Shown here in pieces: positions 1 through 64,000 of a DNA stretch of 64,000 nucleotides. Positions within the stretch are counted from its first letter, which is position 1, and every line of letters begins with the position of its first letter. Origin of the DNA: Marsupella aquatica (lineage: Eukaryota; Plantae; Marchantiophyta); the NCBI GenBank assembly GCA_973895155.1, contig OZ316892.1, forward strand, positions 15,912,940 through 15,976,939, given 5' to 3'. The notes beneath the pieces are model-generated. The model saw nothing but the letters and a program-made list of their open reading frames with translations, did not search any database and was not told where the DNA came from. The position numbers and the translations under genes were made by a program.

Positions 1-285
1 TTTGAGCTTCTCCTCAATCTCCCCTACAGCCTCATGTATCACTGATTTCTCTGGGCACATACTCTTCTCCATGTCTCCAAAACACGATGCAAGCAATGAG
101 AGTTGCTTACCATTCTCCTGAGTTTGAGATCGAAGATCACTAATCAACCTCTTTTGCTTGACATTCTCATTCTTTAGCTCCGTCACCTCCTTGTTGAGTG
201 TGGTAATCTCAATTGCGAAGTTTTCAGCCACAACTAAGATTTTCTCAAGCAAAGCCTTGAGATGGGCAATCTCCTCCGTTGCCAT
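1..285 (-). mobile_element. 5' part of LINE ORF1 (coiled-coil), same family as the LINE at 57563-61617
   Basis: Bases 1-209 are nearly identical to 61410-61617 in the same orientation; minus-strand ATG at 283-285 (MATEEIAHLKALLEK...). Confidence 0.85.
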
Positions 286-350
286 CACAAAGCTGAAACT
301 GTTGTTAGAATGTACTCTTAGACGACAAATAGAAATTGGGAGCAGTAGAG

Positions 351-1123
351 GATGTCAGTTGCAGCTCTACCTTTGCCAGTGATACACTCTCGCTGTTTGC
401 AACACTCTACCCAAATCTGAGCTCAAACCGCAGCCGATTGCCCTTCCAACTCGAAGTGAAATTTTGCCCCAAACTCAGAATCCCGAAACTGGAGACGTAG
501 CAGATCGCACATGCTAAAGTGCATACCAAACGATGTCGGTTGCAGCTCTAACTTTGCCAGTGATACATTCTCGCTGTTTCCAATGCTCTGGCAAAGTCTG
601 AGCTTAAACCGCAGCCAATTTCCCTTCCAACTCGAAGTGAAATTTCGCCCCAAGCTCATAATTGTGAAACTGGATACGTAACAGATCGTGCATGCTAAAG
701 TGCATATCAAGCGATGTCGGTTGCAGCTCTAACTTTGCCAGTGATACATTCTTGCTGTTTCCAATGCTCTGGCAAAATCTGAGCTCAAACCACAGCCGAT
801 TGCCCTTCTAACTCGAAGTGAAATTTCGTCCCGAGCTCAGAATCGCGAAACTGGAGACGTAGCAGATCGTGCATGCTAAAGTGCATACCAAACGATGTCG
901 GTTGCAGCTCTAACTTTGCCAGTGATACATTCTTGCTGTTTCCAATGCTCTGGCAAAATCTGAGCTCAAACCGCAGCCGATTGCCCTTCTAACTCGAAGT
1001 GAAATTTCGCCCCGAGCTCAGAATCGCGAAACTGGAGACGTAGCAGATCGCGCATGCTAAAGTGGATACCAAACGATGTCGGTTGCAGCTCTAACTTTGC
1101 CAGTGATACATTCTTGCTGTTTG
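351..1123. repeat. 181-bp tandem satellite array (~4.3 units)
   Basis: GATGTC(A/G)GTTGCAGCTCTA recurs at 351, 532, 713, 894 and 1075, a period of 181. Confidence 0.97.
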
Positions 1124-2299
1124 CTCTAATGTGAATCCCTTGGCTACCAACCGAGCCTTCACTAGTACAAAAATGACCCCTAAACCAAAAATGACCCCCA
1201 AAATGTTGCATTTTTTACCGGTGGTCCGATTTTAGTCCAATCGCACTTTCCAATGCTCAAACAGTCAGGTAAGCGTGATCGGACCAAGATCAAAAAAGTC
1301 CAATTCTTTTGGTATTGGAAATCAGGTTTCAATTCAAAAACGATGGCAAAACCATGTCCAATTTTATTAGTATGGCATCATGTGGTCCGAGCACTTCGGA
1401 ATTGATATGCAATGTGCAATGTCGTAAATTGCAAAAGCTAGAATCCGATGACCACGGAAAGTGTGGAGCCGATACTTTTTCTCAATCTAGTGGTGGGCTA
1501 ATAAGTGTGTGTGCAGATTTGAACTCTATTGGTTGGCTAGGTTGTGTGTGCAGTCACCCATCCCAAGTGCTATTCCTCCAACATGGAGCTTAACTATGTG
1601 GTTCTTTACTAGTGCATTGTACATGGAAGCTTGACAATTTTGGTGTTTGATAGACTCTTTGGGACTTTTATACACTTCTAAATTTGTTAAGAGGGCCACA
1701 CTTTGGACCTCGTTTCCAATCCTAACTAACATGGATCACTAAGTCCGTTTAACTCACAATTGGACCCCGATCCCATTCTAGTTGCATTGCAAATCACACA
1801 TCCAATTTAATAACGATTGGACATGCTTCTCCAATCCTTGAGCGCTTGAAAAACTTTATCTATTATTTACGTCACAAGCACAAGTTCTCGTTTCCAATTT
1901 AATCACTCATCAAAATTTCCAATTAAATCCGCATTGAAACATCCGATCTTCATAGAATTGCAACCAGCAATTCCAGCTCCATCGGAAAAATGGGCTTGAG
2001 CTTTTCTTTGGAAAGACGTTTATGATTCATTTAGAATTGAAACAAAATTGGACCATGTGGTCCAATGTTGACTGGCATGGGCAGTGGATCGATTGTGTCC
2101 ACAATTGGATACGGTGTCCGTTTGAAGTTTGAATGAAATGGTGTTTGTCCAATTCAAGTAGAATGGCAAAGTTTGATTTGTGTTACATTGGAAAGTGCAG
2201 TTGGTGATCCAATTGGAATAGAATGACAACTCTTGGCATAGTCGGGATGCAAGAATCAGACTAGGCTGTCGTGACATATAGAGTTGGTAGCATAAGATA

Positions 2300-3273
2300 T
2301 CGAGACATGTATCATATGCATCCAAGTAACCCAACAAAATAGAAAACCAGAAAGATGATACATGGTTGTCCATTAACACCAAGATGAAGAAATGTTGGGG
2401 CATGAAAGTGAACCCATGTATCCCCCCCAGACCTGAGCATGGAAATGGTCAACGGGCTGAGGATGAGCTTGGTGAAGGAGAACAAGAAGGACAAAACAAT
2501 AGCCCTTCCGGAACTTGTGGAAGCTCAGGTCGCAAACAAAAGAGATGGTAACCACCGTTGCAATGGTCACACAACAACATCTGGTCAACATCATCAATCT
2601 TGTGACACACCTTAGAGGGATAATCCACCAGAGGAATCCAAGTAGAAGTCACAATGGTAGGGTCCAAGTTAGGCAAATGACAAGGGGCACAATCTTAGCA
2701 TGATCTTTGAGGGTACGACCATCTGCTCCCTGTAACTCCAACACACCTGAAGGATAGATGCACTGAACCTTGAGAATAATGCGACTGGTTGAGGTATCCA
2801 ATGTGTCACTAGGCTGGCGCTAAAGGTAAACAAAATCACCCACATCAAACTGCCTCACCTTGGGCTTGAAGCTCCCTCCCCGTGTGTGCGCATATCTGAG
2901 TGTGTCACGATGTTGGGCAATGGCTAGGTTGTCCATAGCCATAGGCATGACTCTACGGAACAAGGCAGCCCTCTCTGATATGATAGTAGACCAGGTTTCT
3001 GTTGAGTCCAAGTCCTCCACCTGACGCATTTGAAAAGCAATAGAAGATGGAAGAGATGCCGACCAAAAAGTAGAAAATAAGGAGAGAAGTTGGACAAGGA
3101 GGCATGGTTGGACATGCGGTACTCCATGGCAATGTAAGGCAGTGCCAAGTCCCAATCTTTCTTGTTCTTGGTGAGGCATATTTTTCGCAATCCTTGTTTG
3201 CAGGTATGTACCATCCGCTCAGCTAGACCATCCGCTTGAGGATGATCCCTTGAAGTTCTACGATGATCAATGA
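2300..3273 (-). pseudogene. Ty3/gypsy integrase C-terminus plus PHD finger, PPT and start of the 3' LTR
   Basis: HPQADGLAERMVHTCK, KKDWDLALPYIAMEYR, FDVGDFVYL, PHD-like VCHKIDDVDQMLLCDHCNGGYHLFCL...FCPSC; G-tract at 2421-2430. Confidence 0.85.
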
Positions 3274-5125
3274 AGAAGACAAAGGCCAGTTATATCTTCG
3301 ACCTCGGGTGTTTTGGAACTTCCAGAGTGGATATGGCACAATTTGATGAGTTCTGGACTGACTCTCTCTACTTCCGACCTATTCTTGCTGTGATCCTACT
3401 TTAGGGTGATGTAGAGGTAGAGGACCCAGATTTAGTTTTAGCATATTTGGGGAATTTTGCAGCCTATGCCCTAGATTTTGTGGTTTCTTTTCTCACTGGG
3501 CAGAGCAAGAAACCTACTACTCTGCAACACGACTACATTCCTTGAGAGCCCAAGGTTACACTTGTTTCAACTAGCTCATTTGCTGAGAAACAACGGATCT
3601 GGAACAATGTCACCTCTCAGACTCTGGCCAGCTTCAACCGGTATTTCAGAGATGTCAAATGGAGGCTTCACCCTTTCTATTCCAGGATGCTGAACTCTGA
3701 TGAATTCCTATACCATTATCCCCAAGTATATGCTGCTACTTGTAATAACTATGATGTGATTGGGATGTATAGAGAAGCTCTTCGAATAGACATATGTTAT
3801 CTCAGGAAGAAAATGCCTCTGATGTATCCTGAAAGACAACTGAGATGCCTACCCTACTCCCGAGGATCCCCACGCCAGGCTGAGCTGATCGAAGTTACCC
3901 AGAATCGTACTGTTACCCTTGTGGAGTTACTCGAACCAGATGACATCCGACAGCAAGCTTGAAGAGTAGTCTTAAGTGATTTAGTTAGTTTTAAGAGTAG
4001 TACATCTTTTCTTATTTTTCTAAATGTGTTATAGAGCTTTAAAAGCTATGAGACTTCTTCAGTAGGTAGTCTGTACCTAGGAAAACCTGCTGGCAAAATT
4101 TTAGAGTTTTCCTAACCAGGAGTAGAAAGTTAAAAATAGTTGAATTTGCTAAGTTTTTAAGTGAACCACTTATACGCTTTTACGCTTTTATGCTTTTAAG
4201 GGTTTACGGGTTCATACTTAGCCACTTTTCCGGCTTTTCACTTACTGAATCACCATTTTAACTTTTTGAGAGGTATGAAGAGGCATGTCTTTTCAACCCT
4301 ATGACCTCTTATTCTGTAGATTTTTACTATAAGACCCTTCCACCACTAGTGTAGTTTATGGTTAAGTTATGCATTTTTGCCTCTTCTTTGTGTTAAACTA
4401 GTTGATCATGAATCTATGAGTTCAAGATCAGGTTTAACATTTGGAGAGACTTGCCTCCTTCTTGTGTTTCTACCTATGATTATAAACACAGGAAGTAAAA
4501 TTTCTTTAGTGCGAATCTTTTGAGTTGTAATGACAGATTCCTTGTTGGTGACTCATTGCAATCTCTTGAGTTCTTAGAGTTAACTCATTGAGTTTAAGTC
4601 TTATTGAAATTGATAAATTTTCTTTCATGTTACTTAGTACCATCTAAATGTTGAAGTAGTCACTCTTTTAGATCTTGTCTGAGTACCACTTAGAAAGAAA
4701 AGACAAGACGTGTTGATGGCACTTTAAAAGAGTACTCTAGTAAGCATATTAGATCTGAAAAGCAATATGAATTTGAATCCTCAAGTCTTTTCATTTTGAC
4801 TTATGTCTAAGGAGCAACCTTGGTCAATTCCAGACTCCCTTATCATACTTTAAGATATTTTTGGTGTATTTTGTTAATCATTCTCTTTTCATTAATTTAT
4901 GGTTATACAATGTTGAGTTATCATTGAAAACTACTCACCGCTGTGGAGCGATCTTCAAAATACCTTAGTAAAATAATCAATCCTGATTACTATATGTTAG
5001 AGAGAGTCTTTTAACTCTCATTTGCGTTTTTATGTATCAAATCATCCCCATCTTGTTCTTTACGGGAACGAATACCGAGTTTGAAGACCTATAAGTGTGT
5101 TTTTGGTTCTTCATGGCAAACTACA
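3274..5125 (+). mobile_element. 3' half of a TG...CA LTR-type insertion (ends ...CTACA), now inverted relative to its 5' half
   Basis: Ends in CA directly before the TSD GATGC (5126-5130); the partner end and TSD copy are at 8936/8937-8941 on the opposite strand. Confidence 0.65.
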
Positions 5126-6754
5126 GATGCCATTTAGACTAAAGAATGCACCCGTCTTCTTTCAATGGGTGATGGATCAAGTACTAGAAGGTGTTGATTT
5201 ACTCAAATGCTACATTGATGATGTGTTAGTTCATAGCAAGGGTTTTGAGCAACACTTATTACATCTTGAAGAGTTGTTCAGGAGGCTGAGAAATGTTAAT
5301 ATGAAGATCCATCCCAAGAAGTGTGAGTTTGCTGTTACCTCAGTGGTTTACCTTGGGCATCGAATCATTCCAAATGGCACTATGGCTCATTGGGCTAAAG
5401 TGGTCTCTATTCTTGAGATGCCCAAGCCTACTGATACTCACACTTTGCGAAGCTTCATTGGTCTATGTAATTACTACAGAATTTTCATCTAGGACTTTAG
5501 CATCATTGCTCACCCATTGTACATGTTGCTTAAGAAGGATGTTACCTGGAAATGGACTGAAGACACTCAGGTGGCATTTGAAACTTTGAAGGGAAAGTTA
5601 TCAACTTACCCTGTTCTCAGAAGGCCTGATTTCAGCAAAACATTCATTTTGCATATAGATTGGAGTGCTCTAGGTATTGGTGCCATTCTGGGTCAATCTG
5701 ATGGGGACGGGCGGGAGTATGTCATTGCTTATGCGTCTAGGAGCAATACCAAGGCTGAGAGCAACTACTCCTCTTATGAAAGCGAATGCTTGGCTGTTGT
5801 GTGGGCTGTCATACATTTCAGACCCTACCTGTATGGCACTAAGTTCATGCTCTTTACCGATCACCAGCCACTGAAGTGGTTGATGACCAATGATAAGCTT
5901 ACCGGCAAGCTAGCTCATTGGGCCCTCATTTTGCAAGAATATGAGTTTGAAGTTATTCATAGACCTGGAATTACTCACCAGAATGCTGACACCATGTCTC
6001 GCAGTCCTTTGATCACTTCAACAATTTTTTTAGATGCACGACAAGATTTTGATCATGCTAGTCCTAGCTCTACACTTGGGGCCTCTGCCTATCTTGCCTT
6101 GCTTTGTTGCAACGTTGTTGACCAACCAATTGTGGACATCTGGGAGGATTTGGACACTCTGAATTTCTTGCAGCATAGGCAGTACCCACCAGGCATGACC
6201 ACTACTCAAAGGGATCAGATACAACAATGGTCTAAGCGTTACATGTGGAAGGGAGATCACCTAGTCCGCTGTTTGCCACAAGGGGAGAGAGTGGTTCCAC
6301 CAATTGCTGATAGGGCTGGCTTGGTCAGAAAAGTACATTCTGAACTTGGGCATTTTGGAATCAAGCGTACTTATAGTTTGATGGTTCCTCACTACCATTG
6401 GAAGGGGATGCATACTCAGATTTGGGATATCATAGCTAGGTGTGAACAGACAGAGTAAGAACCTCATTCTCCTCTCGACAACCTATACTTCATCCACTCC
6501 CTATTCAGGGATTGTTTTACCGCTGGTCTTGTGATTTAGCTAGAGAATTACCTTTGACATCCAGGGGTAACCTCTATATAATGATCATGATTGAACACTT
6601 TTCTAAGTGGATTGAATTGGTTGCCTTGCCTGATAAGAGTTCACATAGCACTAGCCAAGCTTTTCTCCAGCAAGTGCTTAGCAGGTTTGGGGCTTGTGCA
6701 AAGTGCCTCACTGACCAGGGTTCTGAATTCAGAGGAGAATTTCAGGACCTACTT
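5126..6754 (+). pseudogene. Ty3/gypsy pol fragment: RT, RNase H, integrase zinc finger and core
   Basis: MPFRLKNAP, YIDDVLV, RNase H (DWS...IGAIL; YSSYESECLAVVWA; TDHQPL), HSELGHFG...C, LTDQGSEF; stops and frameshifts. Confidence 0.95.
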
Positions 6755-8936
6755 CCAACCGGTGGTCTGTTGGCCTGCATAATCTTACAGGTCTCCACAT
6801 ACCTGTGCACTTGGGACTCTAGGTGTCTCGGGTATCTACTCTCGATGGTGGCATTCCGGGGTGTTTGAGTAGATGAGGTGACAACTGCTACTAAGTTTGG
6901 ATTGGATCTTAAGGCAATATCAACATCTTCAAATCCCTGCCTTGGGGATGACTCAAGAGAATTATCATAAGATCTATAAGTTTCACCATCTAAGGGTGGA
7001 TCAGAGTCTTTAGGTAGATCTTCTCTGACGTAAGGGTGCTTATACTGTGACCGAGTGTAGGTGGGTCCTTCTGTGGGTACGTAGTTGGAATTTGGACTGT
7101 AAGGTCGTGAATCTGGGCTAAGAGTGGGACTAGCAGTTGGACATTGTTGGATCAAGTTGCTGACCACGAATGCTATCTGTCGAGGTTCACACTGAAGTAT
7201 TTCCAGCAAGTCATCCACAATGGCTACACAGCTGGTACTACCTGCTACCGGAACAAGTTCACTTGTTTCTAGGGAAGGGGGCTGTACAGGGGCAGGAGTA
7301 CAGATCACGAACTCCATTGGTGCTGGTTCTCTTGGGGGAGAGGTCATTCTGACAAGACTTAGCTGATCATGAAATGGTGATCTCAAACTAACAACCTCCA
7401 TTCTCAAATTACTAACAGCATCATATAGTCCATCATCACTGCAACTGAGGAGAGATGTCAACTTATCAATAAGCTGTTGATTCGACTTTGTCTTCAAAGG
7501 AGTGGACCTGGTGGTCACATGAGGAATAGCATCAGTTGGTGTAGCAACATTGTCTTGTTGATGAATGCTCCTTACTCCTTCAGCTTCTAGTGAATCTGCA
7601 CCTATGGTCCGACTGGGAGAATGCTCATCACTCATTGGATGGTAATCAACTTCCCTGCTATGCATAGGAGAATGTGTAGGGACTTCTAATGAAGTATCCT
7701 CCATGGGAACATCAGCATTCTCCTCAACGTTCTGATCATTCGAATCCAATGGGGTGACATGTACAATGTCTTCCATGGGAATTTCTTCTTCAATACCCAG
7801 GTCAATCAGGAGTAACCCTCTCTCCATTCTCTCTTCAAAATGTAAACAATCATGGGTATAGTAGAGCTGAGACAAATAACTCTGCAAGCAAGTGGGTCTT
7901 CCTGCCTCCAGACACTTCAATTGATCTTTCATAACATTAAAAATAAGGCCCAATTCACCTGGATAGCTCCACTGTGAGCAGCTACAATAGTATTTACCAG
8001 GGCTACAGGACAGAGGGTTGGCTTCTTTGGGTGAAGAATCGGCATTAAGAATTCTAAGAGAACTCTCAATTCAGGATAAGCACATTGTGTCAAATTCCAA
8101 CCATTCTTGGTATTTCAAATTCCTTAGAAGTAAGGCGTGGATAAATCTTTCTTCTTAGAAAACAATACCTCTCCCTCTGATGAGCAGCCAAAGGCATAAG
8201 CAATCTGCTCAACTGTCCACAAACTCGGACGAGCTCGAATGGTCTGTCGAAATTCAATGGGGATAAGCGACCCCTTCACAAAGTCTTGTAAATAAGTATC
8301 GAGTTCCACATTCTAGGGGATCTCCAGTAGACGCTTTAGTCCTAGCTGTTGTAAAGATGCCTGTAAATTAGCGCAGCTATCGGGCACCTGTGGAATTCGT
8401 GTTACTATATCCCCCGTGGAATTGCTAGAGCTTCAACGCGGTACTGCTTGTCAACACCCAAGTCTGCCATAGCTCAAATTCTACTCTGTGTGCTACGCGA
8501 AGATTTTTCTGGGTCAACTGAGGTGAGAGGTAAGGTGGAAGGATAGTTAGGAGTGAGCGCCCAGGTCCTGCATCGCCTCTCCTTCAAGGTGCGCTCCCCA
8601 TCCCGTTGCGAAGTCCCGTTGGAGTTAGCCGTAGCACGTCACGATCACAGGTCTCATCGCAAACACTCAAGTCATAAGGAGTGAACCCATATACCCGTAA
8701 AACTCTTAAACGTGTATACCCCTAAACTCGTAAACGTGTATACGCATAAACACATATACCCGTAAACCCATAAAGTTGTAAACCCGTCAACGCGTAATGT
8801 AGTTTACCCGTAACTTAGGCAGAGTTTAATTGGAGTGCAGTTTACTCTATAGTTATCAGCAAGTATAGTTTGAATACTTCGAAAATTTAAAAAAATTATG
8901 TTTTCTTCATGCCTTTGGAATTATTGACTACTTACA
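6755..8936 (-). mobile_element. 5' half of the TG...CA insertion, carrying a long accessory ORF of unknown function (403-aa ORF 6742-7953 plus upstream remnant to ~8470)
   Basis: Starts TGTAAG on the minus strand after the TSD; the ORF has no RT, integrase or gag motifs; degenerate short CCCGTAAA repeats at 8680-8810. Confidence 0.6.
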
Positions 8937-9015
8937 GCATCACCAGCCATTCCCACAATCGATTGCTCCCATAAAAAGCTGTCTTCTTACGGTCCTCAGC
9001 CCGAATAATGATCTC
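8937..9015 (-). pseudogene. Ty3/gypsy RT fragment (PEDRKKTAFYGSNRLWEWLVM)
   Basis: Nearly identical to 46907-46985; continues directly into the sequence at 5126. Confidence 0.85.
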
Positions 9016-11826
9016 CCTCGTCATTGGTTGCGAAGGTTGCCAGATATTGTTCCATCCAATCATCCACATCTTGACTACCATCTCCCCGGGCATCTCCCCT
9101 GAATCTAGTGTACTTGATTCGGAAGGAGGGAGGCATCTTGACTGGAATTACAAGGATATGAGTGATCTGAACTAGTACAGCAGCTACAGTCGGTGCAGGT
9201 CTGGTCCACTTCACCAAAGCGTCCCTCAGTGAAGCTCTCCCTTCCTCCTCGTGATCTGCAACAGTCTGTTCATCCATCTTCCCAAGCAAAGATATTGCTA
9301 TGGAAGAGCTTAGGGTGGGACCACAAGCGGAAGATGGATGAACAGACCCCACCTCTATCTTCCAAGAGGCTGGAGAGCTTTCTCCATTTCAAAACAACAA
9401 ACTACAACGACAAAACAACAAGACCTAACTCTCCACAAGGGCCCCCTCCTCATGAGAATGCCAAATTTACTAAAGTTCTTTACACAAGGTGACCAGGGAA
9501 AACTTGTAAGAAATCACCCTACTAAAAGCTCACTGGAACAAACCATGTTGTTGGGGTCACATCAGCTCCTTCTACCATCAATTGGTTTGCAAGATGAAAC
9601 TAGGGGTTGAGCCATTGGTCCCGACTGCAACCTGGGCAATCTCAAGTACCCAAGTTTCAGTAGCTTTTGGCCACATCAATACTTTTTGTCACCTCCCAGC
9701 TCTGAAGTTCAGATTGTGACTCCTGGGGGTGTTTACTACCTTTGGCCAACAGAACAGCCAAATCAGGACAGCAAAACACACATGGCAAGAAGGTTGCACT
9801 TCCAGATTTATTAAAGTACTCCAAACACAACCACCAGGGAAAATTTGTAATTGCTTTGCCAAAAGCCCACAGCTAGAGACACCAAAGCACCATAAGGAAT
9901 CTCCAATACGCTATCAAGATATACTGCCTGAACCAGGGAAAACTTGAAATCACAACACAATATTCTCTCCTCATTGAATCTCCAGAAAATCAACCAGATT
10001 GGGTACAAGGTAACATTTAGATACTCGATCTCTCTAAAGCTCAGTTTTCATGTAACATCATAAATTCTCCTGGTACAAATGGAACCTCTGTCCAGGGTCC
10101 TTATCCTCATTTCTCTACAACTATTCATTCTGGGATCAGATGCTTGTTGATCTTAGTTTCCACTCCATGTGGGTAAGTTTTCACTTAAGCAACAAGGCAT
10201 CTGTCCTCAACACAAGAACTATAATTCTTAAATACTCTTCAACCACTCCAATCCACTCCAATCCAAACTTCACCATGGGTTGAGTGCTTCCCTCTCTTAC
10301 TAGCTCTTAATCAAGCTTCTAATCTCCATTCAAACTCTGGTCCACTAATTCAAATCATATAATCAAATTTTGCACAGAAAAACTAGAAGTTGTAAACCTC
10401 CTTCCGGAATCTGATTTTTCTCTCACCAACCAGACCTTGGTTGGTGCTCATACTTTGTCAAAAGGTGCGCCTACTTCCTTTCTACCTCCACACCAAATTT
10501 GAGCCAATTTGGTTGAGCAAATGTTGCTCTAGAAAATATTTACCATTGTTGATTTTCTCTATCATTCGTTTTCCGCGAATTTCAACTTCAGCAACTTGCG
10601 ATTGGAACTCCTAACTCCATTTTGACCTTCCCTTTCAACCTACTACCTTCTATCTCATGTACTTCACAATCACAACTAATCACCGTCACCATCTTCCCAC
10701 CAATCAATTGATTACAACAACATTTGTTTGCTTGAAGATGTGGACTCAGATTTGCAGCAAAAGCTAGAAAGCTGTAGACCCCCTTCAGCATCTGATTTTT
10801 CTCTCACTAACCAGACCTCGGTTGATGCTCATATTTTTCCAAGAAGGTGCGCCTACTTCCCTTCTACCTTCACACCAAATTTCAGCCAATTAGGTCAAGC
10901 AAATGTGGCTCCAAAAAATATTTGGTGTCGCTGAGTTTTCTTACAATTCGTTTTCCGCAAATTTCAACTTCGACGACTTGTAATTTGACATTATTTCTCC
11001 AATTCGACTTGTCTTTCCAAGCCACAACTACTTCACTTTGTTGTCTACAATTGATGACCACCTAATTCACCGTATCTCATCAATCAATTGTTGATAGAGT
11101 CTTCACTCCTACCTAATTCCATGCCTCAATCAGGCTGATCACCGACTAGGGCCTAAAGCTTTGAGTTTTTAGGTGGAAAGTGTTGAAAAAGTAATCTTGG
11201 CCGTCTAAAGTCGGGAGTTGACGTCCTTGACGTCCTAAACGTCTTCCGGTCGGGACGTCCAAGTCCACAAAACCTTCAAAGTATCTCCCAAAACTATTTT
11301 TAACTCTTTAACCTGATCTCCAAAAGTGCTAAAAGTTTTTCATCTCATTCTACTACGTATAATCTCCACTCTGCCAGATTTTCATACTTTTTGGACTAAT
11401 CTAAGTCTACCAATAAATACTTAAAGATACCAATTTAGTATAAAGTTGCAAAAACAGAAAATTATTTTTAAGTGTCAAAAAACCAAAGTGTTAATATGCA
11501 AAACAAAAATGACCCTAACTTCCTAACGACATGTTCGTTTTGCCTGACATTTTTTTTGGGTAAATTTCTCTATGTAAAATCTATCTAATCATCAAAAATT
11601 TAGAATTTTCATGACCTACAAAGATTTGATTAAAATATTGCAAAATGCTATTTTACCTTAAAACTTTCACTATTAACTTCTCACTCAATCTTCTAGGTTC
11701 AAATTTGACCAAGGCCTAAAACCTTCAACTACACTGAAATTACACACAAAGAGGTAACTATAAATCTTAATAAGCTCAAAAATTAACTAACAACCTCGTG
11801 TGACACATTTAAGGGGGCGCACATCA
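9016..11826 (-). mobile_element. Second gypsy-like element: gag N-terminal remnant plus 5' UTR/LTR
   Basis: Gag-like KYTRFRGD...QDVDDWMEQY; TGATGTG terminus at 11826; internal ~200-bp direct repeat (10378-10600 vs 10759-10980). Confidence 0.5.
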
Positions 11827-12209
11827 GTAGTGGTGTTGTGTACTTTTCATGAGGGACATGGGAATCTTCAACTTTGCCTTGTGGAATGTTTGTGGTCTCT
11901 ATGACCCTGATAAGAACATGGTCCTTAAATGAGTTTCTTCTATTCGCCCTCCCCTTGATGCTCTTGCCCTACAGGAAATGAAAGCTAACTCCTTTCAAGT
12001 GGATAATGCTCTCCACACTATCATCCCCTCTTACCAACATTATTACTCTGCCCCAGCGGCGGGCAGTGGTGGTGCTGCCATTTTGGCTGGGGCATGGGAA
12101 TGAACCTTCCAAGTTCTACTTTGCAATGGTGAAATCCAAATGCTCACGTGAGAATATATAATTTCTTATCACCAAGGATGGTTCTGAGATCTAGGAGGAG
12201 AAATTGGTA

Positions 12210-12480
12210 ATACACACACTACTTTGGAAGAAGTGCAAATGGTTCAAGATGAATCTTGTGGGCCACAATTGTACGTGTGAAGATGATGCGTGCAAATTTA
12301 CTCGATTGAAGACAATTGCAAATAGTGTTATCAACTAAAATTGGAAGTATTCAGATCCCTTTGCATTCCCACATCACTTTGAGCAATGTTTTTACCTACC
12401 TTATCTGGATGACTCAAATTAATTCATTGTGATGGGCCATATATTCCTTGATCACAGTCCATAGTCTAGGAAAGACCCAA
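12210..12480 (+). pseudogene. CACTA transposase C-terminal (DUF4216-like) remnant
   Basis: Translates to ...KCKWFK...DPFAFP....EQCFYL, resembling the DUF4216 EPFILASQ..QVFY motif. Confidence 0.5.
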
Positions 12481-13989
12481 CGTAGTTGTAGTAGTGGAAG
12501 ATGATGACACCCCCTCCACCACTTAGCTAGTAAGTAGTAAGTATAGCTAGCCCCCTACCATATTTGTGTTTATTTGATCAATATTATATATTTCTTGACA
12601 TTACATTTGTTTCTTAGTGTCTACTCTTGCATAAAACATATTCCTCAAAGTATACCTAATAGTTCTTTTAATCCCACTCAACTAAGAACTTCTAGAAATA
12701 CAATGTCCAATGGTCTATCCCATAGAACCGACATTGGATATGCATCTCACCTCAATAGGCTCAAAGCAGAAAATTTCCAATATCCAACGTAACGGACAAT
12801 CAACAATCCTCAACATCCGTTATCCCCAAGATCAGACCCCTTGTACAATGTTGTCCCAAAGAGGGGTCTGATATCTCAAGCTTTGGACCATTTCCGATGC
12901 CTACACTAACGCAAACCAATTCCATAGGCTTCTATAACGCAAACCAATGTCCCTTGTAACCAATATTGGACCCGGGATCGAAACATGTCTGATGTTCTTT
13001 GTGACGCACAACATATCCGATGATACAAACATCGGACCCATGTTACTAATTTTCCGCTTGAGTTTGCGATTTGTTTTGGTTCAGAATGTTTCCAAAGCAA
13101 TTTTTATGGGATATGTGTTGCAACGTGGAAACCATTGGTATAACAATATCCAATAAATATAGACATCAAAATGTACAAAGATGTTTGTATTGGACACCAT
13201 CTGATTCTCTCGGCTTTGGACACGTCAAAATAGCCACATTTTGAGTATCAGAAACACACCAAAATTGTACTAGTGGTTGGATGTGGGCCTAACTCAGGCT
13301 AATTTTGCTCATTCATAAATGAAAAAGAATGACATTGTGGTAGATAGAAATAGTAAAGTATATATTAGAAAAAACTATAATACAAGATTTTGTCTTTTAA
13401 CTGCGTGGTAGTCATTCAAATTTGCAGAATCTAGAGGAACTTAGTTGAGAAGGAAAAAATTAACAAAGAGAAACAAAGCACGGCAAAAAACTGAGGAAGA
13501 GGAAGAATCCATTTTGATCCTTCCGTGTTTGCTCTCCATTATAGTACAGTCCCCAATTCCCTTGGATCACCCCATTGTCCTTGCCAATACATTCCCTGGC
13601 TTAATGTCTTTGCCAATACAATCCTTGGCAATAGTGTCCGTGCCAGTGGGATCAGTCCTTCTCTATACAATAATGACCCATGCCCCAATGTACATTGGTT
13701 CAATCCAAGAGCAAACTCCATAAGTGCCAAATTTGGTTTAGTACAAGGCATCCTATTCTTCCTTCTCATTTTACCCAAAGGTTGCATTTTTTCCACCTTT
13801 TTGTAAACACAAACATGCCTGAAATTCTTTAGCTAAATGAGAACTTTATAACTGAAAAACCCTTGATAAGTGCATTTATACTCAAACTAAGAAGGTTGTA
13901 CACTTATCAGTAAGCACATAATCCCATGAGATGATAAGTGCACACCCTTTCTTAGTAGAGGAAAAGATGCACTTATGGAGTTGGACACC

Positions 13990-16429
13990 AAATTTAGGGC
14001 AAAGATTTAAATTTTGTGTGCCATTCCTAAGAAGGAATTTAGATAACTCCTCATGGCTCATATGCGGGGACTGGAACATGATTGAGAGGTGGGACGTTGC
14101 GGTTGGATCCAGTGCTCTCATACACGGCATGGAAGCTAGAAAATGGCACAAGTTGGTGGAGCATCTGGACCTTGTTGATAATTACCTTTGCGCTGGGGCA
14201 CAAATGGGACCCAAGTACACCCGACAATCTACTCACGCCCACAGGCTTGACCAATCCAGACTTGGATCAATCATACAACAGCAATAGCAATGATTGGTGT
14301 GAGTTTGTAAGAAGTTGCAAACACGATGGGAAGGAAACTCTCTCAGATCACATCTATGTTCTCACCACCTTTGTTCTTAAGCTTAGGGAGCCCACCGGGC
14401 CACAGAGAAAGTCAACATACTTCAAAATGGATGCCTCCTTGATTGATTCCCAGGAAATTGAGCTATTAGTGTGTGCAGCATGGGCTGAGCAAATGACCAA
14501 GACAAGGGACCCTTGGGTGAATTGGGACCTTGCTTGGGGTGTGGTCAAAAAGCCTACAAGGTGAAACTCGCAAGAGAGAAGATCAAAGGAAGTTTTCACA
14601 CATAGGGAATTATCTGCAAGAGCTTCGTATTGCTGCGGGCACAACACAGAGCGGGGACCTCATACAGAAGCTGCAACGAGAAGAAGAGAGGACACAACAA
14701 CAAGGGCTAGAGGAAGCAAGGAGATTGAAGATGAGGAGTCGGGCTCGATGGCTACAACTTGGCGAGGCCCCGACCAAGTATTTCTTCAATTAGCTTAGGC
14801 CAAACACGCCCGTGAAAGCATCAAGACATTGAAGATGTCTAATGGGGAATTGTGCGAGGATGAGGACCTAATCTTATAGGAAATCTCTAAATTTTACACG
14901 GGGCTGTATCAAAAAGACAAAGTTGTGCAAGACCACCTGGAACTGCAAGGGGATGTGCTCGATCTCATTACTGCAAAGGTTAATGGGGAAGACAACACAG
15001 CGCTGAGATGTCCACCTAGAGAGGAGGAAATTGAAAAGGTAATTAGTGAACTTCCTAAAGAAAAAGCTCCAAAAATCAATGGCATCACTGCTGAAGTACT
15101 ACAAAAAGGGTGGGATTTCATGAAACCGGCATGCCTGGCCATGATACATGCTTTCTGGGTGGATGACAAACTCACCTTGAAGGCCACTGCCGATGTCATC
15201 AAGCTGATCCCAAGATCAGGAGGTCACTGAGCTCAGCAATTGGAAGCCGCTGACCATGCTCACACTCACAGAAAAGATCATCGCCAAACTACTTGCCAAT
15301 CGAATGAAGAAAGTAGTCAGTAAGTTGGTCGACCCTCAGCAGACAGGATTCCTTGAAGGGCGTGATATCCTTGATAATTTGATGACCCTGGATATGGGTA
15401 GAGAAATGGCCAATCGTTCCAAGCAAGAAATTATTTTCCTTAAACTAGATTTTGCAAAAGCTTACGATAGGGTAGCACATTCTTTTCTTTGGGCCATCAT
15501 GAAAGCCATGAATGTTGATGATAAGGTCATTAGCTTGACTCAGGGTTTGGTGATTGATATGCAATCCAAGGTCCACATTAACAGGCATTTCACCGGACCT
15601 ATCATGCTTGGCAGGGGAGTACGACAGGGATGCCCCCTGTCCTTGATTCTTTTCACTCTGACAACTCAACCCTTGATGCTGCTGCTTAAGAAGTGACTGG
15701 ATGCAGGACAACTGAAAGGGATGGCCCTGCCAGATGGGAGCAAGCTTTGCAACCAGTTATTTGCTAACGATACAGGCCTTTTTCTAACAGCTACTGAAGA
15801 AGAGTTCAATACTGCATGCGACACTATTCTTTTGTACGAGAAGATCTCTGGGGCCATGTTGAACATTCATAAATCCCGGATTGTTCCCCTATACCTTGTA
15901 GGGGAAGTTTATCCGGACTGGTTTGTTGATACAGGTTGCAAAATCGCTCTGCCCGGGGAAACCATTGTGTACCTGGGGTGCCCAATTGGTTACAAGATTT
16001 GTCCCTCACAAGAGACTCATTTTCTACTTGGGAAGTGAGGAAGAGGCTATTCCACTGGTCCAATTGGAGCTTGACGATGGCGGGGAGGGCTATTTTACTC
16101 AAGCATGTGCTATGGGCCATACCCACCTATCACCTGATGACTCTGGATCTAAAGGCTTCAGGATACAAGGAACTTGAAAAGTTGTGTCGTAGGTTCCTTT
16201 GGGGGTCCACCCCAGCCCAGGGTCACAAGAAAGCCCTGATCGCATGGAAGACCATCACCATGCCCAAGGATCTTGGGGGTCTGGGCATTTTACCCTTCAC
16301 TTAACAGGCTCAGGCTTTGAAAATGCGACATGTTGTTAAGATCTTAACGGAAGAGAACAAAGAGTGGGTACGGATGGCAAATGAAATCCTCGAGAAAGGG
16401 CTCAACACCGGAGCTGGGAAGAAGGAACG
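13990..16429 (+). pseudogene. L1-type LINE ORF2 (AP endonuclease plus RT), 5' portion
   Basis: ICGDWN, SDH, GEAPTKYFF, KAPKINGI, KLDFAKAYDRV, GVRQGCPLS, LFANDT, YLGCPIG, PKDLGGLG; several stops and frameshifts. Confidence 0.93.
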
Positions 16430-16999
16430 TGTGACGCCAATGACATGGTCCTTATTCTATAATCTAATTAACTAGGCTGTTGTATGCAAGGAGTAGCTAT
16501 TGATATTGCATAACAATTAGCAAGCTGGCAAGAATAAGGGCAATCATGGCGTTAAGAGTAGTTATAAAGGTATTTCAGCTTGAAGATTGCACAACCAAGG
16601 CAGACACCGTTGAGGTAGGCATTGTCAAGGCCACAAAGGAGAAACTGGGGAAGCGAGGATCCAGCTCTTCAAGTATACCATCTTCTTGACAAGCAAGATG
16701 GAGCATGGATCGAGGCTCTTCAAGACGCCGGTACAGAGGCGGGTACGGAGGTAGGCGTGGTAATTCAAGGAAGCGAGTCTCCATAGCTGAACATGAAGCT
16801 ATGGGGTATGGTGATTGTTCTCAGGATGAAATCTAAATGTCTTGGGTGTGTAGCTTCATTTTGTTAGTTAGGTTAGTGGTTCATAGTCTAGTCTTAGAAT
16901 GTTAGGGAAATAAATGGCTATGTTGAGGGTGGTCGGCGACCATATCTCGTTTAATACGTCACCAAATCCGGATCTGTAAAGAGCATTGGAAAGATCTGG

Positions 17000-17386
17000 T
17001 CAAGGCGAGGAAAATCGATATAAAACACTCGGGAAACGGAGGTGTATTAAGATTGCCACAATCTCATCCACCATTTTTATCTCAACTTGTGTCTTATACT
17101 CTTCTAAATATTGGGTAACATCTCGCCCATCAAACCTACCTCTATTCGTGAGTACCGCCTGAAGGCATCTTGATGCCCTCATCTCCTGGTTCTCTCTCTC
17201 TCTCTCCACTGTTTCCCTTTCTCTCCTATCACTCTCACTAACCGCATCCTCTCTCTTCATTAGCTGCATGGCAGCCGCCATCATCCTAATCATGTCCTCC
17301 ATAGTCTCCTCTTTTTTGAAAGCCTCAGAAAAACTCTCTATAGTAGGACTAGTGTCTGAATCCATACACAAGCCGATAACCCTCAA
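17000..17386 (-). pseudogene. Gypsy-like gag N-terminal remnant
   Basis: GRFDGRDVTQYLEEY resembles the retrotransposon gag F.G..V..FL motif. Confidence 0.5.
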
Positions 17387-18401
17387 ACTATGGTTTCACT
17401 CTCTCTTCCCTCGAATGTTTGGTCACAACAAATCAGTTGTTATTCATAGTTGATCAGCCTCTTAGCTCCTTGAGCTGCCACTGTCGAACTGCCCCTCTAG
17501 AGATTAAGAAACCTAGCTCACCCTCAATCAATCAATCAATCATTTATTCAATCAATCCTTCATCTTAAGTAACCCTAATTATCTATTCTCATTTCTAAAT
17601 TCCTCGACCCATGGCTGCCCTTCTGCTCGCCTCCCTTAAGCTCTCAACCCTAAACAAACCTATGGCCCTCAATGATCGTTCTCCTTGCTCTTCTCTAACT
17701 CTTGTCTTATCTTCATTTTCCCTTTCTAGCTTTGTCTCACTCAAACCCCTATTCTTCTCACGTTCAACAGTTTCTAATGGCTTTCCCATACACTAATTGC
17801 ATGTCCCTAAAACTAATGATCCGCGAGTTCCCCAATATGGTCGCCACTCTTGTTCGGGGACCGGTTTAGAGCGATGTGAAAACTAGATTTCTTAATATTT
17901 TGGGTATAACCACCGTGCTAGCAAATAGTAAATAGATATTCTCATACGAGCCAATTTTGCCTCGTACAAGCAAAATTTTGTCTCGTACAAGTAAACAAGT
18001 TCCTCGTATGAGCATATCTATTTACTCGTATGAGTTTCTGTTTTCTTGTATGAGTTTCTGTTTTCTTGTATGAGTATATTTTTTTCTTGTATGCATTTCA
18101 GTTTCTTCTCTTCACGGTATGTAGCGTCCATATATGCAATAATTGTGCGGACAATATTATGGTGGGTCCCACCATTGTACAACATCAGAGGAAATTTCTT
18201 GACGATTTCACACAAGGACTCCAATATATTGCCACGAAATATGAAGTCGAAACAAAGTCATACAATACTAGCGCCCGACGCTAGTATTGTATTAGACAAA
18301 AAAACAACACTTTAAGAACTCACACTTCTGCCCGTTAGAAAAGACAAACTACAATTGTAGCTGTTCAACGATAAAGCAACAGTCTATGTTCTCGTTCCCA
18401 A

Positions 18402-21400
18402 CTACCTATCAAGTATGTAACGGACTTCTCCCAACGTTAGAATTGGCTGGCTACATAATGTCGAATCGAGCACATCCAGTTTGAACACATTCTTGAACAC
18501 CCAATACACATGTTTGCAAGGCATGTAAGGCTTCCGATAAGTATGCCGACGGTAGAAATCCTCGCAAGAGCAACATGGGAAACAACATATCTGAACCCAA
18601 TAAGAGGCGACTGATCTCTCATGTTCATGGGTCCGGATACAAAACTGTTTCCCCGACGCATTTCCACTCGTGATCTCTCTCTCCAATGACGCTCATCACT
18701 TCTTTTTCAGAGGCTTCCATTTTCTTCAAATGTGTTTGGGTAAGATGCACTCTTTGCAAGCATTTCTTCCCGTTCCTTGAAGCGCACCTCACAGATGGGT
18801 CAGTTAGGTTGATCCTCTCCGGGAAAAGATTGACATCAATCCATAACGCAGAAGCAACGGTGCTTTGATTTCATCTCCACGGCCTTCGGAGAGAATAAGT
18901 CCTTGTTCTTTCAAAAATTGAGTCTCTGCTCCAGAAAGATTGGTCCCTCTGGCAATTGGGAGATGTGAAGGAACATTGGGAATGTTCAAGACTCCTCTCC
19001 TTGTTGTGCTTTGGTGACAGTGGTTGTTGGGGCAAAACCATATCTGATCGTTATAAGGTTGCCCCCTGAACATTCTGCATCCTCTCACGGAAATTGCAAC
19101 AACACCATCTGGATTCGGAAGGCCAACCTTCTTTACTCGATTTTGACATTCATCACGACTACCTCCCCGTCCAAGTGTTCCGTTACACACTGGACCCGCA
19201 CCCCATTTTGAGGTCCGACGCAACTGCCAGGCACCGGGAGGTACTTCACTTTCCATTGGGGAAACTGAATGACAATATGCAGTCTTGACAGGTCTTGCAG
19301 GCGTCACTGGTGGGACAGAGGATCTTGTTGCTCGACGCGTAGGTGTGTCAATGACCACAACTTCCTCAGAAGCATCGCTTTCTGACAAATTATGGACCGC
19401 ATCAATTCCACCGGCTGAAGGCGTAGAAGGCATTTTCTCAAAATCAGTGGAATGCAGGTTTCTCCTTTTCAAACCTTTTGTATTTGGTGAAGTAACAAGG
19501 ATGGTATCATGCCTATGCGAGTCTTCTGCCGAGACGTTCCCAGTTGCATGTCCTTTTCGTTTCACCGATCGAGTTACAACATCACCATTCAATGGAACGC
19601 TTCTTTCCAAATCAAACTCAACAGCGTTCGACAGGAGGAGATTGGTGGCTTCCTCAAAGAGACGCGGTGACCCCGCCAGGTCCGCCGATCTGAAGGCAAG
19701 CTCAAAAATAGTTGGGCCAGTTCCTCTGCTCAATCCCCTTTTGTATGTAGTATAAGTAGCAATTTGAGCAACCGCTCTATTTTGGTCTGTTTTGCATCCT
19801 TCAAACAGACCAACCTTTTTTTCTGTTGCCATGCTTTCATTCCAGCATGCCTAGATTCCAAACCAGTACAATTAGGAATCATCCCAGCCTCTTCGGCACT
19901 CTTGCTCTAAAACATTGCACGCAAGGGTTTAGTACATGTAAGAAATTGCACACAAAAGTGGCAACACAATGGAAATAACAGTAGCGCCAGACGCTAATAA
20001 ACTGATGATGATATTCCATGTAAAGAACCATTTAACACAGAATAAAGGTAGTCCTTACATCACTCATAGTCCAAACGGATTATTAGCGCTCGGCGCTACT
20101 ATTGCGGATAAGGAACTCTTCTATCTCACACATGCTTCACTAGCGCCGAGCGCTATTAATGGGAACATGCATCCTAGAGCAGTGTATAACTCACCAGTCT
20201 TATGAAGTTCCCCCATTGTCTCCATCGGACAACCCACCAAGACAGCCACCCTTGCAGCATCCAAAGTTTGCTTGAGTGACAATTGCCAGACCTCCACCAG
20301 TCATCGATTTCCCTCGAGATTCGATATGCTTTCAAGAAAGTTGGCGCGTTCCGAAGATGATCCCACATCTCCTTGTGCTCTCCGTGCTTTCCATCTTTTA
20401 CACCTTCTCGGGAATGACGATGAAAAGATTGGAAAAAATGAAAGGCATCTGATCTTTCTCGCTCTGGGTCGGGTACACCGTCAAAGAACACGTTTCGAAC
20501 AACATTCCAACCAGCCAGAGCATTGTCCGCCATGAATCCCCGAATTGTAACATCCTATAAACCATTTTCATCGGCAACCTCTAACATCAAACGCCAGGCT
20601 CTCTCCAGAGATTTTGCATCTTCGGCCTTTAGCTCACAAGTGAATATGGTGCAAAGTGCCCGGTAATGATGATCATATACATGGGCATTGAAAGTAAGCC
20701 AATCTGCCGTGCTTCGATGCATCACGTCAAAACTTACCCATGAACCCTCTAATGACCCACCAGGTTTCATTCTTTGGAGCAGGTCCAGACCACTCCCGTC
20801 ACCTTTTACGGTCATTTTAAAGATATGAGCACTCTCATCCCAACAGCCTTGACCAGGGAGCAAGAACCTATGAAGAAAAGGCAGTCGGATACACTTTTGC
20901 ATCCTCACAAGAAATTCCAGTTCCCCTTTCCCCTTCTGATCTTGACGGACACTCCTTAACACGGATGCAAACTTTTGAGGAGATGTGACGACCATCAGGG
21001 ACTCCCAGATTTCCTTCTCTTCTTCAAGAGAGATTTCTTCAACAGAGGCCTCGCAAAATGTATTCGTCAGTGTCTCAGTCGCAGAGTTTTTAATCCTTAC
21101 TGGGGATGCCATGGGGTTTGCAGTGAATCCCTTCTCCAGATGAGACCTTGCAACCTTTTCTGCCTCCCTCGAAAAGACCCGTCGACTGGGATGATTGTAA
21201 AATCCCATATGAACAGCTAGTCGCGACATGTGGGCCAAAGACTTAACGTCAACTTTCGCAGATGGATAGATGTAGAACATTAGAGCAGGGCAGGCCTCAA
21301 CGCACATCGGAGGTTCGGAGCAATGGTGACAAACAACTCCACCTTCGGAGATCAATTCCCCAACTCGGAATGGGCCCGAAAGTTTTGGGGTTCTTGCCCA

Positions 21401-22195
21401 CATCTCATTATTTCGAAACTTGTTGTCTTTCCACCATGGACAAGCATTATTTTGACACTGCAGCGATCCCGTACACTGGACTTTCCCAAAATCCCACATT
21501 TTCTTCGGAAGAACATTTGAAGACGTTTTCACAATCCGAGTCCAATAATAACAATCCTTACCACGATCCATATCTTTCAAACGTTCACCTTTTGCGTTCA
21601 CACAGTCTACCGGGGGTAACTCAAAAACCACATTCCCATTGTAAGATGTGGGAAGACTAGGCACTACGTGATGAACAAAATCACTCCCCCTTATAAACCG
21701 AGACAATTCACTATGACCTTTGGATTTCAAGATTGTATCCATTGCACTCTGCCGGTACACAGTCAAAGGCACAATCTTTTCTCGATCCGCATTAGACTCC
21801 TTTTTAACCTCGGATGGGTAAACTGGAATCTTCTCTCCGAGAGTAGTTGTTGCTTGCTTATCATCTCCAAAACTTTCCGAGAGTTCGATGACATCGAGTT
21901 CAGCCATTGTGGGAGGATGAGTACAGGAGGCCCCAGAATCTCTCAAAACAAAAACCTCATATTCTTTCTGAGCCTCCAGAGTCCAATATCTTTGACCATG
22001 AACAACATCGTAGAAAACTGGAGTCTCCCCCAAACAAACCGACACTAACAAGATCGCTAAAATAGACTCCTTGGCGACATCAAATCTCACTCCCAAATAT
22101 TCCTCTGAAACACGCTTTGATTCAGATGATTTGAGGACGGGAATTGTGATTATATCCCGAGTGTCCTTCCTCGTGACAACAATATTTTGAGCCAT
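18402..22195 (-). pseudogene. MULE-type DDE transposase with N-terminal GCM/WRKY-like zinc finger and C-terminal SWIM finger; intron 19907-20194
   Basis: CTGSLQC..C, CHHC...C...C...HMGFYNHP; D1 FDVMH, D2 MADNA, DAFH (C/DxxH motif), E in PNCTGLESRHA after the splice; SWIM CSCEDF...PCKH; several frameshifts and stops. Confidence 0.8.
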
Positions 22196-23380
22196 GGCTT
22201 CAAAAGAGGGATATGCATTTGCCCCGCGCGAAATGAAATATGTTTATCATGAGATTCGAGTACGAGAAGTAAACGTTCCATTCTCATTATAGAGTCGTTA
22301 TAGATTTGGATGCACTCCATCAATGATGTTTTGTCATCTTACTAACGGCAGGATTCAGGTTCATAGTTACTAGCACCTGGCGCTACCTCTAAGTGTAAAA
22401 CACTCTTGGGTGAGGACTATGATCGTTCTTCGAGCGGGGACTCATCACCGAGCAGGCAAGGATTTGCGTGGTATGGATCGAGCGACTCGAATGACGACTC
22501 CGATGCGTACAAGCCAAGTTGGTGGGAAGACTGATTTCCCGTTGTCAGAGCGTATCGTTCGAGTGCTGGAGAGACTTGGAGGATCCATCGAGGTTGATAG
22601 GATCTATTTCCACTCATTTTTTTCCGATAGAAAACCCATATCGTTCCTTCCTCGTATGCCAGATTTCTAGTGTACTGCAACATTTTGTATATGAACGGCA
22701 CAGCCGTTTATTTTTACCTCGGTGTCAATGGTTTTGAATTCAGAAGACCAAGCTTTAATTTCCGGTTCTACTCCCGTGTTTGCATTGTATTTCTGAATGC
22801 GAACCTGATCTATTTCTTTGAAATGGCCGTAAACACTCGTTTGCTGTCAATGTTTTTACTAGCGTTCACGGCGCTATTATGAGAAACAAAGTGTCCGTAA
22901 CATTGTCGTGACATGTCTTATCTTTAAAGTGTTTTTGATAGCGTTGGGCGCTATTAATGAAAGGAATCACAAGTCAGACCTGTTCAGAGTTATTTTTACT
23001 TTTACGAGAAATCAAAAAGCATAGAAAATGTTGATTTCTGAATCTTAAATTAGGCCATAATCCTTATTGAAGGAGTGGTGATGGTCAGAAATTCAATTCC
23101 CTTGCACTTTGAAAACTCCTATCTACTCTCTCTCTAGTTTCAATCTTTGTTAATTCTAGTCTTTATTATTGCACCGTGAATCCTAAGGATTACCCACTTG
23201 AGTTTGTGGTTAAACACTTATGTTAAGGAGATCATTAGAAATCTCTCCAACCTAAGAATGTTGGTGTAAACTTCTCAAATCGTGTTAATTAGGTCTTTTT
23301 GATCTTATCCACTCCTAACGGGAACAAAATCGAGTTGTTAAGGAGTAAATAGTCATTTATCTCTTTATCACCTTGTTACA

Positions 23381-26300
23381 TTTGACGGAAATCATCGATT
23401 GTACTCGTGGTCAATCGTCACCAGGGACAATCTGAACAACTTGAAGTATCATCCTCGTGTGATTTGCGTTATTTTCAATGGTGACAGAGGTTCGCTAGTT
23501 GAGCTCGAGACGGCAATGCACACCGTGAACCAGTAAGTTCTATTCGTTAACTGTTGTTACCCCTGTCATTCATTTTGGACCAAACATGCTTTGCGAAAGT
23601 GTTCATTCCCCAATTTTTGCTAGCGCCCGGCGCTACTAATTCCTTTTCATTGCATCCAGGCTTGGACAAGCAGTCGTCGAGCCTTCCTGGATTCTTGACG
23701 CAGACAGAATTTCCCGAATTCTGTCACGTGATCTTGATCACTATAAGCCACTCATCGACAACGCAAACATGGCAAAGTTTGAGGCGATCCGAAAGAAGAC
23801 GAGAAAGGGGTCTTGGTTTACACATAAAATGCCACAGGATGCTCTCATCTACATTCTGTGTGTGGACAAAATCAAGTCTTACTCAAATCAATTTAAGTCT
23901 GATATGGCTTTAGCCAAAGCTCAAGGGGCTTCTTGGTCAGAAGAGGAGACCACAAAGAGGCATGAGGCAATGATGAAGGAGGTGACCAAAGATTGGTCGA
24001 TCAAAGTGACGAAGATCACCCCTTTACTTCATCCGGATTTTGGAGATTATTTGGGAACCTATGCTGAGATGTATCCCGTAACTGAGAAGAACAAACGGGA
24101 GAAGAAGCCAGACACAATTGCACAATGGATCGAGCCAGGTTGTTTACTGCTGTTTCATACCTGGATCCAAAATTGAGGTGCACCCTTCTAGTAGCCCATT
24201 GCACTCCCGAGATTCGGAAACAGTTTTTCCATCCTGCAAGTGTCAACGATGAGCCTGTGAAGCAGTGGTGCCATACATGGCCTACTTGGAATTCTGTGGA
24301 GGGAATTGCAACTGGAATGCTTCACACTTCCTTCAAACAGATTTCTGACCGGATGCCGGCTGACCGTCTCACAAAGTCTGGGTGTGAGTCAATGGAGGCC
24401 ATGCTTAAGATCATTCTCGATGAATTCAGAAACTTTGGGGATCTTGTTAAGGCAAAATTCTTCAACAACTTGTGGCCTTCCAAATATGCGGACAAGGAAG
24501 ATTACACAGCGGAACTGGAAGAGAGCCAAACGATATCTATACCGGTTTTACATGTGGATGGAGCTTAGATCTCCTGACACTCTGTGGGCATACCCGACTG
24601 CATTTCAGAAATGGGTGTCTATTGAAGAGGGAGACGCTCTTGCCGACCTTTATTTGATGTACCCAGCGGAGGGAAAGTTTCCACCACGTTCATTGTCGGA
24701 GTGGGAGAGACTTCACTGTCCGTGGTACCTCGACACAGACAAATGGGATTTACCGTTCGACGAAGCTGAGAAGGATGCCTTCATGAAGTTGCATAAGTCC
24801 CAGATCCCTGCCAACTATGTGTCTGCAATGAAGCAAGGTCTCCAGTCTGATGTTGATGAATCTGCATCTGAGTTATAGAAGAATTGTGAGTCTCTTGTCA
24901 TGCACGTTGACCAAAGCCGTAAGCCAAGAGCAAAGGCGAAGAATGAGTCAGCTGCACCAAGTGACTCCACAAGGTCCTTCAAGAAAAGTGAGTAGTCTAA
25001 GCGCTTTTTGGTTACTTGTTGGCGCTGCTTATGCAGGAGTTTCATTTGGAAATTCCTTTGATTAATAGCGCTTGGCGCTAGTCTGAAAGGTTGGACTCAT
25101 TCAAGTTTCTGTGCCTAACAGGAGGTCAAAAGTCCGACACGGAGGTCCCGGCTGCCGAAGGGAAGAATGATGCAACTCCTCAGGCATCGGAGGCAAACAC
25201 TGGAGCTCAAGAAACCCCGGATCAAGGGACCCCGGATGGTGCTGGCAAATCCATTGTCCCTGTTGACGCAACTAGCACGAAGAAAAAGAAAAAGAGAGGC
25301 GCCGGTGAGGACAGAGCAGCATCATCTACTCGAGACGTTATTTCCTGTGGACTCCAGAGAGATGTCGGGAATTTTAAGCGAAGGTGTTCTAGACACTGTT
25401 TTGTGGAGTCCAATTTAAACGAATTTTACGATTTGGTATTTAACAAGGGGATGAAGCCCATGTGGGTTACTAAAGTTGAGGCCTGGGGAAAGGAATTGGT
25501 AAAGTCAGGAGACAGAGAGAAGGGAGTAATGCGTGGCGGAAAAGAGAGGGGCTTTGGTGTGGATGCTGGTTTCATCTACATTCCCACTGGATTAAAACCA
25601 ACACTTCTTGATCGGAAGGTTCCCAATGGAACCTTCAGGATTACACTATTCCCAGCTCTCTCTTCCGAGCCATGGAGCCGTTCCTTGCAGACGATGGCCT
25701 ACTTGCAATTTTACACAGAGGAGACTATGATCAGGTATCTGAAGTGATTGCGGCTTGCCAGGATTCTAAGTGTTTCCAGTGTATTTCAACCCACGATGTG
25801 GTCATGACTACACCAATGTATAGGCCCCGATCTGATACTCAGGTAACAATTCCTCTTGCACATACTAGCGCTCGATGCTACTATCAGCATTCGCTATATC
25901 TACAATTCACTTATCTTTCGTAAGGATGAAGGGTTGACTAGCGCCAAGCGCTAATATATGTGTCTGTTTTCTTATACTGCCTTCATTGGGAAACTGTGTT
26001 GCAGATATTCACACTTACTCTTAATATATTTTGCCGCATTTTGACAAAGGGAAGGGTCCCGAAAGACCCCAAGTTCCAGCCACTATCAAATGAAGAAGAC
26101 CCTTCCGTCACTAACATTATTGGGTTTTCGTTGCCGCGACATGACCCGACTCCTGAGCTCCAATTTGCAGGAAATTCACGCTTGCCTGTGGGTTTCATGC
26201 AAACTATTTTGGAATTGGTGACTCTTCCTGGAGATATCGTTATGGACTGGACAGTGGGTTCCGGTAGTACGTTTGTGGCTGGAGATTATTCTGGTCGCTT

Positions 26301-27021
26301 TGTTGTTGGGCTGGAAAATTGGCCAGAGGTTGTTGTTACTTCCGGTAAGGTCTTCCTCGATCTTTTACAGAACAAAGAAGTGGTTGCACCAACTCCTCCT
26401 AAGAAGATTCCTGGAAGTAAGAAGCAGGACAGGCTCCGTGCTATTCTAAATTTTGATTCGGAAGACGAGGATGAGGGTGGCAATGCTTCTCAGCAATCTA
26501 AAGATGATGAGGTGTCGAAGAATGTGGTGGACCTTGGATCTGGAGATGAGGACAGTGAAGAGTCAGAAGAGTAATTTTCTTTAGCTTCTTTCTCTCATTG
26601 TATACTTTTTTCCAAAGAACTCCTCTACTCCCTTTTGTCTAGAAAATTCGCCCGATTTCCCGACTTCGACTAAAGAACTCCAGTTCAAATTCTCAGGTCA
26701 GAGTGGAATCTTTGGAGGCGTTTTCAACTTCGAAGGAACGTCTCTAGGAACGTTGTACAGACCCCGGAGAAGCCATTTGTTCTCCCCTCTTATGCTGAAA
26801 AGGCGGCACGACGGGCAGATTCAGTCAGGACGCTTACTTGGGAGAGTAAGGGTCTTAGACTCAGGAGAGGCTCAGATAGAAAGTTTGTGCAGAATCACTT
26901 TGTAGATGATATTGCAAAATCCAAGTATGTGGACGACGAAGCAGAGTCCACTGATAGATCAGAAAGTAGCGGTTTTGAATCGGGCTCAGAGTCGAGTGGT
27001 GGTTGTGGATCTGGTCTTTAG
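23381..27021 (+). pseudogene. Spliced ParB/Srx-like plus beta-class N4C/N6A DNA methyltransferase-like gene; exons ~23381-23532, 23660-24987, 25122-25842, 26005-26570, 26697-27021; 5' end not found
   Basis: FDGNHRLYSW; motif-IV-like VDAGFIYIPTG; PFLADDGLLAI; motif X/I QTILELVTLPGDIVMDWTVGSGSTFVAGDYSGRFVVGLE; GT-AG introns, three of which were checked and are in phase; last two exons conserved in copy 2; frameshifts inside exons 2 and 3. Confidence 0.7.
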
Positions 27022-27667
27022 TTTTCCTTGTTTTATTTACCCGTTTATGGAGAACGACGACACTCAATAAGAACGCCGTGACGTGTCGGATTAGAGTAGC
27101 GCCCGACGCTATTATTGTAGCCGGTAGTTCAAAGAGGTTTTTATTTGGTTGTTTTCCTTATAGCGCCCGACGCTAGTATAAATGTACTCAATGGCCGCTT
27201 CACGTCCAATATATGTGACAATATTTTCATACCCTTCAGTGTCTTTTTTTGGGTGCACATTTGCTGGTATGAGTTTTGTTGTTTACTGTTTGTTGTTTGC
27301 TGTCACGGAGAGATCCCCCAATATTTTAGGGACTTGCTTGTTTTTGTTTTAGTTCCACTTTTTCTTTTTCTTAATATGTTTCAATCCGTATTAAGAGACT
27401 CTACTTAATACTAATTCGCATTTACCATTTGACCTTTTCTTTCAAACTTAACAACATTAACCTATTCATTAGCTTTGATTCATAATCAGTTGGTAAAAAG
27501 AATGCTTTCTCAAATAATAATTGATTCAACAAGTTAGTTTAGCTTTCTCTATGATATCAACATTTATCTACTATTTTTCAGCTTCTCATTTGTCTTTCGT
27601 TTGTAAACTTCTTTATGTAACTTGTTCCTATTCATAAAGTCATACACTACTCTCAAGTTTTCTTATT

Positions 27668-28138
27668 CAGCTTTTTACTATCCTGTCCCCCAAACTAGCC
27701 TAATTTCATAACCTGCCCCCCAAACAAATTAAATTGCTAAGTTGCCCCCCATTCCGTAGATCCATTGAGGCATACCCAGTACATGGTCCCTGGTGCCACA
27801 TGGCAAGTTCCCACTGGTCCGGGCTAAGCCCTGCCCCTCTACCCCTTCCCCATTGAGGCACTCCCATCGCCAGCCCGAATAGAGCCATCCCGCTCCTGTC
27901 GCCAGCCCGAACAAAGCCCTCCCGCAAATGACACATTTTTGGCCCCTCGCCTGTACTTGTGAGAACCCTGCCCATGCTTAGCCCGGACCAGTGGAAACTT
28001 GCCATGTGGCACCAGGGACCATGTACTGGGTATGCCTAAACAAATCTACGGAATGGGGGGCAACTTAGCAATTTAATTTGTTTGGGGGCACAAGTTATGA
28101 AATTTGGCTAGTTTGGGGGACAGGACAGTAAAAAGCTG
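27668..28138. mobile_element. Mutator-type MITE, 471 bp, ~160-bp TIRs, 10-bp TSD
   Basis: CAGCTTTTTACTATCCTGTCCCCCAAACTAGCC... mirrored by ...GGCTAGTTTGGGGGACAGGACAGTAAAAAGCTG; TTTTCTTATT on both flanks (27658-27667, 28139-28148). Confidence 0.93.
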
Positions 28139-30367
28139 TTTTCTTATTTTCAAAAATTCATGCATTTCATTCACAAACGCTTTTGTTACAATCAAAGCTT
28201 TTAAATACACATCTTTTTTATTCCTTTATTCAACCCTTTTAAGGTTTTTTGGATTTACAACATTTTTGGAGTCTTCTAATCCACTCTCATCAATCTTTCC
28301 TCAACTAGGGTCTCGACTCGGCTCAGTTCAGGTCTCATGGTCAAGCTTCAATCTCAAGGTCATCAATGGTCTCTCCTAGGCACTTTGAACATAATTTCAT
28401 TCTTTGGCGGGCTTCTTTCATGTCTTCAATTTTTTTACTTCCTTCGTCTCGCCCTTCCTTTTTTTTCAATTTTCCAGTCCCACAACATGAAAAACCTACG
28501 GCCAGAAACCTCAAACCCCATGGCAGCGGATTGTCCCTAATCTGAAAAAGGTTCCTATCACCAGATTCCACTCACTAAATGAATGCAACTCAATTAACTT
28601 ACAATCTTCTTTAAAACTCCAATCTTTGCAAACTCCAGCTGAAACTTCTTAGTTTTTCTCATGGAAACTCACTCCTTCTTCTTGGTCCATGACAATTAAA
28701 TTTAATCCATTGTTTCAGGCCTCCATTTCTCACTTCTTTCTCCCCTGAACAAAACTTCACAGTTTTCTCTGAAGGGTTTTCCCGATTTCTTTAGAACTTC
28801 AGCCTATTCCTATCTCAAACATATACTCCACGGACTGTCCCCATAACTGCTTCCCCGGGTACAACCACTTCTCTCGAACCAAATCAAGCTTAGCCTCCTC
28901 ACCCGTGTCTTTGCTAACAGCAGAGTTCCTCTATTTATTTGTTCATTTTTCACTTTTACAGTCTATCACTCCTTCGGCAGCATTCGAGGCCCCTCTTTTC
29001 ACTTGTTTTTCATCACATGGACTTTGCCATCATTTTCTTCAGTCATAAGATCACCCAAACCTCTTTTATGCATGTAGCTTTCCGCCGTCTCGGTTACTTC
29101 TTTCAGATTCGGAACATCTCTTCCTACAACATCTCGTGAATTTAAGGTTTCTCTACAACTTTTGATTCTGATTCAGATGGAAGCAATCAAGGCCGTTTTC
29201 GTTCTCCATCCTGCAAACTTCATCGTTTTCTTCTACCTGAATTCTGGCCCTACTTTGGTCATTCCTTGAAACTCTCGCTAAGCCTCTTTCACTTTCGCTC
29301 ATTCCTCAGTACCGGTTTCTCTTACAGATCTCTTCTCAATAATGTCGTTATGAACTTTTATTTACATTCATTTTTGTTTTTCGGCTTCTTTTTCTGCTAC
29401 TCGTAAGAAACGATGGAATGCCACTCTTTTCTCTCTTCTTTTTGTTTGAACTTCCTTACTCCGTTCTGTTCAACCTTCATCACGTCTATGCCTTTCCTCA
29501 TTTCTCTTTCCCTGATTTCCGCCCGTGAATTCCTCTCCATATCCGCGTCGCTTCAAGTCACTAGTATGCCACTCCCTATTGACTTTACTGTCCACCCTCA
29601 GGCGCTTCCCTCTCCTCTCAACCAAATCACTATCGACCATCAGCTTCCATTGGAAAACGGGCAGAAAAACTCAATTCTGCCATAACCTTCAATCTCTTTC
29701 AGCCGGCCATCGTTCTTCTATGGATTCCCTAACGCGACCAGCCTCGTTCCTCTGCACCATGCAAACTCTTCTCCTAAGCTTCACTGCTTCCGTTTTTCCC
29801 CCAAGAACTCCAAATTATCGTCCACACCTCCGCCACATCTCTCCCTTTTCCCCAAGCTTTCAAGTGCGCCTCAACCTCCTTTTGACTTTTCTTATTACTG
29901 TTTTGAGTCTTTTGCTGTCTTCTCCTTTCTCCCTTACGACCTCTCCATAGCGCTCTTCCTCTCGACATCAACTTCCAGTGCCCTTTTGCTCCCGTCCTCC
30001 TTATCCCCTTCTTTACCTGAACACTTATCGACTGCCTCCATTCCCGTTCGCATCCCTTTTCTCGCTTCCTCCTTCCTGTCAACTCCTTCCCGAGAATCCC
30101 TCTAACGTCCTCCGCGCCTCCAACTGCCATCTCCAACATGTCCTTATGAATTCAAATCCTCCCAGGCCGCCACATGTCACTTCCACAATAAATGCCTCAA
30201 ATTCCTTAAGCCTAAGCTTCAACTTTCACTTTTTTTATTCCTCTTTTGTCTTATTAACCTTTTTCCACTACAACAAAAGTCACACCCAAATTGCATTCCT
30301 TCACCAAATACCTCCAACTCAAAATTAAGGCCTTCACTTCCCCTTCTCTATTATCCATCCCGACGAC

Positions 30368-30596
30368 ACTGGGTTTGGATTAGATTGATTCCGGGTTAGA
30401 CTGAACTCGGGTTAGCCTAAACTTGGGCTTGGGTTAGGATAGGTAAGGTCGGGTTTGGGCTCAGCTTAGCCTAGGTTAGCGGATAGCGGGTAGCGGCCTA
30501 ACCCGAGACCACAGGTTAGCTCTACTTGGGTTAGATAGGATAGCTAGGTTAGCCAAACTCGGGTTAGCTATGTAACTCGGGTTATCGCAGCAATGA
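30368..30596. repeat. Cluster of degenerate (CTC)GGGTTAG repeats, possibly a hAT-like subterminal array or an interstitial telomere-like relic
   Basis: About a dozen GGGTTA/GGTTAG-type units, ending in CTCGGGTTATCGCAGCAATG. Confidence 0.5.
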
Positions 30597-32271
30597 ATAC
30601 CCTCTCTCGGTTGCGGGGGCATAACTCTCTGTGTATTTGACCAAATTGGTTATAATTGACCTTGTTGGAAAGAGGAGCTCAAGCCGCTTCCAACGTTGTT
30701 ATCCAAGCAGCAAATGGTTGAATAGAGAAATCATGAGAAGAGGGCCAAATCCAAAGTAAATAGCCAATTCGAGATAGAAATAAAGCTACGAGTTAGGGTT
30801 TGGTAGTTAGAGATAGTGGCGGCTCTGTTAGGGCTGGGATGGGGCCTGAGCAGCGTAGCATCCACCCATTTGGGCTCAATGTGAGAGTATATAGAGCAAC
30901 CCCCCGGTAGAGGCAAGGGGGGGACTTCAGTTGTGTGATCTCACGTAGATTGAGCAACAGGGAGGAGCTCTGTGCAAGGAAAGCTGAGCTTGGAAGCTGT
31001 GTGTTGGGGAGAGCTTGGTTGTGCTATTACTTGGGGAGTGATCAGCCACGCTTCACATCAACAGTTGGCCAGGTTTGCAAGCTGGATTGTGGCTCTTTCT
31101 AGTAGGCAACACAATTGGGTTCTTTTTCCCCCAATACAGAGCCTTGGTGATAGGTGATGTGTTGGTCATTGTAAAATGTGGGGAGGATTTCAATGTGATT
31201 TGCGGTGAGCACATTAGGGAGGCTAAGATACTTACTAAGGGGCAACAGGAGGAGCATTTACAGTTTAGTCTGGCAAGGCTACGTGATCCATGGGGAGGCC
31301 TTTGTCTGGTAGAGAGCACTAAGGGATTTATGGCCAGAGCTGAGCTTGCAGGGCAAGCGTAAGGCCGGGTTTCATTGTAGTCTAGGGTAGATCGCCGTAG
31401 GCCTGGTACCAGCTTTGAAGTCGAGTCAACTGTGCATGCGTAACTTGCCATTCTGAAATGGAGGTGTGAGATTTGTATGTGCCCCCAAGAATGAAGTGCA
31501 GTGAAGGAGGTTGAGTTCAGGATTGAGTTTGCAAGGCAAGTATGGGATTGGTTCAAGTCCAATCTGACGTTGCAATCTGGAGTGAGCCGGGCTCAGGTTC
31601 AGGATTGAGCTTGCATGGCAAGCACGTCGCAATTTGGAGTAGACAGCCTTCGGGCCTATTGTTCGGATCAAGTGTTTGCATTGAACTATTGTGCACATCT
31701 TTGAATCTAATTGAGTTTTCCTCTCAGGCCTCATTTCTCTCATGGATGTGTGTGTGTGTGTGAGGCAATCTGAGTGTATGATGGGACTAGCAATGCCATT
31801 GAGAGGTGTATCGGGTGCATTGAAGTGGGTTGGGTGAGGGCTATCACAGCTCTGATTGCTGAGAGTGGAATGGCAGAGTGGTGGGGCAATGGCTTAGAAG
31901 TCCCTAAGCCGGGAATCAGTCCGGTTTATGGGTACATTCCGGTGGCAGAATAGAAATATACCTATGACAATAAGCATGCGTATAGACATATGCGCACCGT
32001 AGCGCTAGGCCCTATGTGTACGGGCCCGATATGAAGACCCCTTCTCACCAGAACTATCATGAGCACAGGATCTGATTTCCAACCTTGGTTCCTAGGGATT
32101 GAGCTTGGGTGATGTGTGACAGAGTCTTGCTATGATAGTCTGGTGTTAAGGGCATAAACTGGTGTTTACCGGCCTTCACAGCATCCCTTTGTGATCCTCA
32201 GGTACAAGGAGATGGTTTTGGCACCCAATAGTGACGTGTTTGGTGTTAAGACCCATGTCAATTGTGTGACA

Positions 32272-33240
32272 AAACGTAGACAATGGACTCCAGCGGAAGC
32301 TTTGCTCCTATGTGAGGATCTGATGGTAAAAGGCTCACCCACACTTAAGAGTATGCTGACAGGGTGGAATCAGAAGAGCAAGCACCTCAGATTCAACTTT
32401 GGAACCGGTCAGCTTCCTGCCTCCCTCACTACTGAACAGACAGTCATGCTCTACTCTTGCAACACGCTCATCTCGAATACAAAAGGTATGGCCTTGCAAT
32501 GATACCTGGCTACTAGACAGATCAAATATCTGACTGATCTATGGACGTCGCACAACAGATGGGTCACAACTGTCGGCATACACTCCAGGATACAGAACAA
32601 TAGACCTAATGGACAGGATGAATTCACCAGGTTCCACTCTAGACTAAGAGCGTGCAGCGGACTGAGCAACCAACATTTAGCCGATTGCACTGCTTGGCAG
32701 TGGATGTGGGAGGGAAAAACAGAGGATGGAAGTTCCCAAATAGAATGTGGGTCAAGAGCACCAGCCCCACGACACAGGACATCACCAAGCTGAATAGGAG
32801 ATGGGGACAACTAGGCACTCAAGGGAGTTGGCAAGAGAAGTGGAAAAAACTTTGGATGGGCTGGTCCATTCCCAAGGTAAGATTCTTTATTTGGAGACTG
32901 TTCAACCACGGTTTCTTCACCAACGGAAGAGGTAGCCACTGGAAGGTCTACAATGGCATCTGCTCCCGATGCAACATGAGTTTTGAGCACACTGAACATC
33001 TGTTTTTCAGCTGCAACAAGGTGACTACTAGATGGCAGGAGGTACATGCCCTTGTCCAACATTCCACCGCTCTCAGCTTCCCTATCACTTCTCTGTTCAA
33101 ACCCATCAGCAATGCCATCCACACACATAAGCGCAAACCTGGCCGCCTGATACTGATATGGAATTTTGCAACAACATTTGGAAGGAACCCAACGCCGCCA
33201 CCTATTCCCAGTTCTTGGGCAGAATCCCAGGATGGGTGAT
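32272..33240 (+). pseudogene. L1 ORF2 3' portion with zf-RVT domain
   Basis: WKKLW...PKVRFFIWRL...CSRC....EHTEHLFFSC; continues the frame broken at 16429. Confidence 0.88.
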
Positions 33241-34109
33241 CCTCCGCCACACTGCTCACCTCTGAAGACTATGCAGGATAGCTGCATTTCTGAAAGGAAA
33301 AGCAAACAGATTAGAACCGCCATTGATCAATTAATAACTGTTCTAAAACCCTGGGAACATATTGATAGTCCTGTTTCTCTTGGCTTGAACGTGAATGATG
33401 GAGAGGGTGAGTGAGATATGGGTCCCTGGACATTGGTGTGACAGGATTTATATGGGCCATTGCAGACAGAACACGAGGATTAATTGCCCCAACCATGTGT
33501 GGGGCGCTAGGAATGAGAGAAATTGTAACTCTAGGGGCACTAGACTTAGAGGTAAGGATGATCGGGGGACTGTGCTGAACTGGAAAGGTAGGCAGTTCAT
33601 GGCCCCTTGGCCTGATTGTTGGTGCGGTTTTGGCTTGTTGTTCCGTTGGCAGCGGTTTGTTCCTGCCCGGGGGGCTTTTGTCGTCCGGTGGGCGAGTTGG
33701 GGACTTTGCCTTGTTTCTTTGAAAAAAAAAGGGAAAAAAAGGAAAAAAAAGGCTGAAGTCACGAGACTACGCACCAGTGGAGATGCTATTTATTAATAAG
33801 GAATTTGCATATGGAAAAACTATTTAGTCCACATTGGATTGGTCTTCCTCAGCATGTCACTTATAGAGAGTTAACTATGTTTGCATGAAATACAATGAAC
33901 TCAATCTTTACTTGCCCCTCCACTTGGTACTTGCTCCAACAAGAAACCAAGTAAACTTGGAAAAAATGAATATATTTTTGAATGAAATAGCAACATGTCA
34001 AGGGCAAAACCTAAAGCTTCATCATGTGCATTGTCTTCACATTGTTGTGTTGACTATGTTTTTTCTCACTTTGTATGTTGTAACCTCATGTGCATAAATG
34101 TATTATCTA

Positions 34110-34480
34110 CACAATGACATATTTTCCACGCATGACATCTTTCATGCAACGACATCTTTTTGCACCATCTTTTTTGAAAATGACCTTTTTTGTGCAGCGC
34201 ATGGGTATTGAGCTATCAAAATCTATAATAAAATGTTCCCGTGGTTTTAGCAGTGGTTGTCAACATCTTCTATACAATGAGTCTTTTTACATGAACATAT
34301 CTTTTAAACAATGACATCCTTTACACAATGACATCTTTTGCGGGATGTCATCCTTTATGCATTGACATTGTTTGCACAAAGTCATGTTTTTTGATAGAAC
34401 ATCTTTGCACAATGTCTTTTACTCAATGACATCATTTGCATAACAATTTCTTTTACTGGACCATGTCTTTTGCGCAACAG
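34110..34480. repeat. Degenerate ~18-20-bp minisatellite (AATGACATCTTTT(G/A)CAC-like)
   Basis: Repeated ATGACATC/TTTTGCAC words across the interval. Confidence 0.55.
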
Positions 34481-34496
34481 CATATTCTCAAACAGT

Positions 34497-35831
34497 CTTG
34501 TCCCTTTAACCCTTTCTCAGGACCTTGTCATATTATTTTTTCCATTTTTTAAATGTAACAGACTGTACAACTATCTAAGTCGGTCCACCACATGTACTAT
34601 CTAAAAGCAATTCAATGTAATGTTGTTTGAAAATAAGTATATAGCTTATGTACTAAGTATTTAGCCTTTCTCACTCCTATATTCATTTGTTTCATTTTTG
34701 GAAATACTTCTGCAGGGAAAGTAGTACTTAAGGTACCTTAATTTTACTCTCTTTAGTTATGAATTAGTCATACCTGAAAGTATTTCTCCAAAGCATAGTC
34801 TTACCTAAACTTTAGGAAGGTGAACCAATGGTTGTGGGTGCTATCCGGGTGCTATTTGGGTGTTATGTTTTAAAAGTTGCTTTTTGCAAATAAATCAGGT
34901 AGGACTAAAACAATTGTTTGATGTAGAGACATGAATTGCCATATGATTTTGATAGTTAATTTTGTGGTTGTTGCACCAACATTGAGCTCAAAATTATAAG
35001 GTCTGCTTTAACATTTGTTACTATGTGCATCCTATATGCTCATTTTTATGAATTCAATCAATGCCCTGTGTACTAAGCTAAAGAATAAAAATTGTTGTTT
35101 AAGTGGCATTGTGTAAATTGCCTGAAATACTCTACCTAGGTGCTCACATCTCAAAAAGAAATTCACAAATGACACCAAGGAAATACTCCCTTCTAAAGTG
35201 AAAATTTCCAAAAATGTTTTTGAAAAAATAGTATCAAAGAATTGTAAGTACTACAATTTATTTGCAAAAAAACAACTTCTTAAAAATAGCACCCAAATAG
35301 CACCCGGATAGCACCCAAAACCATTGGTTCACCTTCCTAGAGTTCAGATAAGACTATACTTTGGAGAAATACTTTCAGATATGAGTAATTCCAAAAAATT
35401 GAGAGAAAATAACTAAGAGAGCAAAAATTACCTACCTTAAGTACTGAAACTGATGCCCACATAGATCCCTAGGTTTGTGAAAATGCTCCCATATATTTTT
35501 GCAACTCAGTCTATTCACAATGTGATAGGGAATATTCTCAATTAGTCCATCCCAATTGTATGGTTTGTGTCTAGGGTCCATGGGAGCACCATTTTTTCTT
35601 AAGTACTACTTTTTTTGCAAAGGTATTTCAAAACATGAAAGAAATGAATATGGGAGTGAGAAGGGCTAGATACTTTGTACATAAATTATATACGTATTTT
35701 CAAACAAGAGTTCGCTCAATTACTTCTAGACAGTACATCTGGCAGACTGACGTAAATAGTTGGACAATATGTTACAATTAAAAAATGGCAAAATAATATG
35801 ACAGGTCCTGAGAAAGGGTTAGAGGGACAAG
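34497..35831. mobile_element. Foldback/MITE-like element with ~400-bp degenerate TIRs; right arm interrupted by an ~165-bp insert
   Basis: CTTGTCCCTTTAACCCTTTCTCAGGACCT mirrored by AGGTCCTGAGAAAGGGTTAGAGGGACAAG; 34823-34895 mirrors 35256-35330; CTTAAGTACT duplicated around 35446-35598. Confidence 0.8.
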
Positions 35832-36675
35832 GGGCCCCATTAAGTATATTTGAAAAGTGAGGTTTCGTGAGTAATATCTTTACCGGGAGGGGCCCCATCA
35901 AGTATTTTGCTGCCTTTGCATCAGATGCCAAAATAAGGAGCTGTACAAGCTTTTGCTGCAGAACTTTAAGGTTTTTGTGGCAATGTGCCAAGCGATGGAT
36001 GGAGTCGCTTAGTGCTCCCAGATTGAGGAATCTGACTCAGCCATTTTGGTGCCTATTAGAGGTCAATGTGATTTTTTGGAGGTCGAGGGAAGTTTGCATA
36101 TTGACAGTCCTTTTAAGGTCCATATAAACTCTAAAGTTCATTTTCCCTCTTCCCCCCCCCTCCTTGGTTTTATGGGTTGCATTTGGTTCTTCATGTTTGT
36201 CTTATTTGGATCACTTTTGCTTTTCCCTTCATTGTAGTTTTTTTGTCTTGCTATAGAAATAATGGTTTTGATTTCAAGAAACTTAATCCTATACTACACT
36301 ATGGAAAGTGAGATCTTCCTCTCCTTAAACAGCTAAGAGTATCAGTCACCAGATGTAAGGCTTTCGAATTCGAGAGAAGGACATAAGTTCGCCAATCACA
36401 CTCCTTTCCCAAATGGGCAGGGTGGCGAGGCGGGGCCAGCCAGATGAAGCTCCCCTAGTCCCCTCTCACAAGTCCATTGCTCATCGACTCATCGCTCCCC
36501 TCCTCGGGAGGCGCAACGGGCCGAATCAGACCGAGTTCTCCTCAGCGGCAGCCATCGGTCACTCCGTACAGTAGTAGGAAAGAAACGTTTTTCTACGGGA
36601 ACATTCTTGGCATCTCCTAATGCAATGCTCGAATGATGAATCTGGCGTGAATCTTCGGTTACCAGGGGCCAGGGG

Positions 36676-37327
36676 GCATATCCACTCGGATGAATCTTTG
36701 CGACTCATATCAGAGTATATCCACTCGGATGAATCTTTGCGACTCATATCAGAGTATATCCACTCCTCGAACCTCGCATCTGTCCTCGGTACTCTTCCCC
36801 ACCCACTCCATGCCCATGAATCTTGCGTGAATCTTTTTCCACCTCCGTATATTCGTGATTCCACTCGGTCACCGCGGTACTAATATAAACGGTTTTTCCC
36901 AGTACTCCCCACCCCCGTCCGGTACGACTGCTGCGACTCGCGGCCTGCAGAGTCTCACGGGAGAATCTACTCAAACAGCTTTTAAATTTGTGTTTATCTG
37001 AGGGAAGAATATTCTACCTGGTATAATAATAATGATCTCGTCGTCTATCTACGGGGCCCACGGTATTGATTGCTACCACTACCGTGTGGGATCGTCGTCG
37101 CTTCTGAGGGATCTCGGATGGATCTTCTGATGCGGCTACTCGACTCGTACCAGCAATTCATTCATTTATCAATCACAAGCGAAGAACAAAAACTTCAATT
37201 CCATCCGAGCCTGCTCCGGCCACTTTTCGTTCATCGCAATCATTTTTTTTTGGAAGGTCAGTAGCAAGACTAAAAGTTGTCGGGCAAATATTCGGATTCT
37301 TATCCTTATCTGTTCACCAGAATATTC
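36676..37327 (+). promoter_or_regulatory. Cluster of six P1BS (GNATATNC) sites, several GAATC motifs and a TATA-like element upstream of the HHO gene
   Basis: GCATATCC 36676, GTATATCC 36715 and 36754, GTATATTC 36847, GAATATTC 37007 and 37320; TATAAA at ~36884; 39-bp tandem duplication at 36678-36765. Confidence 0.65.
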
Positions 37328-39990
37328 CGCATCTTCGACGAGGCACATTCCTCCAACAGTTTTACCTGTAGGTATGTATCATCTCCCGCCCCCTCCGCCC
37401 ACCTCAGATTCTCGCGGTAAAATCGTAAAAATAGTACTCAGTACTCCGTATCAGCCTGGCTCGTCGAGTCCGCCCTTGTTCTCTTCCAGACTACAGTACC
37501 CGTAGTAGACTTCGAGTCGGCACCTTTTGCTTGGGATACTGTAGGTTTTGCCATTTTGGGTTAGGTTTGGGTTACTTCCATTGTAAGTTGTTGGTCAACT
37601 TTGTTCGTTCGCATCCACTGAGTTAGTGAGTCCGCCTAAGAAAGCTCGGCTTGTTTGTTCCCTCTAGTTCCTTCTGCTTCGCCTCTTTGGATACTTTCAC
37701 TGTCTTGATGCATCGCGTCGGAATCAGTCCAGTTCATTATTCATTCGGATCATTCCACAAAATTGTGGGCCTGTGCAGTGCGGTTGTCCACCACGGTCCA
37801 GAATCTGTTCAGTGCTCTTCCGCATTATTATTATCTCTTTGCTCCATTCCCTCGCGAAATTCATCCGCCCATCGTTTTTCTTTCCGTTTCGTCTGTCCTC
37901 GTCCTCCTAATAGTTTGCGCTCGACCGTTCCACCGCAAATCTGTGCGTCTTGCTTCTTCAGTCGCCGCAGCCTTGCTGCCCTGCGCGCTCGCCTTCAGCA
38001 GCCAACTCACTTGTGCGGTTGCAGCTTTTGCTGGTGTGACGGCTACTTTTACGTGTACTAACTGTAGTTGGTGCGGGAGGCGTCCTGGAGGTGGTTTCAG
38101 TATTTTGCATTGCATTTCATTGCGTTGGGCAGGGACGGGCGGGGACAATCTCCGGGTGTTGTATGTAGGATTGGAGCTTCTTCTTCCCTTTCATTGCTTC
38201 CAATATACATTCAGGACAGGGCAGGATAGGACACCTCCTGTTGCAGTTCCAGGATACAGATATGGCCCATGAGAATAAGGTACGGCAAGGCAAAGCAAGG
38301 CGTGTTGAACTGTGCCAAACAACCAGTCTGGTCTGGTGGCCGACGACCGAGAGTTGAACTGCTTGCTTACAAAGTGGGCTGAGGCTGTTTGTCTGAATGA
38401 GACTTCAGGCGAATTTCAAGGTGGACAGCGTTCGTTCACATCCCGTCGCGGTGAGTGCGAATTTTTTTCTGGTGTGTCGGTGCGGTCGACATCATAATCG
38501 CGATGGGGACAGCAAAGCCTTCTAAATGTTGGGTAGTCTGGAGCTGATTTACGGTCTTTATTTCGCGGATGATAGGCGTCGTCAGCGGCGCACTCGACTA
38601 TTGCATTAGAATCGATGGTGTGAAACGTCTAGTACATCAGCGGCGGGAGACGATAGGAGCCTACATTAGGGAGTTCCCGTTCACTCTAGAGAATGCCGGT
38701 GGATAGTCCCTTGATCGGTCGGGGCCCATCCGAATCTGCAAGTTTGACGAAAATCGTAGAATTGCTGGAGGAAGCGCGTGGAGGGAACTTGCGGGGAACT
38801 TGCAAATCGTCTTTCGTTGAGGACATCTTCCCGCAGTTTCTCTCAGTGTACTCTGGTAAGCGATCTTCTCCATTTCTTTCGCAGACGTCAAGAAGGAAGA
38901 TAGGAACGAAAGAATGAGAATGCATCTCTTTGAGGTCGTCGGAGTGCACATCGGCTTTCACAAGTCGAGACACATATGTTCAGATACCCCGAGTGTCTCG
39001 AGTAGTCGAGGGAGTTGGTTTGAGAAGAGAACAATATGTGAAAGCTTAGAAGACTTAGATGTATCGGACCATGGATGTCCGATGGTAGATTCGAGCTCGT
39101 GAGATGTTTCACGGAATCTGTACTATTCTACTGTCGTTTCTTGAAAATCAACCGTTCCTTTAAAGCAAATCCGCTTTCCCGAGAAGCACTGGTGTGAGAT
39201 TCTTCGCCAAGGTATTTCAAGTGTATTCCTCCCTAGAGTGTCACGATCCAGGTCTTGAGCGTTCATTTCCTGCCGTACTGTGGGGCAAACAAGAAATCTA
39301 TACAGATTGGTATACAAATCTTTGTCAACAAAAGTCGCATGTGGACCCGTGTTCTGGCACAAATGCCTGCCAGGAGGTCTCTCGGGCCGGGAGGTAGATC
39401 AGCTTGGGCAGATTGCTCGCCGTGATAACCAGCAACATCGTGACGAGCCCTGGTCCGGTGTTTCTGTTATTAAATTGCTAGAATATGTTTTGTCTTTCTA
39501 TTCAGTACAATGGTACTGGACGGAATAGGATAATGAGTCACAACCTGCTTCTTGGACTGTTCCATGAGCGGAATGTCACCGGAAGCCCATTTGTGACTGT
39601 GAGTCGCTCTTTAAAATCGGTGCATCACTTCCCTGTGCAAATCAGACAGATGAAGTCCTTCGTAATGGGTAGTCAATTCCACGGTGATGCGGCATGCGGA
39701 TACTTGCCTCAGACTGTTGCTCGATTTCTACACTCCGTTGGTGTGATGTGAATGCAGCGAAGTTGAATCTCGTTTTGTCAGCTCGTAGAAGGAACCGCTT
39801 GCTGCAGCCCTGGTTCGAGTATTTACAGTACCTCCTGTTTGGGGACTGCTCTACAAGATCTTCGTACTGTCCAAGCATTTGAGGGCAGAGCTGTATGTTT
39901 AGCATCGAGTGACGCCGCTCGCAGACGACGGTTGTTGTAGTAACAGAGGGGAATCGTTTATGGCAGGTTTGAGCAACTTTTTATGAAATT

Positions 39991-42697
39991 ATGGGATCCC
40001 CGGCGGATCTGGCCTTAGGATGCCGAGCAGAGTCGCCTATCGCAACAACGGGGAACCTATTCAAGGTTGTCCCATCGAGCAGGGACAAGGTAGATCGAGA
40101 TCGAGCTCAAATGTTGGACGAGTACCTGAAGGCGCTAGAAGATGAGAGGCGCAAAATTGAAGCGTTTAAGCGGGAGCTACCCCACTGCATGCAGCTTCTT
40201 GACTACGGTTAGTGTTACAGTAACTACAAACTCTGCGTCAAGCATCAGATGATGTCATTTGGATCAGGCGTGCAAACCACGTCTAATGTTATCAATAAGT
40301 CCCTTGTTTCTTCTGCCACTCTATTAATTCTTACAGAGTCTTGCCTGCCACAGACGTTTCTCCTGCATTCAATTGACGTGAACTTTCGTGAGAAGTAAAC
40401 ATTGGAAATTGTTGTTCTTGATGGTGGAATCATATCATATTAACGCTTCTTTCGTGGAACATTGACAGCCATCGACGCCTCAAAAGAGAATTTGGTCCAG
40501 TCTCCTTCTTGTTCCCCAGCACCTCCTCTCGTATCCCTCATCGGAAAAACTACCAAAACTTTGGGCTTATTTGGGAAGGAGGTAGTGCAAGAGTTTCTCA
40601 AGAGCAGGTGGGAGACCACAAGGAAGGACGACATCGAAGCAGAAGAACAGGAAAAACCGAGAAGGTCTAGCGGGAGCGCCGCCGGTGATAAGCCGACGTG
40701 GATGGCCGAAGCCCAATTATGGACCCAACCCTCCTTGAGATCTGATCATTGGAAAGAGGTAATAGCTTATCGTATACATGTTTTGCCCAATATGTTACCT
40801 GAGGAATTTTTCCTTGGTCTAGATGGAAAGATGATATTTAGACGTCCTACCATAACAGACACTTAGCATCATTGGTTTGTTGGTTTATTTAGTCTTCATT
40901 GGTTGTTGTTGAGAGCTAGCCTAATGTTTTCTGATATACTGCAGAAAGAGTCATCAACAGAGGATTCGGTGAGACCGAAAAAGGATTCCGAGAAAAGCAC
41001 GCTGACAAGCCCTGCCCATCTCTTCAGTAATAAGCAAAGGCCCGGCGGTGCCTTTATACCTTTCGTCAAAGAGAAACCAGCGCCAGGTCCCGTCATCAGA
41101 GCAAAGCCTGGGGTTCCCGATTTCATGCTCTCATCTGGGGAGAGTCGACCCACTACCGCTCTCGGTTTTGGTGCGGTTGACTCTGAGGTTGGAAGCGTTG
41201 AAATCAGTCCTAAAACAACGGATATCAATACACCCATATCTTACGGGAAAGAAACAAGGGAAAGAGTAAATGGAGTAGGAAGTACTTATTCTGGAGGTAC
41301 AGGAAGTACCACAACAGGTGCTGGCAACGCTCAAAGAAAAGCACGCCGATGTTGGTCTCCAGAGCTTCATCGCCGCTTTGTCAGTGCTTTGCAACAGCTT
41401 GGGGGTTCCCAAGGTAGTTGTTTGTTGCTTCCTCTAATTCTACATTCTGTCTTCCCAAATCTGATCGTTTCTGTTTTTGTTCGTCTTGAAAGCGATTTGT
41501 TTCCTTGTGTTTGTGCCCGTCATTATTTTGAATTAGTATTAGTATGATAGAGGATAAAATCACACTCAACATATGCTGGGCTGGGATGAACAGTTGCCAC
41601 TCCGAAGCAGATACGAGAGCTCATGAAGGTAGATGGGCTCACCAATGATGAAGTCAAGAGTCATCTTCAGGTAATCAGAATCATCTTTTCACACAAAATA
41701 TTTTTAATCAGCTTTCAGACCTCTTAGCTTAAACGAAGTGGACCTCTTCACCCTTGTCGGGGCAGTCTCTGCCCATAGCTAGAAGGCTCCACACTTCGGC
41801 TTGTTCTCGTCGAGCAAGCCTACGAGCTTTCCTTGTTTTGTCATCTTGTGCTTTTCAAGCCTTTCCTTGGAAGTTGTGTGCCTTTCCGGGCTTCACAATA
41901 TGAGGACTCCCATATGTTTAGGATGATATGTAATTGTTGACCTGAGAGAGAAGGGTCGCTTTCGCAGTGCAGAATTTGGGCTGGGGGTGTGCAGCGAAAG
42001 AAGTTGCCATAGCTGCTTTCTCCTCGTTTCATTCTACCGCTAAATTTTCAGCATAGTTTGGGGGCCTTCTCTTTCACACATTCAGCATGTTTAACTGCAT
42101 GCCAGTCGTGTCAGGGTGACGATTTGACAACGGAGACTGTTTGTGCAGAAATATCGACTACATACACGGAGGCCCAGTCCTACACCGCAAGGTCCTCAAC
42201 AAAATCCGCCACAGTTGGTTGTGTTAGGTGGTATTTGGGTCCCTCCCGAGTACCAGAACGCAGGAATGTATCATGATCCTTCCAGTTCTGTCCAACAAGA
42301 ACCCGTCTTCTGCCAACCCACGATATCTCAAGAGTTCTACTCCCAGTTGCACCCTTCTGTCCAAATGGAGCTGCATCGGTCTCCATCCCAGAACTCTCCG
42401 CAAGGCCCTTTACAGTCAACTAGTAATCTGTCCAGTGGTGCACACCAAACAAGTGGTGAAGGTTACAGAGAAGATAGTGCGGGAGAGGATGGAAAATCAG
42501 AGAGTTCTAGTTGGAAGGGAGAAGAAAACTTGCGAGAGAGTGCAGACAAAGACACTTCAGGGAAGAGAAATGGCAGTAGTAGCAGCAGCCAGGACGAAGA
42601 TGAGGCTGATGATGGGAGGGATGGTCAGGTCAGGCTTCAGCTTGAAATGTCATGTTCTAGTGTACATAATGTAAAGACTGAGCCGTCATTCGCGTGA
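39991..42697 (+). CDS. HHO: NIGT1/HRS1/HHO-family GARP (G2-like) Myb transcription factor; exons 39991-40207, 40469-40758, 40945-41413, 41594-41670, 42149-42697
   Basis: N-terminal coiled coil [22 protein letters not shown]; [57 protein letters not shown]; [12 protein letters not shown]; in-phase GT-AG introns; no stops. Confidence 0.96.
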
Positions 42698-44606
42698 AGG
42701 GAGTTACACGGTAGATAACAGAGAGTGGTTGACGTTTTAAATTTTGCTCGGGAAAGTCTACAGGACTGCTCAAGTTGAGTCAAGGTTTGTATCGTTTACA
42801 TAGATTATCGTTCCCTTGGTCTAGAACAGATTAACCATGTCGAGAACCTCAAGTTACATTCAATATCCTTCTAGAAATACTGCTCATTGACAAGATAATT
42901 CTATCTCGTTGGCGTCATGAGGCTGGGTGACTGGGATTTGAGACTTCCGAATGTGATTTCTGGGTGTACTCTTCTTTGTCCTACGGGGAATATGTACACG
43001 GAGGGTTGCTGATCTTCTGCAGCATGACAGTTCTGCAATGACCATCATTTATAGACAATCAATGATGTACAATTTTATTTCCACGCCTCCCTGCCCTTCG
43101 GATGTTTGGCTTGGTGTACAGGCTTTTGGTAAGGAAAAGAAGAGTTGATCAGGGAGAAAAGAATTCGTTGCAGCTAGTATAGGGTTTAGTTTGGAACTCT
43201 ACCCTCAAAATTCACGGCTGTTGTCGTCCCAAGCGGAGTTTTATTATTCTGGAATCGTTATTTTCCAAAATTAGATTGGCATATCATATGGTTGCTCCCA
43301 AAAGAAGGCCAAAGGGATTGCACAAATTACTTGTGCAGTATGAAAGACTATAATACACTTTGCGCATTTTTTTTGCCGTGGTCCTCATTTAAAATAACAG
43401 GGCAGTTATTTTTTTGCCGGGGTCCTCATTTGAAACAATAGGGCAGTCTTGGGTGAGAAAATTTCAAACTGGGAAAAACAGAACCATTAAGACCAAAAAA
43501 ATGGAATTGAAATGATGACAAGAGGGATGCACTGTGGTGCGGTGTCCGTTTCCCAAGGCTTGAAGGTTGTTGGATCCTCACTTCGGTCGACATTGTTTGG
43601 GGCATATGGATGTGGCTTGTTGCACATGAGGGACACTTTGTTGGCTTGAAGAATGTAAAAAAGACACCAAAATAATCTCATTTTTAGTGTGTATTGTGCA
43701 GATGGCAAGGTTATATTGTCTCCTTTTGGTGCCCCACTGCAGCCTCTATGCAACAAGCTTACAAGGCAAGACAATATTTGAAAGAATTTTTGCAACAACA
43801 TAAGTGGCAATGTAAGGCAATGCTAGTCCCAATCTTTCTTATTCTTGGTGAGGCATATTTTCCGCAGGTTTGTACCATCCGCTCAGCTAGACCATCCGCT
43901 TGCCCTTGAAGTTCTACAATGATCAATGAGGGCATGGTCAAGTAAGTCGTGAAATTCTCCTATGAATTCAGAACCCTGGTCAGTGAGGCACTCTGCACAA
44001 ACCCAAAACCTGCTACGCACTTGTTGGAGAAAGGCTTGGCTAGTGCACTATGAACTCTTATTAGGCAAGGCAACCAATTCAATCCACTTAGACAAGTGCT
44101 CAATTGTGATCATTATATAGAGGTTACCTCTGGATGTCAAAGGAATTCTGCAGCTAAATCACAAGGCCATCGATAAAAAAATCCTTGAACATGGGAGTGG
44201 ATGACGTATGGGTGGTCAAGAAGAGAATGAGGTTCTCACTATCACGCTATTCACACCTAGCTATGATATCCCAAATCTGAACATGCATCCTCTTCCAATG
44301 TTAATGAGGAGCCATCAAACTATAAGTAGGCTTGATTCCAAAATGCCCAAGTTTGGAATGTACTTTTCTGACCAATTCAGCCCTATCAGCAATCGGTGGG
44401 GCCACTCTCTCCCCTTGTGGCAAACAATGGACTAGGTGATCTCCGTTCCACATGTAGCACTTAGTTATTGTATCCGGTCCCTTTGAGCAGTGGTCATGCC
44501 TGGAGGGTACTGCCTGTGCTGCAAGAAATTCAGAGTGTCCAGGTCTTCCCAAATGTCCACAATTGGTTGGTCAACAAGGCTACGACAAAGCAAGGCAAGA
44601 TAAACA

Positions 44607-45969
44607 AAGTCAAAGTCAAATTCTAAGCTCCACGACGACCCAATGAGTCAAGGGAGCTGTGGCAAAAAAGCGCCAAATACAAAGCAAAGAAATGAGTCAA
44701 ATGCTCATGTGAGGATCTCTACATCCTCACTAATAACAAACTAAGGACCCTAAGAGTCACTAATGTGTAATGCTATCACATCGTTTCCTATTCACTGCCA
44801 TGATATACAATCCAAGTTGCTTTGGTGGCAACCTATATAGATCATGCAGATCAGAAACAAGGATTTGATGTGCTACTCAAACCTCCTCATACCGTCTACA
44901 TGCTATGAATACATGATATTCATTCTCAATGCTACCACTATCACAAAGTCTATACACCCTATCCTGCCTCCTAATTCCCTTCCATCTACCCTCCTCTACC
45001 TCCAAGTGATGTGAGCTGAGTCTATATCTAGCAATCACTTGTCTCAACCTCATAGACATGGGAGCTCTAAGATACTCTTGCCTTTCATACAACATCATGG
45101 GGTTTACATCCCTCATAAAATACTGTAATCTAGGGCTAGGATCACTCCAAAGTTTTCTAATAGCTTTATCACGCAAGAGTGACCAAAGCTTCTTTGGTTG
45201 AGTATGCCATTCATGCTCAGACAAGTCCCATGATTGGGCCCAGCTACATACATCAGCATACCAACCAAAAGCTCTAGATATGTGAAAGGCTTGGGTAGGT
45301 AGCCTAGAATCATTCAACGCCTCCATTCTCCTAGCATATTGAAGAGTGTGATAGAGAGCTTCGACCTCCAATGGTAAAAGACCTGCCTCAACCAATAACA
45401 AGGGGTATGGGGTTTGGTTTTTCACTCCAAGCTCCATCTCCAAGAAAAGCTTTTGGATGACCTCTACCTTTTTCCAACAAGATTGAGAAGTAGAAGGGCC
45501 CCATACTTGCACCCCATAAAGAATAACAGGCCTTACCAAGGAATTGAAGAGTTGTTTCTTCAACTTCCAAGTGGAAAGGCTTGCTCCCTTGCACTTCTAA
45601 ACCATGCTATAGAAGGCCTTGTAACCATGAGCCACCCTATGCGTCACACATGTAGCCCAACTCATGTTTCGGAAAAACTCCACCATCTCCACCTTTTCAC
45701 CTGCAAAATAGAGAGAAAGCTCTTGCTTTGTACCAAGTACAAGGCACTTGGTCTTCTTCATGTTGACCTGCATGTCTGATTGTTTGCAAAAATGCTCTAG
45801 GGCTAGAAGATGTTGTTGCAAATCAGATTGGGAGTGAGCTAGAAGCACCACATTCATCTGCAAATATAAGAAGTTGGATGGCCACTGTTCCCAACTGAGA
45901 ACCAACGCCTCCCATCTCCTTTAGCAAATCATGTAGCTGGTCAATGAAGATCCCAAAGAGCGTTGGAGA
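44607..45969 (-). mobile_element. 5'-truncated RTE/RTEX-like LINE inserted in the gypsy pol
   Basis: SPTLFGIFID, LIFAD, RLSSHHLEVEEGRW, C-terminal zinc-finger-like region; (TTTGAC)n tail at 44607-44620. Confidence 0.9.
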
Positions 45970-47699
45970 GGCCCCAAGTGTAGAGCTAGCACTAGCATGA
46001 TCAAAATCTTGCCGTGCATCTGAAAAATCTGTAGAAGTGATCAAAGAACTGCGAGACATGGTGTCAGCATTCTGGTGCATCATTCCAGGTCTATGAATAA
46101 CTTCAAACTCATATTCTTGTAGAATTAGGGGCCAATGAGCTAATTTGCTGGTAAACGTATCATTGGTCATCAACCACCTGAGTGGTTGGTGATTGGTAAA
46201 GAGCATGAACTTAGTGCCATACAAGTAGGGCCTGAAATGTATGACAGCCCACACAACAGCCAAGCATTTGCCTTCATAAGAGTAGTTAGCCTCGTTATTA
46301 CTCCTACACGCATAAGCAATGACTACTCCAGCCTATCCCCATCAGATTGACCCCAGAATGGCACGACCTAGAGCACTCAAATCCATGTGCAAAATGAATG
46401 TTTTGCTGAAACCAGGCCTTCTGAGAACAGGGTGACTTGATAACTTTTCCTTCAAAGTCTCAAATGCCACCTGGGTGTCTTCAGTCCATTTCCAGGTAAT
46501 CGCCTTTTTAAGCAAAACGTACAATGGGTGAGCAATGATGCTAAAGTACTGGATGTAAATTTTGTAGTAATTACATAGACCAATGAAGCTTCTCAAAGTG
46601 TGAGTATCAGTAGGCTTGGGCATCTCAAGAATAGACACCACTTTAGCCCAATGAGCCATAGTGCCATCTGGAATGATTCGACGCCCAAGGTAAACCACTG
46701 AGGTAACAGCAAACTCACACTTGGGATGGATCTTCATATTAACATTTCTCAGCTTCCCGAATAGCTCCTCAAGATGTAATAAGTGTTGCTCAAAACCCTT
46801 GCTATGAATTAACGCATCACCACTGTAGCATTCAAGAAATCAACACTTTCTAGTACTTGATCCATCACCCAGTGTAAGAAGACTGGTGCATTCTTCAGTC
46901 CACATGGCATCACCAGCCATTCCCACATTCGATTGCTCCCATGAAAAGTTTTCATTTTACGGTCCTCAGCCCGAATAATGATCTGGTTGAAGTCTTGTCA
47001 CAAGTCTACAAGGGTAAAGATGTCAGAATCTTCAATGGAGTCAAAGATCTCTTCAATGATAGGCATGGGGTACCTGTCTTGAGGTGTGACCAGATTGAGT
47101 GGCCTATAGTCCCCGCACATCCTCTTCTCTATCCATAGCCCACTAGAATCTTTGTTGGCATCACTATAGCTACTGCAAAGTCAAATTGGAGGGCTGGATC
47201 AGACCTGCTTCATAAAGCTCTTTGCATTTCTCATCCACTAGCTGTCACTCATGCTTGCTCAACCAGTGTCTCCACCTATAAATAGGTCGCTCATTGGTCA
47301 GCTCAATGGAGAATTGCATCACCTTACAAATGCCCAAGTCTCTCATTGAGAAAGCAAACACATCCTCCTAGCTCAACAGCAAATTCAGTACCTGATCCCG
47401 TTGCTTCTTACTCAACTGATTACGCATCACAAATTGGAAACTTGCAATGCATGGCGTAGAGCTAGTGGGTGTACTAGAAGAACCTGATGTGCTTGCCTCT
47501 TTGCCAGGTGTGATCTGGTCCATGCCATGCTCTGATTTTGAAATTTCAGTCACATTACAGGCCAGGGTACCTCTCCCCCCCCCCGAACACTAGGAGTGAG
47601 ACGTAGAGTGGAGAGGATGGGATTTGTACTTCATCAGGGTGCCAGGTAAGAACTTCATTAAGGCTAGAGGCCGGGTCACCCATAGTAGGAACAAGATGC

Positions 47700-48650
47700 A
47701 TCTGGAAAATAATACAGTTAACCAAAAGCCATGTTAGCTTTAAGATCCATGAGACTAAGAAGAGAATTTCTCTGGGCCTAGTCACTTTAATATGACCAGT
47801 AGTGCCAGTTTGGAAACCCATAGCTCACTCTTGCTCCTCTAGGGCTTGGCTCATCCCATGTATCCAAGGTGTGACGGTTGACCAACCCTGGTCCATCCCC
47901 TTGGAAGACATGGGCTTCAGGAAATGAAACAAAGGTAGGCCAATGGTGTTAGCAGGGTACCAAGGTGCTCTCTCTTGCCAAGTGACTGGCTGACAAGAGC
48001 TATTAGCATCCAAAATTTGGTCCACCTGTAATGTAGGGTCCATGACTATATGTTTTAGAGCCAACTGTAGTAAGTTAACCAATGCAATATTTGTCCAGAA
48101 ATTATGCAACCAGTGCGCATAAGATCCATATTGGGCTGCATCAGTCAAGAACGGTGGACCAAGATAGTGTTGGACTTGAAGGAAATCCTCGTGGATGTTC
48201 TTCCGCTGGCCAATTGAGAGGGTGTGTTCTCAATGACATAACCAACACCAGGGTAACAAACCTAGGCCCAGTTGAGTATATGTACCGTCCAGGTCCATGA
48301 AGAGTGCTGATCGGGGATCACTCAAACCAGCTCCAGAACCTGCAATAGAGAAAGCCTTGGCATTCCCATCCAACAATGATGAGGTCCAAGGAACCAAGTA
48401 GCTCTATGTGTTGCTGTTGTATCAACTGAACATCAGGAGGAAATAGAGTGAAGCTTTCCATGACTAGGTGGAAACTGCTGTGGGAACCTAGCTGAAAATT
48501 CTAGCATCCGTGATTGAGCCACCTTCCTTGCATATGGGTCAGTGTCCACATAGATGTACCTCTTCACCATCATGCCAGACTGCAAGACCCTCTCTAGGCC
48601 TGTAGAAATGTCACCAGAAAGCTCCATCAATGAATGTAACACCATCTCGA
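47700..48650 (-). pseudogene. C5 cytosine DNA methyltransferase domain inside the gypsy polyprotein region
   Basis: Motif I-like MELSGDISTGLE, YIYVDTDPYAR, motif IV DLIIVGWECQGF/SIAG...LSDPRSALF, motif VI GYVIENTP, motif VIII-like DAAQYGSYAHWLHNFWTN, motif IX-like AMGFQTG; frameshifted. Confidence 0.85.
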
Positions 48651-50330
48651 GGAGGTGTTCAAGTGATTAGTGTGCTAAAGACTGGGATGATGGGCTAACC
48701 ATGGCTTTGTAGGCCCTCACATTGCTGCAGAGCAATAGTCAATGGGTCCATGGGCAACTCTTAGCCATGTACAACCTCAGGTTGAGGAGCTAACTGAGTA
48801 GGTGCAGCCCATAAGCTCTCATTTGCTTGCATGATAGCCAACTCCTCTTCATCTTCTTCAATCCAATCGTGCAATGAATGATTGACATAGGAAACGGTAT
48901 GCACCTCTTTCAACACACAGTAGTGAGCACTAGGGGTATGTTCCCCATGTAAATCCAGTGGAATGTAGCCCAAGCACATGTCATCAGTTTGGCAATCAAC
49001 CTGATGGTATGCATGCTCAAACCAGTTATCAATGGTAAATCCTGGCGGGAACTAAGCTCTAGGTCTTGGCAAGTAAACAATGGAGTAGTGAGAAATTGGT
49101 GTGCCATGCCTGAAATATGAAATGGAGATTTTACCATATGATTAGTTTTTGGTGATGCACCTGGTCGATGTACATTTCCCACTACTGAATTCAGAGTTGA
49201 GGCACCTTTTGGCAAAGAAGCTATATCACTCCTACCTCCCCTTGCCAACAAGGTAGCCTCTGAGGTTGGAGTAAGTGGTCAAAATAACTGTGGTATGGTA
49301 GCTCTGGCACCCCTAGACTGTGTGATAGGACTAGATCCGGAGGCAAGGCCTCAGTTGCGACTACCCTCCGGTTTGTAGTTGTGGCCACACTAGCTTGCTG
49401 GTATGCAAAGTATGAGGGGCAAAATGAATCTGAGAATTCACCAGTAAGACCAGATGTGGGAGTGGGACCAGCAACGTACTCTCCAGCCATGGCATCTTAA
49501 GGGAGGTTGTAGAAGGACTGTGGAAACGTTGTAATATTGCTACTTGCAGGAGCACAAACCACAGGTTGAGCATGACCTCCTGGTTGTACTGATTTTCCTC
49601 GGAGGGATGCCAATTGAGCGCGAACTGCCTCCAGTAGCTTGAGCTTGAAGAACCTCCTTCTGAGCTTTCTCTCTTCTTGGCATTCTTGTTGAAACCAGCA
49701 GGTTTGTTGCACGATGAAGGAACAAAGGCAACACTCCTCTTGGACTGTGCAACGGGAGAAGGGGCAACGGTGGGAGTGGGCTGGTGCCTCAAGTTCTTTC
49801 ACTTTGGAAACTTCCAAATGTCAGACTTCCCACTAAACAATAGAGCTCATCCATAGGGATATCACATTCATTAGCCTTATGATCCCAATTCCCATGGTAA
49901 TTACAAAAAGGGACAAGCATAGGTGCAGAATGGGCATGCTTAACTCGTTGGGGTTGTACTATTGACCTACCAGATGTTGGGGTAGGAACCAAAGGCCTGG
50001 TTCATGGTCCACGATGTGACTGGCCTGATAATGAGCATGGGCAAGCTCAATCTTCTCTGCAATTTTGTACACTTGAAGAAGAGTGTAAGAATCCCATGTT
50101 GTGCAAAGACCTGATGTAGCACCTGCAAATGGAGTGAAGGGTTACTCTCAAGCACATCAAGATAACGGTTTGCAACCTCTTGGTCTGTGATATTGTTGGT
50201 ATCCTCCTTCAACTTGAACAATCGTTGGTACATCATCTTCAATGTTTCATCCTTTTGTTGCATGAATAGCAAGTTGCATTATCTGCTCTGAGCTCTTCAC
50301 TGGAAACTTGAAAGAACTCATGCACCGGAT

Positions 50331-50670
50331 GAGGTGTTTACAAAAGACAGCAAACAGAAAACATGATTTAATAACAGAAACTGGTAACAGGAAAAAAAAT
50401 TGATAACAGGAAAATGGGTGGAAATTTCTTTTTGAAATTATTTTTTTGAGAAAAAAAAAGTTGTTTTTTTTTGTCGACCAGTTTTTTTTGCTAGCGCCCA
50501 AAGCTAGCCAAAAATGTTGCATTGTTAATTTTTTTGGAAATAACATGTTTTAGGAGATATTTTTAAATTGTCATTTTTCCCGGTAACAGTGATTTTTTCC
50601 TGGTAATAGCATATTAAAAACAGGAAAAAAAATTCCTGTTTACCTGTTTCCTGTCTCCGTCGCTATACCC
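50331..50670. mobile_element. Non-autonomous mini-derivative of the MULE-like family (340 bp)
   Basis: 8-bp direct repeat CACCGGAT on both flanks (50323-50330, 50671-50678); its ends match the two different ends of copy 2 (56279 and 50731); one palindrome-like motif at 50492. Confidence 0.8.
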
Positions 50671-51379
50671 CACCGGATCAAGATACACTGGTGTATCAAT
50701 TGTGCGAGAGATACCTATGGTAGCTAGAGCGGGTATAGCCACTGAGACAGGAAACAGGAAAACAGGAATTCTAGTACCAGAAAAACAGATGTTGTTATCA
50801 AGAATATGTTTCCGATACCAGGAAAAACTGGTCTTTGCAGCAGGATTATTACTTCATTACTTCTAACCAAAATTAGCAATATTCACTGTGCTTCATTTAT
50901 ATTCTAGAGCTTAGAACCAACTAACATGCCAACAATTGTTGTCTGATGATATCAATGTGAGTATGGAATCATCAACAACTTGTTGAATATATGTCCCAAA
51001 AATTCCAAACACACAAACATTTACCCTTGAATGCCAAAGGAAAAAACATCAATATGGTAGGTCCCACCCTAATTCACTTCATATTATATGCACACAAGAA
51101 GACCAAAAACCAGGAATGAAAACCAAGGACAATATCAAAGACCACAAACGGAGGACTAGCGCCTGGCGCTAGCTAAAATAAAAACAAGCAACACACCCCA
51201 AAAATGACAATTCATGAATGGACAATGTTGGAAACCAAACTTTAAAAAAATCATTTCAAGTGGATATACCATGAAGTAAATCACAATAAGGAAGACTTTC
51301 ATCCCAGCGCCAAGCGCTAACATAGAACTATACCATTGTAATACGACAAAAAAACAATATAATCGTTTTGAGTATAGGA

Positions 51380-54360
51380 CCGTGCGCGTTTTCCCTCTCC
51401 AAGATCAGTCGAACTTCTCCAATTGTGAGAATTGGTTGGTCAAAGTAGATTCCTCAACGTCTAGTTTGAAAACGGTCTAGAAAACCCAGTACAAATGTTT
51501 GCAAGGCATATATGGCTGTCTGTGAGAATGTTGACGGTAGAAATCCTCACACGAACATGTTGGGAAAATGCAAATCTGCACAAAGTAACTATTCGGCGTT
51601 CTTAGATTCTCATGCGTCTATACTTTGAATTGCTTCCCCCATGAGTTCCCTATAGAAACATCCCACTATCCCTGGACGGACATGGTCTCTTTTTGTGCAG
51701 ATTCAATCCTCTTCATGTGACCATGGGTCAAGGTCGATCGAGGAACCGTGTTCTTCCCATTCTGACTTCGGAGACGAACTGTGGGTTCCAGAAGATTGAC
51801 CCTCTCTGGAAATAAGTTGACATTGATTTGAAGGTCAAAAAGTGATGGTGGAGTTAGAGGACCGTGTCTTCCTTGGACTATAGGTAGTCCCTGGTCAACA
51901 AGATACTTCATCTCAGCTTCCAGAACATTTGTTCCTTTTATAGCAGGAAGAACATCAGGGAAGGAGGGCAGGTTTACTACACCACGACCGGGATGGCTCC
52001 TATATACTGTTTGGGAGAAAACCATCAATATTATTGTGTAATCATATGTTTGTCAAAATAAATGACTATATCTTGTCAGTCTATGAAAATTGATTACATT
52101 CTTTGGATGTGGTGCTCAGGAATTGAATGTTCAGGAATGGAATTGTATTGTACTTCTACAAGGGAAACCGACTTGCATATTACTAGCGCCAGGCGCTATT
52201 ACTCACCAAGCGAATAAAATTTCCCCATTGCCTCCAACGCACAACCCACCATGATATCCAACTCTGAAGCATACAAAGCTTTCCGGGGTAAAAATGAAAA
52301 GCGTCTGTCCGCTCCCGTTTAGGGTTTGGGTGCCCTCCAAAAAAAACATTCCGAACTGCTAACCATTCGGCTTGGGCATTGTCTGCCATAAAGCCATGAA
52401 TAGTTGGATTATCTAACCCATTCTCTTTGGATACCTCAGTCATTAGTCTCCAAGCCTTCTCAAAGGACTCTGTGTCTTCAGCTTTTAGCTCGCAAGTGAA
52501 TATCGTACACAACGCACAGTAGTTGTGATCGTAAACATGTGCGCTGAAAGTCACCCAATCCTTTGTCATTTGTTTCATGACATCGAAGCTTACCTAGGGA
52601 CCTTCAAGGCTCCCTCCAGGTTGCATTTGCCGCAAAAGATCCACCCTTGACCCATGGCCTTTGGAAGTCATCTTGAATATGTGAGGCCTGTCTTCTTGAG
52701 ACCTGGAAGGATGGACCTCTGGAGAAAAGGCATGTTGATATTCTTTTCAAAGTCAAAGTCAAAGTCAAAGTCAAATTCTAAGCTCCACGACGACCCAATG
52801 AGTCAAGGGAGCTGTGGCAAAAAAGCCAAATACAAAGCAAAGAATTGAGCCAAATGCTCATGTGAGGATCTCTACATCCTCACATGAGCATCGTTTCCTA
52901 TCCACTGCCATGATATACAATCCAAGTTGCTTTGGTGGCAACCTAAATAGATCATGCAGATCAGAAACAAGGATTTGATGTGCTATTCGAACCTCCTCAT
53001 ACCGTCTACATGCTATGAATACATGATATTCATTCTCAATGCTGCCACTATCACAAAGTCTACACACCCTATCCTGTCTCCTAATTCCCTTCCATCTACC
53101 CTCCTCTACCTCCAAGTGATGTGAGCTGAGTCTATATCTAGCAATCACTTGTCTCAATCTCATAGAAATGGGAGCTCTAAGATACTCTTGTTCTTCATAC
53201 AACACATCATGGGGTTTACATCCCTCATAAAATATTGTAATCTAGGGCTAGGATCACTCCAAAGTTTTCTAATAGCTTTATCACGCAAGAGTGACCAAAG
53301 CTTTTGATATCAAACTAGAAAATCCAACTCTCCATGAACTTTCTGGTCCTGCCTAACACTCCTGAAAAGAGATGCAAACTTCTGTGGAGTAGAAACTACC
53401 ATTAGAGACTGGAAAATTTATGTTTCTTCAATATCTTGAATATCACCCAGGCTCTCACACAAAGATTGTACAAAAGATGTCGTCGCTACATTTTTAATCC
53501 CGGCAGGCGTCGAAGTTGGATTACCTTCCAATTTCTTTTTTATGACATCTTCAACCACCATTTCCGCACTCCGAGAAAATACCTTGCGACAAGGATGGTT
53601 GTGCATACCCATATGAATCGCTAGGTGAGACATGTGACTACAGGTATCTGAGTCAAGCAAAACTTGAGGATACATATAAAACAATCTTGCAGAGCATGCC
53701 TCTACACAAAAAGGGATCTGCTGGCAATAATGACAAATGACTCCACCCTGGTCAATGAACGATCCAACACGGTGTGGCCCTCCAAGCTTAGGGGTACCAT
53801 CCCAGGCCTTTGCATTACTCCTCTTCTTTTGGCGGAAATAGTCACAAGTTTTATTCCTGCACTCAATAAATCCAGTACATGTAACTTTACACCAAATTCC
53901 TAGTATTTCTTGGGCTGCACGTTGCAGTGGTAGGAAATATTCTAGTCCAAATGTAGCAATCCTTGGACCGGTGCATGTCCCAGAGACGGGATCCTTTTGA
54001 AAGAATCCCTGGCGATGGAGGCAACTCAAACACTATGTTACCATTGTACTTTGGCGGCAAACAAGGTACTTGTTCATGCCAAAATTTTCCAGCCGCAATG
54101 AACCTCGAAAGTTTACTAGACCGATTTGACTTCAGCAACGCGTTCATTGCACTTCTCCGATACACAATCTGGGAATGCGACGATGGCTTCTCCTCCTTGA
54201 CCAAAACCATGTCAGGCGCTAGCGGCTCCACAAGGGGGATCCTTGGTGGCTCCTCCTCATCACTATCAGAAAGAGTGACCACATCCACCGGAGCCCTTGC
54301 TGGGGATTGATGGGGAGTGCCCATGTACAGATCAAAGACCGATATCCAGGTACATGTCAT
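51380..54360 (-). pseudogene. MULE-type transposase, copy 2
   Basis: YNGNIVFELPP, CHYCQQIPFCVEAC, HMGMHNHP, HVYDHNY, GFMADNA, TDAFH, WWVVRWRQWGNFIRL with the same intron donor, SWIM remnant ~51480-51580. Confidence 0.85.
52749..53303 (-). mobile_element. 5'-truncated RTE/RTEX-like LINE inserted in the copy-2 transposase
   Basis: Nearly identical to 44607-45192 apart from one indel; (TTTGAC)4 tail; TTGATAT on both sides as a possible TSD. Confidence 0.9.
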
Positions 54361-54470
54361 TACATCACTTCTTTATTGTTTGTGCCCGACGCTACTTTGG
54401 TGTTTGTTGTAGTCCTCGAGACATTGCCCATCGATTGATAATTTTACAATTTGGATTGCGATGCGTGCAG

Positions 54471-55375
54471 GTATTTACCCTCAGGCTTGACATATTTTGC
54501 CGGATTTCAAGGGAAAAGGTACCAAAAGAATCCAAGGTTTAAGCCTTTATCAATAACCAAAGATCCTTCGATCTCTAACTTGATTGGGCTTCCAACTTTG
54601 AAGACAGATCATTGCAGTCGATTATAGAGCTTTTTACTCTCCCCAAAGATATTGTCCTTGACTGGACTGTAGGTTCAGGAAGCACATTCATTGCTGGGGA
54701 TTTTTCTGGTCGTTTTGTGATTGGGTTGGAAAATAGGCGTGATTTTGTTGAGTCTGCATCAAGGGTTTTCTTAGAACTTCTTGATCCCAAACATGTTCCG
54801 ATACTGCCTCCTCCCCCGACCCATATAAGTGGTTGCAAAAAGAAAGATAGGCTCTCATCTGTTCTGAACTTTGATTCCGATGAAGAGGAAGATACTCCTG
54901 GAGATGTTGGAGGTGGCATAGAGAAAACCCAGGAGGAAGAATCTTTGGAGAAGAGCAAAGACTCGACGAGTAAATTTTGTCCAGTAAGCTTCTTTATCCT
55001 TTTGAGAGTTGTTTACAATTCTGGGTTCTTATTCTCTCTTCCCAAATACTTATTTTTTTCCAGTTTACTGGATCAGGTCAGAATGGAATCTGAGGAAGTG
55101 TTTCCAACTCCGGAGGAGACTAGCTAGGAATGTAATTGTCACTCCTGAAAAACCGTTTGTTTTGCCCTCATACTCCAAAAATGTCGTGAGGAGGGTTGAC
55201 AAAATTAGAACACTTTGTTGGGAAACAAAAGGTCTTTGTCTTCAGAGGGGAGCAGACAGGAAGTTCATGAGGAACCCTTATATAGATGATCTCAAAGAAA
55301 GTACATTGATGACGAGGCCGAGTCCACAGACAGATCTGAAAGCTCTGGATCTGAAACATCGGATAGTTTATAAGT
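54471..55375 (+). pseudogene. Methyltransferase-like gene, copy 2 (last two exons)
   Basis: SIIELFTLPKDIVLDWTVGSGSTFIAGDFSGRFVIGLENR; final exon SEWNL...TPEKPFVLPSY...RGADRKF homologous to 26697-27021. Confidence 0.8.
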
Positions 55376-58070
55376 AGCAAGGGGGCTAGCTTCAAATACC
55401 TGATTGAAGGTTTCAATATGTAAACTTTTTATCACAATGGCCAATTTTTGGCCCTTTTAAGTTTAAAGTGACTTCATTGTCACTAGCGCCAGGCGCTCCT
55501 CAAATACACAGTCACTCTTGTATTTTAATTTCCTAGCCTTGAAGTTGATTTGTAAAGCCGTATCCTCAGTACAAATGTTTGCTAGCGCTAGGCGCTCCCC
55601 AATTTTCTGAGGGGACTTTGTCGTGGAGTCTCTCTAGGTTTTGGTTGCAAAAATGTTTTTGTTTCCATTTTGATTTTGTCGTATTCGATGAACGGTCTTT
55701 CAACGGTCAGGGTTCAATGTCCCTTATTTATGGATTTTGTGTTGCGGTAGTTTGGTATTACTTCAGGACCTTTCACATTATCCCCGGCTTTCATGCTTGC
55801 GCATTTTGTTCGAAGTGCTATGAAATCACTTCAATCTCATTTTCTTTTCAATGGGAAACCGCGGTGAGGGCTTGAGGGATATTTGGGGAATACGTGGTAG
55901 CGTCAAGGATGCGAGAGACCCAAAGCAACTTCATCCAACTCAAGTACTAGTTAACTGTACATATAGTTTTGATTGCTTGGACCCACATCTTCAATCATAG
56001 TTTACGTAGTCTGATTTTATATAGGCCGCCTTTTGTTTTCTTGTTGGATGCATAACATTTCATAACCCCCTTCATTAAATATCCTCCTAGTGTGCAATTG
56101 GTATATATTATCAACTCTTTGCAGCGCCCGGCATGAGCATTATCCTTGGAGGATAGTGCTCATTTCCATGCAAAAATTCACAATTTTGATACTTTTACCT
56201 TTTTGACAGCGAGAACTCTTGTTACCAGTTTTTGTTATTAACTCCTGTTTGTTGCTTTGGTGTCTTTTGTAAACACCTTGCCTTGGGCCAACGCCTCATG
56301 GTGCACATACCTTGCCAATTGTTTGAATGGAAAGACAACAGTGTAGTGGTTGTACTTGAGCTCCAACTCATACACAACTCTATAAAATGCTACTTTGAAT
56401 TCCCGTAGAGAAATGGTGCCAGGCTGGCCACTAAACTTCCCAATTTTGCTGGATGAGTTGCTAGCCTCCATTCTGTACACTGGTGGAATTGTTGATGTTG
56501 ACAATGGAGCTGGGAATGTGTTGGTCAGAGCTGAAAGGGGTGTACAAACCTGATTGTGGTTGAATAGACAATTGAGAAACCTGATATGATGTAGGTGTTG
56601 GAATCACCTGATGTGAGCTTCCTGCCCCAACAGATCCAGAAGAAGGATTCTGGGTGTGTCTCCTTCTAAATGATCTAGCTGATTTGAGAGGGATAGTCTC
56701 TAACAGGTGTCAGTCACTTTGGAGATGGATGGCACCAGGATCCTTGTTAGAGTCACCTGAGCTCATGCTGATGTGACATGCTCAAAGAGATCACTCAGTA
56801 TTCCTCTAAACTTCAAAATAGAGACCAAATCCCTAAAATCTGCATGAAGGTGTTTCAACTCTTCAACACATATTTCTCTTGCTAATAGATAACAATATGT
56901 GAGATAATCATGAGAAGATGAAGCACTAAAAAACACTCCTAATGAGCCCTTACATGCCCCAAGTCATTGAAGCAAACAGTAAAGATCAAAGTCAGAAATT
57001 TGCAAAATTATCCCAAATTTGCGTTTCAGTGAAGTCAAAATGTTGGCAACTGTATCTCACTTGCTAGAGCTTTGTTTTCAGAGTTCTTATATCAATCTTG
57101 TACGCCTCAATGAGAGCTTTCCAACCATGCTAAAAGCTCCTACTCTCGTCAAATGGTTGAAGAGTTATGACCAGAAGCGCTCAAAATGGCGTTTTGAGAA
57201 CTAACGATGACATGAAAGCTTGTGTTAGGCTTGTCCTAACAAGCGTGCACAGAGCATGGTGGTGGGCAATGATAACCATGCACTCTTGCACGACATTATA
57301 GAGCTTTGCCACTAGATCTTAGATTTTTTACCACGCTCAATACATTATGGTCAGATTAGAATGTTGCTAGATGGAATTATTGTTGAATTGGGGGATTGAA
57401 TCTTTCTACTAGTAGTATCATAATAACCGTTGAAATAGGCTGACAAAGTTCTACAATGCATTGTTTCCCCCATTTCTTACCCCTTAGGATCGCTTTTGCC
57501 TTTTGGGCATGGTTTCCCTCTTTGTGGGGTTCAAGCGGAATAAATGGAAATTTTAAAATTGTTGGTAATGGTAATGGTAATGTATTATAAGCTCCGGGAC
57601 CATGAAAGTCAAAGGAGCTGCCACAAAAAGTAAAGTACAATGCAATCAAAGAAAAGAGCAACCAAAAGAGATTGCTCAGAAGAGGACAACTATGTCCTCA
57701 AAGAAACTATGGACCTAGAGAGCCCTATGGACCTAGAGAGCCCTGAAAGATTTTCCAAACCTATTCTCCTTTCCCTATCCACCGCAAAGATATATCTTCC
57801 AAGTTGTTGAGGGGGCAGACCAAACAATGCATACAAATCTTTCACCAAGATTTGAGATGCCATCCTAACCCCCTCATAAAACTTGCAAGCAATGAATACA
57901 TGATATTCATTCTCTATACTAGAGCTATCACATAGTTGACAAACCCTCTTTTTCCTGTCAATATCCTTCCATCTCCCTTGTTCTACTTCAAGGTGGTGTG
58001 AGCTTAGTCTATACTGAGCAATAAGTTGTCTAAGTTGTACTGAGATAGTGCTAGATAAGTATTCTTGTTC

Positions 58071-60911
58071 TCAATATTTCTTCATGGGGTTCACATCTCT
58101 CATGTAGTATTGCTGCCGTGGGCTAGGTTCATGCCAAAGTTTGTGCAAAGCCTTTTGCTCAAGTTTTGCTCTTAGCTTGGTTGGATGTGTTGGCCATTCA
58201 TGTTCAGGAAAATCCCAAGCATGGGCCCACCTGCACACATCTGCATACCACCCTTTAGCTGAAGATGAGCGCAAGGCATGAAAAGGAAATCTGTTTTCCT
58301 CCAACTCTCTTACACGCATGATGTATTTGAGTGTGTGGAAGAGTGCCTCCACCTCCAAAGGAAACAAGCCTGCCTCTGCAAGTGTAAGTGCATATGGGGT
58401 TTGTGACTTGATCCCAAGCTCCATCTCAAGAAATAGCTTTTGCAGCCCCTCAATCTGTTGCCACCCAGATTTAGACACACCTGCTCCCCAAATTGGTGCT
58501 CCATAAAGAATGACTGGTTTCACCAAAGCTCCAAAGAGATGTTTCCTTAACCTCCAAGTGTGTAGACCAGCTCTTTTGCATTTGTTCATGAATGCATAAA
58601 AAGCTCTGTACCCATTGGCAGCCCTAGATTTTACACATGAGGCCCAACTCAAGTTTTGAGAGAACTCCACCCCAAGGTATTTGTAGGTCCTCACAAATTC
58701 CACCAGATTCCCTTGGAAGTAGAGCTCTGGATTTTGTCGTGTGCCAATGCCCAAACACTTGGTCTTCTTGAGGTTGACTACCATCCCTGTTGCTTGACAA
58801 AACTCCTCCAAGGCATTGAGATGTCTTTGCAAAGCTTCTTGAGCATGAGCAAGTAGGACCACATCATCTGCAAATATAAGAAGTTGGAGGACAAACCTAC
58901 CCAATTGAGTGCCAACTCCACCATACTCCTCCAAAATGTTGTGTAGCTGATCAATGAAGATGCCAAAGAGAGTTGGTGAGAGAGGACAACCTTGGATCAC
59001 CCCAAGAGTGCTCCAGATTTCTTCAGAGGTTTCCTTTGAAAGTTTGATGCGCACTTCTTGGTACAATTTAGAAACAGCCAACCTGAGCTCTTCAGGCACT
59101 TCCAACTCCACCATCCTATCCCAAAGCTTGGATCGGGAAACTTTGTCAAAGGCCTTGGAGAAGTCCACAAACAAGCAAAATAATGGTTTATGTGGAGATT
59201 TGGCCTTTTCACACAACACCCTCAAGCAGAGAATGTGATCCATAGTGCTGAATTCTCTCCTAAAACCTGCTTGTGAAGGTGCCCTTTTCATCTCACTCTC
59301 CAACCAAGAGCTTAATCTGGCTTCAAGTAGTCCTCCCAAAACTTTAGCAAAAGTATTGCCTACCATGATGGTTCTGTAGTTGTGCACATCGTCCTTGTTG
59401 CCTGCCTTGAAGATAGGCACCACTCTTCTGGTCATCCAAGCTTTAGGTAAACCTAAAGCCATTGCTTGATTCAGCTCATGCACCAAGTTTGTTAGTAAAG
59501 AGGGTCCTCCCCACAAAAGAAGCTCCAAGTTCAGGCCCAACAGATCTTTAGCTTTCCCATGTTGCATGTGGGAAAGATGCACCTTCACCTCCCTCTCTGT
59601 AAACTGAATGGTGTCCCCAAGGGGCAAAGGCATGCCACTAGCATCTGGAAAGAAATACAAGGATGTGACATAGGTTACCAGGTCCTGGTGATCCAAGGGG
59701 GGAGTAGTCTTGCCTGATTGCATTCTCTCCCAAAAACGTTTTGGATATTTGATGAACTCCTCACATAGTGATTGTTGATGACTCTTCAAGAAGCACCTCT
59801 TCTTGTGTTTGATGAAGTTCTTGTACATAGTGAATGCCAAAAGTCTCTTTTCCCCTGAATGTGATCTTGCTTGCATCCTTGCTCTAGCACAATCCTCGTC
59901 AAACCAAGCCTTCATGTTTTGCTTTCTAGGGGGTTTGGTGGAGAAAGTAGAGGCTGCTGCTTGTGCTATGACTTCTGAGAGCTCAATCTGATCATCCAGG
60001 GTATGGAGAAGATGTTCAAAGTTGGCTTTGAAGATGACTTCTCTATCAGGGTCTAGAAACAGAGGTTTGGGTACTGGCTTTCTATGCACTTTGTTTGGGA
60101 TTGTGGTCAGGTCAAGATGGAACAACAAAGGCAAGTGTGAAGACTCTGGTTGTTGATCAAGTATTTGAAAGTCAACCACTCTAGTGGCAGAGGTAGGTGA
60201 GGCAAGAAGGTAATCAATGGTACTACATCCTTGTTTAGATCTAAAAGTGTAACCAGATGATTGGGGAAATCTCTCAAGCCCATTCAATATTCTTAGATTA
60301 CAAGAAGCTCCCAAATGCAAAAAGTGACGTGTCATGTCATTTGTTCTGGTGTCAAGAGCCTCTCTCACCCAAGGTATCTCTTCACTACATGATGACCAAG
60401 GTAAAGTTCCTAAGTCCTCACTTTCAGTAAATTGTTCATTAGATACCCTGGCATTAAAGTCCCCCACTATCCATGTCTCCCCTAGTGGTGATATATCATG
60501 AATGACTTGGATTAACCTATGAAATGGATAATGTGCATCAGCAATTCCCATCTTATAGACATTCATATTAAGGGGAGCAAAGTAGGTGACAATCAGAAAT
60601 GATGGAGTACCTCTGGTATGAAGTCTCACCACCATGAACTGCTTGCTGGGATCTTCATATTCAATAGAGGTGATGTGTTGAAGTTGATTCTTGGTGTAGA
60701 CAGCAATGCCTCCAAACCCTCTTCCCCGTGTGGTCTTCTTCTCATTGAAGATGGATTGTATGCAAGTAAAGCCTTTAATGCTAGGTAGAGCATTTCCCTC
60801 ATATTCCCAAGTCTCCGTGAAAAGCAAGATGTCAAAATTCTCAAACAAAGGTTCCCCTCCAATTGCTGTTTCTATGGAAAGTCCTGAAACATTCCATGCC
60901 ATGACTCTCAA
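58071..60911 (-). CDS. LINE ORF2: AP endonuclease plus reverse transcriptase (946 aa; one in-frame stop before the C-terminal zinc-finger region that continues to ~57760)
   Basis: WNVSG, TETW, GDFNA, IDY, SSH; QAGFR, DFSKAFD, GVIQGCPLSP, FADD, YKYLG; frame continues EQEYL...RLSSHHLEVE after the TGA. Confidence 0.93.
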   Translation of the reverse strand: MRVMAWNVSGLSIETAIGGEPLFENFDILLFTETWEYEGNALPSIKGFTCIQSIFNEKKTTRGRGFGGIAVYTKNQLQHITSIEYEDPSKQFMVVRLHTRGTPSFLIVTYFAPLNMNVYKMGIADAHYPFHRLIQVIHDISPLGETWIVGDFNARVSNEQFTESEDLGTLPWSSCSEEIPWVREALDTRTNDMTRHFLHLGASCNLRILNGLERFPQSSGYTFRSKQGCSTIDYLLASPTSATRVVDFQILDQQPESSHLPLLFHLDLTTIPNKVHRKPVPKPLFLDPDREVIFKANFEHLLHTLDDQIELSEVIAQAAASTFSTKPPRKQNMKAWFDEDCARARMQARSHSGEKRLLAFTMYKNFIKHKKRCFLKSHQQSLCEEFIKYPKRFWERMQSGKTTPPLDHQDLVTYVTSLYFFPDASGMPLPLGDTIQFTEREVKVHLSHMQHGKAKDLLGLNLELLLWGGPSLLTNLVHELNQAMALGLPKAWMTRRVVPIFKAGNKDDVHNYRTIMVGNTFAKVLGGLLEARLSSWLESEMKRAPSQAGFRREFSTMDHILCLRVLCEKAKSPHKPLFCLFVDFSKAFDKVSRSKLWDRMVELEVPEELRLAVSKLYQEVRIKLSKETSEEIWSTLGVIQGCPLSPTLFGIFIDQLHNILEEYGGVGTQLGRFVLQLLIFADDVVLLAHAQEALQRHLNALEEFCQATGMVVNLKKTKCLGIGTRQNPELYFQGNLVEFVRTYKYLGVEFSQNLSWASCVKSRAANGYRAFYAFMNKCKRAGLHTWRLRKHLFGALVKPVILYGAPIWGAGVSKSGWQQIEGLQKLFLEMELGIKSQTPYALTLAEAGLFPLEVEALFHTLKYIMRVRELEENRFPFHALRSSSAKGWYADVCRWAHAWDFPEHEWPTHPTKLRAKLEQKALHKLWHEPSPRQQYYMRDVNPMKKY

Positions 60912-60923
60912 GGTCCCAATCCA

Positions 60924-61617
60924 TCATTTAGAAACAACTCTCTTCTTATTGGTAACAATAGCTTGTCCATTGCGCAAGTAGGCTACCAATCCTTGGTCTT
61001 TGGCTACCCTCACCTTCTCAAGCTCAATTTTCCTTGCTTGGACTTGTGTGGGAGTCAGATCATCATCCAACCAAATCCTTAGCCCTTTAAGCATGCTCCT
61101 GTTAGCCATCACTCTAGCTTTCTCGGATTCAGCTGCAAACTTCACCAAGATTGGACGTGGAAGGTCCCCCTTCTTTTGCCCAATCCTATATGCTTGCAAA
61201 ATGATAGGGTCATGCACTTTCATCTGAGATTGGAAGAATGAAATTGCTACCTTCTTGGTGTCTTCCTTCTCCTCCTCAACAAGGCCTGATATTTTGCAGT
61301 TGCTGACTCTTGCATGCTGGTTCTTGTGTTCTTCTTCTAGTGCTCTCCTCTCCTCCTCCTTGGCTTGGACAAATTCCATATGTGATTGTTTTGTAGCCTG
61401 TGCAAAGGTTTTGAGCTTCTCCTCAATCTCCCCTACAGCCTCATGTATCACTGATTTCTCTGGGACATACTCTTCTCCATGTCTCCAAAACACGATGCAA
61501 GCAATGAGAGTTGCTTACCATTCTCCTGAGTTTGAGATCGAAGATCACTAATCAACCTCTTTTGCTTGACATTCTCATTCTTTAGCTCCGTCACCTCCTT
61601 GCTGAGCGTGGTAATCT
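60924..61617 (-). pseudogene. LINE ORF1 remnant
   Basis: 189-aa ORF 60924-61493 immediately upstream of ORF2; matches 1-209. Confidence 0.8.
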
Positions 61618-61639
61618 TCTTTCTTCAATGTCTATACTA

Positions 61640-63220
61640 CCTAAACTTTAGTGTGCATTAACCTTATTTCATAATTGGCTGGTTGTATAGGGACTTGGTA
61701 CATGTTTGGGTATAGCTATGGATTGCAAACATCAGGCTATGGAGCTTGCCTTTCATGCGGACTAGATTTGGAGGGATTGGCAAGATGCAAGTCAAGTACT
61801 TTGCGTAAGATAGTTTACATTGGTCATACCAAATATCTTCCAGCAAACCATCCTTGGAGGTGTGATCATTTCTTGTATGACATTGATGAGGGCCAATCTA
61901 ATACTTGTCCTCAACCTCAGCAAAAAGATCCAACATATTGGAGAGAGGTATGGAAGAAAGTTCAAGACCCTGATGATCCATTGTAGTTTCTTCAATGTGG
62001 CATGACCCGTTTATCTGCATTATCATAGTTGCCATATTGGTCAGAGATACCCATAATCACTTGTTGGATCCGATGCACATTGAGGGAAATGTGGAGAGAT
62101 CATTGATTTGTCATCTATATGAGGAGAAGAATCACAACTGGAGAGAAAGTTGTGAGGAGATGGGGATGCATGGTCTTCTTGGTTTTTGACTATCTTTGGA
62201 CCCCCTGGTGATCCACCTAGCATCCATCCTCCTTGGGTCAAAACCAGGGCAAAGCACATAGAGTTTTGCACAAATTGGGTCAATGAGGTTTCCCACAGGT
62301 TATGGTGCCAATCTTTGCAGGGCATTTGGGGGGGGGGATGATTCTCAAAAATGGCCATCTTATTTGAAAACACATGATTTTCATCGGTTACTAGAGCATG
62401 TCATTCCAATTGCAATTATTGGATTGGGTAGTAAACCCTTTGGTCATTGGGCAAGCTTTTGAGATGGGTATGAGGTACCAGAGGATGACATTGCCGCAAT
62501 GGAGATATTTGAAGTAGAGGTTGTTTGCAAGTTGGAGAAGGCACTCCCCCCTCATTCTTTGATCTAGGTTCATTTTCTCATACACTCAGTGCGTGAGGCT
62601 GCAAATGCAGGCCATGTACATTGTTGATAGATGTATTGGGTAGAACATTACATGGGGGTGATACAGTCATACGTCTTTAATTGGGCTAGGGTGGAAGGTA
62701 GCATTGCCAAGCATCATCTTGGACCAGAGAGTATGTTTTATTGTACGAACATAGTTGCCACACTAGATCGAAATGCTCCTAGGAGATGGATAGCCGAGGC
62801 TACATGAGAGGCGGACTACGAGGATGATAGACTCACTGGGGCATCAAGAGAGCGTATCTAGACTCAGCAGAGCGTTTGCAACTCACAAGATTTATGTTGT
62901 TTAACTCACCAGAGGTTGTAGGGGAGTCGACAACATTTTATGAGGAGGAGAACCACAATAGTAGATGACCACGGTTATTTTCCAAGTTTCATCCATACAT
63001 GAAGTCAAAGCTGTTAGAAGTGGATTCCTTGGCTGGCCACAGGAGAGAGCATGTTACACTACCCACAAGTGACTGATAAGCTTCATACCTTGGTTCATGA
63101 CCCACTACTTATAGTCACAACTTGGACGACCATGTGATCCAAGGGGAGACATTTTTGTTTGGAAGGACTTGATGAAAAGAAGATAACTACACAAGATTTT
63201 GGAGTGATGATCTTTCACCC
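61640..63220 (+). pseudogene. CACTA (En/Spm) transposase remnant (Transposase_21/DUF4218-like)
   Basis: GYGACLSC, YIGHTKYLPANHPWR, LDPMHIEGNV, THDFHRL, MYWVEHYMG, RVEGSIA, TQDFGV; many stops. Confidence 0.85.
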
Positions 63221-63270
63221 AGGATGTTCTCACAAGTACTTAATCACCTTAATGGAACAACAAATTTCAA

Positions 63271-64000
63271 CATTCTGAGCTTGGGGCGAAATTTCACTTC
63301 GAGTTGGAAGGGCAATCGGCTGCGGTTTAAGCTCAGACTTTGCCAGAGCATTGGAAACAACGAGAATGTATCACTGGCAAAGTTAGAGCTGCAACCGACA
63401 TCGTTTGGTATGCACTTTAGCATGCGCGATCTGCTACGTCTCCAGTTTCGCGATTCTGAGCTTGGGGCAAAATTTCACTTCGAGTTGGAAGGGCAATCGG
63501 CTGCGGTTTAAGCTCAGACTTTGCCACAGCATTGGAAACAGCGAGAATGTATCACTGGAAAAGTTAGAGCTGCAACCGACATCGTTTGGTATGCACTTTA
63601 GCATGCGCAATTTGCTACGTCTCTAGTTTCGCGATTCTGAGCTCGGGGTGAAATTTCACTTCGAGTTGGAAGGGCAATCGGCTGCGATTTGAGCTCAGAT
63701 TTTGCCAGAGCATTGGAAACAGCAAGAATGTATCACTGGCAAAGTTAGAGCTGCAACCGACATTGTTTGATATGCACTTTAGCATGCACGATCTGTTACG
63801 TCTCCAGTTTCGCAATTCTGAGCTTGGGGCAAAATTTCACTTCGAGTTGGAAGGGAAATTGGCTACAGTTTAAGCTCAGACTTTGCCAGAGCATTGGAAA
63901 CAGCGAGAATGTATCACTGGCAAAGTTAGAGCTGCAACCGACATCGTTTGGTATGCACTTTAGCATGCACGATCTGCTACGTGTCCAGTTTCGGGATTCT
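63271..64000. repeat. 181-bp tandem satellite array, reverse orientation relative to 351-1123; runs off the window
   Basis: GCAACCGACAT recurs at 63391, 63572, 63753 and 63934; reverse complement of the left array. Confidence 0.97.

Follow-up and report, generated by a model that had tools for sequence, protein, structure and literature searches.

Structure of the element and of its transposase

The window, that is, the whole stretch of 64,000 nucleotides analysed here, hosts a Mutator-type DNA transposon of 9,418 bp (element 1, 17902-27319 in window coordinates). It carries a transposase gene on the minus strand and, divergent from it, a plus-strand gene with five mapped exons and GT-AG introns, hereafter the cargo. 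Their features are as follows:

17894..17901, left target-site duplication of 8 bp, AATATTTT (sequence and the 17893-to-27320 joint)
17941..18074, seven subterminal CTYGTAYRAG repeats (sequence)
18402..19850, minus strand, transposase exon 2, low-complexity linker and CxC..CxH tail (sequence)
19851..20194, minus strand, transposase intron, GT-AG, phase 0, palindromes at 19982, 20084 and 20141
20195..22195, minus strand, transposase exon 1 (sequence and open-frame relatives)
22196..23002, intergenic region separating the two genes, with palindromes at 22371 and 22939
23003..23380 (about), foreign LTR-like repeat fragment ending in TGTTACA, in the place of the 5' portion of the ParB-like exon
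23381..23532, plus strand, cargo exon, FDGNHR followed by helix, strand and helix-N (sequence)
23660..24987, plus strand, cargo exon of about 440 amino acids (alignment with relative P0075)
25122..25842, plus strand, cargo exon, a charged linker that includes a basic stretch, followed by the N-terminal half of the methyltransferase fold
26005..26570, plus strand, cargo exon, motif X/I half with DWTVGSG at 26245, the G[LM]E acidic residue and an acidic tail
26697..27021, plus strand, predicted last cargo exon, 107 amino acids, basic then acidic, with KYVDDEAE (homology to copy 2)
27320..27327, right target-site duplication of 8 bp, AATATTTT (sequence and joint)

In contigs from two of the four sequencing runs (X1 and X5), position 17893 is joined directly to 27320, and the eight letters of the duplication fit both sides. 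The start of the original prediction (17902) therefore holds, while its end at 27371 has to be moved to 27319. Only 22 of 40 terminal bases match between the two ends. The terminal repeats are thus degenerate, and element 1 has no long terminal inverted repeats of the usual MULE kind, fitting instead the non-TIR subgroup noted for MULEs, whose target-site duplications measure 8-11 bp (PMC6446971). The host site is likely a Gypsy-type LTR. A gag-like ORF lies near the insertion, at 17000-17395, by our own reading of the ORF list. The seven CTYGTAYRAG repeats are likely the binding sites of the transposase.

Transposase exon 1 encodes a Cys/His-rich region, two catalytic D residues (codons at 20728 and 20527) and a DAFH motif. 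Exon 2 contains CWNESM, whose E is likely the third catalytic residue, and a SWIM-type CxC..CxH tail. In Mutator transposases the second D is followed by a C/D(2)H motif and the protein ends in a SWIM finger; DAFH and CxC..CxH correspond to these features. The intron is consistent with homology to seven open-frame relatives, which runs off at the FIRL|V junction where this is shown (four proteins in full). In the structural model of one relative (P0078, mean pLDDT 58.5), all four Foldseek matches at E ≤ 0.001 are ISCth4, an IS256/Mutator transposase (closest E 7e-5), and the N-terminus is predicted to be ubiquitin-like (Z 8.7). These matches and the 8-bp duplication support a Mutator-like element, as first proposed. 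The accompanying label of a GCM/WRKY-DDE-SWIM protein survives as a spliced, minus-strand DDE transposase with a SWIM-type tail; its GCM/WRKY part reflects a cysteine pattern only, over which the P0078 model is unreliable, and a Pfam search of the transposase returned neither a SWIM nor a GCM/WRKY match. The element 1 copy is broken by a premature TAG in exon 1 (20555-20557) and by frameshifts near 18805 and 18700 in exon 2.

The cargo combines a ParB-like motif with a methyltransferase fold

The divergent, multi-exon plus-strand gene of the original prediction was recovered with its GT-AG introns and its landmarks FDGNHR (23381), YIPT (25577) and DWTVGSG (26245). Its 5' coding part is lost from element 1, where the foreign repeat stands in its place; sequencing depth rises and loose ends occur at 23003 and 23381. 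The intergenic region upstream holds the promoter and possibly unmapped 5' exons of the cargo.

Members of the ParB/Srx superfamily share a DGxHR/GxxR motif followed by a helix, a strand and a helix ending in N. The exon at 23381-23532 shows this same succession and probably corresponds to the C-terminal half of such a domain. The remnant (53-61 amino acids) has no match in Pfam, PHROGs, NCBIfam or PDB, and its language-model look-alikes in the ESM Atlas are DUF6551 (0.91), ParB_N (0.89, 32% of members) and DUF3723 (0.89). The proposed ParB/Srx assignment is thus backed by the motif and the look-alikes and not by profile or PDB matches, and we regard a ParB fold as plausible.

The following exon is interrupted by frameshifts at 24118 and 24507 and by a TAG at 24876-24878, all absent from most other copies. 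The open-frame relative P0075 is 46-50% identical to all three of its pieces. Family searches with this middle region of about 440 amino acids detected no DNA-reading domain or known fold. One further frameshift (25626), again absent from most copies, lies in the exon at 25122..25842. The predicted last exon shares 56% identity over 86 amino acids with copy 2 (pN 0.29, pS 0.84), and its splicing is predicted.

In both copies the exon at 26005-26570 exceeds the gathering score of PF01555 (28.4 and 29.9 bits, threshold 26.7), and its top eight PDB matches are all beta-class methyltransferases. The model of the liverwort relative P0011 (pTM 0.64) matches CcrM (Z 16.1, rmsd 4.1, 209 aligned residues) and MboIIA (Z 16.0) over residues 34-258 as well as the bdelloid N4CMT (Z 14.4), and displays a permuted Rossmann fold with the motif IV strand ahead of motifs X and I. 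The Pfam and structure searches that the original prediction had called for thus bear out its beta-class amino-methyltransferase. The SAM motif I (D-x-x-x-G-x-G) and the acidic residue after strand 2 are kept (DWTVGSG and GLE in the window); within the family alignments D77 and D81 occur in at least 90% of the A2 rows, and GxG and G[LM]E are visible.

The catalytic motif IV, [DNS]PP[YFW], is a different matter. With the register set by aligning P0045 to PF01555 and to a bacterial-type profile, the six sequences that show the motif read YIPT (25577-25588 in element 1), FLPN, FLPN, CLPN, ALPT and DPPT. None is complete and five are degenerate: these five begin with Y, F, F, C or A, and none of the six has the aromatic fourth residue. 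The one member keeping DPP is P0045 of Riccia sorocarpa, whose alignment to PF01555 starts at model position 2. Among the best 40 of 132 variant rows, the changes at motif IV between copies are synonymous or I>L, and none leads to D, N or S. With a degenerate motif IV beside a retained SAM motif, the cargo is unlikely to be a 4mC/6mA writer, and we predict from these motifs that the domain is catalytically dead. The early doubt raised by YIPT thus extends to the whole family, and the suggestion that the element is a vehicle for such writers is undercut. The cargo could still be an active writer whose active site is unusual or is completed by a DPP-bearing partner of the P0045 type, and methylate the palindrome described below or nearby bases. 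The complete beta-class fold, the conserved SAM-site residues, the DPPT of P0045 and the use of 4mC by liverworts (10.1101/2021.02.12.428880) speak for this idea. We judge it improbable given the state of motif IV and of its variants, and because the liverwort enzyme MpDN4MT1 itself has TSPPY according to the same source.

The cargo is a constrained resident of a transposon family

The window contains two further relatives of element 1, which form a second family:

50331..50670, minus strand, non-autonomous family 2 derivative of 340 bp, flanked by a separate 8-bp duplication, CACCGGAT, and containing one degenerate palindrome at 50492
50731..56279, element 2, a diverged and internally deleted member of the family, palindromes at 51157, 51305, 52184, 55484 and 55583

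The transposase of element 2 is about 50% identical in protein to that of element 1. A target-site duplication of 8 bp is present at element 1 and at the derivative, and none was found at element 2, which also contains a LINE piece (52760-53303). The two-gene layout proposed for this second copy stands in part: intron position and last exon are conserved, but tblastn shows a deletion by which the 5' end of the transposase runs into the cargo immediately ahead of the third cargo intron. Of the cargo, the last exons remain; motif IV, the middle region and the ParB-like exon are all missing.

Between the two copies, the cargo has pN 0.29 and pS 0.72-0.84, with synonymous sites near saturation, and the transposase has pN 0.35-0.36. 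Within the motif IV exon, 26 of 39 classified copy variants are synonymous (27% expected). Purifying selection acts on the cargo as it does on the transposase. A pN of only 0.29 at nearly saturated pS marks it as a resident second gene, as the original prediction had argued, and not as a chance capture. The frameshifts, stop and insertion of element 1 would suit a Pack-MULE-like chance capture, from the host or from bacteria, of a gene now in decay; most other copies are free of these breaks, and the cargo family comprises about 45 related clusters with named members in two liverworts. Such a capture is largely refuted and hardly credible as an explanation. In a quick tree the cargo family forms its own branch apart from bacterial-type matches (SH-aLRT 97). 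Linkage between cargo and transposase is seen in this window, and the sequencing runs give hints of it; the five Calypogeia proteins (three cargo, two transposase) lie on five contigs that differ in length.

A dispersed palindrome occupies the non-coding DNA of the element

A feature that had escaped the original prediction is a dyad of 15 bases, TAGCGC-YNR-GCGCTA, dispersed in the non-coding DNA of the elements:

18269..27175, twelve palindromes of element 1, at 18269, 19982, 20084, 20141, 22371, 22939, 23621, 25066, 25866, 25939, 27097 and 27161

At one mismatch or fewer the window has 17 matches and 100 shuffles have none, for a motif that was defined after seeing the data. With up to two mismatches, element 1 has 12 sites and family 2 has 6, against a single site in the remaining 49,237 bp; outside the elements, host gene included, the motif hardly occurs. 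All 12 sites of element 1 lie outside the mapped exons, which make up 72% of the element (P-value 2e-7); two of them sit where the cargo 5' exons are unmapped. Most other copies have a G at 22375, which makes the site at 22371 perfect. Within the transposase intron, the palindrome is the sole stretch that can be aligned between the two families.

The 3-base spacer reads Y-N-R in 18 of 18 element sites. This symmetry fits a dyad in double-stranded DNA, since a hairpin with a one-base loop cannot form. It argues against the palindrome acting as an RNA hairpin in introns or UTRs, in splicing or small-RNA processing, with the cargo as an RNA-binding pseudo-methylase like METTL14/Kar4. In favour of such a role, at least 7 of the 12 sites are intronic, several right arms overlap branch-point-like CTAAT words, and inactive beta-class domains are known to serve RNA complexes (PMC4738411). 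Against it, most arm mismatches break pairing rather than produce wobbles, and the distance to splice sites varies from 7 to about 130 bases. We give this explanation a slim chance.

The palindrome is conserved between two diverged families, and the subterminal repeats are not: the CTYGTAYRAG repeats of element 1 are unlike the ACAGGAAA repeats at the family 2 ends. This points to a binder other than the transposase that recognises the ends. It also bears on the reading in which the transposase or a host factor reads the palindrome and the cargo is a MURB-like helper of transposition, targeting or stabilising the transposase complex through protein contacts. Second ORFs of MULEs do include integration helpers such as mudrB (PMC6446971), the AtMu1 transposase alone activates its cognate copies (10.64898/2026.08.24.746577), and the cargo has no identified DNA-reading domain. 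Besides the divergence of the terminal repeats, the derivation of both recognisable cargo domains from DNA-acting protein families and the scarcity of the motif elsewhere in the window, host gene included, weigh against such a helper, which we find doubtful.

A candidate self-recognition system

We favour, with a probability of about one half, a Mutator-type transposon whose cargo likely joins a ParB-like part to a methyltransferase fold predicted to be dead, likely binds the palindromes and would keep the element unsilenced. The protein would bind the dyad as a dimer, with SAM as a structural or regulatory ligand rather than as a methyl donor for DNA, and the transposase would have the subterminal repeats as sites of its own. 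Bacterial ParB loads at parS and spreads from there. The ParB-like domain may similarly load at the dyads and spread along the element of about 9 kb, and the outcome would be a local loss or exclusion of 5mC, as for VANC on VANDAL elements. A VANC-like role in self-marking or anti-silencing had been proposed before, and the palindrome lends independent support to self-recognition through its enrichment in non-coding DNA; binding and anti-silencing are the conjectural part. We advance more tentatively the fuller idea that liverwort Mutator elements have rebuilt a parS/ParB-style system, in which a ParB clamp fused to a SAM-binding pseudo-methylase loads at the conserved 15-bp dyad in introns and flanks, spreads and blocks silencing. 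Such a system would have converged on that of VANC from prokaryotic components, and would be old enough for leafy and complex thalloid liverworts to have it in common.

Element 1 has kept much of its CpG at codon boundaries (82 of 124 expected, ratio 0.66). Within the window it is lost from LINE (0.11) and Gypsy (0.21) ORFs, and the host gene retains 0.89. This retention is not specific to anti-silencing, because CpG is also abundant in the host LTR's non-coding flanks (0.63-0.81) and repression by H3K27me3, reported for many Mutator elements of Marchantia (10.1101/2022.10.24.513474), would spare CpG as well. A transposase alone can also activate its own copies, as AtMu1 does (10.64898/2026.08.24.746577).

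The element offers a second, independent anti-silencing candidate in land plants, with a defined site, recognisable folds and a ParB spreading hypothesis, in a lineage that has a genetic model (Marchantia). It would bridge the ParB/methylase accessory genes of red algae to land plants and offer a test case for the role of dead amino-methylase domains in transposons. An active domain would instead make the cargo a 4mC/6mA writer carried by a transposon, its active site being non-canonical.

Comparison with known systems

One close parallel is the VANDAL/VANC anti-silencing system of Arabidopsis, in which a Mutator-type element likewise carries a gene besides the transposase. Within VANDAL21, VANC21 binds a short motif located in introns and in further non-coding DNA, intergenic and terminal regions among it (PMC5735166), and the enrichment of a short motif in the non-coding DNA of the cognate element is found here too. 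According to the same account, VANC motifs are non-palindromic words of 8-9 bases, in tandem arrays and family-specific, whereas ours is a 15-base dyad, present as dispersed single sites common to families whose transposases are about 50% identical. The cargo is set apart from VANC, by description, through its methyltransferase fold and ParB-like motif; Pfam searches of the cargo pieces found no family besides PF01555 and none in common with VANC.

Plavaka elements of red algae are a precedent for transposon-borne ParB/methylase genes. Red-algal transposons, including Mutator elements of Chondrus, carry accessory genes with ParB-like and PF01555 domains, and the ParB-like PAG3 lies beside inverted-repeat arrays proposed as self-binding sites (10.1101/2025.02.11.637652). 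As that source presents them, PAG2 and PAG3 are separate genes (methylase with SET, ParB with 2OG oxygenase), mainly with an EnSpm/Plavaka transposase and with tandem arrays beside one gene. By description, the liverwort cargo instead holds both domains in one spliced gene, with a degenerate motif IV, in a land plant host. The cargo pieces present, which exclude the lost 5' part, have no SET or oxygenase match, and the three-gene cassette of PAG elements is not seen.

CcrM, M.MboIIA, M1.HpyAVI and M.PvuII share with the cargo the fold, the order of motif IV before X/I and the SAM motif, and the ParB-methylase fusions of phage ParB-terminase loci (PMC4738411) share an N-terminal ParB-like domain. 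Unlike these bacterial and phage enzymes, the cargo has introns, a middle domain of about 440 amino acids and no [DNS]PP[YFW]. MpDN4MT1 (10.1101/2021.02.12.428880), compared by description, and the bdelloid N4CMT (PMC8885841) are likewise eukaryotic beta-type amino-methyltransferase folds of bacterial origin, but they are described as active host enzymes encoded by host genes. Finally, DIRS1 retrotransposons and METTL14/Kar4 also keep a disrupted amino-methyltransferase domain, in DIRS1 inside a transposon (PMC4738411). As portrayed there, the DIRS1 domain belongs to a different, PCIF1-derived methyltransferase group and sits in a retroelement polyprotein, with neither a ParB part nor a dyad described.

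Boundaries and classification of the transposon

The sequence AATATTTT is present twice in the window, at positions 17894-17901 and 27320-27327, and contigs from two of the four public sequencing runs join 17893 directly to 27320, with the 8 letters fitting either side. On the basis of this duplication and of the joint contigs, we delimited element 1 to 17902-27319, which keeps the start of the original prediction (17902-27371) and places the end 52 bases earlier. Only 22 of 40 bases match between the two termini. The element appears to have inserted into the LTR of a Gypsy-type element, with a gag-like ORF at 17000-17395. Since this target is itself a repeat, the empty site probably derives from other LTR copies and its joint is no evidence of insertion polymorphism, a reading that we rejected. 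The GGGTATA start of element 1 is shared by a 340-bp derivative at 50331-50670, which has its own 8-bp duplication. This derivative and element 2, the diverged relative at 50731-56279, lie back to back (50331-50827), with 5' ends 60 bp apart and a 97-nt inverted repeat, an arrangement that possibly arose through local transposition.

Features of the window (window positions)
18402-22195, minus strand: transposase of element 1, read from an ATG at 22195 and interrupted by a single intron (20194-19851)
27668-28138: MITE-like element, inverted arms of 113 nt, 96% complementary, 10-bp flanking duplication TTTTCTTATT
34497-35831: further element, likewise with long inverted arms, of about 236 and about 218 nt, CpG strongly depleted (0.16)
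40444-42697: host gene, CpG-rich, with a GARP/Myb-type motif
58071-61514: LINE, open 950-aa endonuclease/reverse-transcriptase-like frame and upstream ORF
351-1122 and 63265-64000: 181-bp tandem repeat, in opposite orientations at the two window ends

Judged by the length of its duplication, the MITE-like element is of Mutator type. Pieces related to the LINE are found at 44605-45970 and inside element 2.

The transposase has 13 detectable relatives, two of them named as Calypogeia fissa. The model of P0078, a relative with an open frame (mean pLDDT 58.5), returned four Foldseek matches at E<=0.001, all to the IS256/Mutator transposase ISCth4; a wide fold search with the transposase gave mostly helical matches, with ISCth4 at rank 19 (Z 6.6). 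The transposase also carries a DAFH motif and a SWIM-type tail. Target duplications of MULEs are given as 8-11 bp (PMC6446971). The fold matches, the two motifs and the 8-bp duplication together identify element 1 as a non-TIR-type MULE, as expected from its first description as Mutator-like; the GCM label proposed for the transposase was unconfirmed in the Pfam search. A ubiquitin-like (beta-grasp) domain is predicted at its N-terminus (window 21900-22195; residues 16-101 of the P0078 model, Z 8.7).

The second gene has long travelled with the transposase

Five exons of the second gene, or cargo, are left in element 1, separated by GT-AG introns of 126-162 bp and totaling about 1,030 codons. 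Its 5' part is supplanted by a foreign repeat (about 23003-23380); in run X5, the letters before 23381 are different, open and in frame with FDGNHR. The three frameshifts of the gene and its stop at 24876 are missing from most of the depth in runs X1 and X2, and the relative P0075 is open across two of these breaks, which makes the existence of intact copies probable. For both genes, run X2 has near-identical contigs with a depth of 278-377, compared to 14 for the junction contig, which, as depth is not copy number, can only hint at joint amplification of the two genes. Accession adjacency revealed no linkage between transposase and cargo among the five Calypogeia proteins looked up.

The two-gene layout was described as recurring in copy 2. 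The transposase, although broken, and the last two cargo exons with a few codons of the preceding one are indeed there, but the rest of the cargo is missing. Synonymous sites are near saturation between the copies (pS 0.72-0.84), while pN is 0.29 in both cargo exons and 0.35-0.36 in the transposase. Cargo and transposase have thus travelled together for long, with the cargo under equal or stronger constraint. Such low pN at near-saturated pS bears out the proposal of a family trait, and we regard chance capture as very improbable. The predicted last cargo exon (26698-27018) ends with KYVDDEAE in an acidic tail and is kept at the DNA level in copy 2; this ending resembles short acidic motifs of chromatin factors.

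A methyltransferase fold with a degenerate motif IV

In both window copies, the fourth cargo exon scores above the PF01555 cut-off, and the model of the relative P0011 resembles CcrM (Z 16.1, rmsd 4.1, 209 residues), MboIIA (Z 16.0) and the rotifer N4CMT (Z 14.4). These results support the beta-class methyltransferase fold that had been proposed. A full HMMER scan recovered 74 proteins; given this, the absence of matches among longer proteins in a word-indexed search with the exon was a miss of sensitivity. An organism name is attached to six of the 30 proteins looked up, Calypogeia fissa in five cases and Riccia sorocarpa in one, which suggests a liverwort host for the window. A quick tree was built for 73 of 76 rows on regions cut with the family's own profile; one unrelated match and two short fragments resembling the family were excluded, and two rows bear wrong labels. 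In this tree, 45 rows join the two window copies apart from bacterial-type matches (SH-aLRT 97). Scans for related loci returned no family members in viral contigs or prokaryote genomes; the metagenome scan gave two loci and no recognised family member, the one examined, L001, being a phage-like methylase with DPPF.

Six sequences show motif IV, which reads YIPT in the window and FLPN (twice), CLPN, ALPT and DPPT elsewhere. The D/N/S is missing in five of the six and the aromatic residue in all, so that a complete motif occurs in none, in agreement with the initial doubt about catalysis. The register was set by the DPPT protein, P0045, against PF01555 and a bacterial-type profile; since the alignment from the profile-profile comparison did not extend beyond the C-terminal half of the domain, the register rests on P0045 and on the fold match. 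Across copies in the four runs, the motif codons have only synonymous or I>L changes among the variants listed (best 40 of 132 rows), with one loose end reading YLST, and 26 of 39 classified rows are synonymous compared to 27% expected, the omitted row adjoining a frameshift. The degenerate motif is thus maintained rather than decayed, and the SAM motif is retained. By established enzyme knowledge, the domain is likely no amino-methylase, and an active writer seems improbable to us. If any member has residual activity or reflects the ancestral state, the leading candidate is P0045 (Riccia sorocarpa R1sor_010341), a long-branch member that retains DPP.

ParB/Srx proteins have a DGxHR-type motif and, behind it, the order helix, strand and helix, with N at the end of the second helix. 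The cargo remnant shows this order after DGNHR, and in the ESM Atlas its look-alikes are DUF6551 (0.91), ParB_N (0.89) and DUF3723 (0.89), with eight of the ten best named matches in one family or clan. It has no match in Pfam, PHROGs, PDB or NCBIfam, and profile and phage searches gave none below E 3. The ParB/Srx assignment is a lead, not proof. For the middle region of the cargo, Atlas scores of 0.82 only are a non-result.

A palindrome lies outside the mapped exons of element 1

The palindrome TAGCGC-YNR-GCGCTA has 17 matches in the window at up to one mismatch, compared to none in 100 shuffles. Allowing two arm mismatches, we found 19 sites: 12 in element 1, six in family 2 and one in the other 49,237 bp. 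None of the 12 touches the mapped exons, which cover 72% of element 1 (p 2e-7), two lying where the 5' exons are unmapped, and four of the five mapped introns contain the palindrome. Nothing else in the transposase intron aligns between the two families, whose subterminal repeats are unlike. All 18 sites in element 1 and family 2 have a Y-N-R spacer, and a loose end in run X4 shows a further variant that bears the palindrome.

This is the pattern that a dimeric, element-encoded DNA-binding protein would be expected to leave. In our preferred reading, to which we give roughly even odds (about 0.5), the cargo protein would bind the dyads as a dimer, spread by a ParB-like clamp, hold SAM in its dead methylase fold and so keep the element unsilenced. 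The same sites might instead be read by the transposase or by a host factor and the cargo act as a helper, which we consider possible if rather unlikely; to the idea that the dyad acts as an RNA hairpin we give little credence.

CpG retention bears on silencing within this one window. Across codon boundaries, the two genes of element 1 keep 0.66 of the CpG expected and copy 2 keeps 0.38, compared to 0.11 in the LINE ORFs, 0.21 in the Gypsy ORFs and 0.89 in the host gene; in the LINE at 58071-61514 it is almost gone (2 versus 54 expected). The level in element 1 fits long-term low methylation, but the non-coding LTR flanks are CpG-rich as well. Mutator elements in Marchantia are described as silenced by H3K27me3 (10.1101/2022.10.24.513474), which could yield the same retention.

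Comparison with known systems

We found no description of this liverwort family in open-access PMC and bioRxiv; such elements may be present in Repbase or in supplements of papers, among them PMC4738411 and the Bostrychia preprint. Red-algal Plavaka and Chondrus Mutator elements are reported with two genes, PF01555+SET and ParB+2OG, adjoining inverted-repeat arrays (10.1101/2025.02.11.637652), and DIRS1 elements with inactive amino-methylase domains (PMC4738411). The KorB operator TTTAGCCGCTAAA (PMC2680271) shares TAGC..GCTA with the dyad, a likeness that we note as a curiosity. VANC21 is described as binding a short motif within the introns and further non-coding stretches of VANDAL21 (PMC5735166); the liverwort element parallels it in this placement of a short motif, but here the motif is a palindrome and its binder is putative.

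Follow-up and report, generated by a model that had tools for sequence, protein, structure and literature searches.

Within the 64,000-bp window, the whole stretch of Marsupella aquatica DNA analysed here, a spaced palindrome was found to be real and, with one exception, confined to one Mutator-like transposon family. Scanning for TAGCGC-NNN-GCGCTA with at most two mismatches gave 19 matches against 0.46 expected, a count reached by none of 100 shuffles (maximum in any shuffle, 2), and 18 of the 19 fell inside the family, which makes up 14,763 of the 64,000 bp (23%; binomial 5e-11). The motif was present at all 20 positions listed in an earlier note on this DNA, 18 of which coincide with matches of the scan; the 19th match, at 32000, is the single one outside the family in the window, as had been claimed, and is taken as chance; it departs from the motif at a base that none of the 38 half-sites changes. 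The best explanation, to which we give about an even chance of being right, is that the palindrome is a cis-acting self tag, and that the passenger protein of the element, a predicted pseudo-methylase, would act as a non-catalytic reader countering silencing.

The element, its copies and the placement of the sites

Copy 1 (17902..27319) is a broken Mutator-like element whose terminal repeats are short and degenerate and whose two genes are divergent. It is flanked on both sides by the 8-bp target site duplication (TSD) AATATTTT; contigs from runs X2 and X5 pass directly from 17893 to 27320, the two sides having 8 letters in common at the joint. The transposase gene (18400..22195, minus strand) has two predicted exons (22195-20195 and 19906-18400) separated by one intron (20194-19907), and in copy 1 carries one stop and three frameshifts. 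Its product shows a Cys/His-rich N-terminal part, a D..D..H..W..E pattern and a C-terminal SWIM-like CxCx(n)CxH (residues read directly: SFD..MAD..AFH..W..GLES and CSC..PCKH), which may represent a MULE-type DDE plus SWIM architecture. No match was found in Pfam, NCBIfam, PHROG or PDB, and eight homologues were 41-61% identical. On the TSD length and this residue pattern, the assignment to MULEs is likely, and the short, degenerate ends indicate the non-TIR MULE type. The TSDs, of 8 bp in copy 1 and 7/8 in the derivative described below, lie inside the 8-11 bp range given for MULEs (PMC6446971), the 8-bp length also fitting Zisupton.

A 340-bp non-autonomous derivative (50332..50671; TSD ACCGGATG / ACCGGATC) retains both ends, which match those of copy 2, and one decayed dyad site (50492). 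Copy 2 (50731..56278; no TSD found) is deleted and decayed, contains a LINE fragment (52760-53303) and belongs with the derivative to another subfamily, about 45-70% identical in protein to copy 1. In X1, contigs 98-99% like copy 1 had depths of 278-377, while a contig of the flank had 14; although depth is not a copy number, this fits copy 1 being a member of a multi-copy family. The six frameshifted places of copy 1 correspond to indels in the same contigs. A second motif class, seven subterminal 10-bp near-palindromes of the type CTSGTACSAG, occupies 17941..18074 and recurs once or a few times at 27264, 50381-50821 and 56219; its form differs between copies 1 and 2, and its window-wide count was 62 against 48 expected for a pattern picked after reading these regions. 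The fully readable loci are two copies, one derivative and one outside locus, an independent metagenome relative (L001) whose transposase is 62% identical over query residues 322-546. This was the one stretch out of 29 confirmed as a transposase relative in the search of metagenome_contigs, and none of 71 was confirmed in viral_contigs.

In copy 1, the dyad sites are distributed as follows: one in the transposase 3' flank (18269..18283), three in the transposase intron (19982..20155; at 19982, 20084 and 20141), three between the genes (22371..22953; at 22371, 22860, with 2 extra nt, and 22939), one in each of two passenger-gene introns (23621..23635 and 25066..25080), two in a further passenger-gene intron (25866..25953; at 25866 and 25939) and two in the passenger-gene 3' flank (27097..27175; at 27097 and 27161). 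The earlier note had described the sites as avoiding exons and occupying four of five introns. Indeed, all 13 lie in the 30% outside the predicted exons (p 1.5e-7), on an exon map drawn from frames, GT-AG ends and homologues and not from RNA, and four of the five predicted introns carry the motif; the 6/13 non-intronic sites are between the genes and in both 3' flanks. The five GT-AG introns were inferred from frames and homologues: similarity to P0001, P0002, P0005, P0006 and L001 ends at one common RLV/RVV point, and similarity to P0009 sets in at the same acceptor.

The sites of copy 2 (51157, 51305, 52184, 54380, 55484 and 55583) occupy corresponding positions; as previously noted, its introns do not align with those of copy 1. 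The transposase intron holds three sites in copy 1, one in copy 2 and three in L001, and the flanks of the 19 sites share at most 20/44 letters, longer shared flanks being found in L001 only. Site-to-splice-site distances range from about 23 to 234 nt, none of them fixed. A branch-point role was rejected, given distances to the 3' splice site of 24-234 nt and the non-intronic position of 6/13 copy-1 sites.

An explanation that we consider unlikely is that the transposase itself binds the dyads, either folding the element for transposition or activating its own copies as the AtMu1 transposase does. The AtMu1c transposase is reported to bind DNA sequence-specifically and to hypomethylate its family, and a Cys/His-rich N-terminal part is present here too; however, the known binding, for the AtMu1 transposase as for TnpA, is at termini (10.64898/2026.08.24.746577), whereas the dyads are internal and the termini here carry another repeat, differing between copies 1 and 2. 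The 340-bp derivative does keep a site, and its right end holds one TAGCG half-site, but neither copy 1 nor copy 2 has kept this half-site at its corresponding end. VANC21 is described as binding introns, intergenic and terminal non-coding DNA (PMC5735166), a layout that the dyads share and that speaks for the self-tag explanation.

Anatomy, decay and conservation of the dyad

The consensus over 38 half-sites is WTRN-TAGCG-YY-N-RR-CGCTA-NYAW, with TAGCG-N5-CGCTA as the invariant core and a further dyad, T-R-N / N-Y-A, in the flanks. The description of conserved arms around a varying 3-nt spacer held for the five-base arms; a free 3-nt spacer was rejected, the spacer being always Y-N-R. Other spacer lengths (3, 4, 6 and 8 between 5-bp arms) gave no match in the window. 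Two sites depart from the pattern: 54380 in copy 2 has three mismatches to TAGCGC-NNN-GCGCTA, and 22860 in copy 1 has a 5-nt spacer, its 2 extra nt being absent at 22867 from Logan contigs of other copies in all four runs, which restores the usual spacing. A literature search of titles and abstract openings retrieved nothing on the element or the motif.

Twelve of the 17 arm mismatches counted are C>T or G>A, in agreement with the claim that most are, and in the centre, CCNGG, positions 6, 7, 9 and 10 vary by these changes only. C6>T was observed in 7/10 half-sites where C6 is the outer C of CCG and in 1/28 others (p 7e-5), the pattern that a methylated C would give, and arm CpG transitions affect 3/76 bases against 8/38 for C6>T (p 0.006; per half-site against C7, p 0.11), all of these half-site p values being optimistic because the sites were chosen by similarity and three share one 15-mer. 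The centre therefore decays while the arms are kept, so that methylated-C decay, as proposed in the earlier note, stands for the centre, in CCG context, and fails for the spared arm CpGs; uniform methyl-C decay across the motif was rejected on the same grounds. Since the centre decays as methylated C does, the sites were apparently methylated at times.

Among 23 contigs from four runs covering 19965-20175, 32/211 places were variable. Changes fell on 2/36 arm positions, both of them CpG transitions, against 29/166 positions outside the motif (p 0.053), a borderline difference in which conserved stretches are the more readily aligned. The motif is also present in loose contig ends, where its flanks are different ones and C6>T as well as G10>A occurs. 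In L001, three sites lie in the same intron as TATTGC-TAG(C/T)GC-YG-GCGCTA-GCAATA, that is with the same arms and 4 instead of 5 bases between them, the middle site being the centre of a hairpin with arms of about 28 bp. The 4-base spacer and this long hairpin are not predicted by a rigid dimer.

In copy 1, CpG across codon junctions amounts to 0.65 of expected (58/89.9) against 0.18 in the neighbouring LTR/LINE ORFs (17/97.0; p 2e-7), the corresponding values being 0.51-1.06 for host gene pieces and 0.32 for the dead copy 2; the CpG o/e of the whole L001 contig is 0.81. The CpG retention of copy 1 is consistent with time spent unmethylated, although age or mode of copying may explain part of the retention.

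The stability of the motif across subfamilies would fit a slowly evolving binder, and it is conceivable, if quite improbable, that the binder is a transcription or chromatin factor of the host and that the element gathered sites for its own expression. We know of no plant factor with this site. Against a host factor, only 1/19 matches in the window lies outside the family, where it breaks an otherwise invariant base, and the spacer differs in L001.

The absence of co-variation between left and right arms, and between the near flanks, points to a reading of the sequence rather than to a hairpin. That the motif is an RNA or single-stranded DNA hairpin, or a footprint left by fold-back copying, in either case without a specific protein, is in our view very improbable. 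In RNA, most sites do form a stem of 5-6 bp, spacers of both 2 and 3 nt are tolerated and one L001 site centres a long hairpin; however, the arms keep their sequence without pair swaps, and pair 6-10, read on the transcribed strand, is broken in five sites and wobbled in three. Neither the arm positions nor the six flank positions next to them showed more within-site complementarity than shuffles, although one farther position of eight tested did (p 0.007, uncorrected). The range of splice-site distances and the many non-intronic sites likewise speak against a hairpin.

The passenger gene and its protein

The passenger gene (23381..27021, plus strand), of which the 5' part is missing here, comprises a DGNHR word, a long middle exon, a predicted beta-class amino-methyltransferase (MTase) fold and a conserved last exon, with predicted introns at 23533-23659, 24988-25121, 25843-26004 and 26571-26696. 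A foreign repeat fragment (23003..23380), marked by a rise in depth and by loose ends at 23003 and 23381, splits the gene just before DGNHR, and other copies continue upstream of 23381 with different letters. The sequence FDGNHRLYSW at 23381 belongs to a 51-aa piece; the upstream half of the candidate ParB head is missing in the window. DGNHR is presumably a ParB/Srx-like word; the piece had no match in Pfam, PHROGs, NCBIfam, PDB or plasmids, and in phages only at E 3-7. Judged from this short sequence, a ParB-like head of the passenger protein is possible.

In both copies, the last MTase exon scores above the Pfam threshold for N6_N4_Mtase (E 1.9e-6 for copy 1). HMMER over 1.84 billion proteins returned 77 matches, 28 of them at E <=1e-10, and a word-based search with the same exon confirmed 0/172 candidates. 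Homologues of the passenger gene include P0009, P0018 and P0026, the named ones coming from two liverworts, Calypogeia fissa and Riccia sorocarpa, and P0026 falls in methylase clusters in the Atlas (0.92). A model of P0018 (pLDDT 72), built on an alignment of 39 rows including four canonical bacterial-type MTases, matched CcrM with a Foldseek E of 4e-12 (Z 19.0, rmsd 4.1, 219 aligned) and further beta-class enzymes, among them N4CMT with Z 16.8, so that the passenger protein is predicted, from this homologue, to have the beta-class amino-MTase fold in the motif order IV-TRD-I. The single-sequence model of P0009 was unusable (pLDDT 36), leaving the middle of the protein without a fold.

In this class, the first residue of motif IV, (D/N/S)PP(Y/F/W), is described as taking the proton and the last as stacking the base (PMC7544214), and changing SPPY to APPA is reported to abolish N4CMT activity (PMC8885841). 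In the window, motif I reads DWTVGSGS and motif IV reads YIPT, aligned by tblastn to FLPN and CLPN. The five family homologues covering the site have FLPN, FLPN, ALPT, CLPN and DPPT, the first residue being lost in 4/5 and the aromatic one in 5/5; the catalytic motif is lost in all four close homologues, DPPT being that of the more distant Riccia protein P0056. With motif IV lost both in the window and in the close homologues, the passenger protein is predicted to be a pseudo-enzyme, the earlier reading of an active methyltransferase is not supported, and self-methylation by this protein is unlikely. We accordingly give very little credence to an active 4mC/6mA writer marking the dyad as self: the beta-class fold, the remaining glycine-rich motif I, the DPPT of P0056 and the existence of 4mC writers in Marchantia and bdelloids would suit it, but the D/N/S residue and the stacking aromatic are gone in the window and in the four close homologues.

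Proposed self-recognition and its known counterparts

The earlier proposal of a dyad site serving element-encoded self-recognition is retained as regards a sequence-read dyad tied to a transposon family, placed as in VANC systems and kept in L001 and in diverged copies; its active MTase is not supported. In the self-tag explanation, a dimer of the passenger protein, possibly with a ParB-like head, would bind the dyads by reading both TAGCG half-sites, whose centres lie 10 bp apart, and mark the element as self. The bound protein would hold off host cytosine methylation and silencing, and the transposase would use the separate 10-bp repeats near the ends. Beta-class MTases are reported to be dimers (PMC7544214), which would suit them to a dyad. 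For part of the time, occupancy would lower the methylation of the element, both in cis and in trans; one site is kept in the 340-bp derivative. A passenger-protein reader leaves unexplained the spacer and hairpin of L001 and the traces of methylation at the centre.

The closest counterpart is VANDAL/VANC (PMC5735166, PMC10398659), as far as described in the available parts of these sources. Both are Mutator-like and have weak terminal repeats; both carry an accessory gene, and in both a short motif is concentrated in the introns, between the genes and in the non-coding DNA towards the ends. However, the VANC motifs, of 8-9 bp, are tandemly repeated, form no palindrome and change fast, whereas here a CpG-containing spaced dyad is dispersed and common to subfamilies. 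The accessory proteins differ too, the one here having a predicted prokaryote-type MTase fold with an N6_N4_Mtase match and no match to a VANC-type Pfam family. In Spm/TnpA and AtMu1, an element-encoded protein reads a family motif and lowers methylation (10.64898/2026.08.24.746577), as may be the case here; there, the motifs are terminal and the protein transposase-derived, whereas the dyads lie inside the element and their candidate reader derives from an MTase. The fold and motif order are common to the passenger protein and to beta-class amino-MTases such as CcrM, M.PvuII, bdelloid N4CMT and Marchantia DN4MT1, but N4CMT and DN4MT1 are described as host genes keeping SPPY, while the passenger protein lacks the catalytic motif and lies inside a transposon. 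Fungal TET/JBP transposons carry DNA-modification proteins (PMC12730594) and DIRS1 retrotransposons an inactive MTase domain (PMC4738411); these are other element classes and enzyme groups, and the available parts of both sources mention no internal dyad array. The MULE group table, in the part available, lists no MTase passenger (PMC6446971).

By inference, with CpG retention as an indirect sign of methylation loss, the element would work like VANDAL/VANC without being a member of it, given its different accessory fold and its conserved, non-tandem dyad. A further likeness is to bacterial parS/ParB, where several 15-16 bp palindromes lie near a DGxHR-type gene; the site sequence is unrelated, no ParA was seen here and the setting is a eukaryotic transposon. 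A more specific version, which we hold to be rather unlikely, is that the transposon has converted a fusion of prokaryotic ParB and methyltransferase into a parS-like means of self-recognition, in which the dimer loads at the dyads and spreads along the element as a CTP-gated clamp, the dead methylase domain shielding cytosines from host methylases. If so, this anti-silencing would have an origin wholly different from that of VANC and TnpA, and a clamp of the ParB/parS type would be at work on a chromosome of a eukaryote.

Sequence-specific self-protection of plant transposons is so far known for few angiosperm elements, namely VANDAL, Spm and AtMu1. The same layout is found here, but the passenger protein is unrelated and of prokaryote type, and the site is a defined one of 15-21 bp, offering a directly testable protein-site pair in a lineage known to have adopted bacterial-type 4mC methylases. 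If the self-tag explanation is true, a pseudo-enzyme would have given rise to anti-silencing once more, and the protein and its site could be used as a new targeting module keeping DNA unmethylated.

Passenger gene and its homologues

Motif IV is kept as DPPT in P0056, a more distant homologue of the passenger protein from Riccia sorocarpa, and P0056 possibly represents an intermediate between active and dead forms of this protein. The last exon of the passenger gene, spanning nt 26697–27021 in copy 1 and nt 55075–55360 in copy 2 (≈55% identity between copies), is basic in character and matched no family; it is possibly a DNA-binding part. A high-depth repeat fragment (nt 23003–23380), with TTACA at its end, lies in place of the 5' part of the gene and is possibly an LTR end.

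Motifs at element ends and in the L001 intron

A second motif class, consisting of 10-bp near-palindromes, was observed near the element ends (nt 17941–18074, 27264, 50381–50821 and 56219), with the form CTCGTAYRAG in copy 1 and CTGGTAMYAG in copy 2 and the mini element. These are candidate transposase sites.

In L001, a metagenome contig carrying a transposase relative, a perfect hairpin with arms of ≈28 bp (L001 nt 1172–1230; -57 kcal/mol when folded as RNA) is centred on one of the dyad sites. TATTGC/GCAATA flanks are common to all three of the L001 dyad sites, suggesting that these were copied locally.

Neighbouring repeats and genes

The mini element and copy 2 adjoin each other within what we take to be an LTR retrotransposon gag-like frame (nt 49967–50278 and 56238–56603). 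Also present are a MITE-like element (nt 27668–28138; arm complementarity 85–96%), an element with long inverted arms (nt 34497–35831; 29-nt ends 97% complementary) and a host gene (nt 40444–42697) with a 13-residue, presumably GARP/MYB-like, motif. Tandem arrays of ≈180 bp occur at either end of the window (nt 351–1122 and 63272–64000) and, together with a 209-bp match (98.6%) between nt 1–209 and 61410–61617, suggest that one larger repeat is present there as two copies.

A 442-aa open frame of unknown kind (nt 6742–8070, minus strand), adjoining an LTR pol, is strongly CpG-depleted. The 950-aa LINE frame (nt 58071–60923, minus strand) has a CpG observed/expected ratio of 0.09, showing strong methylation-driven CpG loss in Marsupella aquatica.

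What the first reader, a model, noticed from the sequence alone, without database searches (positions are those of the whole stretch)
47700..48650. Ty3/gypsy retrotransposon with a C5 cytosine methyltransferase between gag and RT
Seen in sequence: ordered DNMT motifs I, IV (GWECQGF, with WEC in place of the usual xPC), VI (IENT), VIII and IX, co-oriented with pol. Established knowledge: DNMT-encoding retrotransposons are described in charophyte algae and dinoflagellates, so the idea is not new, but it is unusual in land plants. Inference: the element may pre-methylate its own cDNA. This copy is frameshifted.
Basis: partly seen in the sequence, partly recalled or inferred. Interest (0 to 1): 0.72.

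Follow-up and report, generated by a model that had tools for sequence, protein, structure and literature searches.

The report
Dead retrotransposon carrying DNMT3 methyltransferase
This is a broken copy of a jumping gene whose family, shared with a liverwort and peat mosses, carries a DNA-methylating-type enzyme domain that likely marks the element's own DNA; such elements were described in a freshwater alga, and my literature searches found none described in land plants.

Summary
Minus strand 48646-47696 is a Dnmt3-type C5 cytosine methyltransferase domain inside a Ty3/gypsy element, 72% identical to a Calypogeia fissa Gag-protease-DNMT-RT protein. This copy is dead: 9 frameshifts, 2 stops, damaged motifs I and VIII, protease core deleted, two nested insertions, 3' end lost. 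The domain is a family trait. Among 80 metagenome loci, RT follows it in 61 of 62 testable and protease precedes it in 61 of 67. dN/dS is 0.09-0.50. 'WEC' is common in the family (128 of 214), and the catalytic Cys is invariant. Relatives occur in Sphagnum, Closterium and, with DNMT placed after RNase H, Chlamydomonas eustigma. Moss-type relatives have A-coding-B-A-B repeats like KnitGypsy-Dnmt3, plus 4-bp target duplications, which fits integration from a two-LTR circle. Raw frames give no PF00145 hit; relatives do. Self-methylation of cDNA is likely but untested, and the Klebsormidium enzyme was inactive in yeast. This scan found the same family before in peat-moss-like genomes. Verdict: new member of a known kind.

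The parts
47696..48646 (-). Dnmt3-type C5 cytosine methyltransferase domain, broken (9 frameshifts, 2 stops)
   Evidence: 219 of 305 aligned residues identical to P0012 residues 944-1267; profile scores; family profile and fold closest to DNMT3A/B
48351..48371 (-). Motif IV GWECQGF with the catalytic Cys
   Evidence: Read from the sequence; Cys in 204 of 204 family rows
48223..48234 (-). Motif VI IENT
   Evidence: Glu in 203 of 204 rows
48092..48118 (-). Motif VIII; both conserved Arg positions are substituted in this copy
   Evidence: Arg in 195 of 204 rows at each position; the window has Trp and His
56289..56471 (-). 5' piece of gag with start codon
   Evidence: 71% identity to P0012 residues 1-62
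50332..56278 (.). 5.9-kb element with terminal inverted repeats inserted in gag
   Evidence: Inverted repeat 50332-50392 / 56217-56278, 87%
49054..50309 (-). Rest of gag, zinc-knuckle region and spacer, broken
   Evidence: tblastn with P0012 residues 157-594
48647..49051 (-). Protease-to-DNMT linker; the protease core is deleted at about 49052
   Evidence: P0012 residues 595-808 have no match; other copies in two runs continue differently at 49051
45971..47358 (-). Reverse transcriptase and RNase H, broken (3 frameshifts, 4 stops)
   Evidence: Pfam RVT_1 and RT_RNaseH; 287 of 384 identical to P0004
44605..45970 (-). 5'-truncated LINE inserted between RNase H and integrase
   Evidence: Matches 52760-53303 and 57771-58980; the full copy has Exo_endo_phos and RVT_1
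43805..44602 (-). Integrase (H2C2 and part of the core), truncated; no PHD, polypurine tract or 3' repeats follow
   Evidence: Pfam Integrase_H2C2 and rve; similarity to the second copy ends at 43805; no G-tract found
57288..57295 (-). Candidate left end of the element (TGTCGTGC, like the family's left end); weak
   Evidence: The motif occurs in 52 of 2000 shuffles of the 1289-nt leader
2267..9014 (.). Second, rearranged copy of the family: RT-RH-INT at 5126-6754 (+), RT piece 8937-9014 (-), integrase end, PHD finger, G-tract and B-repeat end at 3274-2267 (-); its DNMT part is not in the window
   Evidence: 88-92% identity to the main copy; PHD 34.7 bits; G-tract and B start match L002

Best explanation
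The stretch is a dead copy of a Ty3/gypsy family of bryophytes whose single Gag-protease-DNMT3-RT-RNase H-integrase-PHD polyprotein carries a selected Dnmt3-type methyltransferase domain, which in intact members likely methylates the element's own new double-stranded cDNA before it integrates. Shown: domain identity and order, spread across liverwort and moss, purifying selection, death of this copy, and in moss-type relatives A-coding-B-A-B repeats, TG...CA ends and 4-bp target duplications. Inferred: (1) the true LTR is B+A; reverse transcription, likely self-primed, gives BA-coding-BA; the ends join into a circle; integrase opens the circle at the internal CA-NN-TG site (about 0.65). (2) The enzyme is active although Glu replaces Pro before the catalytic Cys (about 0.7). 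(3) Its main substrate is that cDNA or circle, probably at CG (about 0.45 overall), so new copies would arrive already marked like host heterochromatin. (4) The PHD finger would steer integrase to nucleosomes with an unmodified H3 tail (about 0.5).
For: Identity: family profile hits DNMT3A best (E 8.1e-15; HhaI 1.1e-5); the model of the Calypogeia domain matches DNMT3A/B best (E 7.9e-11). Family trait: P0012 is one frame from Gag through DNMT into RT; P0075 has all domains in 2300 aa. In 80 loci: gag 48 of 52 testable, protease 61 of 67, RT 61 of 62, RNase H 52 of 52, integrase 42 of 42, PHD 33 of 35. Selection: dN/dS 0.09-0.50 in 9 of 11 pairs, all upper bounds below 1, 2 saturated; RT-RH 0.09-0.46 in the 8 pairs run for both regions. 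Catalytic columns are conserved. Window, Calypogeia and Sphagnum form one clade, 100/100, matched by the RT tree. Repeats and target duplications. A related retrotransposon Dnmt3 (SymbioDIRS) methylates CG de novo in yeast (PMC5890265).
Against: No call tests activity or substrate. KnitGypsy-Dnmt3, the closest described element, gave no methylation in yeast, although human DNMT3B failed there too. CpG depletion does not point to self-methylation: observed/expected is 0.16 in the DNMT region and 0.09 in the neighbouring LINE, which has no DNMT. Only 2 of 80 loci lack a stop in the main DNMT segment, so the moss-type copies seen are mostly old. The model has mean pLDDT 67.6, with 84 of 324 residues under 50. 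The repeat structure was seen only in relatives: both repeats in 6 of 20 testable loci. The self-priming match is above chance in 3 of 6.
Confidence: 0.5

Rival explanations
1. The enzyme is active but acts mainly after or around integration, on the insertion site or the new copy, guided by the PHD finger much as the ADD domain guides animal DNMT3 (recalled).
For: DNMT and PHD travel together in both domain orders. The PHD of the second copy is closest to WSTF, ATXR5, KDM5 and BAZ2 fingers, several of which read unmodified H3 tails (recalled).
Against: In order A the DNMT is far from the PHD and is probably cut off by the protease (inference). No data on methylation of flanks.
Confidence: 0.2
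2. The domain is kept for DNA binding or another non-catalytic step, such as holding or joining cDNA ends, or for RNA methylation, and the Glu-Cys motif marks a changed chemistry.
For: Glu precedes the Cys in 128 of 214 rows. The Klebsormidium domain was inactive on yeast DNA.
Against: Cys 204 of 204, Glu of motif VI 203 of 204 and both Arg 195 of 204 are kept. Pro and Glu swap repeatedly on the tree (8 changes among Pro, Glu and other), as expected of a tolerated change.
Confidence: 0.25
3. It is a one-off capture or nested insertion of a host DNMT3 gene or an unrelated methyltransferase.
For: The window is full of nested insertions, and raw frames have no Pfam match.
Against: The same fusion occurs in Calypogeia, Sphagnum and 61 of 62 testable loci. 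The domain is colinear with P0012 without introns. No DUF3444, typical of host plant DNMT3 (PMC6453930), was found in P0012 or P0075.
Confidence: 0.02

Closest known systems
KnitGypsy-Dnmt3 of Klebsormidium nitens (de Mendoza et al. 2018, PMC5890265; I read parts 1, 3, 4 and 5 of 7 of the main text with legends and searched the three readable supplements; the supplementary figures file could not be read)
   Same: Gypsy domain set, intronless Dnmt3 in the Pol frame, purifying selection, and repeats arranged as in DIRS-type elements (A-coding-B-A-B), seen here in moss-type relatives.
   Different: Hosts are land plants. I saw no K. nitens sequence or domain order, so I cannot say whether its DNMT position, Glu-Cys motif or PHD finger match. 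The passages I read do not mention target duplications, self-priming or a circle.
SymbioDIRS-Dnmt3 of Symbiodinium (same paper)
   Same: Dnmt3 domain in Pol; split repeats; shown to methylate CG de novo in yeast.
   Different: Tyrosine recombinase element; this family has a DDE integrase and 4-bp target duplications.
EpiLTRs of Cymbomonas and Euglena (bioRxiv 10.64898/2026.05.21.726589; passages read)
   Same: LTR elements with a cytosine methyltransferase and a chromatin-reader domain.
   Different: Their DNMT is sister to DNMT4 and comes with a DAM and a chromodomain; the authors set it apart from streptophyte Gypsy-DNMT3.
Host DNMT3 of non-flowering plants, PpDNMT3b (Yaari et al. 2019, PMC6453930; passages read)
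   Same: Unrearranged Dnmt3-type catalytic domain; de novo CG and CHH methylation shows what such an enzyme can do in a bryophyte.
   Different: Stand-alone gene with DUF3444. No plant host DNMT3 was in my trees, so the donor is not resolved.
Ngaro, PAT, VIPER and TATE split-direct-repeat elements (PMC6681497; passages read)
   Same: A1 at the 5' end; B1, A2, B2 at the 3' end.
   Different: They use tyrosine recombinases.

Membership tests
C5 cytosine methyltransferase (PF00145) | PF00145 match above the curated cut-off | tested here: inconclusive
   Not met by the broken raw frames; met by the closest relatives, 27.1-36.5 bits against 22
C5 cytosine methyltransferase (PF00145) | Motifs I, IV, VI, VIII, IX-X in order with catalytic Cys and Glu | tested here: met
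   motifs I and VIII are damaged in this copy and conserved in the family
C5 cytosine methyltransferase (PF00145) | Pro-Cys dipeptide in motif IV (recalled consensus) | tested here: not met
   Glu-Cys here and in 128 of 214 rows; Pro-Cys in 70, of which 9 are the SPC type that includes the outgroups
C5 cytosine methyltransferase (PF00145) | SAM-dependent 5mC formation | not testable with these tools
   Needs an assay
Dnmt3 clade | Closest by sequence profile and fold to DNMT3A/B, unrearranged motif order | tested here: met
Dnmt3 clade | Nested inside eukaryotic Dnmt3 rather than beside stand-alone phage-like enzymes | tested here: inconclusive
   One insect DNMT3A and nine unnamed stand-alone enzymes as outgroup, with a long-branch warning; the nearest Atlas clusters include phage ones
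Ty3/gypsy retrotransposon | Order gag, protease, RT, RNase H, DDE integrase | tested here: met
   protease core deleted in this copy
Ty3/gypsy retrotransposon | Two identical flanking LTRs | tested here: not met
   No repeats in this copy; relatives have split repeats with TG...CA ends and 4-bp duplications
KnitGypsy-Dnmt3-type elements | Intronless Dnmt3 in the Pol frame of a Gypsy element | tested here: met
   P0012, P0004, P0075
KnitGypsy-Dnmt3-type elements | [quoted passage not shown] | tested here: met
   0.09-0.12 for three pairs, 0.24-0.50 for six, two saturated
KnitGypsy-Dnmt3-type elements | A-coding-B-A-B repeats | tested here: inconclusive
   Met in relatives (both repeats in 6 of 20 testable loci); this copy has lost its 3' end
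KnitGypsy-Dnmt3-type elements | Direct sequence kinship with the K. nitens copies | not testable with these tools
   No row named K. nitens; supplementary figures unreadable

The most novel reading that the evidence does not exclude
This is one ancient lineage of green-plant gypsy elements, from chlorophytes to mosses and liverworts, that self-primes, integrates from a two-LTR circle cut inside the LTR by a DDE integrase, and methylates that circle with its own Dnmt3 enzyme using a non-canonical Glu-Cys active site. The methyltransferase has moved once within the polyprotein, and elements like it could be a source of de novo methylation independent of the host's enzymes.
Probability: 0.3. Interest if true: 0.8.

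Novelty: new member of a known kind. Interest (0 to 1): 0.52.

Why it matters
DNMT-bearing gypsy elements were described from one charophyte alga. These data put the lineage in a liverwort, two peat mosses, a zygnematophyte and a chlorophyte, under selection across that depth. Naturally unbroken domains from culturable plants make an open question testable: why does a retrotransposon keep the enzyme that silences it? The split repeats with target duplications also point to integration from a circle, which would be unusual for an LTR element. The copy in this window is a fossil and adds range, not function.

Tried and rejected
No whole genome is held for this window. Pfam on raw frames found no methyltransferase, and phmmer of the main frame piece against the PDB found nothing at E 10. 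No relative in viral contigs: 0 of 74 pattern matches confirmed. No terminal repeats for the main copy: 12 comparisons between its leader, its downstream flank and the flanks of the second copy, 11 below the shuffle maximum and one marginally above (30 against 27). The moss A repeat does not match the window. An 11-nt inverted pair in the leader (57166/56867) could be a self-priming signal but was not tested against chance and is within what I would expect by chance. CpG depletion does not separate self-methylation from host methylation. No RNA holder listed. No tRNA gene in the window. The clean A/B split of the quick tree weakened in the careful tree: one long-branch B row fell outside, and order A is a grade, not a clade, when rooted on the outgroup. 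Literature: 'KnitGypsy' occurs in 1 paper; Sphagnum + retrotransposon + DNMT3 + DNA methyltransferase in 0; the liverwort and bryophyte searches and the broad ones listed no title on land-plant elements of this kind, and none on a gypsy with split repeats. I opened only the papers named in this report plus PMC12344493, PMC11982613, PMC6317226 and PMC12885004 (passages; none describes such elements in land plants). Subscription journals are not searched.

Full report
Observation. Translation of the minus strand shows C5 methyltransferase motifs in order between 48646 and 47696, spread over three frames. Pfam finds nothing in these raw frames but finds RT, RNase H and integrase downstream on the same strand. 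A search with one 217-residue frame piece returned 8 proteins among 438 candidates; the four best carry PF00145 above its cut-off. A profile of seven relatives scores the window at up to 158.8 bits, against at most 1.3 bits in 10 codon-shuffled windows.

What the enzyme is. The family profile hits human DNMT3A best among solved structures (E 8.1e-15), then DNMT3B/C and DRM, with HhaI and DNMT2 near 1e-5. A model of the Calypogeia domain (mean pLDDT 67.6) matches DNMT3A/B best. The window aligns to Calypogeia fissa P0012 at 219 of 305 residues, with 9 frameshifts and 2 stops. From 342 stored proteins, 320 have the domain; after dropping most fragments and near-duplicates 214 rows remained. Among family rows with a residue in the column, Cys of motif IV is present in 204 of 204, Glu of motif VI in 203 of 204, and each Arg of motif VIII in 195 of 204. 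Glu precedes the Cys in 128 of 214 rows and Pro in 70. So WEC is inherited, whereas the changes in motifs I and VIII are damage in this copy.

The element. P0012 maps the window's element from a gag start at 56471 to RT. A 5.9-kb inverted-repeat element splits gag, the protease core is deleted near 49052, a LINE fragment sits between RNase H and integrase, and similarity ends at 43805. Contigs of five public runs (two coded organisms) cover the region with diverged copies. Among the 12 indel rows shown in each call (124 and 44 more not shown), indels fall within about 10 bases of 5 of the 9 DNMT frameshifts. Loose ends at 49051 translate, by hand, to the end of the protease of P0012. The breaks therefore look private to this copy. 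A second, rearranged copy at 2267-9014 supplies the integrase end, a PHD finger and the G-tract.

Host. Not named. The nearest protein is from a leafy liverwort (70% to P0012 against 61-63% to moss-type rows). The window's LINE end translates to peptides like those that end two Calypogeia proteins. A G2-like transcription factor gene with introns lies at 40444-42697 (class recalled). A leafy liverwort is my inference.

Family and range. P0075 has protease, DNMT, RT, RNase H, integrase and PHD in one 2300-residue frame, with a Gag-like start. Named relatives come from Sphagnum compactum, S. magellanicum, Calypogeia and Closterium and Chlamydomonas eustigma. Of 320 proteins, 27 fit order A (DNMT before RT), 145 fit order B (DNMT between RNase H and integrase) and 148 were left unassigned, mostly fragments. 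A library-wide search gave 463 clusters at E 1e-30, of which 150 were listed. In the careful DNMT tree (49 rows) window, Calypogeia and Sphagnum form a clade at 100/100, all element DNMTs stand apart from the outgroup at 100/100, and 15 of 16 order-B rows group at 95/99. The RT-RNase H tree separates 6 order-A from 48 order-B rows at 100. One capture followed by one move of the domain is the simplest reading, but the root is weak.

DNA of relatives. A metagenome scan confirmed 435 of 593 pattern matches and kept the best 80. Several are repeat assemblies of one insertion, so counts are not independent. Most are probably peat moss: P0004 is 93% identical to the S. compactum protein. Protease precedes the DNMT in 61 of 67 testable loci; RT follows in 61 of 62, integrase in 42 of 42, PHD in 33 of 35; RT or RNase H lies upstream in 0 of 80. 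Pairwise dN/dS on the DNMT is 0.09-0.50 in 9 of 11 pairs (window against L001: 0.12, interval 0.07-0.18), with 2 saturated, similar to RT-RNase H.

Ends. Relatives show A-coding-B-A-B: a B pair in 15 of 34 testable loci, an A pair in 11 of 20 (two of these at only 67-69% identity), both in 6 of 20. This is the arrangement given for KnitGypsy-Dnmt3. Ends read TG...CA. The B1|A2 junction has a 2-base spacer between the two end motifs in 16 of 28 loci with a G-tract. Of 8 distinct sites with both ends, 4 have a perfect 4-bp duplication, 2 have one mismatch, 1 has two and 1 has none (L031 left out because its upstream motif is an internal one). I found these features before reading earlier notes. 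Two notes then gave the reading that the LTR is circularly permuted and priming is by the RNA's own 5' end. I tested both. The A2|B2 junction joins the end of A to the first base after the G-tract in 6 of 6 loci, exactly in three and within two bases in three. The 12 bases after A1 are complementary to a site inside A1 at 11-12 of 12 in three loci (0 of 300 shuffles each) and at chance level in three.

Mechanism. Shown: anatomy, range, selection, ends in relatives. Inferred: the polyprotein is packaged with the RNA and cut by the protease; self-primed reverse transcription makes BA-coding-BA; the ends join; integrase cuts the circle after each CA of the internal junction and inserts it with a 4-bp duplication. 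The Dnmt3 domain most likely methylates this cDNA de novo, so new copies look like host heterochromatin or start out quiet. The PHD finger resembles WSTF, ATXR5, KDM5 and BAZ2 fingers and would guide target choice. Against: no activity data, a negative though inconclusive yeast test for the Klebsormidium domain, and no sign of self-methylation in CpG counts. From memory, replacing the Pro before the Cys in M.EcoRII slowed the enzyme without abolishing activity; no call checked this.

Novelty. The kind is known from K. nitens (PMC5890265), and a 2026 preprint still lists it simply as streptophyte Gypsy-DNMT3. My searches found no description in land plants or chlorophytes, within the library's limits; the unread supplementary figures of PMC5890265 may show the domain order and motif. 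This scan noted the family in other, peat-moss-like genomes. I file it as a new member of a known kind, interest 0.52.

Noticed in passing
window 54579-55127 (+) and 25942-26574 (+): Two diverged copies of a DNA transposon-like element each carry a piece that passes the Pfam cut-off for N6_N4_Mtase (29.9 and 28.4 bits against 26.7). Atlas neighbours are bacterial and phage N4/N6 methylases. Over 60 codons the differences fall 18/8/34 by codon position. No canonical (D/N/S)PP(Y/F) motif was found in frame with it. Marchantia has N4-cytosine methyltransferases of prokaryotic type (10.1101/2021.02.12.428880, passages), so a transposon-borne relative in a probable liverwort deserves its own follow-up. 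One paper search found nothing.
   Followed up: partly
window 50332-56278 and about 18400-27000: The element with terminal inverted repeats encodes, on the minus strand, a Cys-rich protein with Mutator-like DDE motifs (by eye, recalled; no significant Pfam hit). The two copies share 45-70% protein identity.
   Followed up: partly
window 2267-9014: The second gypsy copy is rearranged: its RT-RH-INT middle lies on the opposite strand to its flanking parts, with unrelated DNA on both sides.
   Followed up: partly
window 351-1193 and 63265-64000: 181-bp tandem repeat arrays at both ends of the window, in opposite orientation, 91-95% alike.
   Followed up: no
window 58071-60923 (-), with pieces at 44605-45970, 52760-53303 and 1-209/61410-61617: A LINE with an unbroken 950-codon endonuclease-RT frame; two near-identical 5'-truncated pieces of a related family are inserted in other elements.
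   Followed up: no
window 40444-42697 (+): Intron-containing host gene for a G2-like (GARP) transcription factor, ending about 1.1 kb from the element's broken 3' end (class recalled, weak Myb hit).
   Followed up: no
proteins P0008, P0027, P0199: Some order-B relatives add further domains: a Tudor-like domain, a chromodomain (precomputed PF00385) and a G-patch.
   Followed up: no
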